NCBI GenBank assembly: GCA_965262915.1
Contig: OZ253564.1
Location: 2,816,001-2,880,000 of the forward strand
DNA length: 64,000 nt
Direction of reading: 5' to 3'
DNA from: Candidatus Spongiisociaceae bacterium
GTDB lineage: Bacteria; Actinomycetota; Acidimicrobiia; Spongiisociales; Spongiisociaceae
Shown here: one piece after another, positions 1 through 64,000 of the stretch
How the letters are laid out: every line of letters begins with the position of its first letter
How positions within the stretch are numbered: position 1 is the first letter of the stretch
The notes under the pieces: model-generated
Database searches by the model: none
Told to the model about the DNA's origin: nothing
What the model saw: only the letters and a program-made list of their open reading frames with translations
Position numbers and translations under genes: made by a program

Positions 1-757
1 GTGTCAGGCGGGCTTTCAGAACCTCTGTGAGCATCCCCAGTTTCCTGGATCTTCGATCCAAGGCGGATTCGCAGAGTATGTGCCTGTCCCACGTGCGGAA
101 GTGAACCTGCTTATGTTGCCGGACAGTGTCGATGCACTTGCTGCAAGTACCCTTGGCTGTCGATTCATGACGGCATTTCATGGAACGGTCGAGGTTGCAC
201 AGTTGCGGCCAGGAGAGCGGATCGCTGTTTATGGATGCGGTGGGATTGGTCTGTCAGCAGTGATGATCGCCTCTGCCTTGGGTGCCGAGGTCATTGCAGT
301 TGACATCGATGATGTGAAGCTTGAGAAGGCCCATGAGGTTGGCGCCAGCTTCAGTGTCAATAGTTCGAGCGAGGACCCAGTGTTAGCAATCAAGGAGTTC
401 ACCAACGGTGGTGTTGAAGTGACGATCGACGCTCTCGGCATAGAGGAAACAGTCCAGAACTCAATCGGCAGCCTACGCGTGCGTGGGCGGCATGTTCAGA
501 TCGGACTTACTACGGCAAAGGAGCGAGGTATGGTCCCGATGCCCATAGATATCATCGTTGCCCAAGAGATCCGGATCTCGGGCTGTCATGGCATGCCGCG
601 ACCGCGCTATCCAGATCTACTGAGGATGGTCGACAAGGGGCAGCTCCAACCGGCTTCCCTGATTGGCCAAGAAGTCAGTCTTGGGGATGTGAATTCTGTA
701 CTTGACGGGATGTCAAGTTTCGAAAACGTCGGGTTCTCAGTAATCACTACATGGTAA
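1..757 (+). CDS. Zinc-dependent alcohol dehydrogenase (MDR family), 5' end outside window
   Basis: ORF 80..757 contains LGCRFMTAF, Rossmann motif VYGCGGIG and IDALG; the frame continues upstream to the window edge. Confidence 0.9.
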   Translation, partial: CQAGFQNLCEHPQFPGSSIQGGFAEYVPVPRAEVNLLMLPDSVDALAASTLGCRFMTAFHGTVEVAQLRPGERIAVYGCGGIGLSAVMIASALGAEVIAVDIDDVKLEKAHEVGASFSVNSSSEDPVLAIKEFTNGGVEVTIDALGIEETVQNSIGSLRVRGRHVQIGLTTAKERGMVPMPIDIIVAQEIRISGCHGMPRPRYPDLLRMVDKGQLQPASLIGQEVSLGDVNSVLDGMSSFENVGFSVITTW

Positions 758-864
758 AGCTGGATTGGCAGCAATCTTGCCTTCTGACGATCTGTTTGAG
801 AGTGGAATGCAATCCTCTGAAGAGCGCGACGTCTCGATGAGTCGAGCGACCAGAATGCTAGAGA

Positions 865-2193
865 ATGGCTGAAGAGCCTGTCCTGGATACGCGACGAAGC
901 AGCTTCCAAGAGAAGACGCTGGGCCTTGTCGAAGAGTTGATCAGGCAAGACACTTCGAACCCTCCTGGCAACGAAGATCGAGCCGCACAACCTCTGAAAC
1001 ACTTCCTCGCGAGGGAAGGGCTTGATGTTGAGTTGATCGAGTCCAGCAGCAGCCGCATGAGCGTCGTTGCCCGAATGCGGGGCGTTTCTGCAAGTGCTGG
1101 GCCGCCGGGGCTTCTGTTGTCCCATCTCGACGTGTCACCTGTGCAACGTTCGTTCTGGTCCACTTCTCCCTTTACCCCCACCGTTCACAGTGGTTATCTC
1201 TGGGGACGCGGAGCGATAGACCTGAAGACTCTGGTGGCAGCCCATGCTGTTGGTTTGGTAGAGTTTGCGCGTGAGAACCCGTCGCCTCACATCGACGTCA
1301 TGCTGTTGGCCGTGGCTGACGAGACGCGTGGCGGCAAGGCGGGCATCCGCTGGATTGAGGAGCATCGGTCAGATATCTTGGACGTCGCCTGGGTCTTGGG
1401 AGAGGGGAGTTTCAGCTATCCAACGCTGCTGGGCAGCAAGGGCCCCGTTTTCACGTACTGTCCGCAAGAAAAGACTGCCCTTTGGCTTGAGTTGGAAGCT
1501 CAAGGCCCCGGTGGGCATTCCTCGGTTCCACGTGAGGCGACTGCTGTGACCAGACTCGTAGGTGCCCTGGCGGCTATCGCGTCTATTCAATCTGCCCGCC
1601 ACGCCGGCCACATACAGGATGATTTCATTGAGTTCATGATGCGTACCTCTGAGTCAGACCGGAGCAGAGTCGAGATGGCGATTGCAGAGTCTCCTGCGTT
1701 TTCGGCAATGTTCAAAGACACGATCAGCATCACGATTGTTGAAGCAGGAATGAAGCCGAGTGTTGTGCCATCGTTGGCGAACGCCACTCTCGATTGTCGA
1801 TTATTACCGGACACGGATCCGAGCCAATTCATTGCCGATCTGGAAAACCTGATCGCGGACTTTGGGGTCAGTGTGACTGAGACCTTCCGAGCCGTCAGCG
1901 GTGCTTCTGACCCAGGGGGGTTGGTACCCCGAGCGCTGGAACGAGCCCTGGCGGCGACTGTCCCAGGCGCTGCGATGGTTCCGGTGGTTTCTGCGGGCTA
2001 TACCGACTTGCGTATGTTCCGAGCGCGGAACATACCCGCCTACGGGTGTCACACCGCGCCTATCACCCTCGAGGATCGGGCCACGATCGCGGGTCACGAT
2101 GAACGGGTGCCGATCCGCAGCCTTGGGGTCGCCGCCGAGATAATCTTCAACTTCCTCGGCGAGGTCAACGCCGATGCGGCTCAGGACGCATGA
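865..2193 (+). CDS. M20/M25/M40 metallopeptidase / amidohydrolase
   Basis: SHLDV, GYLWGRGAIDLK, GGHSS, YTD and GHDER motifs; the usual ADEE reads ADET. Confidence 0.88.
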   Translation: MAEEPVLDTRRSSFQEKTLGLVEELIRQDTSNPPGNEDRAAQPLKHFLAREGLDVELIESSSSRMSVVARMRGVSASAGPPGLLLSHLDVSPVQRSFWSTSPFTPTVHSGYLWGRGAIDLKTLVAAHAVGLVEFARENPSPHIDVMLLAVADETRGGKAGIRWIEEHRSDILDVAWVLGEGSFSYPTLLGSKGPVFTYCPQEKTALWLELEAQGPGGHSSVPREATAVTRLVGALAAIASIQSARHAGHIQDDFIEFMMRTSESDRSRVEMAIAESPAFSAMFKDTISITIVEAGMKPSVVPSLANATLDCRLLPDTDPSQFIADLENLIADFGVSVTETFRAVSGASDPGGLVPRALERALAATVPGAAMVPVVSAGYTDLRMFRARNIPAYGCHTAPITLEDRATIAGHDERVPIRSLGVAAEIIFNFLGEVNADAAQDA

Positions 2194-3323
2194 GCGAGTC
2201 CATACCCTCGACGGAGTCGCGTCCCATTCAGCCTTCGACGGGCGCCAAGATTGAGATAAGAGGTGTTCGGCACAGTTTTGGGGAGGTGCTGGTCCTCGAT
2301 GACTTCGATCTAACTGTCGAACCGGGTGAGTTTCTTACTCTTCTGGGCCCTAGCGGATCGGGAAAGACGACTCTTCTCAGGATCGTCGGCGGACTAACGA
2401 TTCCTGACGAGGGCAGCGTGATCGTGGGGGGTGTTGACATGACACTTCTACCTGCGCGGGAGCGGGGAATGGGATTCGTATTCCAGAACTACGCGCTGTT
2501 TCCTCACATGACGGTCCAGGACAACGTCGCGTTTCCCCTTCAGATTCGCGGGATCTCTTCTGACCAAATTGATCGAGATGTCGAGCGAGCTCTAGAGTTG
2601 GTCAACCTCGAAGGGTTGGGATCCCGTCTCCCCAGAGAACTGAGTGGCGGCCAGCAACAGCGAGTGTCGCTAGCAAGAGCGCTAGTTTTTGGCCCCACGG
2701 TTGTCTTGATGGACGAACCTCTTGGCTCTTTAGATAAGCGATTGCGCCAATACCTCCAGAACTCCATCCGACTCCTTCAGAAGGAGATTGGCTTCACGGC
2801 GGTGTACGTCACTCATGACCAGGAAGAAGCCTTCGCGATGTCAGACCGAATTGTGGTCATTCATGGAGGAGCTGTGCGACAAGTAGGAGTCCCGGAAACC
2901 GTCTACCGCTCCCCGACGGAGCATTTCGTTGCAGACTTCGTTGGAGACATCAACGAGATTGAGGGCGTCTTGCGTCAGTCCGGTCACGGACTTGTCATCG
3001 AAATAGCCGAAGGTAACACCCTGGCAGTGCCGCCATATGTGAGCCGGTCGCTGGGCGAAGGAGACCGCGTGCTTTGCGGCATTCGACCAGAGATGGTCCT
3101 GATCCAAGAAGAGCCGATGGGCAGCCCGCGCTTGCAGGCGACCGTGGAGTTGGTGTCGTTCCACGGAAACTCCTATCGGATCCTGTCTCGTCTCAGAGAT
3201 GGTCACCGCTTCATCGTTGAATCAAGTTCGTCACTGTCGACACCCGACGAAGGCTCAACTGTCTGGCTCCATTGGGACGAGGAACAGACGATTGTCCTCA
3301 TCCCGCCAAACCGGCAACCGTGA
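2190..3323 (+). CDS. ABC transporter ATP-binding protein, PotA-like
   Basis: Walker A GPSGSGKT, LSGGQQQR, LMDEP, VTHDQEEA and a TOBE-like tail. Confidence 0.95.
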   Translation: MSESIPSTESRPIQPSTGAKIEIRGVRHSFGEVLVLDDFDLTVEPGEFLTLLGPSGSGKTTLLRIVGGLTIPDEGSVIVGGVDMTLLPARERGMGFVFQNYALFPHMTVQDNVAFPLQIRGISSDQIDRDVERALELVNLEGLGSRLPRELSGGQQQRVSLARALVFGPTVVLMDEPLGSLDKRLRQYLQNSIRLLQKEIGFTAVYVTHDQEEAFAMSDRIVVIHGGAVRQVGVPETVYRSPTEHFVADFVGDINEIEGVLRQSGHGLVIEIAEGNTLAVPPYVSRSLGEGDRVLCGIRPEMVLIQEEPMGSPRLQATVELVSFHGNSYRILSRLRDGHRFIVESSSSLSTPDEGSTVWLHWDEEQTIVLIPPNRQP

Positions 3324-4198
3324 AGAAACTCGGCTGGCAAAGACGGACTCGGCGGCGTCCATACCGGGACTTCCTTGTTGGCCTAGCTCTATTGCTGCCG
3401 TGCCTGGTCGTCGTTCTGCTCTTTTTTGCATATCCGCTGGTAGGTGTGTTCGTGAGAAGCGTCTCAGACCCGGCTCCAGGCATGAGTAACTACGTTGAGA
3501 TCGTTTCGTCACAGGCCTTTCGCAACATCCTGAGACTGACAGTTGAGATCTCAGTCGTAACAACTGTGGGTTGTTTAGTTCTCGGGTTTCCTGTGGCGTG
3601 GTACATCACGACCCTCGAGAAGAGAAGAGCACAGCTCTTCCTGGTCCTGAGTACTGCTCCGCTATGGGTGGCGATTCTCGCTCGACTCTATGCATGGACA
3701 GTGATTCTTGGGAGAAGAGGGCTCATAAATGACTCGTTAGCGGCTATGGGGCTGGTTCAGGAACCACTCGATCTTCTCTTCAACACTCGAGCAGTTCTCA
3801 TCGGTATGATTCACGTGATGCTGCCATTCATGATCCTTGTTCTCTACTCGTCAATGAACGGAGTGGATGAATCACTAATCGAAAGTGCCGATAGCCTCGG
3901 GGCTCGCCCTCGGCAGACTTTCTTGCGGATATACCTGCCCCTCATTAGCCCTGGGTTGATTGCCGGGTCATTACTGGTCCTGATCATGTCTATGGGTTTC
4001 TTCATTCTTCCAGCCGTCTTGGGCGGCGGGGGAGACATCACCATTCCCATATATGTGCTGACGCAGATACGTCTCTTCAAATGGGGGATCGCCAGCGCAA
4101 TGAGCATGATCCTGCTGATCGTGACCCTTGCTCTCTTCGCTTTGCTAACCAAGGTGTTCGATCCCAGAAGTGTGGTAGTTGGAGGTAGCAGACGTTGA
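3320..4198 (+). CDS. ABC transporter permease, PotB-like
   Basis: Hydrophobic helices and EAA loop ESADSLGA; GTG at 3320 overlaps the upstream stop. Confidence 0.92.
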   Translation: MKKLGWQRRTRRRPYRDFLVGLALLLPCLVVVLLFFAYPLVGVFVRSVSDPAPGMSNYVEIVSSQAFRNILRLTVEISVVTTVGCLVLGFPVAWYITTLEKRRAQLFLVLSTAPLWVAILARLYAWTVILGRRGLINDSLAAMGLVQEPLDLLFNTRAVLIGMIHVMLPFMILVLYSSMNGVDESLIESADSLGARPRQTFLRIYLPLISPGLIAGSLLVLIMSMGFFILPAVLGGGGDITIPIYVLTQIRLFKWGIASAMSMILLIVTLALFALLTKVFDPRSVVVGGSRR

Positions 4199-4998
4199 GG
4201 CTGGGCAAGATAGGTCAACGCATATTGGCCATTTCGGCCAACACCGTGGTCGCCTTCCTGATTCTGCCGATTTTGGTTGTGATTCCGTTGTCCTTCACAC
4301 CGGGGACAGTCTTCGACTTTCCACCGGACGGCCTCTCTCTCAGGTGGTACCAAGACTTCTTCGGCGACGAACGCTGGATCAATGCCACTTGGTTGAGCAT
4401 CAGACTTGGCGTGGCAGTCGCTATCACCTCGACGGCTCTTGGCTTGCTCGCGGCCATTGCCCTCACCCGATACGTCAAGAGGGGGGCATTCCTGGTGCGC
4501 GGTCTTCTCGTTGCACCGCTCATCGTTCCACCGATAGTCACTGCTGTTGCCGTCTTCGACATATACGTGAGGGTGGGGCTTCTCCGCACATTCCCAGGGC
4601 TGGTTGTTGCTCACACGATCCTGGCCCTACCGTTTTCCGTTCTTCTCATCGAGAGTGCGCTCAGAGCCGTCGACTTCGGTCCGTTCGAAGCAGCGCTCAG
4701 CCTCGGCGCCACGAACCGGCGGGCCTGGCGGATGGTCGTACTTCCAGGGATCACTCCCGCTCTCTTGGCTTCTGCCGTCTTCTCATTCCTCATTTCGTGG
4801 GATGAAGTGGTACTCGTGGTCTTCATCGGCGGAGCGAGATCACAGACGCTACCTCTACGCATGTTCGAGTTCATTGAGACACAAATCCGACCCACATTGG
4901 CAGCCATTTCAAGTCTTATCGTCTATGTGATAGCGGCGGTTTTGACTATCGCCTATCTTCGGTCCCGTCGGTCGATATCATCCCCTGACCGCACCTAG
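4195..4998 (+). CDS. ABC transporter permease, PotC-like
   Basis: EAALSLGA loop, SFLISWDE and TLPLRMF motifs; 4-bp overlap with the previous gene. Confidence 0.92.
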   Translation: MRLGKIGQRILAISANTVVAFLILPILVVIPLSFTPGTVFDFPPDGLSLRWYQDFFGDERWINATWLSIRLGVAVAITSTALGLLAAIALTRYVKRGAFLVRGLLVAPLIVPPIVTAVAVFDIYVRVGLLRTFPGLVVAHTILALPFSVLLIESALRAVDFGPFEAALSLGATNRRAWRMVVLPGITPALLASAVFSFLISWDEVVLVVFIGGARSQTLPLRMFEFIETQIRPTLAAISSLIVYVIAAVLTIAYLRSRRSISSPDRT

Positions 4999-6029
4999 CC
5001 GCCCGATCCATTGTCATCAAGCAGCGGCATCAGTCGGCGTGAGGTCAACTCGAGATGTTCCATGGCGGCGTCGTGGGGCACACCAGGAAGCCGATGCCAG
5101 AAGGCCAAATCATGCCAAGGAGCGTTCTCGTGGGTCGCACGTAGTCTCCGGGCAAGATCCTCCGGTGTACCCACCAGTACACCCTGCCTGAGCGCCTTTG
5201 AAGTCATGCCCTCAAGGGCATCCTCATGTCCTGACCACTCGAGATACTTCTGTTGCCGGTAAGCCAGGGCAGGCTCAATCGTTGTGTCCCACGCGCGCTC
5301 AGGGTCGTCGGTCGCCCATAGGACGACGCCTACTCCGAAAAAGAAGCTATTGAGGTCTCTTTCGTAGTGTTGTAGGGCGGGGATCAACTTCTCGGCGTAG
5401 AATGCTGGGAGGTTCCGCTCTGGAGCTATGTAGTCGTATGGAAGGCATCCGTCCGCCATCCGCACGGCCCGGTGCACAGCAGGCGAGGAAAGGCCTCCGT
5501 AGTAGATGGGCAGGTTATCCTGAGCAGGGCGAGGGCTAATCGGGACCGGCTGTCCATCCTTACCGTCGTTCAGTACTCCGGTAGTGAACGCTGTTCGGAG
5601 GGCCCGAAGGGCACTCTCCGCCCTTCGGCCTCTCGTAGATGGAGAAACACCGAAGACGTCGAACTGGGCAGTCCGACCGCCTGCTCCAACACCGAGTTCC
5701 AGCCGACCTGAAGACAAGAGATCAACGACAGCAGCCTGTTCGGCAATCACCCGCGGATTGTGTAGAGGCAAAGGGATGGCATACGTCATCAGCCTTATGG
5801 TGTTGGTCACTGCAGCGACTGCTGCCAAGACGGTCAGAGGAGCGGCTGCCATCCCGTCGTCGTGCCCATGAGATTCGGGTATGCGAACTGTTCGAAACCC
5901 AAGCGAGTCCGCGAACCTGACCTCCTCCAAACACTGGTCATAGTGCGTCACCCAGTCTTCACATCCAGGACCCGGACGCAGGTCCGTCATGATGCTGAGT
6001 GTGAAGGCAGTCTGTGGTACCGACAACAT
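4995..6029 (-). CDS. LLM-class flavin-dependent oxidoreductase
   Basis: ADSLGF..PESH, NPRVIAEQAAVVDLLSSGRLELGVGAG; start placed at ATG 6029 because the longer ORF overlaps the amidase. Confidence 0.9.
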   Translation of the reverse strand: MLSVPQTAFTLSIMTDLRPGPGCEDWVTHYDQCLEEVRFADSLGFRTVRIPESHGHDDGMAAAPLTVLAAVAAVTNTIRLMTYAIPLPLHNPRVIAEQAAVVDLLSSGRLELGVGAGGRTAQFDVFGVSPSTRGRRAESALRALRTAFTTGVLNDGKDGQPVPISPRPAQDNLPIYYGGLSSPAVHRAVRMADGCLPYDYIAPERNLPAFYAEKLIPALQHYERDLNSFFFGVGVVLWATDDPERAWDTTIEPALAYRQQKYLEWSGHEDALEGMTSKALRQGVLVGTPEDLARRLRATHENAPWHDLAFWHRLPGVPHDAAMEHLELTSRRLMPLLDDNGSGG

Positions 6030-6116
6030 GTTCAGATTTCGCCTCCTGTTGACATTCTCATCTCGAATGTTGGAGGATAGTCTTGAATATTGGATTGCGG
6101 CGAGGATGTGATACGA

Positions 6117-7568
6117 ATGCTGAGTGAAGCCGAGTACGTGGCGCTTGATGCCCAGAGCGCTGTGGAGCTTGTCGAATCGGGGGAAGTGCAACCCGGAGAA
6201 TTGCTGGACGCCGCGCTTGCTCGTACCCAAGCGGTCAATCCTCAGATCAATGCGGTGGTCGCGATCTATGAGGAACTGGCTCGAGAGTCAGTACAACGAT
6301 TGCCGGGAGTATCCACGGGGGTGTTGCACGGGGTCCCCTTTCTTCTCAAAGATCTGAGGGTGAATATGAAGGGGACAGTCACGAGCAACGGAAGTCGGCT
6401 GTATGGCGATGCATATGCAGACGGGGACAGCGAGATCGTTCGTCGCTTCAAGGCTGCGGGCCTCGTTACATTCGGCAAGACCAATACACCGGAGCTTGGG
6501 CTCAACATCACCACAGAGCCATTGGCCCATGGCCCGACCAAAAACCCGTGGAACCTGAGCCTGACGGCCGGAGGTTCCAGCGGAGGTTCCGCGGCAGCTG
6601 TGGCAGCTGGCATCGCTCCGATCGCTCATGCGAGTGACGGAGGAGGCTCGATTCGAATACCAGCTTCATGCTGCGGCGTCTTTGGTTTGAAGCCAACACG
6701 CGGTCGAACGCCCTCAGGTCCGGAGGTTGGCGACGTGTGGAGCGGTCTCAGCGTCGAGGGAGTCATCAGTAGAACTGTCAGAGACACTGCCGTTGTCCTT
6801 GACAGTATCGCTGGACCAGCGCCGGGAGACCCATACTGGGCACCCCCTATGGAGAGGCCACTACTCGATGCCGCCCGCTCGCTAGGCGGGAAGGCACTCC
6901 GGATCGGGTTTTCCGTGGACGCTACGTCAGGGGTTGCCGTCGACGACGCATGCAAGCAAGCCGTTGTTCTAGCCATGGAGGTGTGCGAACGGCTCGGCCA
7001 TCATGTGGAGGAACGTCCGTTTGCTTACTCTGCGGAAGACCTCGGACAGAGCTTTCGAACGATCGTGGGAGCTCATGTCCTAGTCGACCTTGAGAACCGG
7101 GCCGCAGAAATTGGTAGGGCGCTGTCGGATGATATGGTCGAGCATGCCGTCGCGCGTCGAGCATCCTACGGTGCCGAACTCTCTGCTGCAGACTATGCGC
7201 GAGCCTTGATGGAGATCCAGAGAATCGGTCGTGCTGCGGGAGAGTTCTTCGAAGGCGTGGATGTCTACGTGACCCCAACGCTTGCAAAGGTCCCGCAGCC
7301 CCTCGGAACCTTTGACGCAGATTCTGAAGATGTTGACGAATTCCAAAGGAGAGTGTGGGAGTTCATACCCTTCACCGCCGTCTGGAACATCACCGGACAA
7401 CCTGCCATGTCAGTTCCTATCTATTGGACTGATTCGGGCGAGCCTGTAGGGGTGCAGTTTGCCGCACGCCTCGGGTCTGAAGTAACCCTGGTGAGCCTGG
7501 CTTCCCAGATTGAGGAAGCCGCTCCGTGGATATGGCGGTATCAAGGTCTCTTTCCACCTGTTTCGTAA
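6117..7568 (+). CDS. Amidase (amidase-signature family)
   Basis: [19 protein letters not shown] and [12 protein letters not shown] (Ser-cisSer-Lys triad motifs). Confidence 0.95.
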
Positions 7569-7576
7569 CGTCGGGC

Positions 7577-7966
7577 TCATCCCTGTTTAGGTGGCAGGTT
7601 CGCTCTCACCCAACTCACAATGTCTCGCGACGGTGTGCCCGGGGTGAAGACGGTAATCCCATTGTTCGCCAGAACTGCGATGTCACCATCGCTGATGATG
7701 CCTCCGCCAAACACCACAACCGATTCTGCGTCTCGGCTGTCCAGCCTCTCACGCACCTTTTTTAATATTGTCATATAAGCACCCGATAGGACGTCGATCC
7801 CTATGGCGTCGACGTCCTATCGGATCGCGGTTTCAACGACGTTCTCGGCGGATTGGTGAAGGCCCGTATAAATGACTTCATGGCCAGCATCCCTCAAGAC
7901 GCGCGCGACGATTGTCGCTCCCCTATCGTGCCCGTCAAGTCCGACCTAGGCTACGAGTATCCGCAC
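7577..7966 (-). pseudogene. Cobalamin-binding small subunit of an acyl-CoA mutase, with two in-frame TAG codons
   Basis: Manual translation from GTG 7966 (AGGAG upstream): [16 protein letters not shown]...YTGLHQ...ETAIR*DVDAIG..LSGAYMT...FGGGII. DxHxxG B12 motif present; TAGs at 7946-7948 and 7817-7819. Confidence 0.9.
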
Positions 7967-7979
7967 AGGTTGACTCTCC

Positions 7980-9530
7980 TCATCGACTCCCGGTTGTCTG
8001 GATCAGGTCCCTCAGATCCTTCTTCAGGATCTTGCCCGTGGGTCCTTTAGGGATAGAGTCAACGAAGATATATTCTCGCGGTTTCTTGTAGCCGGCGAGC
8101 ATCGTACGGCTGAGCTCGTCAAGTTCCGCCTTAGTCGATTCGGGCACAGACCCTGTGGATATGAATGCGACCACTCTCTCGCCCCAACGATTATCCCGGA
8201 CGCCGATGACGGCAGCCTCGATTACATCGGCGTGCTGTGACAAAACGCGCTCCACTTCGGCTGGATATACGTTTAAGCCACCGCTGATGATCAGGTCTCG
8301 TTTCCGGTCCACGATGTAGACAAACCCGTCCTCATCCTTCCATCCAACATCCCCAGTGCGGTATGCACTTTCGTCCAGTACTTCATCCGTTGCCTCCTGA
8401 TTGTTGAGATAGCCGGTCATCACAGTCTCGCCGCTAACAATCAACTCCCCAGATTCCCGCGGAGCAACTGTTTCACCGGCTTCATTGACAACTGATACCG
8501 ATGTCAGGAGTGACTCCCTACCTGCTGATGCCAGCAGAGTTCGTTCGTCAAGAGCACGTCTGTGGTCAGCTTTGCTGAGTACGGTCACCGGATGCGGAGC
8601 CTCGCAAGAGCCATAAACCTGTATGAATATCGGTCCAAACATGTCGATCGCAGATGTCATGACGTCCGCGTCGAGTGGCGCGCCCCCGTAGACGATTGAT
8701 CGCAGAGATGGCGGGATGTTGGCGCCGTTGTTAACGGCCTCTACAAGCATGGCAATCATGGTCGGGACAACGAACGTGGATGTCCCGCCGACACGGTTGA
8801 CCTCAGCGAAGAAGGAGTTTGGATCAAAGCGAGGCATAGCGATGTTGCGAACTCCTCGGAGTAGGTTTGGCAAAACCTTGGAGCCTGACCCGTGAGCTAG
8901 CGAACCTACATGCACCATGCCATCACCCGGGCTGATCTCCATCTCGCTAGCAAGCATGTTGACAACTGAGGCGGTTCTGCTCCGCAGTGAAGCCACTGCC
9001 CCTTTAGGTCGCCCGGTTGTGCCAGAGGTGTAGAGGATGACACTCGCTTCCGATCCGTTCATCGGGGGTACCGTGAACCGTTCGCTGGCGTTAGCAAGAG
9101 CAGCTTCGTATCCGTCGGGTTCGTCGCTCCCCACAATCATTGCACTGTGCAAGGGCCCGTCACCCGAGACTGCAATGCGCGCGAACTCAGCGTGAGCTTT
9201 GTCGGTCAGCAGAATCTGAGCCTGCGAGTCCCGGAGTATGTAATCGCTTTCATCGCTGGACAACCGGGTATTGATTGGTACCTTGGTATTTCCTGACCGG
9301 ATAATTGCGACGTCAGCTTCTATGTATTCCAGGCAGTTGTCGAGGAGAATTGCGACCACACCGGTATCATTCGTGGTCATCCCCGCGAGCGCGTTGGCAA
9401 GGCGGCCGGTCCGATTGCGAAGCTGCGCGTATGTCTCCTCTCGGTCTCCATCCACTACAGCAGGCGCCGGTCCGTAAGAGGCTAAGGCACGCTCGACGTT
9501 GATATTCAGTGTCGAGCTGATCAACGGCAT
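7980..9530 (-). CDS. Acyl-CoA synthetase (AMP-forming)
   Basis: YTSGTTGRPKG, QVYGSCE, YRTGD and PKGPTGKILK motifs. Confidence 0.95.
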   Translation of the reverse strand: MPLISSTLNINVERALASYGPAPAVVDGDREETYAQLRNRTGRLANALAGMTTNDTGVVAILLDNCLEYIEADVAIIRSGNTKVPINTRLSSDESDYILRDSQAQILLTDKAHAEFARIAVSGDGPLHSAMIVGSDEPDGYEAALANASERFTVPPMNGSEASVILYTSGTTGRPKGAVASLRSRTASVVNMLASEMEISPGDGMVHVGSLAHGSGSKVLPNLLRGVRNIAMPRFDPNSFFAEVNRVGGTSTFVVPTMIAMLVEAVNNGANIPPSLRSIVYGGAPLDADVMTSAIDMFGPIFIQVYGSCEAPHPVTVLSKADHRRALDERTLLASAGRESLLTSVSVVNEAGETVAPRESGELIVSGETVMTGYLNNQEATDEVLDESAYRTGDVGWKDEDGFVYIVDRKRDLIISGGLNVYPAEVERVLSQHADVIEAAVIGVRDNRWGERVVAFISTGSVPESTKAELDELSRTMLAGYKKPREYIFVDSIPKGPTGKILKKDLRDLIQTTGSR

Positions 9531-11140
9531 GAGCCCCATTCGGCCTTGAGTGTCTCCACGACCTCGCCGACTGTTACTCCCTGAGTCACTGCCTCGAGAA
9601 TCGGCTCCACTGTGTTGCCGCCGTCTTGGGCGTGTTTGCGCAGTGCCTTGAGCGCTTCCAACGCCTTGGCGGAGTCCCTCTCAGCTCTAAGTCGCCGCAG
9701 CTTCTCGACCTGCTCGGCCTCCCGCGAGGCGGGTGATCCGGAGACTTCGATGGATTGATCATCCGCGCCGCCGAACAGATTCACTCCCACTCTTGGCTTC
9801 TCTCCTGATTCGAGACGGGCCTGCTGCCGGAAGGCTTCATTCTCTATCTCAGAGTGAAGCCAACCCGATTCAAGGGCTACCAGCGCTCCTCCTTGCTGCT
9901 CTATCAGTGAGATGTATGCCTCAATCCTCGCTTCCATTTCTTGTGTCAGAGCCTCGACGTAGTAGGAGCCGCCGAGGGGGTCAGCGGTCTTCGCAACGCC
10001 CGTTTCGAACGCGATGATCTGCTGAGAGCGAAGCGAGAGCCGCGCAGCGGCGCTCGTTGGGATTCGGAACGCTTCGTCGTAGGAAGATGTGGCCAGGGTC
10101 TGGACACCCCCCAACACAGCTCCTAAGGCTTCGAAAGCGATCCGTGCCACGTTGTTCAGGGGTTCGGCTGCTGCCAATGACCCGCCGAGTGTGTAGGCGA
10201 AGAAGTTGAGGGCCATGCTCTCGGGGAGTTCGGCGCCGAACCTGTCTCGCATCGCACGCGCCCAGATGCGTCGAGTAGCCCGAAATTTGGCCGCCTCCTC
10301 AAATATCTCGATGTCGGCGGAGAGGAACATGAATAACCGGTGGGCAAAGTCGTCGATATTGAGCCCCCGGTCTATTGAAGCGGATATGTACTCGAAGGCA
10401 TTGGCTATGGCTATTGCAACTTCTTGAGTGGCGTTGGAGCCTGCATCTCGAATGTGGTAGCCGCAGAACTCGATGGGTTCCCAATGTGGGAGGTGCCGAG
10501 CGCAGTACTCCACAACATCAATCGAGAACTCCAAGCCGTGCCTTGGCGGGAAGATCTGCGTGCCCCTGGCCAGATACTCCTTAAGCGAGTCGTTTTGAAG
10601 CATCACGCGAAAGTCCTCAGGTTTGTAGCCGTGAACTCGCGCGGCAGCCACAAAAAGAGCAACCGCTATGGGTCCTATTGAGTTTGCTGTTGTGCGGATT
10701 TGACTAACAGCGGTCAGATCGATCTTGTCTAGAATCTCAACCATGTCATCCAGGGAGCTGATGGGAGCCCCCACTTTTCCCACCTCGCCCTCCGCCAATG
10801 GATGATCGGCGTCAAGTCCATTCTGGGTTGGGAGGTCAAGTGCAATCGAGAATCCGGCCTGCCCGCTATCCAGGAGAGATCTGATGCGCGCGTTCGTCTC
10901 CCGAGGGCTGGTGTAGCCGGAGTACTGGCCCATGACCCACAGACTTGAGCGGTATCCATCCTCGGTGATTCCTCGACCGAAAGGGAACTCCCCCGGAGCT
11001 TCAAGCTGGTCGGCTAGGTCGACCTGTTGATAGCTTTTCTCGACGGGAATACCAGCATTGGTCGTCGAGAAAAGAGCCTCGAGGTCAAGGCCGTTGCTGC
11101 GTATTCCGTGGTTCTTGGATACCCGAGATGATTCAGTCAA
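9521..11140 (-). CDS. Acyl-CoA mutase large subunit (methylmalonyl-CoA mutase family)
   Basis: PGEFPFGRG, DLPTQNGLDAD, QNDSLKEYLARG, GYHIRDAG, SYDEA and DPLGGSYYVEALT motifs. Confidence 0.93.
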   Translation of the reverse strand: MTESSRVSKNHGIRSNGLDLEALFSTTNAGIPVEKSYQQVDLADQLEAPGEFPFGRGITEDGYRSSLWVMGQYSGYTSPRETNARIRSLLDSGQAGFSIALDLPTQNGLDADHPLAEGEVGKVGAPISSLDDMVEILDKIDLTAVSQIRTTANSIGPIAVALFVAAARVHGYKPEDFRVMLQNDSLKEYLARGTQIFPPRHGLEFSIDVVEYCARHLPHWEPIEFCGYHIRDAGSNATQEVAIAIANAFEYISASIDRGLNIDDFAHRLFMFLSADIEIFEEAAKFRATRRIWARAMRDRFGAELPESMALNFFAYTLGGSLAAAEPLNNVARIAFEALGAVLGGVQTLATSSYDEAFRIPTSAAARLSLRSQQIIAFETGVAKTADPLGGSYYVEALTQEMEARIEAYISLIEQQGGALVALESGWLHSEIENEAFRQQARLESGEKPRVGVNLFGGADDQSIEVSGSPASREAEQVEKLRRLRAERDSAKALEALKALRKHAQDGGNTVEPILEAVTQGVTVGEVVETLKAEWGSCR

Positions 11141-13590
11141 TATATGAGAGTATAGTGGCTCTTCGGAAATGAGGGAGGAGTAGGGGATCTGTCAGGGTTG
11201 CGACCAGTTCCGTGCCTGTCACGGGCTGGCTTGAGGGGAGGTGCACCGTTCCCCCCTCCTCCTCGTCGGTGATGGTGATGGTCACGTCGAGGGTGGCGGC
11301 GTTGTTGTCAGGGTCGGTAGCGGTAACAGTCAGCGTGTAGGTAGCCAGGGTCTCGTAGTCCAGCAGAGTTCTTCGTCCCACTGTGATCTGACCGTTACCG
11401 TCGATAGCGAACAGATCCCGGTCTGGCCCGTCCAAGGTGTAGGCCAAGGTATCACCGTTCGGATCTACCGCCGCTACCGGTGTACCCACCTCGGTGCCCG
11501 ACGATGAGTTCTCGGGCGCCGAGCGCGTGGTCGCATCCGTTCCGAAGTCCGGGACGGTCTCGTCGTCTTCGATGGTGAGGACGGCGTGGCTGATGGTGAA
11601 TCCCGCAAGGGTTCCGGACACTTCCACTTCCTGATCTCCGTCGGGCAGAGGTTCGTTCACAGGTGTCACGAAGAGGGATCCGGTCTGGCTCTCCTGACCC
11701 GCAGGAACGGTTATCTCCACGGTGGTGGATGTGTATTGTGCCGGGTCGTCGGGAAGGCCTACCGGTACCGTCAACGGATCAGGATGGGTGCCGGAGCCGG
11801 ACTCCAGAGAGGCCGTAACGGTGATCTGCGTAGTGCCGGCGTCTTCACGTATGGTGTCCGGGTCGATCGTCAGCACGATCGCTGTGGGTACCTCGGAGGT
11901 CACCGTATGCCGGGGATCGGCGCCCACTCCGTCGTGTTCCAGGGTGGCGTCCAGCCCTGCCGGATGCCGGATCGTGCCTCCGTTAGTGGCGAGAGAGTCG
12001 GCTCGGACCTCGATGCCGTTCGTGTCCGTCTCTCCGTTGGCAATCGTGTATTCGAACCGCAGGTCGGCCGTTCCGCTTCCGGATTCGTAGGCTGCCTGCC
12101 GATCGGTAACACCGATCGGCAGGTCGAGGGTCGGAGTACCGTCGGTGGCGTCGACCACCACCTGTGACGCGAACGAGACGGTCACCTGCACGGCCTGGCC
12201 GGGTGTGTAGGCGCTGCCGTTGACCGGGGCCGAGGTGACGGCCAGGCCCGAAACCTGCGGCCGGAGCGGAGCCGCCGCCCGGCGGGCCACCTCCGCCGGA
12301 TGGAGGCACCCGGGCAGGTCCATGTCGATGTCCGGTGCGATACCCCCCGCGACGCTCCGGCGCAGCGGGGTCAGCCATCGGATCACGGTAAGACGGAGCA
12401 CCCCGATCACTTCCTGGTCCCCGTTCTTGAGTTCGTACACAACCTGACCCGTGTTCTTACCGTAGGTTCGCTTCCCCGCGACGGTGGCGCGCTCGTGATC
12501 CATCAGCGCGCCGGTCAAGGCCTCCGAACCGGAAGCACTCTGGCCGTCGACCGCGACGGCCATCGGTAGGAGGGCTGGATCGGGAGCCCTGGCCCCCCCG
12601 GTGGCCGCATACGTTTGCTCGCGCGATCTGTAGACGAGGTGCATGACCACCGAGGAATCCGGTAGGAACAGCCCCGCGGTGTCGACCGTCGAACTCACTG
12701 AGCCACCCGGGTTGTCCCGAAGGTCGAAGACCAGCGCCCCTATACCCATCCCCGTCAACCGGGCCAGTTCCGCCTCCGTGTCGGTTCCTGCGGAGGAGCT
12801 GAACCTGTCGAGACGTAGGTAGCCGACGTTGGTGTGGACCACCCGACCCCGGGCCACCGGCACGGTGAACGCGGCGGCCTGCAGGGTCTCGGTGACGGTC
12901 TGGGTACCCCGCGTTACCTTCACCTCCACCGTCTCGTCTTTTTCGAAGCTGTCCAGATCGGGGATATCAGAGCAGCTGAGATCGGACGGAAGCGGTCCGT
13001 TCAGCCCGACAAGGACATCGCCTTCCTGGAGTCCGGCGCTCTTGGCCGGGCTGCCCGGGTAGACATCCACGATGGCCGGACGGCAGGTGGTGGAGACCTC
13101 CTCGCAGGGATCATCCCCATCCATAAGCGCCAGTTCCATACCTATTCGCGTCTGGATATTCGCGGATGCAGCCTTGGCCAGAGCGTACCGGTCGTTGGTC
13201 CAAAGGAAGGATTGGGAATCGAGTACCGAGACCATCCCAGCAATGGCCTCCCAGACCGCGGAGGCCGTGTCCTCGACCGCGTCGATCTCCTCGCAAACCT
13301 GCTCGAACTCCGAGGAGGGAAGGGGACACGCCGGCGGGGTAACGTCGGTCCTTGCAGCCAGGCCGGCGTCACGAACGTGCTCGGCCGCCTTCGCAGCAAG
13401 ACTCGAGACGGTGACCACGTCCACATATTCCGTCGTTATGAGACTGTACGCCCGGCACAACGGGACGAGATCCCCCTCCGCATCACCGCACTCCACCCGG
13501 TCAGGGACCGTGTAGGTGCCGCCGTTCGACTGGGCGACGGGCTCGCCGATCCCAGACGTGGCTACGGCGGCGTCGGGGAGGGCCAAGGCC
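11133..13590 (-). pseudogene. S41 C-terminal processing protease with PDZ and Ig/cadherin-like repeats, truncated at both ends
   Basis: GYLRLDRF, DLRDNPGG, SASGSE and TYGK motifs; cadherin-like PEN..VGTPVAAVDPNGD, LDYE. The 5' end is cut by IS1634 and the 3' end runs into non-homologous sequence near 11185. Confidence 0.85.
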
Positions 13591-15548
13591 GTCAGACCGG
13601 AGTTTGGCGGGTGCGTGGGGGTTTGGTTATGGGGGAGGCCGCTGACCTGGGGTTTTGCGGTGTTGGGTACCGTTTGGGTAGGGATTTGTAGGGGCGACAT
13701 ATGGTTGGTTGGCCGGGCTGTTAGTGGTATTATCCTGGGGTATGTTCGTGAAGACGACCCGCCGCCGCAGGGGCGACAAGGTGTACGAGTATTTGTCTTT
13801 GGTGGAGTCCGTCCGCGACGGATCGAGGGTCGGGCATCGGACCCTTCTGCGCCTGGGGGAGGTGACCGCTTTACGCGAGTCGGGCCAGCTGGAGCGGATC
13901 GTGGCCGCCCTGGAACGTCATCTACGACGCGAACGGGTCGATGTCGGGGCGTTGGCGGCTGAAGGGGCGCCCGGGGTGGGGGCGGTAGCGGCGGTGTGGG
14001 CGGTGTGGCAGCGGTTGGGTCTTGGGGAGTGGTTCGCTGCGGTCGGGGCGGGACGGGGCGCGAAGGCCCTGGAGCATGCGGTGTTCGCGATGGTGGCGAA
14101 CCGGCTGGTGGCGCCGTGCTCGAAGCGGCGGCTGGTCGAGTGGGCGGCTTGTGATGTGGTGATGCCCGATGGCTGGTCGGCTCCGTCGCTTGACCAGTAC
14201 TACCGGGCTTTGGATGCGGTCGCCGCCGCCAAAGACGGAACCGAAACGCATCTGTATGCGCGGTTGTGCGACTTGACGAACCTGGACCTTCGGCTGGTGT
14301 GCTACGACGTCGCCTCCACATATTTCGAGGGTTCGGCCCGCCCCTCGGGGCGGTTCCCCTCCCGGGCGTTCGGGTACTCGCGGGACCATCGCGCGGATCG
14401 GCCCCAGATAATGATCGGCCTGTTGTGCACCTCAGACGGTATCCCGATCGCCCATCGGGTGTTTTCGGGGAACACCAACGACGCCACCACCCTGGCGGAC
14501 GTTCTCGCCGATCTCGCGGAGCGGTTCGCGGTGGGCCGAATCTGTGTGGTCGCCGACCGGGGCCTGATCTCGGTAGCCAACGTCGAAGCGGTCACCGACG
14601 CCGGGTTCGACCACATATTGGCCACAAAGCTGCGCCGTGACCTCATCGGCGTCGAAGCCCTCGAAGCCATCGACGAAGACACCGCCTGGGTCCAAATCCC
14701 CCAGCGCCGCTGCCGCGCCGCCGATGTGGCGCTCGACGACGGCACCCGAGCGGTCGTGGTCGAATCCGACGCCCGGGCCCGGCGAGACACCGCCCGCACA
14801 ACGCAGATCGTCGCCGACACCGAAGCCAAACTCCGGGCGCTGGAGGGCCGCGTCCGTGCAGGCAGGCTCAAAGACCCCGCCAAAATAGGGGCAGCCGCCC
14901 AGCGCATCCTCGCCTCCGGCGGCGCCGCACGGCTATTCGACACAGAGATCGGAGCGGGCCGCTTCCTATACCACTACAACGAAGACGCCCACCAATACGA
15001 AGAACTCCTCGCCGGCCGCTACGTGCTAGCTACCAGCCTCACACCCAACCAAGCTGACACCGCCCAAGTCGTGGACTACTACCGCCAACTGCAAGCAGTC
15101 GAAGCCCGCTTCCGGGTCCTCAAAGATCACCTACGGCTCCGCCCGGTGCGGCACTGGACCGAACAACGAGTCCGCGGCCACGTCGCTGTCTGCGTCTACG
15201 CCGCCCTAATCGAAACCCTCATCAACCACGCCCTCACCCAAGCCGACGTCCGCGACCCCGACCTCGGCCACCAACACCTCACCGCCGCCCGAGCCCTGCG
15301 CGACCTCAACCGCATCCGCCGCCACCAACTCACCGCCAACGGCCGCCGAATCACACTCACCACCCGGCGCAGCCCCCTACAAGCCCGTACCCTCACCGCC
15401 ATCGGAGCAGACACCCACACCTGGGACAAAGCCACGATCACCTAACCCCACCACCAGCCGCCCACACCGCCCATGTAGTGGAAACACCCCACCCCCAAAC
15501 CCCCCTGACCAGGCAACACGCGAAACACCCGCCAAACTCGGGACTGAC
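13591..15548 (+). mobile_element. IS1634-family insertion sequence
   Basis: Imperfect terminal inverted repeats GTCAGACCGGAGTTTGGCGGGTG and CACCCGCCAAACTCGGGACTGAC enclose the transposase. Confidence 0.85.
13742..15445 (+). CDS. IS1634-family DDE transposase
   Basis: YLSLVESVR, CYDVASTYFEG, GYSRDHR, VADRG, VEARFRVLK..LRLRPVRHW. Confidence 0.93.
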   Translation: MFVKTTRRRRGDKVYEYLSLVESVRDGSRVGHRTLLRLGEVTALRESGQLERIVAALERHLRRERVDVGALAAEGAPGVGAVAAVWAVWQRLGLGEWFAAVGAGRGAKALEHAVFAMVANRLVAPCSKRRLVEWAACDVVMPDGWSAPSLDQYYRALDAVAAAKDGTETHLYARLCDLTNLDLRLVCYDVASTYFEGSARPSGRFPSRAFGYSRDHRADRPQIMIGLLCTSDGIPIAHRVFSGNTNDATTLADVLADLAERFAVGRICVVADRGLISVANVEAVTDAGFDHILATKLRRDLIGVEALEAIDEDTAWVQIPQRRCRAADVALDDGTRAVVVESDARARRDTARTTQIVADTEAKLRALEGRVRAGRLKDPAKIGAAAQRILASGGAARLFDTEIGAGRFLYHYNEDAHQYEELLAGRYVLATSLTPNQADTAQVVDYYRQLQAVEARFRVLKDHLRLRPVRHWTEQRVRGHVAVCVYAALIETLINHALTQADVRDPDLGHQHLTAARALRDLNRIRRHQLTANGRRITLTTRRSPLQARTLTAIGADTHTWDKATIT

Positions 15549-15551
15549 CGA

Positions 15552-16115
15552 ATGATGGTGGCCGACATCGCACGTCGAATCGTCCACGAGATCCGCGTTC
15601 GCGACCTAGAGCACGCCCAGCGCTCGAGGCAGGTCTTGACGGAGGGAGGCCTGCTCGAGTACTTCCACGCTACGGCCATCCCCGATGAGGGGAACTTAGG
15701 CGTAGCTGTACCGGGCAGATTATCGCAAATGTGGACCGAAGGACCCTTAGCCCCCTACTTGGAGATCAGCCTCGGCACAGGTCACATACCCCAGAAGGGT
15801 TTCCTTGACAAAGATCAATGCCGACAGTTACTGGCACAGATCGAGATCATCGAGAACGGCGAACAGCCGATCCAGGTAGCCGCCCTGGAGTTCTCCAACG
15901 TCTTTCTGGCGCTGTCGTGGCTCCCCAACCAACCTGGCAACGATTCGTTCACACTGGGTTTGTTCCCGCACGTAGAGGAGGCGGCTGGCGGTCCCCTCAT
16001 CGCTGACAACATCTGCGAGGTGGGATGGCGGGACTTCCGTGCCCTGATAGCGGAAGTCGCCAACGACTCGCGTCCAACCCAAGAGGAGTGGCAGCGGCAG
16101 AGCAGAGAACTCTAG
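15552..16115 (+). CDS. Hypothetical protein, probably a 5'-truncated fragment abutting the IS end
   Basis: 187-aa ORF with protein-like composition starting right after the IS terminus; no motif recognised. Confidence 0.45.
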   Translation: MMVADIARRIVHEIRVRDLEHAQRSRQVLTEGGLLEYFHATAIPDEGNLGVAVPGRLSQMWTEGPLAPYLEISLGTGHIPQKGFLDKDQCRQLLAQIEIIENGEQPIQVAALEFSNVFLALSWLPNQPGNDSFTLGLFPHVEEAAGGPLIADNICEVGWRDFRALIAEVANDSRPTQEEWQRQSREL

Positions 16116-16344
16116 CGTGCTGGTCGGGCCGGGCTGACCCGAACCGAGAACTCTGCCGACAGGATCCATAACCACCGCAACGTCGATATCCCTCGAACGT
16201 GGATATTCCGATGGGTGCCCACTCCACCAATAGAACCGATCCGACTCCCCCACCATCCGTTCTGTCCCCCGTCTTGGCCATGAACTCCCGTACCGACCTT
16301 GTCAAGGCCGGTTGGAGTGCCTACGGATTGATGGGGCCGCTCGC

Positions 16345-16470
16345 CGCTCCGGCGGTCAAAACCCGTACCAAGGCCGCTAACCAGATCCATTCCCTGGTGG
16401 TTACCGCCCCAGAGCCGCTAAAGGCCAGCTAAGGGGCATGAATCTCAAAGCTCGCGTCAAGGTTTGTGCC
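16345..16470 (+). pseudogene. IS110-family transposase remnant
   Basis: AVKTRTKAANQIHSLVVTAPEPLK..*..NLKARVKVCA resembles the coiled-coil region of actinobacterial IS110 transposases. Confidence 0.6.
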
Positions 16471-16506
16471 GTAACAGTGACCATCTCTTTTAGTCGTACT
16501 CGGCGG

Positions 16507-18453
16507 TCACGAGACTTCATCGTCGATAAGTCCGTATGGCGGCCTTTCAGGGTCGCCGCTGTAACGAACAACGATATACGGCTCCGCCGCAGGCCGTGGT
16601 GCGTTGTCGGCGAGGATCAACTGCTGACCGGCGCCGCGATTGGATACCCATTCAATGAGGTGCGCATAGACGGAATCCGCGATGATTTCGCCATCAAAGT
16701 CTGGTTCCTCCTCTGACATGAGGTTCTTTTGGGGGCTGTCGATCATGAGGAAGCCGGGATGCTGTGCATCTTGCTCGACGGCTTCTTCGAATATTGACAG
16801 ATGCCAGGCCAGGGAAATCAGCGTGGTTGCGCCTGCGCTTCCGAGGGTGCTGTAGCGCATGTCGCGGACATAGGGCGTGAAGGAACTGTCTATTCGTGGC
16901 CCCTCCAGTTTGGGGAAATTGAAGTCGTCCAAGATTGATGCGAATCGTGAGGACAACGCCGCGACGACGTGGTCACCCTCCTGCCCATCGGTACGGAGTC
17001 GGTTGATTCGTGTCTGGAGTCGCTCCTCGTCCACCCGCAGTTTGGTGAGTCGGACTCGTCTTGAGTCGAGTCCCGCGACCAGTGCGCGTGTTCGTGCGAT
17101 ATCGCTGATCCGCTGCTGGCTATCGGTCAACCGATCGCGGATGATGTCTCGCTGCGCGATGAATGGTGCAAGTCGGGCCGCGACCGCATCGTCGATTTCC
17201 GTGCGAGCATGATCACGAAGATCGGTGGCCTTGATGAGCTCCATTTGCGCGGTAGCGACTTCGTTGTCGATCTCATCCATCGACCTGCTGAGTTCTTGGA
17301 GTTTTGTCTTGGTTGTGCGGATTTCTTTGGTTACGTCGAAGGCTGAGTCTGCATCCAAACCTTCGGTTGGCTGATAGCAAAGCCCACAGGTTCCGCCGCT
17401 CGGGCCGGCGGGTTCAGCGAGGGGTTGGAGACAGGAGGGACAGGTGGCAAGGGCCAGCGGATCAAAAAGCCTACCTGCCTCAGCTGCGAAGCGCAGCTTC
17501 GAGAGGTCATCTGCATACTGAGCTCGTAGTGCTCCCAAGCGCCGCACAAGAATAGTTCGATCCCTGACGATGGCCGTCAGCCGCGCGACAGAGGCGGATG
17601 CAGCGTCGTACTGGCTGCGCAACTCATCGGCCGAGGCCGTTTCGCATGCCATCTCTGCCTCGAGTTGGGCGAGAGCACTTCTGCTCTCGATGAGCTCTTG
17701 TTCGGCTGAGCGCTCATCTGCAGCGAGATCGCCGTCTTCGTTGACACCTTGTTCGCTCAGGAAGCTCGAGATTGTGGTGATATCGCCTTCTAGGCGCTCG
17801 ATGGCGCTGCGGAGTGCCTTAAGACGCGCGTTGGCGTCGACAAGTGCATCGTCGTGTGTGCCGAAGACTACGTTGATGGTTTGACGGAGCTTGAGACGAC
17901 GGGGGAAATGCTTCTCATGGAGCAACTCGAGATTGTCCATCCGGCGGTGAGGAAGGAAAAATAGGTTATTGAGATCCCTGAAGCTGAGAGGGTCAACCGC
18001 TGAGGCGTCCTGCGTTGGCGCCTGCTTTAGGCTCCGTCCCGCTAGCCCTACGGCGTCCAGCAGAAACGTCGAGAGTGAGTCGCGATCGCTAGCCGGCCGA
18101 ATTTTCCGCTCCTCGATGTCGTGGAAGTCGTGGGAAAGTCCTGCGAGTGGGGCGTGGTGAACGTGGGCCTTGGAGGAGGACCAGAGGGGGCGCTCGATGA
18201 CGGCAACCTTGTCGCCATACTCGATTTCGATCAGCGCGGAGCGGGCTCGTCGTTGTATCTCGGGGTGGCGCGGGTGGTCTTTGGCCCCCAGGCAGTAGTC
18301 GATTAGCTCGAGGGCTGATGTCTTGCCTGTCGCGATCTGGCCCGCAATGATGTTGAGCGCCCGTACGGATCCATCGGGGTTTAGAAAGCTCACGTCGTAG
18401 GTTCGCCCGGCGCCGCGAAGCTGGAGATGACGGATCCTGATCCCGACGGTCAT
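16507..18453 (-). CDS. SMC/Rad50-like ABC ATPase of a Lamassu / ABC-three-component system (LmuB-like)
   Basis: Walker A GQIATGKT, coiled coils with central CPSC/CGLC, signature-like LGSAG and Walker B FLMIDSP. Confidence 0.85.
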   Translation of the reverse strand: MTVGIRIRHLQLRGAGRTYDVSFLNPDGSVRALNIIAGQIATGKTSALELIDYCLGAKDHPRHPEIQRRARSALIEIEYGDKVAVIERPLWSSSKAHVHHAPLAGLSHDFHDIEERKIRPASDRDSLSTFLLDAVGLAGRSLKQAPTQDASAVDPLSFRDLNNLFFLPHRRMDNLELLHEKHFPRRLKLRQTINVVFGTHDDALVDANARLKALRSAIERLEGDITTISSFLSEQGVNEDGDLAADERSAEQELIESRSALAQLEAEMACETASADELRSQYDAASASVARLTAIVRDRTILVRRLGALRAQYADDLSKLRFAAEAGRLFDPLALATCPSCLQPLAEPAGPSGGTCGLCYQPTEGLDADSAFDVTKEIRTTKTKLQELSRSMDEIDNEVATAQMELIKATDLRDHARTEIDDAVAARLAPFIAQRDIIRDRLTDSQQRISDIARTRALVAGLDSRRVRLTKLRVDEERLQTRINRLRTDGQEGDHVVAALSSRFASILDDFNFPKLEGPRIDSSFTPYVRDMRYSTLGSAGATTLISLAWHLSIFEEAVEQDAQHPGFLMIDSPQKNLMSEEEPDFDGEIIADSVYAHLIEWVSNRGAGQQLILADNAPRPAAEPYIVVRYSGDPERPPYGLIDDEVS

Positions 18454-19004
18454 ATCAGCACCTCGCTGTCCAGTAAGCCATCATCCAAGCCGATGAGATC
18501 GAGGCCGAACCGTTCGGCCCGTAACCACACCTGAGCACTCTTCCGAAGGCTGCTGTCTGAGAGTTTGCGAAGCGTGGGTAGTGAAATGGAAATAGAGCGG
18601 CGCAATCCGTCGGCGTATGCAGCTCTGAGTTCGGCAGCCGAGGAGACCCCCAACTCGGTTAACTCGTACTTCACCAAGCCGCCGGCGACGATCGGATACA
18701 CGAGGCCGTATGCAACCAGTGATGCGATGTCGGCACGTATCCGTTGTCGCCGATTTGCGAATCGCTGCGCAGCGGATTGGTGATCGATCGTCCGCGAGTC
18801 GAAGCCCGCCATTACCAGCGCAGTTCGATCTACGGTGTCGATCGAATCGATGAGCATCGGGTTCGCCAGAAAAAAGTCGTAGTAGGCGAGGCGCTCAACA
18901 GTGACCGAGCTAGCGATTCCCTCGAGGACGACAAGTAGTTGCGCGACTCGAAAGGCAGGCAAGTCTTCGGGGAGAATGGTCGTCGGGATCGTTTCAGAAT
19001 CCAT
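18450..19004 (-). CDS. ABC-3C middle component (LmuC-like)
   Basis: About 184 aa, overlaps both the effector and the ATPase genes; RLAYYDFF and wHTH-like YELTELG. Confidence 0.75.
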   Translation of the reverse strand: MDSETIPTTILPEDLPAFRVAQLLVVLEGIASSVTVERLAYYDFFLANPMLIDSIDTVDRTALVMAGFDSRTIDHQSAAQRFANRRQRIRADIASLVAYGLVYPIVAGGLVKYELTELGVSSAAELRAAYADGLRRSISISLPTLRKLSDSSLRKSAQVWLRAERFGLDLIGLDDGLLDSEVLI

Positions 19005-20061
19005 ATTCGGCAGCGATCTGTTGGAAGTTTCGCACCCAGCCGAGCATGCCGTTGTCACATAGTTGATGTGCGATTCCGAAATGGTGAACTGATCGGGAAC
19101 GAAGGTAGGTCGGTGGGCTTGCGTTATAACCGTTCTCGATAGCAGCCATCGTTTGGCCGTGTAGGCCAGGAAGCAGGTTGCCGTCTGTTCCGGAACAGAC
19201 GGCGTCGTATCTGTGGGCCCACAGAGAATGGACAGTCACGCGGGCAGCCAACAGTTCGCTCAACTCGGACTCATCCTTCTTTGCGTAGACGTCGCGCTCC
19301 AAGATCTCGGCATTGAAGAATTCCAGCTTCGCGGTCTCTACCTGGCTGATCTTTCCTACTCGGAGCTGCGCCACGAACAACGAATTCTCGTATACGCTGC
19401 CGTCAGGAATCGAACTGATGTCGCGAAGTCTCGGGCGGTCGTCCGCATTCGGGAAGTAGTACCTACGAACCCCTTCGGCTGGCTCTCGTAACAGTCGACG
19501 CTTCAGTTGGGTCGAGGACCACAGCTCACACGCCAGTCCATGTCTCCGTCGCATCCTCCGACAGAGCCCGGCCCACCACTTCATGGCCGAGGGCTCAAGG
19601 TCGATTGGAACGCACAGGGTCCACGCCCTCACTACGTACCCGTTCTCGCCGGCCTTCTTCAGCATCGTGTTGAGGGATTTCGTGATCTGAGTCTTCTGAG
19701 ACTGGTCGAACTTCTCGATGAAGTACTTCGCCTGCCACACCGATACAACGTCGTCGAGTTCGCCGACTAGCCCGTCTATCCCCCAGTCTCCAGGCAGAGG
19801 CCGCAAGTTCTGGACCTGCGGATAGTCGATACCGACGAGCTGAACCACCATTTCCTCAAACAGTGCCCTTCCACCCTCATCGGAGCCCGCTCGGTTACGG
19901 AGGTACGCGAAGTCAATGATCCCGGTCGGCAGCAACGCCGGCCCATCGCGAAGGATGTCGTTCGAGGCCTGGTCAGTGCTGTCGGTTCCCTTCCCACCCA
20001 CCGTCAACCTGAGTACCACTTCCATGGTCGCATGGTGCGATAGTAATCGGACCATCGGCAC
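18994..20061 (-). CDS. ABC-3C/Lamassu effector with an Mrr-like PD-(D/E)xK nuclease (LmuA-like)
   Basis: FEEMV...GDWGIDG...WQAKYF nuclease motif; C-terminal GIAHQLCDNGMLGW of the ABC-3C CTD type. Confidence 0.78.
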   Translation of the reverse strand: MPMVRLLSHHATMEVVLRLTVGGKGTDSTDQASNDILRDGPALLPTGIIDFAYLRNRAGSDEGGRALFEEMVVQLVGIDYPQVQNLRPLPGDWGIDGLVGELDDVVSVWQAKYFIEKFDQSQKTQITKSLNTMLKKAGENGYVVRAWTLCVPIDLEPSAMKWWAGLCRRMRRRHGLACELWSSTQLKRRLLREPAEGVRRYYFPNADDRPRLRDISSIPDGSVYENSLFVAQLRVGKISQVETAKLEFFNAEILERDVYAKKDESELSELLAARVTVHSLWAHRYDAVCSGTDGNLLPGLHGQTMAAIENGYNASPPTYLRSRSVHHFGIAHQLCDNGMLGWVRNFQQIAAEYGF

Positions 20062-20364
20062 CCAGGGTGAATACTGATCGTACGAGGGCTCCGAGCAATT
20101 GTGAAACAGAGCGTATGCTACTATATGGTTGGTTCCAAGGGTTAGTGGTCGTATGCGATGAGGGAGCGGGAGGGGGGCTTGGTCGTTGGGTGGTCTCGTT
20201 GTGCGGGGTTCCAGCAGTTTCTGGCGGAAACGGTTTGCCTACGACCCGTCCGGGCGCGTCGAGGGGGACAGTGGCCACGAACCACCGCACCGTCTGACCG
20301 TCTAAGGCACTTCTTTGAGCCCATCGATCTAGACCGGCCTGGGGTACGGGAGTAGGTGGTTAGG

Positions 20365-22059
20365 TCAGGTCTCTCCGTTCTTCATGACCTGGGGTTCGTG
20401 ACCTTGGCATAGGTCGGTCAATGCCTGTGCGACTAGCTCGGAGCGTGCCTGCAGGAACTGACGGTAGGCATCTGGTACGTCAGGATTGTCGGTAACGAAT
20501 TCGTCCCAGGGGATTAGGTGCGATTCGAGGCGGCGTCGGATCTCTTTCTCGCCCAGGGTGGAGTGGTCTATACGCTCCCGTAGGTAGGCAAGGGGGGGTT
20601 TGGCTGCAATGCGCCGGTTGGTTGCCGAGGAGATCAGGGCGCAGTTCAGAGCTCGCTGTGCTTGTTCGGTGTCCTCTTCGGGGAGATGTTTTGCCAGATA
20701 GGCGTCAGGGAAGAGGTGGTGGTACTCGCGGCGGGATATGTTCCCGGGGGTGACTGACGAGCCGTCTGCTAGGTCCAAAGCACCGTGCCGGAGCGCCGCG
20801 CCGAGGACAGCGCGGGCGACTCTGGTACGCTTTTTTGGCCATCGGGCCCGGAGGAGGTCGCGCGCTGTAAGTAACGGATAGCGGTCCTCGTCGAAAATGT
20901 ACGCCGTTCTCGGCCCACCGCCTAATTCCGTGATCATCCCCTTGAGGTCCTGGAGTACGCCCGTGTTCATGCCGCTGTCGTAGCGGTTTGTTGTGAACGC
21001 TCGCCACAAGTAGGCCCGTACCAGCGTCATGGCGTTGCCCAGTTCATCTGGGTCATCGGGTAGGTGTGGATGCAGCGCGGACAGCACAGGGATCACGTCC
21101 GCAGTTGGTAGGCGATCAGAATCGAAGACGCTTTCGTTCCGGAGAACATCCACAGCGAAGTTCATTCCCTCCTCTATCCGTGGGAAGTCATCCAACAGGT
21201 TCTCCAGATCGAGATCCAGGAACGAGGACTTACGAAGCGGTTTCCCCTCGCGAAGGGCCGCCACGTGAAGCAGAACGTTCTCAACGTTGTCCCGGTAGGC
21301 GCTGAGGCGTGGCACCTTGGACTTGATGTGCTCCAGCCTCTCGTGCAACGACTCTCCGGTGCTGGCCTCGAACTGGGCTACCACGATGTCGAAAGTCGTC
21401 AGCCGGGCGCTACTCGTGTTCATCCTGACAAACACGTCGATGGCCGTGTCACTGGTAGTAGAAGTAGGCAAACTCAGGAACGGAATGTTGAACGAAGCGA
21501 ACCTGTTTCGATACTTATCAACATACCTAGTTATCTCTTTGTATCTTTCGAAGGCTTCGGTGACCCCTGTACCAGCTGCTGTGTCCTTCCACTCGCTCGC
21601 CTCCCGCTCTCCGTCATTGCCCGGCCGGCAGAGATACACGGGAACGAATCCTCTATCCCAGCACTTGGTGGGGTCTGCCACCCACTTGTGTCGCCACTCG
21701 GGCGAAACATGGATCTCTCCATCTTCCTCCTGTATTAGGAATACACGATCCTCGTAATCGTTGTTGAGGGCACGCCACAGAGCGGTCAGCCTCTGCTGGC
21801 CGTCAAGAAGATGCTCGGTACACCGCTCAGTAGACGTGGTGACACCCCGAAGGGGCCTCGAATGGAAAATCTCCTCTTCCCCGACCTCGAGGATAAGCGC
21901 CACCCCTACCGGGAGGCCATTGAGCACACTCTCGAGAAACGAAGAGATCGTTTTGTAACTCCATGCCTCAAAACGTTGAAACCGCGGTAGACGAACCTTT
22001 CCGCTCTCGATCTGGCTGAACCACCCTTCCAGACTCCGGTTCCGTGCTTCCACCTTCAC
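20365..22059 (-). CDS. GmrSD-like modification-dependent restriction endonuclease (DUF262 + HNH)
   Basis: LPRFQR, LLDGQQRLTAL and FVRMN (DUF262); EYHHLFP...NCALIS..TN (HNH). Confidence 0.88.
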   Translation of the reverse strand: MKVEARNRSLEGWFSQIESGKVRLPRFQRFEAWSYKTISSFLESVLNGLPVGVALILEVGEEEIFHSRPLRGVTTSTERCTEHLLDGQQRLTALWRALNNDYEDRVFLIQEEDGEIHVSPEWRHKWVADPTKCWDRGFVPVYLCRPGNDGEREASEWKDTAAGTGVTEAFERYKEITRYVDKYRNRFASFNIPFLSLPTSTTSDTAIDVFVRMNTSSARLTTFDIVVAQFEASTGESLHERLEHIKSKVPRLSAYRDNVENVLLHVAALREGKPLRKSSFLDLDLENLLDDFPRIEEGMNFAVDVLRNESVFDSDRLPTADVIPVLSALHPHLPDDPDELGNAMTLVRAYLWRAFTTNRYDSGMNTGVLQDLKGMITELGGGPRTAYIFDEDRYPLLTARDLLRARWPKKRTRVARAVLGAALRHGALDLADGSSVTPGNISRREYHHLFPDAYLAKHLPEEDTEQAQRALNCALISSATNRRIAAKPPLAYLRERIDHSTLGEKEIRRRLESHLIPWDEFVTDNPDVPDAYRQFLQARSELVAQALTDLCQGHEPQVMKNGET

Positions 22060-22503
22060 TCCTCGGGGTAGGGAAACAACAATCTAGCTGTACGTTCCGG
22101 AAAACGACCGGTAGCAATGTCCCAGAAAGATCGGCAGCAGCCCAGCCTCCGCTTTGTCGACCCTCCGGCCTTGATCGGTCTCCCGCCGTTCACTGAGGGG
22201 AACCACCCGCCGCCCGTCGGGGAGGGGCGAGGATCGAACGCGCCGGGCTCGGCTGGCAGCGAAACGACAGAGCCGTTGGCGAGAGCGGCCAGAAATACCC
22301 GACCGCCCAGGTTGAAAGCGATCTTGGTCAAATCGGGATCCCCTCCGTAGGCCCTGATCTCCCCGCCGCTCTCCAGAGCCCCGTTCCCAGCGGGCCCGCT
22401 CGGGGGGCAGGTTCTACTCCCCACCGTCACTTCCCCTTAAAACGTGATGAGCCAGGTTGGCGGGTGTTCGGGAGGACGTTTATCGGGTGCTCTCCTGGCG
22501 AAA

Positions 22504-22601
22504 CGTGGTACTAGAAGTGGGACGTGACCATTCGATCGTTGCCTGACGCACCCTGTTAGCTGGCTGTTCGCCGATTGCGGCAGCGGACACCCCCTCCGCT
22601 G
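22504..22601 (+). repeat. att-like site A: GTGGGAC arm plus core CAGCGGA-CACCCCC-TCCGCTG
   Basis: About 95 bp homologous to 32053-32147 and, inverted, to 55386-55483. Confidence 0.8.
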
Positions 22602-22640
22602 CCCCTGAGGGGCGTGCGGGTTCGAATCTCACCCTGGGTA
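22581..22640 (+). tRNA. tRNA-Leu 3' fragment (attR-like) with a replaced anticodon loop; not a functional tRNA
   Basis: GCGGA-N7-TCCGC stem, variable arm CCCC-TGA-GGGG, T-arm GTGCGGGTTCGAATCTCAC and acceptor 3' strand CCTGGGTA; no D-arm or 5' half. Confidence 0.75.
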
Positions 22641-22952
22641 CTCGGTCTCGTAACGTCTTGAACCTGGCCGAAGCGGACCTCGCTCGTCAGTTGCGTCGGT
22701 TGCCGAGCAGGTGTAGACACGAAGTGAACGGCTGCAAAGGTCGCCGCCAACTCATCGAGGCCTTGGTCCAATTCCTTGACCCGCCATCCGAAGCCGACGG
22801 GTGTCCATGACGCACTGATCCTGTTCGGTGGCCGTGAACTCTGCTCCATTGTTCGAGGCGTTGTGAAAGCCGTGGATTCGGAGGCGTCTAGCGGAGCATG
22901 TGCAGCGCCGGGTGGTGTTGGGCCGGGGGAGGAGACCGAATAGCCTGGCGGG

Positions 22953-24191
22953 ATGACGGCCTCCTTGACTTGGCTTGACTACTCGGAGAGGGACCGCCGT
23001 CGAGCGCTGGACGTCATCGACCTGTTTCGGGAGACCAGTACAGTCGACGAACTAGGGATCGCATCCGTCCGCGACAGCTTTTCGGATCTCTTCTTCCCTG
23101 GGACTAGCACGATCCAGACTCGGGCGTGTTACTTCTTGCTCGTACCGTGGACGTTCTTGCGGCTCGAGCGGTTGCGGGTTCCGTCGAGCAAGGCGGTGCA
23201 GAGGGCTCGGTGGGAGGAACTGAATCTCAACGAACGGTTGCGCGAAGGGACTGATACGCGGGGGGTTTTCGGTAGCCGAGCCGGCGACGCTCTGAAGCGT
23301 CTACCCAGCGAGGTCTATTGGGGCGGGCTCGGAAGCTGGGGTATCCGTACCTTCTCGGGTCACAAATGGGCGTACTTCCGATCGCTTGACGGTTTCTACC
23401 GGCGCGGCGACCGGTTCCGCAGTACACCGCGAGACCCAGAGGGTCGGAGCGCGCCTCCCGCGAACTGGCATCCTCACCTCCCTGACCCCCCATCCGGGTT
23501 TCTTCGAGGCAGAATCACGGTGGCGCTTCGGCGTGGAGATGCCGAATATCTACGAGACCGAATACAGGCCCGACATCCCGACAGCCTGCTGGCCGTACTA
23601 GCAGGACGTGTGGCCGTTGAGGATTTGGAGGCAGATCGGCCCTGGGAACTCGCCCATCTCGCCGAGATCTCACCCGTTCTGCGGGACCAGCTTCACGACG
23701 CGAAGCTCTTCGCTATCTGCATGCAGGGGGCGGCGCTTCTCTACAACCTGATGCTCTCGGAACTGAGGCAGCATGACGAGTGGACGGATGCGTATCGGCG
23801 CAGGCTGGAGGACTGGGCCACCGACGTTGATGCGCTCGGGCAGGCAGTGGAGGATTGGAAACCGGACAGGGTGTGGCGGGTCGTGACGGCTGAGGGCCGG
23901 TCGCTGGGCTACCCGACCCGGGGCTTCGTCGAAGATTGGGTCGAGGAGTTGAAGCTGGGTGGCCCCAGGGGCGTCGTAGCCGACAAGTCCAACGCGCGAA
24001 CTCTCGTGAGGGGTCGCGAGTTTCAACTCAAGGGTTCCCGGGCGCGGTTGACAAACACGCGGCGGCTTGAACTGTGGGGCGGGGAATCGGGGACGGGGCG
24101 GATGGCCTACCGGTGGGGTGGAACTCGGCGGATCCTCAAGGACATTTTCGACGGGCTGGCGCGGAGCGAGGACGATGCTGGGAACGCGTGA
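22953..24191 (+). CDS. DUF6361-like protein, gene 1 of a putative Azaca-like defence operon
   Basis: N-terminus LTWLDYS..VDELG..VRDSFSDLFFPGTSTIQTRACYFL is characteristic of this family (from recall). Confidence 0.75.
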   Translation: MTASLTWLDYSERDRRRALDVIDLFRETSTVDELGIASVRDSFSDLFFPGTSTIQTRACYFLLVPWTFLRLERLRVPSSKAVQRARWEELNLNERLREGTDTRGVFGSRAGDALKRLPSEVYWGGLGSWGIRTFSGHKWAYFRSLDGFYRRGDRFRSTPRDPEGRSAPPANWHPHLPDPPSGFLRGRITVALRRGDAEYLRDRIQARHPDSLLAVLAGRVAVEDLEADRPWELAHLAEISPVLRDQLHDAKLFAICMQGAALLYNLMLSELRQHDEWTDAYRRRLEDWATDVDALGQAVEDWKPDRVWRVVTAEGRSLGYPTRGFVEDWVEELKLGGPRGVVADKSNARTLVRGREFQLKGSRARLTNTRRLELWGGESGTGRMAYRWGGTRRILKDIFDGLARSEDDAGNA

Positions 24192-26094
24192 GCGGACGCT
24201 TCTGTTGGAAAACCTGCGCCCGCCCGCTGGCTACCGTCTGCGACGTGCTGTGGGGACCAGCTTCACGCTGGACCTGATGGCGCTCCTGACGGCGCCGCTC
24301 GCCTTCACCTTCTTCGACGCCCACGACGAGGATGGTGCGCCCGTGGCCGACCCGGTGGCGCTGCTCGAGGCGCTCCGGCGGCATGCTGAGAGGGTGACTC
24401 TCTTCTGCCAGGCCGGCGCGATCGATGTACCGCGACCGGACCAGAAGCTTCTGGCCTACCTCGAAGGATCGGTGATCGAGGTTCAGGCTAAGCGGGAAAG
24501 AGGGATCTTCCACCCGAAGGTCTGGGTGCTCAACTTCGAATCCGAGAAGGGCCCCGCCATCTACCGGGTATTGTGCCTCTCCCGCAACCTGACGTTCGCG
24601 CGGGCATGGGACACCTGCCTCCGATTGGAAGGGCGACTCGCGCAACGGGAACTCGGCTACTCAAGGAACAAACCCTTCGCGGATCTGCTCCTGGCTCTCC
24701 CAGGGCTCGCTACCCGCCGACCTATCAGGGATGAGCTCCAAGAGGACCTCGAGCGGATGGCGTACGAGGTCAGGAGGGTGGACTTCGAACCGCCCCGCCC
24801 GTTCAAGAACTTCAATATCCACAACTTCGGCCTACGCGGCAGGCGTGGATGGCCCTTCCCGAAGGGTGGACGGAGCCTGGTAATCTCACCGTTTCTCGTA
24901 GGTTCGACTGTGCGACACCTTGTGCGTGAACACGGGCTCGAAGTTCTCATCTCTCGACCGGAAGCCTTCGAGGATGCCGCCCGCGAAGCAGGACGCGCGG
25001 CCCTGCCCCAGACGTGCTACGTCCTCTCACCCGGAGCCGGTCTAGACACGCGTGATACAGAGGAGGAGGAGGGGGAGGAACCTCCCGACGAAACCTCGCC
25101 CGGCGAAGGTAAGGTCGAACTCTCGGGCCTCCACGCCAAGCTGTTCCTGTTCGAGAACGGTCGTGACGCGCGGCTGTTCACGGGCTCTGCGAACGCCACG
25201 GATGCCGCACTTCACGTCAACGTCGAGGTGCTGGTCGAACTGGTCGGAAAGACGAAGGACTGCGGCATCGACGCGCTCCTCGGACTTGAGGAAGATCCCA
25301 AGCTTGAAACCCTCCGATCACTCCTGCAGGAATACCACCCTCCCAAATGCCCGGGACCGGGGCCATCCGATAGGAAGCTGGAGGCAAAGGTCGACCGGCT
25401 GGCGCGGACCCTGGCGGCCGTACCGCTCACCGCGCACGTGCAGCACGATGACGCGGACCAGCGGTGGGACATGACCGTGTTGGGAGAACTCCCGGATATC
25501 CCCGTCGCCGCGGAGGTCAAGGTATGGCCGGCAACGCTCCCGTCGGACGCAGCTTCGCTGATCGATGGCCGGAAGGAAACATGGCATGGGACGGTCGGTC
25601 CGGCCGAGCCTGCTTACCCGATCGCGACGTTCAGAGACATATCCTTCGAAGCCCTCACCGCCTTCTTGGCGTTCGAGGTGTCGCTGCGGGAGGGAGGGCA
25701 CAAGGCGCGAAAGCGGTTCGCGGTCACGGCAGAGTTGATCGGTGCGCCCGAGAACCGCAAAGAGCAACTTCTGCGCTCGCTTCTGGAGGATCCTAGGCGT
25801 GTGCTCCAACTCTTGTTCCTGATCCTGATGGGTGAGGGCGCCGACGCGTCGGCATTCGAGCGAGCAGCGCACTCTGGCGGCCCCGCTCCGCAAGGCTCCA
25901 TCGGAGGTTGGGACCAGGCAGCCCTGTTAGAGACCCTCCTTCGGTGTCTGAGCCGCAATCCCCGGCGCATCGACGAGGTTGCCAGGCTTATCTCCGACCT
26001 TGAGAGAACACCGGAAGGGAGGAGGCTCCTGCCCGAGGGTCTGAAGGAGATATGGGAACCGGTGTGGGAGGTACGGGAGACGCTGAGGTCATGA
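24175..26094 (+). CDS. Phospholipase D-superfamily protein, gene 2 of the operon
   Basis: Two HxK motifs: FHPKVW...SRNLT and LHAKLF...GSANAT; overlaps both neighbours. Confidence 0.8.
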   Translation: MLGTRERTLLLENLRPPAGYRLRRAVGTSFTLDLMALLTAPLAFTFFDAHDEDGAPVADPVALLEALRRHAERVTLFCQAGAIDVPRPDQKLLAYLEGSVIEVQAKRERGIFHPKVWVLNFESEKGPAIYRVLCLSRNLTFARAWDTCLRLEGRLAQRELGYSRNKPFADLLLALPGLATRRPIRDELQEDLERMAYEVRRVDFEPPRPFKNFNIHNFGLRGRRGWPFPKGGRSLVISPFLVGSTVRHLVREHGLEVLISRPEAFEDAAREAGRAALPQTCYVLSPGAGLDTRDTEEEEGEEPPDETSPGEGKVELSGLHAKLFLFENGRDARLFTGSANATDAALHVNVEVLVELVGKTKDCGIDALLGLEEDPKLETLRSLLQEYHPPKCPGPGPSDRKLEAKVDRLARTLAAVPLTAHVQHDDADQRWDMTVLGELPDIPVAAEVKVWPATLPSDAASLIDGRKETWHGTVGPAEPAYPIATFRDISFEALTAFLAFEVSLREGGHKARKRFAVTAELIGAPENRKEQLLRSLLEDPRRVLQLLFLILMGEGADASAFERAAHSGGPAPQGSIGGWDQAALLETLLRCLSRNPRRIDEVARLISDLERTPEGRRLLPEGLKEIWEPVWEVRETLRS

Positions 26095-29000
26095 GTCAAC
26101 GACGAGCGGGCGAGCGACCCGACACACGTGCCGTGCTGGAAGGCCTCAAAGGTTTCCAGCGTGACACCGTCGAGTACGCCTTCGAGCGCCTCTACCTGGC
26201 GCCGAACTCGACCCACCGTTTCCTGGTAGCCGACGAGGCCGGTCTCGGTAAGACGCTCGTAGCGCGAGGGGTGATCGCCAAGGCGGTCGAACACCTATGG
26301 GAAGGTCCGAATAGGGTCGAGCGGATCGACATCGTCTACATCTGCTCCAACGCCCAGATCGCCCGACAGAACGTCCGCCGACTTCAGATAGGCAGCGGCA
26401 GCTTCGTGCAGGTCGACCGGTTGACGCTGCTGCCCCAAAAAATCCGCGACCTGAAGGCGAGGAGGGTCAACTACCTCGCCCTCACACCCGGAACGTCCTT
26501 CGATCTCAAGAGCAGTATGGGGAGGCGGGAGGAGCGAGTGCTTCTCTATCACCTCCTGCAACGCATGTGGCCCGATCAACGCAAGGGCCCCATGAACCTT
26601 CTCCAAGGAAATGTGACCAAGACGGGCGACTTCCGTAGGGAACTAGAAAGGTTCGACCCCGCGAGTATCGACGACGACCTCGCGAAAGTCTTTGAACGTC
26701 GGCTGGGTCGGGAGGGCGACTCTCTCCGAGAACAGTACGAGGATCTCTGCAAGCGATTCTGGCGGAGCCGACTGCATATCCCGCCGGATGTTCGCCAGAG
26801 GCAGAGAGGGTTCATCGGCCGGCTGCGCTGGATCCTGGCCGAGGAATGCGTCAACGCGCTTGAACCCGACCTTGTGATCCTCGACGAATTCCAGCGCTTC
26901 AAGAACCTCCTCGACGGAACGGATGAAGCGGCGTGGTTGGCGGAACGACTCTTCACCCATTCAGGCGAGACATCGGACGTGCGCCTTCTGTTGCTCTCGG
27001 CGACGCCCTACCGGATGTACACGCTACACCACGAGAGCGCCGAGGACGACCACCACCAGGATTTCCTGCGAACAGTCAAGTTCCTCGAATCCAAGAAGGC
27101 GAGCGGCGACCTCCGTCGGCTCCTGGACGACTATCGGCAGGCGATGTACCGGATCGAGTCCGGAACGGATCCGCTCCTACGGGTCAAGGGAGAGATCGAG
27201 TCGCAACTCCGGCGGGTCATGTCGCGGACCGAGCGGTCCCGCGCCTCCGAGGACTCTCAAGGGATGATGAGCGAAGTACCGAGCGTAGGACTGCGACTCA
27301 CCGCGGGAGATGTACACGACTTTCTGACGCTTCAGGAGATCGGCCGCGAAGCGGGGCAGCCCCAGGTCCTCGAATACTGGAAGTCGGCACCGTACCTCCT
27401 GAGCTTCATGGACGACTACAAGCTCAAGACCGAGGTCGTCGCGATGCTGGACATGCCATCGGAGAACGGGCTCGCGAAGCTCCTGGCCGACAGCGGACGG
27501 GTGTCTCTCTCTTGGGAAGAGGTAGAGGCCTACTCACGTCTTGACCCAGCCAACGCCCGCCTGCGAAGCCTTCTCGAGTGGATGGAGGGCGCCGAGGCGT
27601 GGAAACTCCTCTGGCTGCCCCCTTCCCTTCCTTACTACGCCGAGTCGGGCCCCTGGAAGACGGCGCGCCAGCAGCAACTCTCCAAGCGTTTGATCTTCTC
27701 CACCTGGCAGGTCGTTCCCAAAGCCGTAGCGAGCATGGTGAGCTACGAAGTTGAGCGCCGCGTATTCCCACGTTTCGACGACTCGATCCGCAACGCACCC
27801 GCAGAGCGCCGAAGACGGCGACCGCTGCTGCGATTCGCGTACTCGAACGACCGTCTCACGGGGATGCCGGTGCTAGGGATGATGTACCCGAGCCCCAGCC
27901 TGGCCGAGCTGGGCGACCCAGTCCCGGTGGCACAGGGCGAGGCTACCTTGGAGGACGCCGTTGCCGGTGCGAAAGCGCAACTCGAACCGCTCCTCGCCAG
28001 AGTCACGGAGCCGTATCTCAACGCCACGCGGCAAGACGAGAACTGGTACTGGGCGGCCCCGATCCTTCTCGATCTCCAAAGGCACGGCGAGTCGACCAGG
28101 GAGTGGTTCGCTCGCTCGGACCTTCCAAGCCGGTGGAACGGTGCCAAGAAGGACGACGACGAGGGCTCCAAATGGGAGCAACATGTCTGGAAAGCGAAGA
28201 ACCTCGTCGACGCAGCTGCTCACGGATCGCTGGACCTCGGACGACCACCCGAGGACCTGGCGGAAGTTCTTGCCACCCGCTCCATAGCCGGCCCTGCGAC
28301 AAGTGCTCTCAGGGCCCTCACACGTGCCTCGGGCCCGGACCCGCCGACAGCCCCCGCCGCCCGGGACGCCGCGGCCCGGATCGCCTGGAGCTTCCGGACG
28401 CTATTCAACCTTCCCGAGGCAACCGCCCTCATCCGAGGCGAGCGCCCGCGGGACGACACACCATACTGGCGACAAGTCGTGGACTACTGTGCGGCAGGGA
28501 ACCTCCAAGCTGTACTGGACGAGTACGTCCACACCCTGCGGGATCTCGAGGGGCTCTTTGCAGCCGAGGAAAAAGAGACGTGGGACACGCTTGCCAAAGC
28601 GGTGTCAAGTGCCCTCTCGCTTCGAACAGGTGCTCCACGCGTGGACGAAATCCGGACCGACAACGAAACCATCCGGATCGAGCACCACCGAATGCGCAAT
28701 CACTTCGCCATGCGCTTCGGCGCCCAGGAGAGCGACGACGGCAAAGCGGGCGCGCGCGAAGGGCAGGTGCGTCACGCCTTCAACTCCCCCTTCTGGCCCT
28801 TCGTCCTCGCGTCCACCTCGGTCGGCCAAGAAGGGCTGGACTTCCACGCCTACTGCCACTCCGTCATCCACTGGAACCTACCGTCGAACCCCGTCGATCT
28901 CGAACAGCGCGAAGGTCGTGTTAACCGCTACAAAGGCCACGCCGTACGCAAGAACGTCGCAAAGAAGCACGGGGCCGACATCCTCGGTGGCGTCTCGAAA

Positions 29001-29315
29001 GACGTGTGGTCTGCTCTGTTCGACGCTGCTCTCGCAGAGTCGTCGAACGGGCGCGGACTCGTCCCCTACTGGCTCTTTCCGCTTCCGGACGGCGCGCGCA
29101 TCGAGCGACATGTCCCGGCGCTCCCCCTTAGCCAGGACGCATCTCAACTCGAGGCACTCACAAGCTCCCTGGCTGTATACCGGATGGTCTTCGGCCAGTT
29201 CAGACAGGACGACCTAATCACGTTCCTGCTTGAGCAGTGCCGCCCCGAACTCCCAAGCGAGATCGCACCCTCATTACACATCGATTTATCTCCCCCACCA
29301 GCGGAACCCATGTAA
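26091..29315 (+). CDS. SF2 helicase, gene 3 of the operon
   Basis: ADEAGLGKT, LDEFQ, LSATP, SVGQEGLDF and LEQREGRVNR motifs. Confidence 0.9.
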   Translation: MSQRRAGERPDTRAVLEGLKGFQRDTVEYAFERLYLAPNSTHRFLVADEAGLGKTLVARGVIAKAVEHLWEGPNRVERIDIVYICSNAQIARQNVRRLQIGSGSFVQVDRLTLLPQKIRDLKARRVNYLALTPGTSFDLKSSMGRREERVLLYHLLQRMWPDQRKGPMNLLQGNVTKTGDFRRELERFDPASIDDDLAKVFERRLGREGDSLREQYEDLCKRFWRSRLHIPPDVRQRQRGFIGRLRWILAEECVNALEPDLVILDEFQRFKNLLDGTDEAAWLAERLFTHSGETSDVRLLLLSATPYRMYTLHHESAEDDHHQDFLRTVKFLESKKASGDLRRLLDDYRQAMYRIESGTDPLLRVKGEIESQLRRVMSRTERSRASEDSQGMMSEVPSVGLRLTAGDVHDFLTLQEIGREAGQPQVLEYWKSAPYLLSFMDDYKLKTEVVAMLDMPSENGLAKLLADSGRVSLSWEEVEAYSRLDPANARLRSLLEWMEGAEAWKLLWLPPSLPYYAESGPWKTARQQQLSKRLIFSTWQVVPKAVASMVSYEVERRVFPRFDDSIRNAPAERRRRRPLLRFAYSNDRLTGMPVLGMMYPSPSLAELGDPVPVAQGEATLEDAVAGAKAQLEPLLARVTEPYLNATRQDENWYWAAPILLDLQRHGESTREWFARSDLPSRWNGAKKDDDEGSKWEQHVWKAKNLVDAAAHGSLDLGRPPEDLAEVLATRSIAGPATSALRALTRASGPDPPTAPAARDAAARIAWSFRTLFNLPEATALIRGERPRDDTPYWRQVVDYCAAGNLQAVLDEYVHTLRDLEGLFAAEEKETWDTLAKAVSSALSLRTGAPRVDEIRTDNETIRIEHHRMRNHFAMRFGAQESDDGKAGAREGQVRHAFNSPFWPFVLASTSVGQEGLDFHAYCHSVIHWNLPSNPVDLEQREGRVNRYKGHAVRKNVAKKHGADILGGVSKDVWSALFDAALAESSNGRGLVPYWLFPLPDGARIERHVPALPLSQDASQLEALTSSLAVYRMVFGQFRQDDLITFLLEQCRPELPSEIAPSLHIDLSPPPAEPM

Positions 29316-30127
29316 CCTCTTCTCTGCCTCTTGTTGTCTCGGGGTGCCGGGCGGCCTGAACCGGGGTGGTCCTCCCGTTCAGGTTTCTGGTTGGAAACGG
29401 GACCCCCGGCGGGCAGCTGGCCGAGGAGTGCGAGGACGTCACCGAAACAGAAGCCTCAACTTATGAGGGTGTTTACGTGTTTCGCTGGGGGTGGCAGCCA
29501 TCCTTGTGGGGCTGTGAGGATGGCACAGCGCCCCGAGGAAGCAGCCGCAGCATGGTTAGACGAACACCTACCCGCCGGGACAGCCGTCGGGCAGGCCCCA
29601 CCAACAGATCCGCCAACAACTCGGCGACACCGAACTATCCAGAGCCGTGTTCGACCTGGTTGTGGCCAGAGCCGAAAACACCCAAAGCCAGGAACGGGAC
29701 GGCCCCGGCCCCGGCCCCGGCATCGAGCTCTAAACGAGGGACACAATGAGAGACATAGCAGCCAGACCACCACGAACCGCCAAGCCAGCGGCCCAGAGCT
29801 ACGGACTAACACTCCGTAGCCAGCCTCAGATCGGCCGGATGGCTGCGGCATCGAGTACGGCTTCGACCTCCGCCAGGTTCAGACGGAAAAACACGTCGAG
29901 GAACCTGGAGTAGATCCAGCATCTGTACATAAAGCGTCGGTTTGGGCGTCGGTTAGGGGCCGGAGTTGGACTGGGGGTGGTGTGGTTGTGTTGGTGACGT
30001 CGTATCGACGGTGGAGGTTGATGTGTTGGTAAACGGTGGTCGATAGTTGCACTGAGGTAGGTGGTGTTCCAGGTGGCGATGGCGGTGGTAGGCAGGGCGA
30101 GGCATTGGGCTTTGGAGGTCTTGGTCG

Positions 30128-30256
30128 TCGGTGGCTGAACCGGTCGACGTACTCGAGGGCCGCGTACTCGAGGCGGCCGAGGTCCCGCCATGGTCCTTTC
30201 TCTCGGATGGGTACGGTCTTGCACAGACCGATGACCGACGCTGTCGCGGCTGACAC
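30128..30256 (-). pseudogene. IS3-family transposase C-terminal remnant
   Basis: ASVIGLCKT..IREKGPWRDL..LEYAALEYVDRFSHRR matches the IS3 integrase-core C-terminus. Confidence 0.7.
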
Positions 30257-30278
30257 GGCTCTTGAGGGGTTGTCTGGC

Positions 30279-30446
30279 CATGTGCTGGGTCACACGTTGG
30301 TCACGAACCTGGTTCGCTCGGGAGCCGATGTCGTGCTGATCTCAGAACTCGCCGGGCATCGCCGCTTGGACACGACCCGACGCTACAGTCTCCCGTCGGA
30401 GACCGACCGAGCCGATGCTGTCGAGTCGATACTGGTCGACCAGTAA
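30279..30446 (+). pseudogene. Tyrosine recombinase C-terminal fragment
   Basis: HVLGHT...LAGHRRLDTTRRY (box II, with the catalytic R degenerate). Confidence 0.8.
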
Positions 30447-30479
30447 GCCTCTGGGATCGGAATCGTGGAGTTCGGTGAG

Positions 30480-30776
30480 CTACTGGTTGCGACGGCAGTA
30501 ACGGACGAAGGATTGGATGGCTGTTAGGCAGGCGTTCCAGGTAGCTGGCGCAGCGTCACCCCAGCGGCCGGTCAGTACCGCCCGAATATGAGACCCCATT
30601 AGGTGGCTGATCATCATGTTCTGGCCGAGGTCCGCAACCAGAGCGTCGAGGGCTTGGCGGTACGTGCGGCGGGTGTTGGGGGACAGGTCTTTGTCGGAAA
30701 AGAACCCCTCCACAGCATCAGCAAGAGTGGGGATCCGATCCGGTAGCGGGACGACTTCGGCAGCTCTCAGGGCCAT
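30480..30776 (-). pseudogene. Tyrosine recombinase N-terminal (SAM-like) fragment
   Basis: LSPNTRRTYRQAL...APATWNACLTAIQSFVRYC, then a stop; no catalytic domain. Confidence 0.7.
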
Positions 30777-30865
30777 GACGTGCTTCGGCCATCACGATCG
30801 ACCGTGGAAGGGTCCGGATGATGATGCCACGGTGCGGTACCCGTCCCGAATTGGGTACCCGACCA

Positions 30866-31309
30866 TTACCGGTAGAGGTGAAACCCGTAGTGGCGGTTCC
30901 GCTGGGCGAGGTAACCGTCTTGCTCCTTATCGATGCGCATTTTCTCGTCAAGCCCTGCTGTGTCCCCACAAACGGTGGGGATGACCGAGTAGGCCCGCGC
31001 TTCGGGCTCGAGTTTGTCTTGCACATCCTTGCTGTCTCGCCGGAGGCGGAACTTGAGCTGCTCGTCGAGGCGGGCGAGGTAATCGTCTCGCGTACCGGCG
31101 GGGAAGGTGGACTGCTCGCGGATCCGCCGCCGGATGATGTTTTCAGGGGTGAGCTTGGGCAGCCTTCCCGATGGGCCGTGACTGGGGAAGGGACGGGTGT
31201 CGCCGGTGTCGGTCACCATCCGCCCGTCGTCGGGTCGCGGCCCACCGATGGAACCCGAGGAACTTGGCGTGGCCTCTGTCGTCGTCCCGTTCCTGTTCGC
31301 GTTGTTCAC
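30866..31309 (-). CDS. Hypothetical protein
   Basis: 147-aa charged ORF; no motif recognised. Confidence 0.4.
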   Translation of the reverse strand: MNNANRNGTTTEATPSSSGSIGGPRPDDGRMVTDTGDTRPFPSHGPSGRLPKLTPENIIRRRIREQSTFPAGTRDDYLARLDEQLKFRLRRDSKDVQDKLEPEARAYSVIPTVCGDTAGLDEKMRIDKEQDGYLAQRNRHYGFHLYR

Positions 31310-32052
31310 GGGCGGCCCGTTCCGTCTCGGCTGTTCCGCCGAGTATCCGGTAGACGAGTGACCGGCGTCGTGGGTCGGTGTGTTGCCCGGTGTTGTGGCG
31401 GCGCCGGGAGTACTCGGCGGCGTCTTCCCACCGTTGACGGGCGGCGGGGGTTCGGGCCGTTTCGATGTTGCGGGCGATGACGCGATCGGGTAGGAGGGGT
31501 GGTAGTGGCGTGGTCATGGGTGGGTTCTTTCGTGTCGATTGTGGCCGGGTGTGCATCGAGATTCGGTGCCTCCCGGGTGACCGCCGCACCGCGCATGTGT
31601 TCTTTGTGCGCGGTCGTCTCGGGTCTGGAAGTGGTTGGTTAGTGGAAATGTCATGGTGTGTCGCGGATGGCACCAACATATAACCCCAATACACAGTTGT
31701 GGGGCGGGTGGTGGTGTTGGTTAGTAGAGGGCGGGGAGGTGGTAGGCGATGCACCACCAGGGGGCGGTCGCGGACCGTCCGGGATGGGTGTGTACTACCC
31801 CGTCCCGTTCCATGTTGCGGAGGGTAACACCGAATCGATCGGAGTCCGGCCTGTACCCCAATGTCCCGTGTTCCCGCCGATGTTGCGGATGGCGTCGGCT
31901 ATCCGTTCGGCGGGGGGCCGGTCCGGTTCCTAGCCACCGACTAATGGCAGGGGCGGCCTTTACCTACCGGGGTGCGGTCGAGGGCGAAGGACGGGACGTC
32001 GCCGAGGTGCCCGCCCCTGCCGGCTGAGGCCCGGCGGTCTCTGGATGAACCA

Positions 32053-32147
32053 GGTACTAGAAGTGGGACTTACCTACTCAGCTGCCGCCTGACACACCTT
32101 GTCAGCTGGCCGTTCGCCGCTGTGGGCAGCGGAGGACCCTTCCGCTG
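32053..32147 (+). repeat. att-like site B: GTGGGAC arm plus core CAGCGGA-GGACCCT-TCCGCTG
   Basis: Homologous to sites A and E. Confidence 0.8.
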
Positions 32148-32234
32148 GAGGCGCTCAGGCGCTGTGGCTGTGGGTGTTGGGCCAGCCCAGGTCGGAGGGC
32201 GTCGTCACATGGATACTCGGCGGCGGTGGCACCG

Positions 32235-33332
32235 CTAAGGCCGTATTGGACGCTCCTCTCCCTTGATCGTGAGTTTGATCTTGTCCGCAAACTCCCTCTT
32301 GTCCCCGGTCACACGAACCTCTCTCTTCGCTTGGACTCTTAAGCTTCCCGTTACCCCGACGTACTCGGCTTCGTCCAGGATCACACGGACGGCCTTTGCC
32401 AAAGACCGTGCGGGTTGGGGGCCAGCCATTCCCCTGAACGCATCGGTTCCTACAGCAGCCTCGAAATAACGCCACTTCCCAAAGGTACCGCGGTTCTCTG
32501 TCAGCACATCCCGTATGGTTGCGAAGTCTGCTTCGATCCGATCTCGGCTCTCCCGTGGGAGGTGGTCAAATAGATCCAGCAGGTCGTGGCTCTTGCTCGC
32601 TTCATCGGTACAAGTTAGTGAGATGGCCTTCAGCGCGAGCTCGCACGCGAAGGCGGCGATCATCCCGTTCCCTAGCAGCAAGCCAGCTGTCGCAAGAAGT
32701 TCTTGCTCTCGGTGCCGCGGGTTCTGGCTCAGGGCATGCGCATCGATCTGGAACGAGACCGACCCATCGGCGTTGACTCGGTAATCGGGAAAGTCCGCGA
32801 TCGAGACCCTCTCATGGTCGGTGTTACGGGATACTCCGTCGAGGAGAGCCCTCGCCTGGAGGAAGAACAAACCTGGTGAACCTGCGTCGAAGTCACGGCG
32901 GGTGAGCTTTCCCCTAGGGCTTTTGCTGCGGGCAACCCGGTCCAGCAGCTCCTGCTTCGACAACCTGTGGAGCTTAGGAAAAACCTTTTGAGCGAACGGA
33001 CCGTCACCGTACTTGGGTTGATGTCCCAACATCATGTTCAACGCGTTGATGAAGGACTCCTCGGATATCCTCTTTGCCTCTGCCGCTGCAGCGCTGCCTT
33101 CCAGTATCTCGCCACAGACGATGCACTTTAAGCCGGTGACAGCACGCTCCGGGTCGGTTCTTCCCCTGAGGACTCCCCAGCACCGCTTGCAGCGTCCCGT
33201 GGCATCGAACTCTGAGAAGGGGGGCTGGCCACCGATGACACCGAGCGAGACGGTTGTGGCGTCCATGTCCCAGTCCCACTCAATGGGAATCGTCTGTTTG
33301 GTTCTCTCACTCGGTTCGTTCATGTCGATCAA
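32235..33332 (-). CDS. Zn-finger plus HEPN-like domain protein
   Basis: CKRC..CIVC at the N-terminus; AFACELALKA...SHDLLDLF...WRYF at the C-terminus. Confidence 0.7.
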   Translation of the reverse strand: MIDMNEPSERTKQTIPIEWDWDMDATTVSLGVIGGQPPFSEFDATGRCKRCWGVLRGRTDPERAVTGLKCIVCGEILEGSAAAAEAKRISEESFINALNMMLGHQPKYGDGPFAQKVFPKLHRLSKQELLDRVARSKSPRGKLTRRDFDAGSPGLFFLQARALLDGVSRNTDHERVSIADFPDYRVNADGSVSFQIDAHALSQNPRHREQELLATAGLLLGNGMIAAFACELALKAISLTCTDEASKSHDLLDLFDHLPRESRDRIEADFATIRDVLTENRGTFGKWRYFEAAVGTDAFRGMAGPQPARSLAKAVRVILDEAEYVGVTGSLRVQAKREVRVTGDKREFADKIKLTIKGEERPIRP

Positions 33333-33602
33333 CGCTCTGCTCCTGCTACGTAGGATGCGGGCACATCGAAGTCCATTCCGGGCTGTCTGACCGCTCCGGA
33401 CCGGGTGGCACAGCAGGCGGATGTTTCACGGCGCCGACCATTACCTCGTAGCCGCACCGCGGGCACGGGACTCTCAGAAAGACGTGATCGAAGGGGTACA
33501 CCGTCTGGTCACCTCCGAACAACGGTCCTCGACACACAACCGGGACCGGCCGGCCGTGTCAGGCGGCCAACTCGAGCACTAAAGCCCCGTATGGGTTCGG
33601 GG

Positions 33603-33713
33603 TCAGAAAGCGAAGCGAACACCGACGAGGAGAGCCACCAGGCACACCACGATTCCGACTCCCGCGAACACGACATCGACGACGTCACCTAATAGGTCTC
33701 TGATCAGTTTCAT
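33603..33713 (-). CDS. 36-aa single-transmembrane small protein (putative)
   Basis: Manual translation: MKLIRDLLGDVVDVVFAGVGIVVCLVALLVGVRFAF. Confidence 0.45.
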   Translation of the reverse strand: MKLIRDLLGDVVDVVFAGVGIVVCLVALLVGVRFAF

Positions 33714-33889
33714 GGTCGTAATTCTACAACCCGACCCTGACAAGGGTCGGTCCCGCCGTCTCACCCGAAATCACAGCAACCGACCGCGGGTGAGAAACGC
33801 ATGTGATTTCTGCAACGTTCCGGATGTTCAGGTCAGGGCCCCCTGTCTGGGTTTTGTTGTGCGAACTGGTGTCCGCAGGGGCGTGCAGA

Positions 33890-34090
33890 TCGTGGGCGGG
33901 TTCCCCCGGCCCCCAAAACGGCTTCTAGGCCTTTGGGTTATAATGGTTAACGTTCCAGGGGCGGTTTGTGGGGCGTTTCCGCCCGAAACCCCTCGAGAGG
34001 GAGAGCCGCCAACGGCGTGCTGGGGGGAACCGGTTACCTGGCTGTCAGCCGGGTGGCGGCAGCGGAGGACCCTTCCGCTGCGAGGGCTCG
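33890..34090 (+). repeat. att-like site C: second arm type plus core CAGCGGA-GGACCCT-TCCGCTG (34060-34080)
   Basis: About 200 bp homologous, inverted, to 52275-52469 (shared CCCCCAAAnCGGCTTC, TGGTTAACG and GTTTCCGCCCGAAAC). Confidence 0.8.
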
Positions 34091-34597
34091 GGGTTCGGGG
34101 TTCCCCCCCGTACCGTGTTCGGCCGTTTCCTCGGATCCGACGGCCAACCCCTCGCCGGTGGGGTGGTGGTCGGCCTCCGCCGCCGGGTCGCGCTCGTGAA
34201 GGTGCTCGACGAGGACGGCCATTACATGCATGAACCGGAGTTGCAGGTGGCCTGACGGCCACCAACGTTCACGCTGGTTTTTAAACGGGCCGGGGGACGG
34301 CGTTAGGGGGGAGGGCCGTTTTTTACAGCGCAGCCTTTTTTCCTGCCCGACTGCCTCTAGACCCGCTCGGTAGTCTGGGTGGGTGAGTAACGGTGAGGCG
34401 TTCGGGGTGTTGGCTGGGCTGCTGGCCGACCAGGACCTAGCGGAGCCTTTGGTGGCTGAGATCGAGCTAGGGCGGACGTTGGCTGGACCGTCCGCGGTCT
34501 CGCTAAGGCGGTTGGTGTGTCGCCGATGTTGATTCAGAAACGGGCGGGACGATGAGGGCTTGGTGGCGGTCCTTCCGGCACCTCGGGTGGTCCCGGC

Positions 34598-34707
34598 ACC
34601 TCACCCGGCTTGACCGGGGGGGCCTCGCCCGGCATGACCGGCGCCTCACCCGGAGTGACCGGAGCCTCGCCCGGAGTGACCGGCGCCTCGCCCGGCGTGA
34701 CCGGGGC
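34598..34707. repeat. 21-bp tandem repeat (4 copies plus 1 degenerate)
   Basis: GCCTCRCCCGGMRTGACCGGN units start at 34622, 34643, 34664 and 34685. Confidence 0.85.
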
Positions 34708-34962
34708 CTATGAGGGGTTGCCCCTTCGAATCGTTACCCACCGATGTGCTGCGGCGGCGGTACAGTTTTAGCGGCGTCTGAGAGTACAGACGCGTTTACG
34801 TCGGCCCCCCGCCCTCCTCCGGGGGGTTCGGCGTTTCCGGGTTGACGTGCGGACACCGAGCGTTGACCACGATTAACGGTCGCATATTTGACCGTGGCCG
34901 GGGCGGGTTATGGCCGCCAGCTGCGGAAACCGGTATCTACCTGGGGAAACACCGTCCCGGCT

Positions 34963-34990
34963 ACTTTACATAACCGGTATTATGGGACAT
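34963..34990 (-). other. dif-like Xer recombination site
   Basis: Minus strand reads ATGTCCCATAA-TACCGG-TTATGTAAAGT (11-6-11 layout, XerD-like right arm). Confidence 0.6.
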
Positions 34991-35242
34991 TCCGGAAGGC
35001 TGGACACGGCCAGTGTTTGGGTTGACCCGCTGTAGTGGACGTTTTTGGGTGTCACCACACTCTCCGGCAAAACCGGTGCGGTTCATTGAACTCATCGGAG
35101 AACTTGCGTCTCGGTCGAGTCTCTCCCAACAGGACTCCTTCCCCACACGCTGTGTCCATTCTCGGACATCAAACGCGCTCTTTGTGGAAGTGTCCGGCCA
35201 CCGGGGGGAACTCCAACCGTACCGGGAAACCCCCGGTACGGT

Positions 35243-36712
35243 TCAGGGGGCGGGTTGGGGTGGATCGGGGTGTTGACTGCGGTGGAGGAGTGTTGCTGCT
35301 TGGGCTCGGGTGGTTGGTTGGTGGGGGCAGTAACGCGCTGGGTTGGTAGCGCATCCTTTGGTTATGCCGGCGGTTGTGGCTGCGTCGATGTTGGCGGCGT
35401 GGGGGTTGTTGGCGATGTCGGTGTATCCGGTGGGGGTTCGGGGCGTCAGTTCGAACGTTCGGGCTAGAAAGGTTGCCATCTGGTCTCTGGTTAGGTGGTC
35501 GTGGGGGCAGAAGCGGGCGGGTTCGGTGGCGCATCCGTGGGTTATTCCTAGGGTGGAGAGCCGTTCGACGTGGGGTGCCCACCACTTGTCGGGGTCGATG
35601 TCGGCGAAGCGGCTGGTCGCCGTCGGGTCGGGTTCGCTGCTGTCGAGGAGTCGCACGAGCCACACTGCCATGGTCCATCGTTGTATGGGCTGGGCGGGGC
35701 AGAACAGTTGGGGACCGCATTCGGTGCTTTGGAGGATGCTCTGGGTGGCGAGTTCCAGTATGGCGGGTTTGTGGGTGCTTGTGCTGGTATCGCTGTAGGG
35801 GGAAGTGTTTCCTGGGGGTGGTGTGTCACCGTGAGGGGGGGCGACACAGCCGCCGGGGCCGCCGCTGTACAGCCTTCTTGTGGTGGTGGTGGTGCCGTTG
35901 TAGCCGGAGCCTTGATGGTCGGTGGTGAGATACCGGAGGATGCCGTGGGAGATGGCTTTGGCTTCGGCGGCTTGCACCTCGGGGTCGGCGAGGAGGCGCG
36001 CCTCGGCGGGGGTGGACAGGTAGGCGGCTTCGGTTATTGCCGATGTCATCCCTGGGGTGTATTGCAGGATGCCGTAGAGGTCTTTGCCGTCGCGTTTTCT
36101 TACGATGGCGTTGGCTCCCTGGAACACGGTGTCGCGCCATCCGATGTCGTAGCGGGACAGGGCGGTGTGGATCTGGTCGTACAGTATTCCGGCGAGGCGT
36201 TGGGATTTGGGGTTGTGGGCCTGATGGTAGGTTTCGGTGCCCGGGTCGGTGGATCGTCGTTGGGCTCCTCCGTTGTGGTGGATGGAAACGAACACGTACG
36301 GGTTGAGGGCTCGGGCGATTTCGGCTCGTACGACAACCGGTATTCGTATGTCGGTGGTGCGGGTGAGTAGAACGCTGTATCCGTGGGCTCTGAGTTCGGA
36401 GGCGGCCAGCCGCGCGATTGTGAGGTTCAGGTCCTTTTCCGATAGGCGGTTCGATCCGAGGGCTCCGTGTTCGGTGCCGCCGTGGCCGGGATCGAGTACC
36501 ACGTCTACGCCGGCAATGTAGGTGCCTGTGGTGACGAGGCTTTCTTTCCAACAGGTAGTCGTGACCTGATAGCCGTCGTCCTGTATCGCCCGTACGGGAA
36601 GCACGACTCCGGAGGGGGTGATGACCACGCCGTTGCCGGGCGGGTTCGGGGTGATGTCCTGAGCCGTGGTGGGGGCCGCGGTTGCCAGCACAGCTAAGGT
36701 CAGCGCTGCCAT
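35243..36712 (-). CDS. N-acetylmuramoyl-L-alanine amidase (Amidase_3) with C-terminal SLH domains
   Basis: VLDPGHGG, EKDLNL, FVSIHHN and ITEAAY motifs; SLH-like FCP...TRxQMA repeats; signal peptide. Confidence 0.9.
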   Translation of the reverse strand: MAALTLAVLATAAPTTAQDITPNPPGNGVVITPSGVVLPVRAIQDDGYQVTTTCWKESLVTTGTYIAGVDVVLDPGHGGTEHGALGSNRLSEKDLNLTIARLAASELRAHGYSVLLTRTTDIRIPVVVRAEIARALNPYVFVSIHHNGGAQRRSTDPGTETYHQAHNPKSQRLAGILYDQIHTALSRYDIGWRDTVFQGANAIVRKRDGKDLYGILQYTPGMTSAITEAAYLSTPAEARLLADPEVQAAEAKAISHGILRYLTTDHQGSGYNGTTTTTRRLYSGGPGGCVAPPHGDTPPPGNTSPYSDTSTSTHKPAILELATQSILQSTECGPQLFCPAQPIQRWTMAVWLVRLLDSSEPDPTATSRFADIDPDKWWAPHVERLSTLGITHGCATEPARFCPHDHLTRDQMATFLARTFELTPRTPTGYTDIANNPHAANIDAATTAGITKGCATNPARYCPHQPTTRAQAATLLHRSQHPDPPQPAP

Positions 36713-37038
36713 CAACGGCCCTAGGGTGTGCGTCAGCGGCCGTGATCTCCCGGGCAAAGCTGGCCGACCTCCGGTCCTGTGGCGCCTGACCCGCCGGTGT
36801 AACACCTGGTCCTCCCCCTTTCCCTGGCCCAATCCTTAGTGAACGGTGCGCCGCTATCGGAGATGTGGTCACAAAGAGGTTCCCCACCGTCGGGGGCACC
36901 TCCCGACCCTAGCCTCGGCTCGCCCGGCCGGGTGCTACTGGGGTTTTCTGGTCGACCGGTTGCCGTTGCCGGTTTCATGGCCGGGGCGCCGGACTGGTAC
37001 GGTTCCGGCCTCGGTACGTCCGGCAACCAGGAGGTCCG

Positions 37039-38127
37039 GTGACACGATCACATCCTGCCAGGTCGCGTTGGGTCTTGGTTGTCGGCTGCCTGCTTGCGAC
37101 CATCCTGGGACCAGGTTTCGCGGCCCATGGGCAGAACCGGCAGGGCTTTGAGGATGTCGGCGACAGTGTGCACTCCCCGGCCATCTCAGCTCTCGAGAAG
37201 GCTGGGATCCTCGAGGGTACAGGCTGTGGGGGGGATCGATTCTGTCCGAACGAACGGTTGGAACGCTGGGTCATGGCCGTGTGGATCACACGAGCGGTCG
37301 AGAGCGGAGACCCCAACCCTATGGCGGTGGCACCTTTCACCGACGTTGATAGTGGTGTCTGGTGGGCGCCCCATGTGGAACGTCTCAACCATCTGGGTAT
37401 AACCAGAGGCTGCGCAACCGGTCCGGCCCGGTACTGTCCTCAGGAACCGGTCACCCGCGCGCAGATGGCCTCGTTCCTCGCCCGGGCGTTTCGCCTGGAT
37501 CCCTCCGGATGGGTCGGCTTTGCTGATACCGCCTCCAACACCCACGAACCGAGCATCAACGCGTTAGCCATGGCCAATATCACAACGGGTTGCGATACGA
37601 GTCCTGTCCGCTACTGCCCTGACAGTACGGTCACCCGCGCGCAGATGGCCACGTTCCTTGCCAGGGCTCTCGACCTGGTCACCGGTCCGGGCGTATCCAC
37701 CATCAAGTTCCTGGATGCGTCTCTACGCGAAGCCGTGGCGGGCGGCGCGAAGCACGTCGTCTACGGTCGGGGCGCACAGCATGTTTGGCTGATCGGAGCT
37801 GATGGAACCCTGTTCGATTCGTACCCGGTGAGCGGCAGAGCAGACTGGCCGGTACCGGGGCGTTACAAGGTACTGTCGAAGTCCCGGCATACCCGCTCGT
37901 TTCAGGGTGGAATCACCATGGAGTACATGGTGCGTTTCGTGCAACCACCCGGCAAGGCAGCCACCGGTTTCCATGACATACCTCTCTACGCGGATGGAAC
38001 CCCGATGCAAACCACCGAAGAACTCGGTCAGTACCGGTCAGCGGGGTGTGTGCGCCAGCGGGACGACAAGGCGCAGCAGCTTTACGAGTGGGCGCCGATC
38101 GGTACCCCGGTTGTGGTGCTGGGCTGA
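37039..38127 (+). CDS. SLH-domain protein with a C-terminal L,D-transpeptidase (YkuD-like) domain
   Basis: Three SLH-like repeats; YPVSG, GFHD...SAGCVR and GTPVVV motifs. Confidence 0.85.
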   Translation: MTRSHPARSRWVLVVGCLLATILGPGFAAHGQNRQGFEDVGDSVHSPAISALEKAGILEGTGCGGDRFCPNERLERWVMAVWITRAVESGDPNPMAVAPFTDVDSGVWWAPHVERLNHLGITRGCATGPARYCPQEPVTRAQMASFLARAFRLDPSGWVGFADTASNTHEPSINALAMANITTGCDTSPVRYCPDSTVTRAQMATFLARALDLVTGPGVSTIKFLDASLREAVAGGAKHVVYGRGAQHVWLIGADGTLFDSYPVSGRADWPVPGRYKVLSKSRHTRSFQGGITMEYMVRFVQPPGKAATGFHDIPLYADGTPMQTTEELGQYRSAGCVRQRDDKAQQLYEWAPIGTPVVVLG

Positions 38128-38296
38128 GACGGACACGTGACAGCCGGGCTGTGGCCGTTCATGGATGCATAGGGGGATGCTCGGATCCGCAGCGGATTCG
38201 TGCCGCCGGACCCTTCTAGTGCATGCCCAGGTGACCGACTCGATCCAGAACTAGAGTCCAACCAGGCCTCCGCCGCGACTCAAACACAGAGGTGTT

Positions 38297-39769
38297 GTGA
38301 ACAAAGCATGGGCAGACCTCCGTCGGCAGGGGCCCGATCCGCTGGTGGCTGTGGCACTGTCCGCCGTTTGGCCGGGTTTGGGCCATTTCGGGCATAGCAA
38401 CGCTCGTGCGCTGCTGCTCACGAACCTGACCCTGGCCGCTGCTGTTGCAGGAGTTGGTCATGCCGCAACACGCAGCCTGGGTACCCTACTCACCTGGAGC
38501 CTGACCCCTTCGTTGCTGCGGGCACTGATCGCCGCCACGCTTTGCGTCCTGGTCTTTCGGATAGCGGTAGCAGCCGACGCGTACCGAACAGCGGCGGTTC
38601 GCTACGGTACCGGCAGTGGGGGCTTGGCCCGGCGGGTCGGAACCCTAGCGACGCTGGTGGTGGTAGCGGTGATCATGGCTGCGCCTCATGCGATCACGAT
38701 CCGTTTCGCCCTAGCGCAGTTGGACCTGCTGTCAGCGGTCTTTGACACGACCGTCACCAGAACGGCGACCCCCACTCCCGTTCCTGCTACCACGCTTCCT
38801 ACAACACTGCCTTCGACTTCTGTTCCCGAACGGTCCACTTCCCTGCCTGCGCTCGCGCACACAACGTCGGTTCCGTCAACTACCGAACCGGTACCGACCT
38901 GGGACGGTGCCGATCGGCTCACCATCGCGTTGCTCGGTAGTGACGCCGGCTTCGACCGCCATGGGGTGAGAACCGACACGATCATTGTGGTCTCCTTCGA
39001 TGTGGCTACCGGCGACGCTGCGGCGTTTAGTGTGCCGCGCAACTGGCATCATGTCCCTTTCCCCGAAGGGACACCCGCCCATGAACGCTGGCCCGAAGGC
39101 TATCCGGGTATCGCCAACGAGATCTACGGTCTAGGGCTTAGACACCCCGAGGCATTCCCACATGTTGAAGATGCTGCCGGTCACGCGGTCAAATCAGCGC
39201 TCGCTCAGCTAACCGGCCTCGACATCCAGTTCTACGTGCTCATCGACATGGTGGGCTTCGTCAAGTTAATCGATCTGTTCGGCGGTATCGACCTGCATGT
39301 CAGCGAATCGATCAACGACCGGATCAAACCGATCGTGCCCGACGGTCCCCACATCGACATAGTTGTCGAACCGGGCGTTCACCACCTCGACGGTTTAACT
39401 TCCCTAGGTTATGTCCGTTCCCGCACCAGAAGCACGGACTGGCATCGCATGACCCGACAACGATGCGTGATCGAAGCCCTGATCGACCAGATCCCGCCCC
39501 TAGAAGTGATCTACAACTATGCCAAGTTCGTCGACATCATCTCCGACCACATCCAAACCGACGTTCCCCTCGACCGTCTGGAAGAACTCATCTTCCTCAC
39601 GGACAGGCTCGACACATCAAGAATCGTCACCGTCAACTTCATCCCGCCCGAGTTCCAGGACGGCGACGCACCCGTCGTCCAAGTACGCGAGGCGGTCGCC
39701 CAGGCGCTGCAGGGTACCAGCGGTGAGGCGAACGCTTTTCTCCGTGACAGATGCAAAGCGCCCTCCTGA
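38297..39769 (+). CDS. LCP (LytR-CpsA-Psr) family protein
   Basis: TM segments, a Thr/Pro linker, then LLGSD, RTDTII, SVPRN and YVRSR..TDWHRMTRQR. Confidence 0.92.
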   Translation: MNKAWADLRRQGPDPLVAVALSAVWPGLGHFGHSNARALLLTNLTLAAAVAGVGHAATRSLGTLLTWSLTPSLLRALIAATLCVLVFRIAVAADAYRTAAVRYGTGSGGLARRVGTLATLVVVAVIMAAPHAITIRFALAQLDLLSAVFDTTVTRTATPTPVPATTLPTTLPSTSVPERSTSLPALAHTTSVPSTTEPVPTWDGADRLTIALLGSDAGFDRHGVRTDTIIVVSFDVATGDAAAFSVPRNWHHVPFPEGTPAHERWPEGYPGIANEIYGLGLRHPEAFPHVEDAAGHAVKSALAQLTGLDIQFYVLIDMVGFVKLIDLFGGIDLHVSESINDRIKPIVPDGPHIDIVVEPGVHHLDGLTSLGYVRSRTRSTDWHRMTRQRCVIEALIDQIPPLEVIYNYAKFVDIISDHIQTDVPLDRLEELIFLTDRLDTSRIVTVNFIPPEFQDGDAPVVQVREAVAQALQGTSGEANAFLRDRCKAPS

Positions 39770-39810
39770 CCTTCGCTGCCACCAGTTTGGTGCCTCGCCA
39801 CCCATTTCGC

Positions 39811-40098
39811 CCGCTGCTTCGCCCGCCCCCAACTCTGCCACCGCCGGCACCAAGGCGCCTGCGGTGGCACCCGTCTCAACCAGCACCGCGGCCGCCGCCT
39901 CGACGAAAACCTCGCCACCCGAACCCAAGGTGGCGACAGCCCCCCCAAACCGACACCAACAGCAGCACCGAACCCCGCTACCGAACCCAGACAGACGGTT
40001 CCGGTCACCGCTACCGAACCCCGGGTCATCGACCAGGCACAACTGGAAGCCGCCCTGGCTCGACTACCGGCACCTCTAGCCGCCCAACTCGCCCGCCT
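39811..40098 (+). repeat. About 290-bp imperfect direct repeat, copy 1
   Basis: Shares CTACCGAACCCAGACAGACG.TTCCGGTCACC and TCATCGACCAGGCACAACT.GAAGCCGCCCT with 42931-43218. Confidence 0.85.
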
Positions 40099-40164
40099 AG
40101 CTAGCCGCTACGGGACCAGTTCGGAATCCACCGCGCAGACCCCCCGGAGGGACACCCCACACCT

Positions 40165-41268
40165 GTGATATCTGAAAGCCGTAACCCGTCTACCGGTTCA
40201 GGGGATGCTGCTGGGACAGCAATTAACCTGCCAGGTTCTCCTACATCCACGCGTCCGGATGGATTCCTGTCACACTTGGCGCGTACGGTAAGCAGAGAAA
40301 CAGCGGGGCCCCGCCCACGGGGACAACGGGGAGAAAGCGGTGTGACCATGACCGGCCTATTTGACCTAACAGCGATCCTCGCGGATAAGGCTCTCGCCCT
40401 CGCCGTTAGTGAACAAGTCGCCCCTTCAATGAACGGTCCTGCACTTCGACGGTTGTCAGCGGTGCTCGATGATGTCTCGCTTGGGAACGACTTCGTTGAC
40501 CCCGTGGACGCGGAATGGCTTCGAACTGGTGCGGAAAAGGCCGAAACAGCGGGTCGGCTGCCGTTCTGGGAAACGGAAGTGCAGCGGCTGACCGATGAGG
40601 GTGTCGGCATCATCTCCTGTATTGATCCATCGTATCCACCGAACCTGGCCATGATCCACGACCGTCCGCCGTTCCTGTTCGTACGCGGCAACCTGACCGA
40701 GGCCGACGTTCGCGCCGTGGCCGTCGTGGGGACGCGCGCGGCGAGCGATGAAGGCGTGGGACTGGCAACGCGTATTGCGTCCGAGCTGGCAACCAACCGG
40801 ATCACCGTCGTCTCCGGACTAGCGAAGGGCATAGACACGGCAGCCCACGCAGCGGCGATCAACGCCGGTGGTCGCACCATCGCCGTGTACGGAACCACCA
40901 TCGACAGGGTATACCCGGCCGCTAACAGAGGCCTGGCACGCTCCGTTGCCCGCTCTGGAGCTTGCGTCTCTCAGTTCCTCCCGACAATGCGCACCGGTCC
41001 CTGGTGCTTCCCGGTCCGCAACATCACCACTTCGGGACTCTCACTCGGAACGATCGTCGTCGAGGCCGGGGAGACGTCGGGAGCAAAGATGCAAGCCGAA
41101 GCAGCGCTCGCTCACGGCAAGCGGGTGTTCCTCGTTGAAGAACTCACCCGACAACCCTGGGCGAAAGACATGGCAGAGAACCCTCAGGTAACCGTTGCGT
41201 CAAACGCCCACGACATCGTCACGGCCGTCGACGCGGAGGTCGCGCCCCGCGCCGACGTCCTCATCTGA
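40165..41268 (+). CDS. DprA/SMF-family protein (true start probably near 40343)
   Basis: YPPNL..IHDRPPFLFVRG, VAVVGTR, VSGLAKGIDTAAH, FPVRN and VVEAGETSGA motifs. Confidence 0.92.
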   Translation: MISESRNPSTGSGDAAGTAINLPGSPTSTRPDGFLSHLARTVSRETAGPRPRGQRGESGVTMTGLFDLTAILADKALALAVSEQVAPSMNGPALRRLSAVLDDVSLGNDFVDPVDAEWLRTGAEKAETAGRLPFWETEVQRLTDEGVGIISCIDPSYPPNLAMIHDRPPFLFVRGNLTEADVRAVAVVGTRAASDEGVGLATRIASELATNRITVVSGLAKGIDTAAHAAAINAGGRTIAVYGTTIDRVYPAANRGLARSVARSGACVSQFLPTMRTGPWCFPVRNITTSGLSLGTIVVEAGETSGAKMQAEAALAHGKRVFLVEELTRQPWAKDMAENPQVTVASNAHDIVTAVDAEVAPRADVLI

Positions 41269-41270
41269 CC

Positions 41271-42821
41271 ATGCCTACTACTGCTGAGGAGTACCTCCAG
41301 CCGCTCCTCCCAGGCCTGGTGCCAGTACCGGCGGTCCAACCTGGCGTATGCCCCATCTGCCGGACCGCAGCCAACGACGGCTACGACGACTGCTACCACT
41401 GCGCCGGCCAAACCGTGTCCGTAGTCCCGATCTCGCTGTCGATCCACAGTGAGCTCCTTCACCACCATCTCAGGCACTACAAGGACAACCCGCACGCCGA
41501 CGTTCGTCAGAAACTCACCATCCGCCTTGCCGCACTGATCGAGTTGTTTCTCCGCCACCACCTCGACTCATGTCTCGGTGGCCCCGTACACCGAGTCGCT
41601 ACCGTTCCCTCGCAACACCGCGATGCCCCATGGGGAATCATCCGCTGGCTCGCCCGCTTCGCCGGACAAACCAACCCACTCACCTACCAGCCAGAGCACA
41701 GGTTCGTTGCCACCGCCAACCTCCAAGACCAGCGGGTCCTACTAGGGCGTGTTCACGTTTCTGAGCGTGTCGTGTATGAGCGCGAGGGTGATGAATGCTA
41801 GGAACATCACGTCGAGTTTGTCGTAGCGGGTGAAGACACGCCGGTAGCCTTTGAGCCGTCGGAAGAGCCGTTCGACCTCGTTCCGTCGCTTGTATATCGG
41901 ACGGTTGTAGTCCCACGGGTGGCGGCGGTTGCTTCGGGGTGGGATGACCGGCGTGTAGCCCAGAGCGACGGCCAGTTGCCGTGTTTCGTCCCCTTCATAG
42001 GCGCGGTCCGCTACCAGGAACAGCTCTAGCTGCTCCCCTTCCTGCTCCTTTTTTCGTGGGCCCATCTTTTTGAGGAGCTCCCGCCCATGGGGAGCATCAT
42101 GGTCCTGACCTGGGGAAAGAGCGAATAAGACGGCGCTACAAGCGCTGGCCGCGACCTGTGGATCTTGGTGTTCAACCCTCCCCGGGAGCGACCGATGGCC
42201 TGGGGACCCCGCTTTCGGAGAGCACCACAGCCGTCGGGATGAACCTTGACCGACGTGCTGTCCAGGCCCAGAACTTCGAGGTCGATGAGCTGTTCCTGCT
42301 GTAGACGCTGGAACACCCGGTCCAAGACGCCGCTGGCCGCCCAGCGGCTCATCCGCATGTAAACGGTGTGCCAGTTCCCGAACCGTTCGGGAAGCGCCCG
42401 CCATTTGCAGCCGTGCTCCAGTACGTACAGGATGCCGTTGAGGGCTTGGAGGTTGGATACCTTGACGGTACCGCGGGGTTTCGGGAACACGTCTACTATG
42501 AGTTGGTATTGTTCTTGTGTTATTGTCATATCGTAATGATATCACATCAGTGTAACTTTAGGTGAACACGCCCTAGTAGACGACACCTTCACCTCCGGCC
42601 AGAGCCTCTTAGCCGCTCACCAGGCACTCACCGACGCCGGAGCCGAAGTTGCAGGACCTCTTGTGATCGGCCGCCACGTCCGACCCGACTGGCCACCAAG
42701 CGCAGAACTACTCCAACGCCTCAAATCCATGCAGTGGACTGTGACAAGATGCTGCCGCTGCGCAGGCGTCGTCTGCGACCCACCCCTACGCGACAAGCCA
42801 ACATCACTATTCGGCAACTGA
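41271..42821 (+). pseudogene. ComF-like phosphoribosyltransferase interrupted by an IS5-family element
   Basis: CPIC..CYHC N-terminus; removing the IS restores VLLVDDTFTSG and an open frame to TGA at 42821. Confidence 0.88.
41745..42573 (-). mobile_element. IS5-family element with a frameshifted transposase
   Basis: TIRs GGGCGTGTTCAC / GTGAACACGCCC; TA (or CTAG) duplication; GCKWRALPERFGNW, LDSTSVK, ADRAY and YKRRNEVERLF motifs; frameshift after NTKIH. Confidence 0.92.
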
Positions 42822-42930
42822 CACCGGCGAAAAGACCCACGACGTTGACACCCCACCGCCCTGGGATCGTTCCGTGTCCGTCGCTGGCTTCGGGTGGCGG
42901 GCGACGTACCACGGGTCCGGCGGGGACTAG

Positions 42931-43218
42931 CCCGCTGCTTTGCCCAACCCAACCACTGCCCCAGACGACGCCAAAGGTGTGTGCGGCGACCCGCCTCAAC
43001 CTGTACCGCGGACGCTGACTCGACGAACAACTCAAGGGTCGAACCCAACACAGCGACCACAGCTCCCCGACCGGACCAGTACCAGCCCCGAACCCGGCTA
43101 CCGAACCCAGACAGACGATTCCGGTCACCACTCCAGAACCCCGGATCATCGACCAGGCACAACTCGAAGCCGCCCTAGCCCGCCTACCCGCACCCCTAGC
43201 AGCCCAACTCGCCCGCCT
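42931..43218 (+). repeat. About 290-bp imperfect direct repeat, copy 2
   Basis: Homologous to 39811-40098. Confidence 0.85.
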
Positions 43219-43700
43219 TACCACCGCCCGCAAGGCGTTGGGCTAGCAATGCGACCGACGTCGTCATCGCACCAGCCCCCGAAACACCACGACCACGACG
43301 CAGGTCGACGGGGGACCTAGATCGCCGGGCCGAACGACCGGCCTGACCACCGGGGTCTGATATCCCGATGCTCTCAGTTCCGCCTTCCCGCATAGCCGGC
43401 CACCTCTTCCCCATAACCAGTACCTGAACCTCATTGACCCGGCTGCGTTCGGTGTGCTACACCAACTGAGCCCTCCACGGACAGCGTAACCAACACCAGA
43501 GGCTTCGCCCCGCGCCGAAGGCGCATGCGGTACCCACACGTTCAAAGTGGGCAGCGGACGGCGAATGTATCAGCCCCGAACCCAGGCGGCCGATTCCAGT
43601 CACGACTCCCGGGAGGACTGGGTCGAGCCAGGGGGTCGCGTGGAGCGGCCCGCCGTTTTGGGCGGGCCGCTCGTGCTGGTAGATGTGGTGGTCTGGGGGG

Positions 43701-45359
<1,659 letters not shown>

Positions 45360-45382
45360 CTAATCCTGTCCTACAGCAACCG

Positions 45383-45673
45383 TCAACCGACGATCGCCAA
45401 CAGGTCGCGGGACGAGAGGATCAGATACTCATCGCCTTCATGTTTCAATTCGGTGCCTCCGAACTTGGAGTAGACGACCACATCACCCTCGGATACATCG
45501 AGGGGGATCCGCTCTCCGTCATCACTCAGATCACCAGGCCCCACAGCCATAATCGTTCCGGTCTGTGGTTTTTCCTTGGCCGTGTCGGGGATTACCAGTC
45601 CCGACGACGTGCGCTGCTCGTCATCCTCGTTGGGCCTGACGATCACACGGCCGCCGAGTGGCTTCAGATTCAT
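45383..45673 (-). CDS. groS: Co-chaperonin GroES
   Basis: [24 protein letters not shown] and SKFGGTE motifs. Confidence 0.99.
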
Positions 45674-45767
45674 CCGAAGTCCTCCTTAAACAGGTGAATA
45701 TGCGTACAAAGCGCCAACCGCCCGATCGGGCATCACCAGAAACCAGTAGTCTCCCACGGCACCTGGA

Positions 45768-45794
45768 TTGGCACTCGTACCTTACGAGTGCCAA
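45768..45794. promoter_or_regulatory. CIRCE element (HrcA operator)
   Basis: TTGGCACTC-N9-GAGTGCCAA upstream of groES. Confidence 0.95.
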
Positions 45795-45915
45795 ACTAGC
45801 AGACCCTCCCGAAGACTGCTAGTCCAGTAGTCGGTCGCCAATGGTGGCCAACTCGATATCAAACCCGAGATAACCCCGCAACTGGTGGATGTCCCCACCT
45901 ACCGGCGCATCCTCT

Positions 45916-45946
45916 TATTGCACATATGGGACGGATATGTGCAATA
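45916..45946 (+). repeat. lox-like palindrome, copy 1
   Basis: TATTGCACATAT-GGGACGG-ATATGTGCAATA, identical to 49009-49039. Confidence 0.88.
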
Positions 45947-46246
45947 CCCGACATGTCCGAAACACTGTGACCAGGCGGTTCGTGTCCGATCCCACGATAG
46001 TTGGCGAATTCTCACGGACGTGGCGAACCTTCTCATCTAGTCGGCGAATGAGCCTTCGGTGTTCACCGCGACACGCCGGTCTTCTACCATTCGCTGGAAT
46101 TCTCCCGTGATATGGGAACGGTGCCGTGTCCTGGGGTTCTGAGGTCAATCCTTTCTCCCGCTACCTACCCGACGGGTGTTAGCGGTCTCGTCTCCGATAC
46201 CGTGGCAACCTCCACCGCAGACCTGCGTGACGGATGCGGCGGTGAC

Positions 46247-46927
46247 TCACATGTGTTCGATATAGCTTGCTGCGACGTGTTCGGGTGGGTTGGTGTAGCG
46301 GGCGATGTAGCGCTGTGATCGGTGACCGAGGCGTCGTTGGGGTTCGGTGTGTTCAGCGTCGTGGAGCCGGCCGATCCGTTCGAGGATGGTGTTGATGCTA
46401 CGTCCGGAGAGGCGCCCGTCCGGGCGGCGGCTGCTCACCGATGCGGCGGATAGGAAAAATGCGGTGGACTTGGGGGTGGTGTCGGCCGGTCGTTCCTCCT
46501 CCAGGTAGTCGGCGAGGGCGTGGCGGGCGTCGACGGAGAGGAAGACTGTGCGCTGAGTTTTTCCTTTGCCCCGAACACCCACGACCCGGGCGCGGCGGGC
46601 GGCACGCAGTTGCGCTGGTCGGGACGGTTGAACCTGGTCGAGGTCAAGCAGCACAAGTTCGAGGCGTCGGAGTCCGGTGGACAACAGCACGAACACGATT
46701 GCACGATCTTGGACGGGTCGGCTGTGGCCATGCAGCCGAGGCGGATCCCCTCTCCCCCGCCGCCGGCCCTTACGTTGGCTGTATCTTTCCAGCCGATCGC
46801 ATAGGTTCTTGAGTGATCTCACCTGTCCCGGGGCGAGGCTGCGCGGTTCCAACGGTGGTAGCGGCAACGCAGAGACACCGGTGGAGGGGTTTCCGGTCGC
46901 GAACAGCCCGGGCTCTTGTGCGCTCAC
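46247..46927 (-). pseudogene. Tyrosine recombinase, internally deleted
   Basis: LSTGLRRLEL, GKGKTQRTV and LGHRSQRYIARY present; the HxxR box and the N-terminal domain are missing. Confidence 0.8.
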
Positions 46928-47992
46928 CCAGGTGGTACCAGGCTACCGGTTGCCTTCACAGAAGGGGCATTCCGTGAAGGCACCGGCTGCCGAAGCAGCG
47001 ACGTGTCGTCCCCAGCTTCAGCAGCAACACCCCCGGCCTCGGGACGGTTGACCGCCGCCAACCAAGTCGCTGTCCGAACCCGTCGCCGGAGCAACCGACG
47101 AGACCGCACCCGGCCACTTCTCGTACCGCCTCGTACATCGCGACGCTACCCCGGTCGGGCACGAGACCGCCTGGTGGAAGTCGTTCCGATCTACCGCCGC
47201 AGCGCCAGGGTTGTTAGGGCTGTTGGAATCCGTGGTCTAGTGGCCGTTGTCCGGTTCGGTTTCGGCGTTTGGTGGCTGGGGTGGGGGGGATGTTTATGAC
47301 CGGCGCGTAAGGAATCTTTTGGTGCGCGCCCTTCGGGCGACGCCCCGAGGAGAAGAATCACCACGAAACGGCGGGTGGTGGGACGTGGCCCACCCACCCG
47401 GCGTCGGCGGAGGTGGACTCCGGAGAGGCGCAACTACGAAAACCGGGGCTACTTCGGGGTCTTGGGCGGGACCTGAGGTGGGCTTGGTGGGGTCGGAGCT
47501 GGCTCGGCGGTGGGGTTGGCATGTCGCCGGAGCAGGCCGCTCTCGAGGTCGACCGGGTGATACGGCTGGGACGGCCGGTACGGAACCGCCGAGGCCTCGC
47601 CACCCGCCACTGGATCATCCTAGACAACAGCACCAGCCAGGCACTCACCGGAGACCCGCTCCCACGATCGGCCCTGGTCTCCGTAACCAGGTAACCAGCC
47701 GAACAGTTCGTGGTACACAAGCCGTAGCCAGTATCCTCGCGTTTGGGACAGGTTGGGTAGCCGCCCAAATGGGAGGCACACCCCGGGAGAGACAACCCGG
47801 CCAACGACCTACCAGACGCTACAACCCCACAGCCACAGCGACCAACTCCCACATAACGAGCAGGTCGACGGTTCATTTCCGTTTTTCTGCAACTTTTCTG
47901 TTTTGGGTGCGTCTTGTGGGTGGAAGTATTAGTGGGCGGGGCCGAGCGAAGCGTTTGGTGTTCCGTCCTAGGGAGATTCGAGGAGGTACGAG

Positions 47993-48652
47993 TTGATGTC
48001 AGATCTTATTGATGGCCTGTCGGACGGTCTACAGAACGCGGGGGAGACGATCCTGTCTTTTTTGCCGCGTCTGATAGGAGCTTTGGTCATCCTGGTGGTC
48101 GGGTGGCTGGTCGCCCGGTTGGTACATCGGGCGGTCAAACGTCTGCTGAAAGCGGTAGGCCTCGACGGTTTGTTGGAACGGGCCGGGCTTGGTGAGCGGC
48201 TGCAGGCGGTGGGCCATACGGCTACCGACCTTGTTGCGCGGGCGATCTATTGGATCGCGTTGTTGGTGGTGTTCCTGCTCACGGCCGAAGCGTTGGATGT
48301 GGAGTATCTCAGCAGTATCTTGACGGGGCTGATCGGGTATCTACCGTTGGTGGTGGTGGCCATTGTCATCGTCATCGTCGCAGCGGCGGTTGGTGCATTC
48401 CTCGCTGAGGTGTCAACGCCTTGGTCTCAGGAGCGCCATATCCGGTGGCTGCCCACAACGGCGCGGTGGATGGTCATCGGGTTCGGTGTGTTCGCTGCTC
48501 TGAACACGTTGAAGATCGCCGAGGAGATCGTCAACACCCTGTTCATCGCTGTGGTAGGGACAGTCGGAGCGATCCTGGTTATCGCTTTCGGGGTTGGGGG
48601 CATCTCCGCGGCGAAGGAATGGTGGGCCAGCGTCCTACCCGACCGCGACTGA
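47993..48652 (+). CDS. Mechanosensitive-channel TM-helix family membrane protein
   Basis: Two repeats of (F/Y)LPxL..A.VI; AFGVGG near the C-terminus; GAGGAGG RBS. Confidence 0.8.
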   Translation: MMSDLIDGLSDGLQNAGETILSFLPRLIGALVILVVGWLVARLVHRAVKRLLKAVGLDGLLERAGLGERLQAVGHTATDLVARAIYWIALLVVFLLTAEALDVEYLSSILTGLIGYLPLVVVAIVIVIVAAAVGAFLAEVSTPWSQERHIRWLPTTARWMVIGFGVFAALNTLKIAEEIVNTLFIAVVGTVGAILVIAFGVGGISAAKEWWASVLPDRD

Positions 48653-49008
48653 CCAAAGGTCTCGACGTGGCCTGACCGACCGTCCCCGGTTCCTGCTCGG
48701 CCGGCCGGTCAGGCCACTAAGGAAAGTTACGCCCCCGGGGATTCTTCGTAACTTTCCCACCTGCTTGTGCGTCCCCCTACTGAAACGTAGAAAGAGGGGC
48801 AGAGGCAAAGAGCGTCCCGTCCACTCGACATTTGAGGAGGTAACCGATGGTGATCGCAGTGAACCGCGAGTGGTTGTTCGCGATCCCAGCGACAGCCGCG
48901 TAGCTCGCAGACGAACGGGTCCTCCAGCTCTTGGAAAACGTGTTCGACAGGCTCGGGTAGTACACCGCGCTTCAACGGACCGGAACGGGACCTGCCCGAA
49001 GTGTCCGG

Positions 49009-49039
49009 TATTGCACATATGGGACGGATATGTGCAATA
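49009..49039 (+). repeat. lox-like palindrome, copy 2
   Basis: Identical to 45916-45946. Confidence 0.88.
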
Positions 49040-49091
49040 ACCGTCCCGGACGGTAGGCGGCTGGGGGTGGTTGTCGTCGGGCTGCTGGGGG

Positions 49092-50336
49092 TCAGGGGGT
49101 GGTGGGTTGGTTTTGGGTGGTGAGGGCTGTGTCGAGGCTGGCGATTAGGTGGGTGATGTCGGGTGCTTCGAAGACTCGGTATCTTTGTTTGCCGACGCTG
49201 CGTACTGTGAGGATGCCTACTTGGGTGAGCCGGTTGATGGCCTGGCCTGTTGTGACGGTGGATCGTCCGATGGTGGCGGCGGCTGTTGTGACGGTGAAGA
49301 CCGGTCGGGCGGGTAACAGGCCCACGAGCAGGTCAGCGGCTGATCCACGCCGGATGGGTGCGGCCCGGGCGCGGAGGTCTGCTTCTAGTGCGGAGACAGC
49401 ATCGAGGTAGCGTTGCGCTTCGTGGCAGGCGTCGTAGGTGGCCTCGAGGAACACTCCTAGCCATTGTTCGGCAGCCTGGTCTCGGCCCGGGTCGGTGGGG
49501 GCACCTTCGTGCCGGTAGGCGGTGAGTCCGTCAAAGTAGACGTTGGGAGACCGGGCGAGGGCGGCGCTGATGGGCGGCACGAACGCGGGAGCGAGATTCC
49601 GCTGGTGTAGCACGGCGTGGATTAGTGCCCGCCCGACGCGTCCGTTGCCGTCGGCGAACGGGTGGATGGTCTCGAATTGGGCATGGGCGATACCGGCTTG
49701 GATCAGCGGTGGGATATCGGATCGGTTCATGTAGGCGACTAGGTCCGCCAACAGGTCGGGGACTTGTTCGGCGGGGGGTGGCACATAGGAAGCGCCCACT
49801 GGTGTGTATGCGTTTGCACCGATCCAGTTCTGCGTGTCGCGTACCCAGCCGCCTAGGTGTGGATGAGCAGAGGTGGCCATCAGCCGGGTGTGGACCTCCA
49901 GTAGGTCTGTGGTTCGGAGCGGTCCACCGCTGGTAGCGACGCGGATAGCGGTTTCCATCGCTTCGAGGTTCCCCAGCACCTCTGTCGCCGCCCGATCCGA
50001 CGACCTGCCCCCTTCCCGTTGTTCGGCCTCGGCGGTGAGGATCCTCCGAGCCGATGGGTTGATCGCTTCGATACGCGAAGACGCCATGGCCTCGACGCGC
50101 AGCAGCACATGAGCGAACGTGTCCAAAGGATGGGGGCTGCCGGCGGCGTGTCGGGTGTTCAGCGCCCGAACCGCGGCGGAGGCGTCACCAGCTGTGGCTA
50201 CCACATCGAGGGACAGACGCGGTGTCCACCCACCAAGGGGGTCTGGCACATACGCCTGGTAACGGCCGCCCCGCCGCTCTCTCGCTGCTGGCGCGTCCAG
50301 ACGTGGCTGCCAGTACCCCGAGACGTATCGGCCCAT
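49092..50336 (-). CDS. Fic-family protein
   Basis: HPFADGNGRVGR motif, inhibitory SSRIEA motif and a C-terminal wHTH-like region. Confidence 0.93.
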   Translation of the reverse strand: MGRYVSGYWQPRLDAPAARERRGGRYQAYVPDPLGGWTPRLSLDVVATAGDASAAVRALNTRHAAGSPHPLDTFAHVLLRVEAMASSRIEAINPSARRILTAEAEQREGGRSSDRAATEVLGNLEAMETAIRVATSGGPLRTTDLLEVHTRLMATSAHPHLGGWVRDTQNWIGANAYTPVGASYVPPPAEQVPDLLADLVAYMNRSDIPPLIQAGIAHAQFETIHPFADGNGRVGRALIHAVLHQRNLAPAFVPPISAALARSPNVYFDGLTAYRHEGAPTDPGRDQAAEQWLGVFLEATYDACHEAQRYLDAVSALEADLRARAAPIRRGSAADLLVGLLPARPVFTVTTAAATIGRSTVTTGQAINRLTQVGILTVRSVGKQRYRVFEAPDITHLIASLDTALTTQNQPTTP

Positions 50337-50340
50337 AACC

Positions 50341-51699
50341 CTAACCCCCAACCAACCTAACCAAACTGACGAACACTAACCCTAGCTTAGAACCTTTTGG
50401 GGGGTGGGTAAGGCAGAAGCGGCCAGGGTGGGTGGATGTGGATGTGTTGGCGGGTCGGGGGGTGGGGTGGTTGCCGTGGGCGGCGTCGGACAGCTCGCAT
50501 CGTTTGTACCCGAACGGGACCTGCCCGAAGTGTCCGGGTATTGCAGGTATGGGGGCGTTATCTGCCGTCGTAACCCGTCGGAGGTCTGGGAGGGCCGTGT
50601 TGAGGACGGCCGCTGCATCGAAGATACCGGTCTCATGGCGGGCGAAGCGCTCGTAGGCGTCCTTGTCGAGGATCCGGAGCACGACTAGAGCAACAGCGGA
50701 GCCTACCCATAGGTCATTGTCAGGCAGCGACGACAGCACCACGGCCGCTAGATGGGTCGCTTGCTCCAGGTCACGCAGACTGCATTCGGGGTGTTCCACT
50801 ACCAGGTGCATCATCTGGCGGATCCATCCGTTGGTCGGTCCGAAACGGGCGGCGAGTCCAGTAGCGTCCAGTAGCCCATCGAGGAACGTTGTGATGTCCG
50901 GTTGGGCTGGTACCGGAAGGCCAACATGCAGATCAGCGAAGCGTCGCAGATACCTGTCGGCGCCAAACTCCTCACCGTAGAGCGACCCCACAGCACAGCG
51001 CAGCTGGTCTCGGTTGATCGCCAAGACAACCACAACTCCGTCAACTGAGAACAGGTGCCTGACCACCTCCAAAAGATCGAGGGCATACGCCGGTCGGCAT
51101 CTATCCAACTCATCCACGAACACGACTAGGGGACGGTCCTCGGCTGTGGCGGCCCCCAGCGCCTTGGTGAAGGCGTCGATGGCCGTCTTAGCAGCGTCCC
51201 ACGAACCCAGCATCGAGGGGCCGCTACCCAGCATCTCCCGGTCGATGATCCCTTTCGTGAGTACCTTGGCGAGATGCCACGCTACAGCGTCGGCATTTCG
51301 CCTCAAGGTGTCCCTGACGGGACCAGAGACACGAGCCGATATCGCGGCCACCAGATCGACCAGGGGCCTCTGGGTGTACTGCTGCCGCCACGCGTTGAAC
51401 TCGACCACCCGCACGTCTCGGGATTGAAGAAACGCCGAACACATCCTCACGAACGCGGTCTTGCCCGAACCCCACGGGGCGTCGAGTAACACAACAGCAG
51501 GACCTTCAATACCCGAAAGCACAGAACAGAAAGCCTCGACGTGGTGGCGCCGGCTCAGTTTGTCGTGCTTGAAGGGGTCCTTCGGGTCAGCCTCGAACTC
51601 GTTGGGGTGTAACCGCACGAACACCCAGGATACAAAGCGGCGGAAGCTGCGAAGGGTCCCGTCGAGGCGGAAGACGAGGACCGACCCGGCTGTGGCCAT
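50341..51699 (-). CDS. KAP-family P-loop NTPase; C-terminus probably truncated near 50550
   Basis: APWGSGKT, FNAW and VFVDELDRCRP motifs; the tail reads through a repeat and low-complexity DNA. Confidence 0.85.
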   Translation of the reverse strand: MATAGSVLVFRLDGTLRSFRRFVSWVFVRLHPNEFEADPKDPFKHDKLSRRHHVEAFCSVLSGIEGPAVVLLDAPWGSGKTAFVRMCSAFLQSRDVRVVEFNAWRQQYTQRPLVDLVAAISARVSGPVRDTLRRNADAVAWHLAKVLTKGIIDREMLGSGPSMLGSWDAAKTAIDAFTKALGAATAEDRPLVVFVDELDRCRPAYALDLLEVVRHLFSVDGVVVVLAINRDQLRCAVGSLYGEEFGADRYLRRFADLHVGLPVPAQPDITTFLDGLLDATGLAARFGPTNGWIRQMMHLVVEHPECSLRDLEQATHLAAVVLSSLPDNDLWVGSAVALVVLRILDKDAYERFARHETGIFDAAAVLNTALPDLRRVTTADNAPIPAIPGHFGQVPFGYKRCELSDAAHGNHPTPRPANTSTSTHPGRFCLTHPPKGSKLGLVFVSLVRLVGG

Positions 51700-51989
51700 T
51701 GACGCCGACGGACAGCTACACGCCGAATCCGGGGGTGTCCTGGTTATGGGCTCGGCGGCCGTTACCGGTGCTATCCATGCAAACTGACGCCCCGATCACA
51801 TCGTCGAGAACTAGTGGTTGGTTCCACGGTTTCCCAGGCACCTCATGAGCTTGCAGCGGAAGGGGGTGTAGGTGGTGGGGGTTTAGGAGGGGGAGCCGTG
51901 TTGGGGCTGGTGAGGGTGTGTGGGGTCGGTCGGGTTCTCTTGTTGGTGGGGTACGGAGGCCCGACGGGTCACCAGCCGCACCAGGATCC

Positions 51990-52119
51990 CCACAAAACAG
52001 AGACGGTCCGGGATGCGTGGTTATGGCATCGGAGTGGATGGTTGTCCTCACGGGACGGTATCAAAGCCTCGACCGCTGTCCAGACCACGTTTGCTACTTC
52101 GGGTTCGAGCGCGCGCATA
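51990..52119 (-). pseudogene. IS5-like transposase N-terminal remnant
   Basis: MRALEPEVANVVWTAVEALIP...HPLRCH, followed by a frameshift. Confidence 0.55.
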
Positions 52120-52274
52120 ATGGTGTCTCCACCAGTTGGGGTGAGTTTTTTGCACTCGGTATCAAACCCGAGGAACCTCCTCAACTGGTGGATTTCCCCA
52201 CCCGGGCACACACCCCACAGCCTCCCTACCCGCGCGCTGGCTGTCCTGAAACGCCCAGCCTGCCTAACTGCCCC

Positions 52275-52469
52275 CTGAGCCCCTCCCACGGAAGGGTCCT
52301 CCGTTGCCCACAGCGGGGAAGGGCCAGGCCAGACCCGGCCTCAGCCTCTGATGATTTTCGAGCCGCCAGTTTCGGGCGGAAACACCCCCGAACCCGACCC
52401 CCGAACCGTTAACCAACGCGACCCAAAAGCCCGGAAGCCGATTTGGGGGTTGGGAGAACCCGGCCACGA
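52275..52469 (-). repeat. att-like site D: second arm type plus core CAACGGA-GGACCCT-TCCGTGG (52286-52306)
   Basis: Inverted homologue of site C. Confidence 0.8.
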
Positions 52470-52595
52470 CCCATACAGCTTGGCCGTTCTAAGTTTGCAG
52501 CCCTCGGTCCGATTGTCTGGGTTCCCCTCGGGTAAGCGCCCATACCCGGTACGCTTAGGTTATCTATCCCACTGTGGGATTGTTGAGGAGGTATC

Positions 52596-52841
52596 ATGGC
52601 GAGTTACCGTTGGACTAGACGGGTAACTGTTATTGGCGGCGGTTTCCTAGCACTGCTAGTCCTGTTTGTCGCCGTTACCCGGATCCTGAACGTAGAAGTC
52701 GCCGGTGTGCAACCCGAGGCCTGGGCACTGACCGCCACCATGACTGCGCCGCTCACCCTTGGGACTCTGCTGGTAGCCATCTCGGTGACGGCAGTAGCCG
52801 AGAGATCACGACGCCACCGAACACCAAAACCGGTGCGATAG
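52596..52841 (+). CDS. Small two-TM membrane protein
   Basis: GAGGAGG RBS; two hydrophobic segments and a basic C-terminal tail. Confidence 0.7.
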   Translation: MASYRWTRRVTVIGGGFLALLVLFVAVTRILNVEVAGVQPEAWALTATMTAPLTLGTLLVAISVTAVAERSRRHRTPKPVR

Positions 52842-53328
52842 CAAACGCGTACCGTGAAACCCCCTATGACCAGTGCCCGCCCCCAACAAGGCCGCCCACC
52901 ACCCACATATCCCCCCGGCCGCCACTGCGCCACCGACAGCTGCACGGCGCGCCTATCCATCTACAACCCGACCGACCACTGCGGCCTCCACTCCCCCCTC
53001 AAACGGGACCGCCAACGCTGGTGAGACCATCGGGCGGGTAACCGCTGTCGGCGGCCGGTCGAGCCCCCCGAGTCCCTTTCGGAGGCCGAGAGTACGCCAG
53101 CAGATGGGCGGGGCCGTTACGTGGGGAGAAACAGCCCGAGGTTCCCAGGCCCACAACGCTGCTCTACCCGCGGGCTCACCGGATGCGGGACACCGACGAC
53201 GACCACTCCCGATCCGCCGCCGGCATGTCTTTACCCACCAGCACCCGCAGCGACACGACCAAAAGCCGACATTGGGTGACCACCATTAGGCCGCCCGTCG
53301 TCGAGACCACACCACCGACACAAGCCCC

Positions 53329-53349
53329 CAGCGGAAGGGTGGTCCGTTA
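53329..53349 (-). repeat. att-like core H: TAACGGA-CCACCCT-TCCGCTG
   Basis: Matches the core consensus; intergenic. Confidence 0.7.
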
Positions 53350-53476
53350 CCTGGTCGAGCAGGGCAAGAGGGTGGGGATTGGCGGATGTAGCCTCATCGG
53401 TGCCGCTGGTGACGCAAATGCCGCTGTTCTAGCGGGGCCAGGCTCCAGACACTCGCCGTTGGGGGAGTGATAGCAG

Positions 53477-54529
53477 TTAGCGGCGGCCCTTCTTCTTGTT
53501 CTGGTGCTGCTGCTTGCGGCGTTGCTCCCGGTTCAAAGCCGGCTGCGGACCTAGCGGTTGTTGAGGACCGGGCTGTGGCGGTTGCATGACGACCTGCGTA
53601 ATCTCCAAGTACGCCCGGCCGTGGTGGTTCTCGATGAGCTTGGTCGTCCCCGTGTCGTTGAAGGTGTGCCGAGCGGCGTGATGAACCGACAAGACGAGGT
53701 CTTGTAACGTCTGGTCGTCCTCCATGCGGGTCACCTTCAGCCCCTGTTGCTGAGCGTCTCCGATTGTCACGGGTCTCCCATGTGACTTGAACCGAGAGAA
53801 GTCAGCGAACCACTTCGCAACTGCTTCTGCCTTGGTATGGTCGCCTTCGAGCATGTGCGCTCCGAGTTGCTCGGCGACAAACGACACGGCGTGCTCCTGC
53901 GAATGGTGGCACTGCGCTATGAGGCCAGGGAGAAGCGAACGCAGCAGCGGGAGCCAGGCACCGATATTCCTGGGATCCTGACACTCGGTTTTTGCCTTCT
54001 CGAACTGATCGATGATGGCCTGGCCCGGTGACGACCGGGGACCTTCAGGCGTCATCAGGGTGAACTGCGGATCAATGGGGCCAAGCTGTGAGTGTGCCCC
54101 CATGAGGATCTCGTCGCACGCCAACGCCATCATGGTCGCTGCCGACATTGCCGCAACTGGCACCACTGCTCGGATGTGATCGAACCTCGTCCGCAGGTAC
54201 CCCATGATGGCCTCGGCAGCTTCGGGACTACCGCCGGGGCTCGTGAGGATCAGGTCAAGCTCCCGCTCCGCGATGTTGGACATAGCTTCCATGAACCCTT
54301 GCTGGTCGCCCAGGGTGAGGGAGAGGGCTTCATCGTTCGGAACGGGTTTGTTTTCCAGCCAGCACGTAGCGTAGAGAACCGTGGCGCGGCCCGTGTAGTC
54401 CGATAGCTTCTTCAGGTACTTGCGACGAAGCTGGTCATGGGGCGACGGGGCTCCAGGTCTCGGTGGTCTGGCGGCCGCAGCCTTCTTCAGGTCATAGAGT
54501 TCGCGGAGCTGCTCACCCCATGTCGACAT
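53477..54529 (-). CDS. SDH-family ClpP/crotonase-fold serine protease
   Basis: LDLILTSPGG, AMSAATMMAL, LGPIDPQ and SHGRP motifs. Confidence 0.88.
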   Translation of the reverse strand: MSTWGEQLRELYDLKKAAAARPPRPGAPSPHDQLRRKYLKKLSDYTGRATVLYATCWLENKPVPNDEALSLTLGDQQGFMEAMSNIAERELDLILTSPGGSPEAAEAIMGYLRTRFDHIRAVVPVAAMSAATMMALACDEILMGAHSQLGPIDPQFTLMTPEGPRSSPGQAIIDQFEKAKTECQDPRNIGAWLPLLRSLLPGLIAQCHHSQEHAVSFVAEQLGAHMLEGDHTKAEAVAKWFADFSRFKSHGRPVTIGDAQQQGLKVTRMEDDQTLQDLVLSVHHAARHTFNDTGTTKLIENHHGRAYLEITQVVMQPPQPGPQQPLGPQPALNREQRRKQQHQNKKKGRR

Positions 54530-54701
54530 TCGGTACCCACCCCGACGAGTTCGAGGCAACGAACTGCTGAACAACAGGTGTGGTAGCGGTCACGGCAGCG
54601 AAGTACTGAACCTCCGCGACCGCGTACGCAGCAACGAGATCGGCCACTCCGGCTTCGTGTTCCTGCAACTGCGATTCGAGTTCAGTACCGATGTCGCTCA
54701 T
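54513..54701 (-). CDS. 62-aa acidic protein overlapping the protease start
   Basis: AGGAGG RBS before ATG 54701; 17-bp overlap with the protease gene. Confidence 0.65.
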   Translation of the reverse strand: MSDIGTELESQLQEHEAGVADLVAAYAVAEVQYFAAVTATTPVVQQFVASNSSGWVPNVDMG

Positions 54702-54765
54702 GGTCCTCCTCATTGGTCCACTACAATACCCTATCCCCTACTGAGCTTCGGCGAGGGAACGGCCG

Positions 54766-54786
54766 CAGCGGAGGGCTAGTCCGTTG
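54766..54786 (-). repeat. att-like core G: CAACGGA-CTAGCCC-TCCGCTG
   Basis: Matches the core consensus; the adjacent TGGCCCTCGCCGGGT resembles the proximal arm of sites A, B, C and E. Confidence 0.7.
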
Positions 54787-54850
54787 CTGGCGACCCGGCG
54801 AGGGCCATCGACCGGCGGTAGCCTCTCGATGGCGGACCTGGGAGGGCAGC

Positions 54851-55399
54851 ATGAAGCGGATCGTCACGATTGGTGTAGTCACAGGGGCGCTCATCTTGGG
54901 TGCGGTTGCAGGATGGGCTGTTGCAGGTTTCACTGACGTACCGGAGGACTCCCCTCACGCTCCTGCTATCGAGTGGGCTGTTGACCTGGGAATCATCGGC
55001 GGCAAGACAGCCACCACTTTCGACCCGTCAGGACGGCTGACCCGTGCTCAGATGGTCACGATCCTGCACCGCTACCACAACGCCTTCCCGGAGAAGGTCA
55101 AGGTTATCGACTACACGGAACCCGACCTGGTGTTAAGCGGCAACGGTGGCGACGTCACCTTGCAGGTCGGTACAGACATCCAGCCCGGTGTGTACTCAGT
55201 GGAGTACACCTCTGCCTCTCCGACCACCATCCGTCAGTGCACTATGTATCGGTATTCCGGGTTCCAGTACACAGGCGATCAGGTAATTTGGAGCCGGGAG
55301 TTCCGCCCTTCCGGTCGGACGGTCTTGGAGATCCTGGCTTCCGATGCAGCGGTTCGTTTCCGAGCCTGCGGGGAGCTGCCTTCGGAAACGGAAGGGTAG
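54851..55399 (+). CDS. Secreted SLH-domain protein
   Basis: Signal peptide MKRIV..; FTDVP..H..AIEWAV..GII.G...FDP...LTRAQM; C-terminal VGTDIQPGVY domain. Confidence 0.85.
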   Translation: MKRIVTIGVVTGALILGAVAGWAVAGFTDVPEDSPHAPAIEWAVDLGIIGGKTATTFDPSGRLTRAQMVTILHRYHNAFPEKVKVIDYTEPDLVLSGNGGDVTLQVGTDIQPGVYSVEYTSASPTTIRQCTMYRYSGFQYTGDQVIWSREFRPSGRTVLEILASDAAVRFRACGELPSETEG

Positions 55400-55483
55400 A
55401 CCGCTGCCAACAGCGGCGAACAGCCAGGTAACAGGGTGTGTCCGGCAGCGGTGGCATGGTCACGTCCCACTTTTAGTCCCACG
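55386..55483 (-). repeat. att-like site E: GTGGGAC arm plus core CAGCGGT-CTACCCT-TCCGTTT
   Basis: Minus strand CGTGGGACTAAAAGTGGGACGTGACCAT...CCCTGTTACCTGGCTGTTCGCCG, homologous to sites A and B. Confidence 0.8.
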
Positions 55484-55527
55484 CTCTGTGCAAGTGGACC
55501 CGGCTTCTTTCAGCTAGCCGAAACGAA

Positions 55528-55545
55528 AGTTAGCTTGAGCTAACT
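55528..55545. promoter_or_regulatory. Palindromic operator candidate
   Basis: AGTTAGCT-TG-AGCTAACT, 11 bp upstream of a small HTH gene. Confidence 0.5.
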
Positions 55546-55556
55546 AGGATTGGGCT

Positions 55557-55856
55557 GTGCCCACCGGACCTGTCCTCGAGGAGCTGCGGACCCTCACCAC
55601 CGAGCTGCGCCGCGTTCGCCGCCGACGCTATGCGGCGATCTCAGACGCTCTTGCCGCAGGTCACACCCAGCGGGCCGTGGCCGCCTCCGCCGGCATGAGC
55701 CCGGCCGTCCTGTCCAGGATGATCCGCCAGGACACCGCCCGCCCCCAGGGAGGGCGGCTGCTGCCAGGACTCCGAACCGGGAAGGTCGACGGCCAGCCGC
55801 TGCGCTGGTTCGTAGCGTCCCTCCCCTTCCACGAGTCGGGGGGATCGAGGTCCTGA
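55557..55856 (+). CDS. Small HTH protein
   Basis: GHTQRAVAASAGMSPAVLSRMI helix-turn-helix. Confidence 0.65.
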   Translation: MPTGPVLEELRTLTTELRRVRRRRYAAISDALAAGHTQRAVAASAGMSPAVLSRMIRQDTARPQGGRLLPGLRTGKVDGQPLRWFVASLPFHESGGSRS

Positions 55857-55974
55857 CCGTTTCCGGGCCGGAGAGCTCTATCGGGGGGTTGAGGGGTAGG
55901 GCAGGCGCCAAGTACACATCACCGCTTGGCGTTTTCTGTCCGGTCTGCGATGATAGGAGCGGCCGGTGACCTAT

Positions 55975-56060
55975 CCTCGGAACCGCAGTAGCTTCGAGGA
56001 CTTCGCTGGAAGTACGCCCCGGAATCGGCTGCGGATCGTAGTCCCGGGGCCTCTGCGCGT
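55975..56060 (-). ncRNA. Candidate structured RNA directly 3' of a DUF3800-like gene
   Basis: ACGCGCAGAG-GCCCCGG...CCGGGGC-GTACTTCC, plus a second hairpin CCTCG..CGAGG. Confidence 0.45.
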
Positions 56061-56705
56061 TTAGGGCTTCTTGTCGAAGACGGTGCGTATCGTCTGTACA
56101 CGGTGGCCGATCCTGGCGTGGGTTTCTCGGTTGACATCACAGAGCCAGTCGGAGCGTGCCCCGGCGAGTAGGTCCGCTATGTGCAGGATGGTCTCGGTTT
56201 TGTCGTCGTGGCTGATCCGGAAACTTTCTGGGACGGTTCCTTGCTGCTGAAGCCGGTGCAGCACGTCATGATCCTTGTCGTCAAGAGGGAGGAACCGTCT
56301 GTTGGTACCTGCTCGTGTCTCGAGTACCGCCTCCACAACGCCTTGGGAACTTAGGTGGGTCAAGGCTTGTTCGATTACTTTGGCCCGCACATGGTGTTCG
56401 CTGTAGCCCGCGTCGGGTAATGGTCGGGCCGTTTCGTACAGGTAGCCGTCCCACCCGTCGATCCCGTCGATCGCCCCAAGTGCCTCTACCCGGCGAGCCG
56501 TGCTCAGCTCCCGATAGTGCAGCGGGTAGCCAAGCCCGGCCTTGACCCGCCTGAGTTGGCTGCGAATGTTGGAGATGTCTCCACCGATGACAACCGCCGC
56601 GGCGACAACGTAATGTTTGCGTCCGTGGTCGCCCACGCGCCCGGTCTTGGGGTTTCGGATCGGCTTGTGGGACTCGTCGAGGAACGCAACCAGCTCAGTC
56701 GTCAT
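56061..56705 (-). CDS. DUF3800-like protein
   Basis: AFLDES at the N-terminus, YVVAAAVV, LHYRE and LHIADLLAG. Confidence 0.7.
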   Translation of the reverse strand: MTTELVAFLDESHKPIRNPKTGRVGDHGRKHYVVAAAVVIGGDISNIRSQLRRVKAGLGYPLHYRELSTARRVEALGAIDGIDGWDGYLYETARPLPDAGYSEHHVRAKVIEQALTHLSSQGVVEAVLETRAGTNRRFLPLDDKDHDVLHRLQQQGTVPESFRISHDDKTETILHIADLLAGARSDWLCDVNRETHARIGHRVQTIRTVFDKKP

Positions 56706-56805
56706 CGCTGCCCCAGTCCGAGTGGAAACCGCCTTGGAGGGTGTAGGTGGAGTCGTAGGTGAACCCAGCGGGCGCTAAGGGAGCCGGCTTGTTGCTGCCG
56801 GACCT

Positions 56806-59800
56806 TCATGGGCTAGGCCACCTCTCTTCGTGTTGCTCCTGGGTCCATCGGATGGACGCTTGGGCTGATTTGACAAGGCTTGTGTAGAAGCGATGCGCTG
56901 GACTGCCGACCGTCAGCGTGGCGGCCACGCTAAGTGAGCGGTCCCGTTGCTTGATGTCGGCTGGGAAGGGCTTGCCGGCTTCGCCGCTCCGTACGCCTGA
57001 TGCGACAGTTGCATGTAGCGCGGCGGACACGGTGTTGTAGCAGTCGTCACCGAGGATATAGGCTCTCTCGAGTAGATCGTTGACCCAGTCCACGAGTTCC
57101 CACATGTAGTCGTCTCCTAGGTCACGCAGGAGGTGGGCGGCGACTTGGAGCCTTCGAGGGTCGCTGGTTCCGGCCCAGTTGTCTAACAGGTCAAGTACCT
57201 GCCCGTCGACAGTTCCTATAGCCAGGGCGAATAGGTCAGGGGCCCAGAAGGACCGGTGCCAGTCGTCGAGGGCTTCCAGGGTCCAGTCGCAGATTCGGTG
57301 TATGACATCTCTGATGTTCCCTGACTCGCGGAAGCGCAGTGGCGGATGGTCCCGGAAGTAATGTGGTAGCGGGTCGTATGTGTGTGTGTTTTGGTCGTGG
57401 TCTACCCTGGCTGTGTAGAGGTCGAGCACTTCGCGGGGTTTGAGAGCGGATACCTCGGCGAGGAATTCGCTGATGGTGTAGTCGTCGAGGTTCTCGCATG
57501 CAACTAGGCCGTCGAGGATCCGAGGGATGAACGATGGCGGTGTCTCTTCGATGTTGAAGTCCCCGCGCCTTCCGAAGTGGTCAACCACCGCTTCCGCGAC
57601 CGATAGGTCACCATCGATCGGGATTCCTGCTATCAACCCAAGGCGGGTGGCTTGGTCAATACTGGATGCGAATCGGAGGCCTCGGGCGATGGCCACACGT
57701 ACGTTCGCGTCGTGGTGCACCGAAAGCTCCGTGATTGTTGCTAGCTCCTCGGCCGTCGGCTCAGCGGACCTGGCATGTCGCGTTAGCGCGTCGGCGACTT
57801 GCGCGGCGAGTTCGGAGATTCCCGTGTCGATTAGTCGTCGGGATATCTCGCGGGCATGGTAGGGCCGATGGGTGCGGAGGTCCGATAGGGCGATCCGGGT
57901 GTACGGTCGCATGGGACTCGATGGTGTGGTCACTCTGGCCAGAATCTCTTCGGCCACCTCTCCCCACTCGTCACATAGGACCGACAAGAAGGGTTCTGTC
58001 GATGACGGGGGACGGCTCCCCGCCAACATGAGAGCACCGATACGCTCTTCGATCATGTCCACCGCAGCAGCCGGAACGGCCGCTTCACGTTTCAGGTCGC
58101 CTGCGACCTGACGCTGGATTGATCGCCACCGTGCTACGACTTCTCCGTAGTCGAGACCCAATTGGTCCAGACCTGGATGCTCATCGGCCCACCCGTAGGC
58201 GAGAACCCGGGTCAGCCGTCCCAAGAGTCCCCCCGCGTCTAGGAGAGCGAGAACCGAGTGCGCGGCGTCTCTTGTTTCCTCACCGTATGTTGCGTGCCAA
58301 CCAACCGCGTGGCGTATCTCCTCTCCGACGATCGGGTCCACGGTGTTATCACGCAGGAAGTCGCGAAGCCGGTTCAATTCTCCACAGAATTCCGCGGTCC
58401 AGGAAGATAGTTCGTCGCTGGTGGGTTCTCTTGTGAGGTGCCTGGTCGGGGTGCGCAGTGCTGCGTGAAGGAACCGGGCCGCTCGGACACCGACTCGCAG
58501 ATGTGGATGGTTGAGTAGTGAGATAGCCGTGTCTATTGACCGATCCCGTAGAGGACGCACAGCGTCTGGGTTGATTACGAACGGAGTGATTCGCAATGTC
58601 CCGCCCCGCGCTTCGGTGTCCCGGCTGTCGGTAGCTACAAGAGGTTCGAGAACATCGAGGGGAGAGTACCGGTAGCTACCGAGCCTGGGGTCGCGGGTCC
58701 ATGCGACCGCCCGGTCGGCGATCACCATTAGGAACTCTGTTGGCTTGTCGGACCTGATTGAAGCTATGTCTTGGAGGATCCGGATGGCGTGGTCGGGTTC
58801 TGCGGGTAGTCTGCCTTCTTCGTCTCGTCCTAGAGCCCACAGGAGGTCACAGACTTCACCGACATAGCCGAAGCTGTAAGCCGCATTTCGGAGGAACTTC
58901 GCTATTCCGATCAGCCTGTATCGATGATCCGCTCCTGACCCTGCCGGGAGGTAGGGGTCTTTCGGGTCGGGGGGGTTCTTGAGCAATGCCTTGACAAGGT
59001 TGAGGGCTCGCCGTGGCTGATAATAGGACACCTCGGTCAGGCTCAACAATGTCGCTTCCCGCTGCAGCATGCCGGATGTAGCAAGGTCGCGGGTGAGTGA
59101 CTCCCAGATGCGGTCGAGGACAGTCGAGTCTCCTTGCCGTTCTCGGGATACGCGCCAGTCCAGCCTCGCCACGCTCATAATCACGTTCTGGGCCAAGGCA
59201 CCTTCGGCCTTAGCGAACACAGCCTCCGCGAAGCGGGTAGACGAACCTGTCGCTGGGTTGACACACGAGTCCGCTACCAAGAAATCGCCTAGGAGGTCGG
59301 GAACGACTCTTAGCTGGCGTCCTCGACGGGTAAGCATGCCTGCGTCCTCCAAGACACGTAAACCGCGCAGTACCCGGTCTGTGCGTTGACCCAGCAAGCC
59401 CTCGGCCAGGTCTTGGAACGCCTCATCATCGGCGATGACCGGCTGGCACAGTGCGACGAGTTCCAGCAACTCTCGCAGTGCGGATCGTTCTGCGGGATCA
59501 CCGAGTTCGCCGATGATCGCGTCCCTGAACCTGCTGATCAGCAAGGAGCGGGCAACCACGTCGCTTCCGAGGTCTCGCGGATCTAGCCGCTTGGTAGCGA
59601 CGAGCTTCGCTGCAATCACGGTAAAGAGCGGGCAATCACCAGTCGCTCTGGCAACAATCGGCGCCGCTTCGCGCGGACCGCCATACACGCTCAGGACTTC
59701 CGACGCGAGCGCCTCAGTGTCGTCGATCTCCAAGTCCTCAACATCGATCACGGACTGGCCTTCGGGTGTGAGCAGCCCACTGGCCAAGAGATCACCCACG

Positions 59801-60915
59801 AGCCTGTCTCGGCCGTAGGGACGAGTAGTGAAGATCAGTTTCCATTCTTGAGACGGGTGACGACTCAGAGCAGCCAACAGAGAAACGACATCACCTCGGT
59901 TGTGAGCATCATCGACGACCACTACGAAACCTTCGGTCGGGAGAAACTCCATGTCCTTGAGCCGGAACTCCGTGTCCGGTGCCAACAAAAGCACCTCCAT
60001 GTCCCGGTCGACGCGGTCGACCAACGCCCGCAGCAACCTTGTCTTCCCAATACCACCCCGGCCGCTGAGAACAAGCACCTTCTGGTCAGAAGCCATGAAC
60101 CGATCTGCAGCAGCCAGTTCCCCGGACCTTCCCACCAGGTTCCACCCATGGCTGATCGCAGCGCTGGGCCGCATTGAAGGTCGGAAGAACTCATCGGCGG
60201 TCAGCCACACACCCGGCCTGGTGATACCCAAGAAGTCCTTCGACCAGCCAGGAAAGTAGGTCTCCACCAATCGTTCGGCATGGTTAGGCGACAAGTCAAG
60301 CCGTACCACCGTCGAAACATCCTCAACATCCTCAACACTCCACTTGGGATGCGCGAGAGCCTCTCTTCTCAACTCGGCGCTGGCCGGGCGTGACAGCAAC
60401 AGGACATACCGGTCCGCGTCAAACCCGATCGCGTCGGCTGCGGCTCTCAGCTTCTCGGGACCGAACTGCTTCACTCTCTTGCACTGATACCCCACCACTG
60501 TGCCATCAGCCAACTCGGCAACAACGTCAACCCCACCCTGAGCCTCGCCCGGTCCGCCATACCGGCACACCTCAGCCCCCCGATGACGCATCCCGATGAA
60601 GTCCCGGCAGAACCGCTCAAAATCCTCCGAAGTCAGGCTGGCAACAGGCAACCGCGCGACCAGCGGCCGAACGGGACGGACTTGCCTGGACTCCGCTACC
60701 CGCCCGCCACCAATCCGTCTCAAGAACCCGTCACGATCCGCACCCCCCAACAGGTCAGCCAACTTGGCAAGGTTCGGGCGCCTCGGATGCGAAGCGCCCG
60801 ACTCCCACCGGCTCACCGTCTGCTGACTCACGCCCATACGATTCGCCACATCAGCCTGCGTGAGGCCAGACCCCTCGCGAGCCTCAAGCAACAGCCATCC
60901 AAACTCGTACACCAT
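56806..60915 (-). CDS. XRE-HTH + Mrr-like nuclease + STAND NTPase + helical repeat protein (Avs-like)
   Basis: LTQADVANRMGVSQQTVSRWESG; FERFC..QGGVD..YQCKR; GRGGIGKT; VVVDDAH; GDCPLF. Confidence 0.85.
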   Translation of the reverse strand: MVYEFGWLLLEAREGSGLTQADVANRMGVSQQTVSRWESGASHPRRPNLAKLADLLGGADRDGFLRRIGGGRVAESRQVRPVRPLVARLPVASLTSEDFERFCRDFIGMRHRGAEVCRYGGPGEAQGGVDVVAELADGTVVGYQCKRVKQFGPEKLRAAADAIGFDADRYVLLLSRPASAELRREALAHPKWSVEDVEDVSTVVRLDLSPNHAERLVETYFPGWSKDFLGITRPGVWLTADEFFRPSMRPSAAISHGWNLVGRSGELAAADRFMASDQKVLVLSGRGGIGKTRLLRALVDRVDRDMEVLLLAPDTEFRLKDMEFLPTEGFVVVVDDAHNRGDVVSLLAALSRHPSQEWKLIFTTRPYGRDRLVGDLLASGLLTPEGQSVIDVEDLEIDDTEALASEVLSVYGGPREAAPIVARATGDCPLFTVIAAKLVATKRLDPRDLGSDVVARSLLISRFRDAIIGELGDPAERSALRELLELVALCQPVIADDEAFQDLAEGLLGQRTDRVLRGLRVLEDAGMLTRRGRQLRVVPDLLGDFLVADSCVNPATGSSTRFAEAVFAKAEGALAQNVIMSVARLDWRVSRERQGDSTVLDRIWESLTRDLATSGMLQREATLLSLTEVSYYQPRRALNLVKALLKNPPDPKDPYLPAGSGADHRYRLIGIAKFLRNAAYSFGYVGEVCDLLWALGRDEEGRLPAEPDHAIRILQDIASIRSDKPTEFLMVIADRAVAWTRDPRLGSYRYSPLDVLEPLVATDSRDTEARGGTLRITPFVINPDAVRPLRDRSIDTAISLLNHPHLRVGVRAARFLHAALRTPTRHLTREPTSDELSSWTAEFCGELNRLRDFLRDNTVDPIVGEEIRHAVGWHATYGEETRDAAHSVLALLDAGGLLGRLTRVLAYGWADEHPGLDQLGLDYGEVVARWRSIQRQVAGDLKREAAVPAAAVDMIEERIGALMLAGSRPPSSTEPFLSVLCDEWGEVAEEILARVTTPSSPMRPYTRIALSDLRTHRPYHAREISRRLIDTGISELAAQVADALTRHARSAEPTAEELATITELSVHHDANVRVAIARGLRFASSIDQATRLGLIAGIPIDGDLSVAEAVVDHFGRRGDFNIEETPPSFIPRILDGLVACENLDDYTISEFLAEVSALKPREVLDLYTARVDHDQNTHTYDPLPHYFRDHPPLRFRESGNIRDVIHRICDWTLEALDDWHRSFWAPDLFALAIGTVDGQVLDLLDNWAGTSDPRRLQVAAHLLRDLGDDYMWELVDWVNDLLERAYILGDDCYNTVSAALHATVASGVRSGEAGKPFPADIKQRDRSLSVAATLTVGSPAHRFYTSLVKSAQASIRWTQEQHEERWPSP

Positions 60916-61094
60916 AAACGAGTATGATACTATAGACTGGGTTCTTCAGTGGTAAGCGTATACACCTCCCCAGAGACTCTGAGCTAGGACGGGATGAGAC
61001 CTTCCGAAACGGGTAAAAGGAAAAGCGTAAAACAATGTGCAACACCGTGCAGAGTTGCAATAATAACTGAACACAAGTTTGAGAGAACAGTCGG

Positions 61095-61850
61095 ATGCTG
61101 ATCTGCTACGTCGACGAATCGGGCAATACGGGTAGCCGACTTGATGACCCACATCAGCCATTTCACCTGATCGCTGCAGTGATGGTACGTGAAGATCGGG
61201 TTCGTGACATGGCCGATCGCCTTGATGAACTAGCGAGGCGAGCACCAACGCGAAAACCCTTGATCGAGTATCACGCTTCTGAACTCTTCCACGGTTCCGG
61301 ACCATGGGAGGGGGTCTATCCACGTCAACGGATTGGCGAGTACGCCAAGGCGCTAGCGGTCCTGGGTCAGGTGGATGCAGACGTGGCTTACGCCTCGATC
61401 AACAAGCCAATGTTGGCTAAGAAAGGCTACCCAAAGCCGAATCCGCACACGTTTGCCCTCCAGTTCCTTGCCGAGAAAATCGAAAAGTTCCTCAGACCCC
61501 AGACGGATATATTGAGCCAACGGGTACTACTGGTGGCAGATGAGAACCACGAACAGGAACAATACGCGCTTGATCTGGTCCATGCGATGCAGGCTGCCGG
61601 TGGCCCGATCGGAGCTGGTCTCGGACTCAACATCACGTTGGATCACTTCGTCGATGCCGTCTACTTCGATCGCTCCGACCGGAACCGAGGAATCCAACTG
61701 GCCGATCTGGTCGCATACATCCTCAATCGGCGAGAAAGAACGAGTCGTCATCCCAGCAATCCGCCATCAGACGCGGCCGTACGTCAACTGGTGAGCGAAC
61801 ACGTCGACACGCAACTCCGAACCTGGAGGCAACCATGGCCGCCCAAGTAG
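61095..61850 (+). CDS. DUF3800 domain protein
   Basis: CYVDESGN, EYHASE, LVADE and GIQLADLVAY motifs. Confidence 0.88.
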   Translation: MLICYVDESGNTGSRLDDPHQPFHLIAAVMVREDRVRDMADRLDELARRAPTRKPLIEYHASELFHGSGPWEGVYPRQRIGEYAKALAVLGQVDADVAYASINKPMLAKKGYPKPNPHTFALQFLAEKIEKFLRPQTDILSQRVLLVADENHEQEQYALDLVHAMQAAGGPIGAGLGLNITLDHFVDAVYFDRSDRNRGIQLADLVAYILNRRERTSRHPSNPPSDAAVRQLVSEHVDTQLRTWRQPWPPK

Positions 61851-61861
61851 ATCGGATGTCA

Positions 61862-61889
61862 ACCGGGACCCCACGGCGGGGGTCCCGGT
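61862..61889 (+). terminator. GC-rich hairpin downstream of the DUF3800 gene
   Basis: ACCGGGACCCC-ACGGCG-GGGGTCCCGGT; no U tract. Confidence 0.5.
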
Positions 61890-62415
61890 GATGGTTGGAC
61901 CGATGCGCCTCGGTGTACCCAAAACGACGTTCAGCCTAGACCCATTGTAAGAAGACGCTGTGACAACTGTCTACAGCCCTCCCAGGTGTTCTCCCCTAGG
62001 GCCCCACTTCAGGCCGAGAGTATCCGACTCGAACCGACACGACCCTGATCCCGACCGTTGACATGCTGCGCGCGGTTTGCGGAGACTCGAACCGAGATTG
62101 ATAGACCAGGTCGCCGCTCTGCAGCGGTCGAAGCAGCCAGCCGTACTCGCCGCCCAAGAAATCCGGGACGTGTTACAGCGCACTACCGCCTCCACGGCGA
62201 CAGAGCCAGCCGCCTTCGAAACCGGCACGGGATTCTACGGACACTGGGTCACCGACCGTGGGTGGACCGAGTGGGAACAAGCCCTCTTCGCCGCAGCTGG
62301 GCGGGGTCTCACCAGAGGCCTGTTCACGGAGCGGATCGTCTCTGATCCACCCCCGGGTCTGTACCCAGCTAGGCCTCGCCCCCATTCCAAGGATTACACC
62401 CCACCCAACCCACAA

Positions 62416-62451
62416 TTCCGGCGCAGGGCCACATTTCCGGCGCAGGGCCAC
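62416..62451. repeat. 17-bp direct repeat x2 (period 19)
   Basis: TTCCGGCGCAGGGCCAC at 62416 and 62435. Confidence 0.8.
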
Positions 62452-62514
62452 CAAATTCTGCAAGCATCTGGCCGGGTCGCAGCTGGCTCAGCGGTGAAAC
62501 TGAAGGGTCCGGTG

Positions 62515-64000
62515 TTAGCTGTGCGTTCCCCTGCGGGTGGCGATGATGCGGGCTTTTTCTTTGGGGTCGGTGATGGAGATGGTGCTGACGGGGGTGCGAT
62601 GCCAGAAGGTTTCGGTTTTGTTCTTGTGGTCGTAGATGGGGTGGGCGGAGGGTCCGACGTTGATGCGGGTGAGGTCGTTGCCTCCGATTTTGTGGAAGAC
62701 CCAGGTGAGCAGGGAGAGGGCGTAGTCGCCGAGGCGGTGGTGGATGAGGTTCTGGAGGTGTTGGCCCCAGAGGTCGCGGTCGCCGATCAGGCCCCGTTTG
62801 GTGAAGGTGTTGTAGTCGTCTTCGAGGCCGTGGACGTTGCCGTTGTCGGCTACTCCGATGAGGAGGGTGCCCCCGTAGGGGGAGTTCGCGAAGCCGGCGA
62901 CGGTCTTGATAGCTGCGGTCTCGATGGTCTTGGATTTCTGCTGCTGTTTGATGTCCCACCGCAGAGTGGACTTGTATTCGAGGTAGAGGGACTCGCGGTC
63001 GGCGCCGAGCAGGTCACCGATGGGACAGGTTTGTTGGTGGGCGACGATGGCCTGTTTCTGTATCTTCGCCGCGTAGACCGCTGCCACCGCCTCCTGCATT
63101 TCTTTGCTGTCGAGGTAGGCGAAGACGACCTTTTGGTTGCGGTCGTGCCGTGACACCAGCGCCTTTTGGAACTGTCCGGCGAAGACATGATCACGAAACG
63201 TTTCTTCGTCGTTGCTGATCGCCTGGTTCCGGATCTCGTCGTCTTTGACAAGGTCTTGGGCGGCTGCTTCGAACACCAACTCGTCTTCTTCGGTCCAGTC
63301 AGTACCGAAACGTTCGTTGATACGAGCGATGATCTCCGACAGGCGCTCCTCTTCGGGGTCGGTCATCGGCCCTGTACCCGAGTAGATGGTCGTCACTTCG
63401 CCTTCGTCGTCGGGGAGCGGGATGGAACCTTCGAATATCTTCTCGTGGCGGAGGTGGGTGAGATCAACCTCGGAACCCAGGTCGATGCCGCCGTTGGGGT
63501 TCTGGTCGCGGATCAGCATGGCCAGGGCCCGGCAGTAGATGTAGTCACGTTCGAGGCCGGGATTGGCGAACTTGACGATCTGGGCCAAGAACCCGTACAC
63601 CCGCACGAAACGGGTGAGCGCATCGCGGAACACTGTCTGGTCCTCTTCGTCCAGGTTCCTGAAACGTTCGACAGCTGGCTGCATCGCCGCGTGGATCTGG
63701 TGGTGGTTGCCTTTCCCCAACAGGAGGCCGGCGGCCTGTTGCATCTCGCCGGGGTCCAGGATCTGGAAGCCGTTCAGCTCGTCGCGGGTGTCGAACAACA
63801 AGTTCGGGTCGGTGGGAGGTGCGACGGTTTTGCCGTGGTAAACCGCAAACGCGTCGCCGATGTCGTCGCTGTCGTTCACGAAGTCCAACACGAATGTGCC
63901 GTCCTTATCCGGATGGATCCGGTTCAGACGTGACAGGGTCTGCACCGCGGCGAGGCCGGTCAACGTCTTGTCAACGTACATGGCTACCAGCTTGGGCTGG
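62515..64000 (-). CDS. hsdR: Type I restriction enzyme R subunit (3' part) with a C-terminal AlbA_2/Schlafen-like domain
   Basis: QPKLVAMYVDK..AVQTLSRLNR, VLDFVN and LSEIIARINERFG; then ESLYLEYKST, GFANSPYGGTLLIGVADNG. Confidence 0.85.
   Translation of the reverse strand, partial: QPKLVAMYVDKTLTGLAAVQTLSRLNRIHPDKDGTFVLDFVNDSDDIGDAFAVYHGKTVAPPTDPNLLFDTRDELNGFQILDPGEMQQAAGLLLGKGNHHQIHAAMQPAVERFRNLDEEDQTVFRDALTRFVRVYGFLAQIVKFANPGLERDYIYCRALAMLIRDQNPNGGIDLGSEVDLTHLRHEKIFEGSIPLPDDEGEVTTIYSGTGPMTDPEEERLSEIIARINERFGTDWTEEDELVFEAAAQDLVKDDEIRNQAISNDEETFRDHVFAGQFQKALVSRHDRNQKVVFAYLDSKEMQEAVAAVYAAKIQKQAIVAHQQTCPIGDLLGADRESLYLEYKSTLRWDIKQQQKSKTIETAAIKTVAGFANSPYGGTLLIGVADNGNVHGLEDDYNTFTKRGLIGDRDLWGQHLQNLIHHRLGDYALSLLTWVFHKIGGNDLTRINVGPSAHPIYDHKNKTETFWHRTPVSTISITDPKEKARIIATRRGTHS

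Follow-up and report, generated by a model that had tools for sequence, protein, structure and literature searches.

Cores, arms and cargo in the window

The window, by which we mean the whole 64,000-nt stretch of DNA analysed, contains seven 21-bp core sites in which inverted 7-nt arms enclose a 7-nt spacer, and with them repeated arm sequences, small cargo modules and integrase fragments. The coordinates and sequences of all seven cores in the first-pass annotation were correct. A degenerate core pattern gave 11 strand-matches, equal to seven places, against 0.04 expected from 100 shuffles. Five of the seven spacers end in ACCCT (GGACCCT at B, C and D, CCACCCT at H and CTACCCT at E), while sites A and G carry CACCCCC and CTAGCCC. 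The features are listed below, with cores located by pattern match.

22451..22580, plus: arm La1 of site A, on the element side of the junction, with a GTGGTAC/GTGGGAC repeat; 86% identical to genome (G000) positions 4435415-4435560 and 82% to the E arm
22581..22601, plus: core A, CAGCGGA-CACCCCC-TCCGCTG
22594..22663, plus: remnant of a tRNA-Leu(UAA) 3' half, 91.7% identical to tRNA positions 39-86, plus about 18 nt resembling the sequence beyond the tRNA end in the far-end copy at G000 1499386-1499456
22953..29315, plus: cargo of module A-B, namely a DUF6361 protein, a PLD-like protein and a DEAD/Helicase_C protein, probably a defence system; an 80% identical block occurs in sister genome G001
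30036..30446, plus: C-terminal fragment of an Int333 copy (Xer-like integrase, Pfam Phage_integrase); 92.8% identical to G000 1430890-1430669, with 86% protein identity to residues 262-332
30480..30776, minus: N-terminal (SAM-like) integrase fragment
32044..32126, plus: arm La1 of site B, from sequence comparison
32127..32147, plus: core B
32148..34059, no strand: module B-C, with a 365-aa ORF (32235-33332, minus strand) matching no family; the same module lies between genome cores 1485843 and 1488930 (98% and 93% identity)
33840..34059, plus: arm of site C, with a distal module (33840-33989) common to D and others and a proximal module, La2
34060..34080, plus: core C
46247..46927, minus: truncated integrase of a third family, 82% identical to G000 1452271-1453245
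52286..52306, minus: core D
52307..52490, minus: arm of site D, made of Lb and the distal module common to C
52854..53024, plus: 56-aa ORF rich in Cys and His, part of a repeat unit present at least 11 times in the genome and, next to cores, in G001 and G041 as well
53329..53349, minus: core H, without a conserved arm
53350..54765, no strand: module H-G, with a ClpP-like SDH-type protease ORF (53477-54574, minus strand); an 89.7% identical copy lies between two cores of G001 in another context
54766..54786, minus: core G
54787..55385, plus: module G-E, with an SLH-domain ORF (annotated 54713-55399)
55386..55406, minus: core E
55407..56819, no strand: element body behind E, with arm La1 (55407-55486), an HTH ORF (55557-55856, plus) and a DUF3800 gene (56061-56705, minus); 79-89% conserved in four sister genomes

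The cores had been described as two facing arrays; they form instead two separate island blocks 18 kb apart, and no intact tRNA gene anchors either of them within the window. ORFs covering C, D and H were judged spurious from their composition or the absence of family matches. The SLH-domain ORF ends within core E, and its annotated 5' end, where the TTG start is doubtful, contains core G. The 56-aa Cys/His-rich ORF belongs to no Pfam or NCBIfam family; a search of 5.8 billion proteins returned two homologues, and in the Atlas it falls in phage and actinobacterial clusters only, none of them named.

The arm proposed to be common to A, B and E was recovered (22504-22598 against 55483-55389, 82%; 22507-22601 against 32053-32147, 76%), and its GTGGGAC or GTGG(T/G)AC repeat is present in the alignments. 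The shared arm of about 170 bp suggested for C and D held in part: about 100 nt are common (33890-33989 against 52469-52369, 79%), lying 70-170 nt from the core, and the core-proximal 70 nt differ. Arms are themselves mosaics of smaller repeated units, and by eye about one-third of cores have no conserved arm. The ORFs adjoining the A and E arms are unrelated to each other.

As single strands, A, B and C fold well (-8 to -10.8 kcal/mol), and D, H, G and E no better than shuffles. We considered whether the hairpin acts in RNA, as a terminator, stabilizer or small-RNA part with a conserved loop at the ends of island genes. Many cores do lie just past gene ends. If G-T wobble is counted, the variable positions 3 and 19 can pair in 47 of 50 cores when the complementary strand is read, and in 30 of 50 when the strand is read as written. 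We nevertheless regard such a role as highly improbable. The consensus of 18 arm-plus-core copies folds into a 7-bp hairpin and nothing more, and RNAalifold on 3 and on 18 copies lent no support to an extended arm structure. Four terminator-like sites were found in 51500-56000, all of them away from cores, and cores lack a T-run. Rfam gave nothing for the whole window at gathering scores and chance-level matches only in relaxed scans of 51500-55800 and 22300-22900. Orientation relative to genes is also inconsistent: with ORFs from our own crude caller, a same-direction gene end lies within 250 nt upstream of 11 of the 50 cores, and an opposite gene start was found for 16 of 50. After this count we gave up the idea of arms as 5' leaders for co-oriented cassettes. 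Finally, an RNA function leaves the tRNA halves found at junctions unexplained.

The core family and its reassortment

A search of the 5.06-Mb genome with nhmmer returned 60 matches; the core was recognisable in 50 of them, and the loops of the other 10 have odd lengths. These copies are confined to 18 island regions that make up 9.8% of the genome, 22 of the 60 lying in two islands bounded by tRNA-Ile, tRNA-Leu and displaced halves of these genes, and relatives have almost no members of the family. From 49 distinct copies we obtained the consensus GG CAgCGGA ssACCCT TCCGCTG ggGG, which shows that the spacer does not vary freely, as had been supposed, and instead has a conserved, element-borne ACCCY. 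A metagenome scan with the core pattern found 120 loci with one match each, only a few of which nhmmer kept as family members; the top four (L080, L083, L129 and L136) are 100% identical to G001 contigs and so add nothing independent.

Integrase-less modules stacked between cores, as first proposed, are present, and four module types recur in unrelated contexts. Over nine contexts the inner ends of these types are conserved (64-99% identity in 12 of 13 comparisons, the exception being the end of module H-G next to H, at background identity), whereas their outer flanks are at 54-64%, which is background (mean 59%, maximum 68%). For module B-C, the outer flanks of the window and genome copies are 63% and 61% identical, again at background. 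Flanks reassort at the core, and spacers reassort independently of both flanks.

This pattern could have arisen because modules are excised as circles between neighbouring cores and reinserted at others by IntX or Int333, the two candidate integrases of this genome, making the islands a working cassette store and not a graveyard. We regard such an active platform as possible but doubtful. Each of the four recurring module types is bounded by two cores and, beyond these, by unrelated sequence, and one type measures only 257-261 bp; this is consistent with such a platform, as is the independent reassortment of spacers. Same-orientation neighbours up to 10 kb apart have a median spacing of about 1.1 kb (25 intervals, our own count), and full or near-full ORFs for IntX (302-391 aa; among them G000 1434914-1436089 and 1464624-1465730) and Int333 (G000 1430688-1431686) exist in the genome. 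Module H-G is more similar between G000 and G001 (89.7%, with a part 92% identical in G005) than is groEL, at 82-85% DNA identity within the genus. Against continued shuffling, same-direction gene ends upstream of cores number 11 of 50 against 26 of 50 opposite, and the approximate third of cores with no conserved arm also speaks against it. Metagenome contigs from four assembled runs showed no circles or empty junctions and break at cores; the joints, such as 53068 to 52288 and 52282 to 53042, match paralogous arrangements elsewhere in the genome, which explain them and leave the contigs neutral on circles or deletions.

Of 254 duplication endpoints, 14 fall no more than 30 bp from a core, where 1.9 are expected and 2000 randomizations reached at most 8, an enrichment of about 7-fold; the other 240 are away from cores, which counts against an active platform and also against the integrative-island reading given below. 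Such a modest enrichment would suit an island-specific REP-like palindrome or recombination hotspot, a hairpin that spreads with mobile DNA while homologous or illegitimate recombination at 20-60 bp builds the mosaic with no dedicated recombinase. The cores are indeed imperfect palindromes, short and repeated many times across non-coding DNA, next to arms that are themselves mosaics. A REP-like family should be scattered among core genes, however, and the copies are held within the 18 regions; the genome (96.4% complete) has no match to the Y1 (RAYT) transposase PF01797, four of the seven window cores fold poorly, and a related island described below has the exact anatomy of tRNA integration. 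We therefore consider this explanation improbable.

Junctions with tRNA genes and candidate recombinases

The cores had been said to mimic the anticodon stem-loop of tRNA-Leu. Their likeness to an anticodon stem stands, and the choice of tRNA does not: tRNA-Met and tRNA-Asn, with stems CAGCGGA..TCCGTTG in this genome, fit better (7/7 and 6/7) than tRNA-Leu (5/7 and 7/7). The stem of tRNA-Lys (CAACGGA..TCCGCAG) and that of tRNA-Leu(UAA) are near matches to the core arms, and the spacer NNACCCY corresponds to no anticodon loop. A link to tRNA-Leu does exist at site A, where the junction consists of La1, the core and a true tRNA-Leu(UAA) 3' half. This is the only significant tRNA-Leu tail among 50 cores (C, 1429773 and 518367 have p values of 0.05-0.09), and its spacer CACCCCC differs from the anticodon loop CTTAAAC, so that the overlap is not identical. 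Only this fragment side of the anatomy of a tRNA island is present within the window.

The full anatomy, in which one end has the intact tRNA and the other its displaced half with native flank, is seen in G002, a sister species that carries a relative of the E-side element. Here a 4.95-kb island separates an intact tRNA-Met (89239-89317) from a displaced 3' half with its native downstream flank (94263-94333). In G000 and G001 the site is empty, tRNA-Met running straight into the same flank. The far junction of the G002 island consists of a La1 arm and CAGCGGA CTACCGC TCCGTTG, the spacer of which again differs from the anticodon loop (CTCATAA). Directly 3' of the intact tRNA-Met lies a 5'-truncated, frameshifted integrase, a remnant of IntX with 58% identity to residues 230-347 (E 8e-37) and a further match to 346-383 (E 1e-11), and with no similarity to Int333. 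We regard this comparison of occupied and empty sites, the one such comparison found, as the decisive sequence evidence, and the tRNA halves here and at A support the proposal that cores are junctions of site-specific integration tied to tRNA anticodon arms. Homology of G002 and of G007 to the window begins exactly at core E, the other side being unrelated in all three genomes, and in G005 a La1-core lies 5.6 kb from tRNA-Leu(UAA). As a separate observation, the motif CGTTTCTGTTGGT, found 3' of three island-side tRNAs, was rejected as a family feature; it has one exact match in G000.

As first reported, the window has no intact integrase, only the three fragments listed. Elsewhere in G000, eight IntX genes or fragments lie 3.0-12.2 kb from cores, five of them within 10 kb, a closeness common to other island integrase families; the 900 nt upstream of these eight contain no recognisable core and no tRNA half. 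Both points count against the reading of cores as IntX-type junctions. An NCBIfam scan of the candidate integrase matched Xer-type models only, all below their cut-offs. Int333 is also linked to cores, so either of the two may be the acting recombinase. Of 13 Int333 loci in the genome collection, cores accompany L013 only, and the integrase copy there has two stop codons.

Taken with the clustering of the family, these data indicate that the cores are probably attachment-site junctions of small, lineage-restricted integrative islands of IntX type, serially stacked at tRNA-stem-like sites and for the most part now without an integrase. Each element would carry at one end an arm (La1, La2, Lb or others) followed by a pseudo-anticodon arm, CA(G/A)CGGA-NNACCCY-TCCG(C/T)TG. 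A simple Xer-like tyrosine recombinase, for which IntX is the best candidate and Int333 the alternative, would join this site to a sequence with the same stem. That sequence may belong to a tRNA, as the anticodon arm of tRNA-Met or of tRNA-Leu(UAA), or it may be a core that an earlier element left behind. If exchange takes place within the spacer, or where the spacer meets the right arm, the far junction would keep the element's own spacer. Classical tyrosine integrases need identical overlap regions, and the junction spacers differ from the anticodon loops, so either the exchange point or the mechanism is not the textbook one. Repeated insertion would give head-to-tail stacks. Loss of integrases and internal deletion may then have reduced these to rows of 0.3-10-kb modules that lack an integrase and whose cargo comprises defence genes, an SLH protein, a protease and small ORFs. 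Most of the pattern is explained by islands that accumulated passively and then decayed.

Relation to known systems

The sites look like an unusual variant of a known process, islands that target the tRNA anticodon stem, rather than a proven new kind of integron. The comparison with integrons made at first pass did not hold for the features tested. Of 12 matches to IntI (TIGR02249) in the genome, none passed the cut-off of 265 bits (best 63.1; whole Int333 scored 75.8 bits); the core forms only a 7-bp hairpin, and genes show no consistent polarity. No attC boxes (R''/L''-L'/R', GTTRRRY, in imperfect palindromes of 57-141 bp) occur in the 49-copy consensus, as judged from the consensus and its fold only. 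The lack of IntI and of an attC-like consensus or fold also weighs against an active platform. Arrays of modules of about 1 kb that end in a short palindromic site, many with no integrase nearby, nevertheless resemble integrons and CALINs, and the candidate recombinases are Xer-like, as is IntI; the difference is that the site here is a double-strand core with arms and not a folded single strand. It is conceivable, though doubtful, that IntX or Int333 treats the pseudo-anticodon arm, closed by the conserved loop NNACCCY, as an attachment site that is portable, capturing, stacking and reshuffling integrase-less modules of 0.3-10 kb, many with defence genes, in islands of this actinobacterial (Acidimicrobiia-like) lineage. 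This would be an integron analogue of independent origin, derived from a tRNA-targeting integrase and tolerant of non-identical spacers. The IntegronFinder survey found complete integrons to be lacking in all Actinobacteria genomes (PMC4889954).

If the reading as stacked integrative islands holds, ordinary integration into tRNA genes can become a site family that needs no tRNA, through an element that brings its own version of the anticodon stem, closed by a different loop. A new landing pad would remain after every insertion, so that small islands pile up, here mostly with defence and surface-protein genes. This would show concretely how tRNA-targeting integrases can give rise to cassette-like gene stores, in a phylum without complete integrons in that survey, and two testable enzymes with defined substrates are at hand for studying how a tyrosine recombinase handles spacers that differ. 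Should the modules be immobile remnants, they record the serial accretion of islands with unusual clarity, which would interest chiefly those who work on mobile elements. A limited literature search did not meet a description of such a system, and we make no claim that it is unpublished. IS200/IS605 ends and TnpB guide RNAs were also considered as identities for the cores and rejected, there being no Y1 transposase and the two TnpB-type matches (764698 and 2593427) lying far from any core.

Islands in tRNA genes, including tandem ones, that are made by tyrosine integrases share with the G002 island the intact tRNA and the displaced 3' fragment; their integrase adjoins the tRNA, where the G002 island has the IntX remnant. 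Such islands are delimited by a target that is regenerated and a fragment that is displaced (PMC4383910), and the lambda-type core is organized, as here, as a 7-bp loop flanked by a palindromic stem (PMC8371274). The present sites differ in that the far junction keeps the element's conserved spacer NNACCCY and not the anticodon loop, the enzyme proposed as integrase is of a simple Xer-like kind, 49 of 50 junctions have no tRNA part, and modules are as small as about 0.26 kb. In streptococcal ICEs, integrase-less elements of CIME type accrete at the attachment site of an integrative element. Integrase-less DNA, attachment sites in direct orientation and tandem stacks are common to both cases, and in principle a related integrase could mobilize such DNA in trans; the copies here (about 60) are far more numerous, however, the units are much smaller and the phylum is different.

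The pdif sites of Acinetobacter plasmids are 28 bp long, alternate in orientation, and are XerC/XerD-type sites that use the host Xer system. Two reports describe the dif modules of such plasmids as accessory units, each delimited by short recombinase sites, that are shuffled from one context to another (PMC13141974, PMC6449649), and to that extent they resemble the modules found here. The present cores are set apart from pdif sites by their description: they are chromosomal, have a 7-7-7 layout with tRNA-like stems, lie in direct arrays and are accompanied by long arms.

Core sites in the window and across the genome

The first-pass annotation described seven 21-bp cores (7-nt arm, 7-nt spacer, 7-nt arm), and a degenerate pattern covering them matches, within the window, those seven places only (11 strand-matches versus 0.04 expected from shuffles). 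Their sequences and strands (A, B and C plus; D, H, G and E minus) are correct, as is the ACCCT ending reported for five spacers. The arm said to be common to A, B and E, here termed La1, was recovered with its GTGG(T/G)AC...GTGGGAC repeat, at 82% identity for A/E (22504-22598 versus 55483-55389) and 76% for A/B (22507-22601 versus 32053-32147). A second arm, attributed to C and D, held up only in a distal module of ~100 nt (33890-33989 versus 52469-52369, 79% identity), whereas the core-proximal 70 nt are unlike. This module contains the hairpin GTTTCCGCCCGAAAC and occurs at 14 or more genomic places, some core-free (e.g. 1294746, 2366783, 324860 and 4379480). The left side of core H (53320-53349) reads CCAGGTAAC-GGA, which resembles the conserved arm motif GGTTACCTGG in reverse complement, joined to the half-core; a secondary exchange point may lie here. 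No tRNA genes were found in the 64-kb window and, as had been stated, it holds no intact integrase; fragments lie at 30036-30446, 30480-30776 and 46247-46927.

We propose that the cores are att junctions, which would have arisen by serial site-specific integration of islands of the type carrying IntX, a local family of Xer-like tyrosine integrases. The target would resemble an anticodon stem and lie in a tRNA or an earlier junction, and the arrays in the window would be two such island stacks whose integrases are now lost.

Features of the putative stacks and their surroundings (window coordinates)
18994-20061: ABC-3C CTD8 protein
20365-22059: GmrSD
Core A to core C: left stack, with a DUF6361/PLD/helicase system and a 365-aa ORF
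22953-29315: DUF6361, PLD-like and helicase genes
Between the stacks, ~18 kb: cell-wall genes, DprA, an IS, a groES-groEL copy and Fic/KAP genes
49092-50351: Fic, adjoining a KAP NTPase at 50341-51699
Core D to core E: right stack, with small ORFs, a ClpP-like protease and an SLH protein
55387-56819: block right of core E, with La1 arm, HTH ORF and DUF3800 gene
56806-60915: HTH-STAND NTPase, 1369 aa

Defence-type genes are dense around the arrays (18994-29315 and 49092-60915). The groES-groEL pair in the accessory stretch (43701-45673) has two more genomic copies at 96-99% DNA identity (4009983-4012152 and 3293047-3295197).

Across the source genome (G000; a single contig of 5,055,038 bp, 64.4% G+C, of which the window covers 2816001-2880000), the degenerate pattern matches 48 places, including the anticodon arms of two genuine tRNA genes (Met, 1661531; Asn, 2905447). 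A core-plus-flanks profile detected 60 copies, 50 with a recognisable 7-7-7 core and 10 with loops of 6-12 nt, grouped in 18 regions that total 494 kb (9.8% of the genome). The 12-nt loop of one core (302570-302595) contains a duplication of GACCC (GGACCCGACCCT), and loops of 6 or 8 nt occur elsewhere in the family. Same-orientation neighbours no more than 10 kb apart are spaced by 278-9,546 bp (median ~1.1 kb; 25 intervals, counted by hand). The consensus is GG CAgCGGA ssACCCT TCCGCTG ggGG, with spacer positions 3-7 conserved and 1-2 free. The family is nearly confined to this lineage: a strict core pattern gave 31 matches in G000, three in its sister genome G001 and one in G007, but no match in a search of 38 further relatives or of 400 additional genomes from the class. 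BLAST with arm plus core found nine copies in G001 and one each in G003 and G005. MAGs labelled Acidimicrobiia contain relatives of one local integrase.

Anticodon stems and an occupied tRNA-Met site

The cores had been read as mimics of a tRNA-Leu anticodon stem-loop. The likeness to an anticodon stem stands, but the arms equal the stems of tRNA-Met and tRNA-Asn (CAGCGGA...TCCGTTG), those of tRNA-Lys(CUU) (CAACGGA...TCCGCAG) and tRNA-Leu(UAA) (GGCGGA...TCCGCTG) being near matches, and the spacer is no anticodon loop. Site A is a hybrid of La1 arm, left arm, spacer CACCCCC and a right arm that continues as the tRNA-Leu(UAA) 3' half (91.7% identity to gene positions 39-86); the likeness extends ~18 nt beyond the tRNA end, into sequence resembling that after a partial tRNA-Leu copy at 1499375-1499456. 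It is the only one of 50 cores with a significant tRNA-Leu tail. That partial copy and the tRNA-Leu gene 1411160-1411245 bound an 88-kb island with a P4-type integrase adjoining the tRNA; a tRNA-Ile island (504416-551223) has boundaries of the same kind, and the two jointly contain 22 of the 60 cores. G+C is 56-59% in window 1-12 kb and 16-22 kb versus 63% right of site A, which fits a foreign segment that stops at site A's La1 arm.

The block right of core E is 79-89% identical in four sister genomes, and in two of these relatives, G002 and G007, homology begins precisely at the core. Core and arm align in all three sequences, which are unrelated on the opposite side: the end of the SLH-domain gene in the window, a flank type common beside G000 cores in G007, and in G002 the tRNA-Met 3' half followed by the same 20 nt as after the G000 tRNA-Met gene. 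G002 carries an intact tRNA-Met (89239-89317) and, 4.95 kb away, a fragment (94263-94333), while in G000 and G001 the gene continues straight into that downstream flank. This comparison, the decisive one, sets an occupied site in G002 against empty sites in G000 and G001. The G002 island encodes a type I methylase, DUF3800 and small ORFs, and directly after the intact tRNA-Met a 5'-truncated, frameshifted integrase (58% identity to IntX residues 230-347 and 346-383) that is unrelated to Int333, another local Xer-like integrase. The island's far junction, CAGCGGA CTACCGC TCCGTTG, has a spacer unlike the tRNA-Met loop (CTCATAA); therefore the element supplies its own spacer, and exchange must fall at the spacer's end or to the right of it. 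In G005 a La1-core and tRNA-Leu(UAA) are separated by 5.6 kb of DNA that contains no integrase.

Modules, breakpoints and the nature of the core

At the core, left flanks are reassorted against right flanks. Core pairs with right flanks 96-100% identical differ in their left arms and often in their spacers as well; the 98% identity of B to its paralogue begins only at the right arm, and C resembles its paralogue as far as the left arm. Four types of module, the DNA between two neighbouring cores, recur: K in three contexts, B-C in two, H-G in two (one in G001) and a short Cys/His-ORF unit in two. In 12 of 13 comparisons the inner ends of these modules share 64-99% identity, the exception being the end next to H (60%, background), and their outer flanks stay at background (54-64%; mean 59%, maximum 68%). 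Among 254 distinct endpoints of low-copy duplications within the 18 regions, 14 fall within 30 bp of a core, against 1.9 expected and at most 8 in 2000 randomisations; cores are therefore preferred breakpoints. The other 240 endpoints lie away from cores. No consistent gene direction relative to the core was found with our own crude ORF calls. A DDE_Tnp_1 insertion sequence (41742-42577) has at least 10 further genomic copies at 99-100% identity, one of which interrupts module K (G000 1481848-1482681). The flank of core D holds a ~230-bp repeat (51967-52199), without Rfam match, that has one copy at G000 999518-999747 and many at 74-82% in sister genomes (at least eight in G006); a MITE or a gene for a small RNA may account for it.

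On the features examined, the system is not an integron. No integron integrase scores over its cut-off. The bolder, integron-like reading, in which single modules would still move, we consider less likely than not, though its probability is appreciable. Actinobacteria are reported to lack complete integrons (PMC4889954). The core family has no Rfam match, Y1/RAYT transposase is not present in the genome, TnpB was found solely at places distant from cores, and no terminator-like site predicted in 51500-56000 coincides with a core. Cores A, B and C fold well as single strands, the other four (D, H, G and E) only as well as shuffled sequence or worse, and a consensus fold of 18 arm-plus-core copies supports a short hairpin alone. 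A putative protein-binding site in double-stranded DNA, made up of two half-sites, is a better fit than an element that acts by folding. The variable pair 3/19 (G:C 21, A:C 17, A:T 5, G:T 4, unpairable 3) therefore pairs better on the complementary strand, a hint in the opposite direction.

Known systems and candidate recombinases

Tandem accretion of integrative elements is a known process, whose logic the anatomy here matches. It also obeys that of tRNA-targeting islands and of the lambda-type core (PMC8371274). The system departs from these in an element-borne spacer, the loss of all tRNA sequence from 49 of 50 cores, small modules, high copy number and a simple, Xer-like candidate enzyme. 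Likeness to dif modules is in concept only.

Among 31 Phage_integrase matches in G000, four families are relevant. We rank IntX, simple and Xer-like, first over Int333 as candidate recombinase, with modest confidence. The G002 island supports IntX, a remnant of which also lies between co-oriented cores in G001. All eight G000 copies are 3.0-12.2 kb from a core, although other integrases sit in islands too, and none of the eight genes has a core just upstream. The distance of Int333 from core 1429773 is 0.9 kb, a fragment of a second copy is 1.7 kb from core B, and the broken Int333 homologue of G041 is surrounded by all the cores detected in G041. An inverted pair of identical 21-mers (CAGCGGAGGACCCCTCCGCTG), at G000 1460277 and 1468488, flanks an 8.2-kb segment with an apparently intact IntX gene (1464624-1465730); this segment may be an invertible or composite unit.
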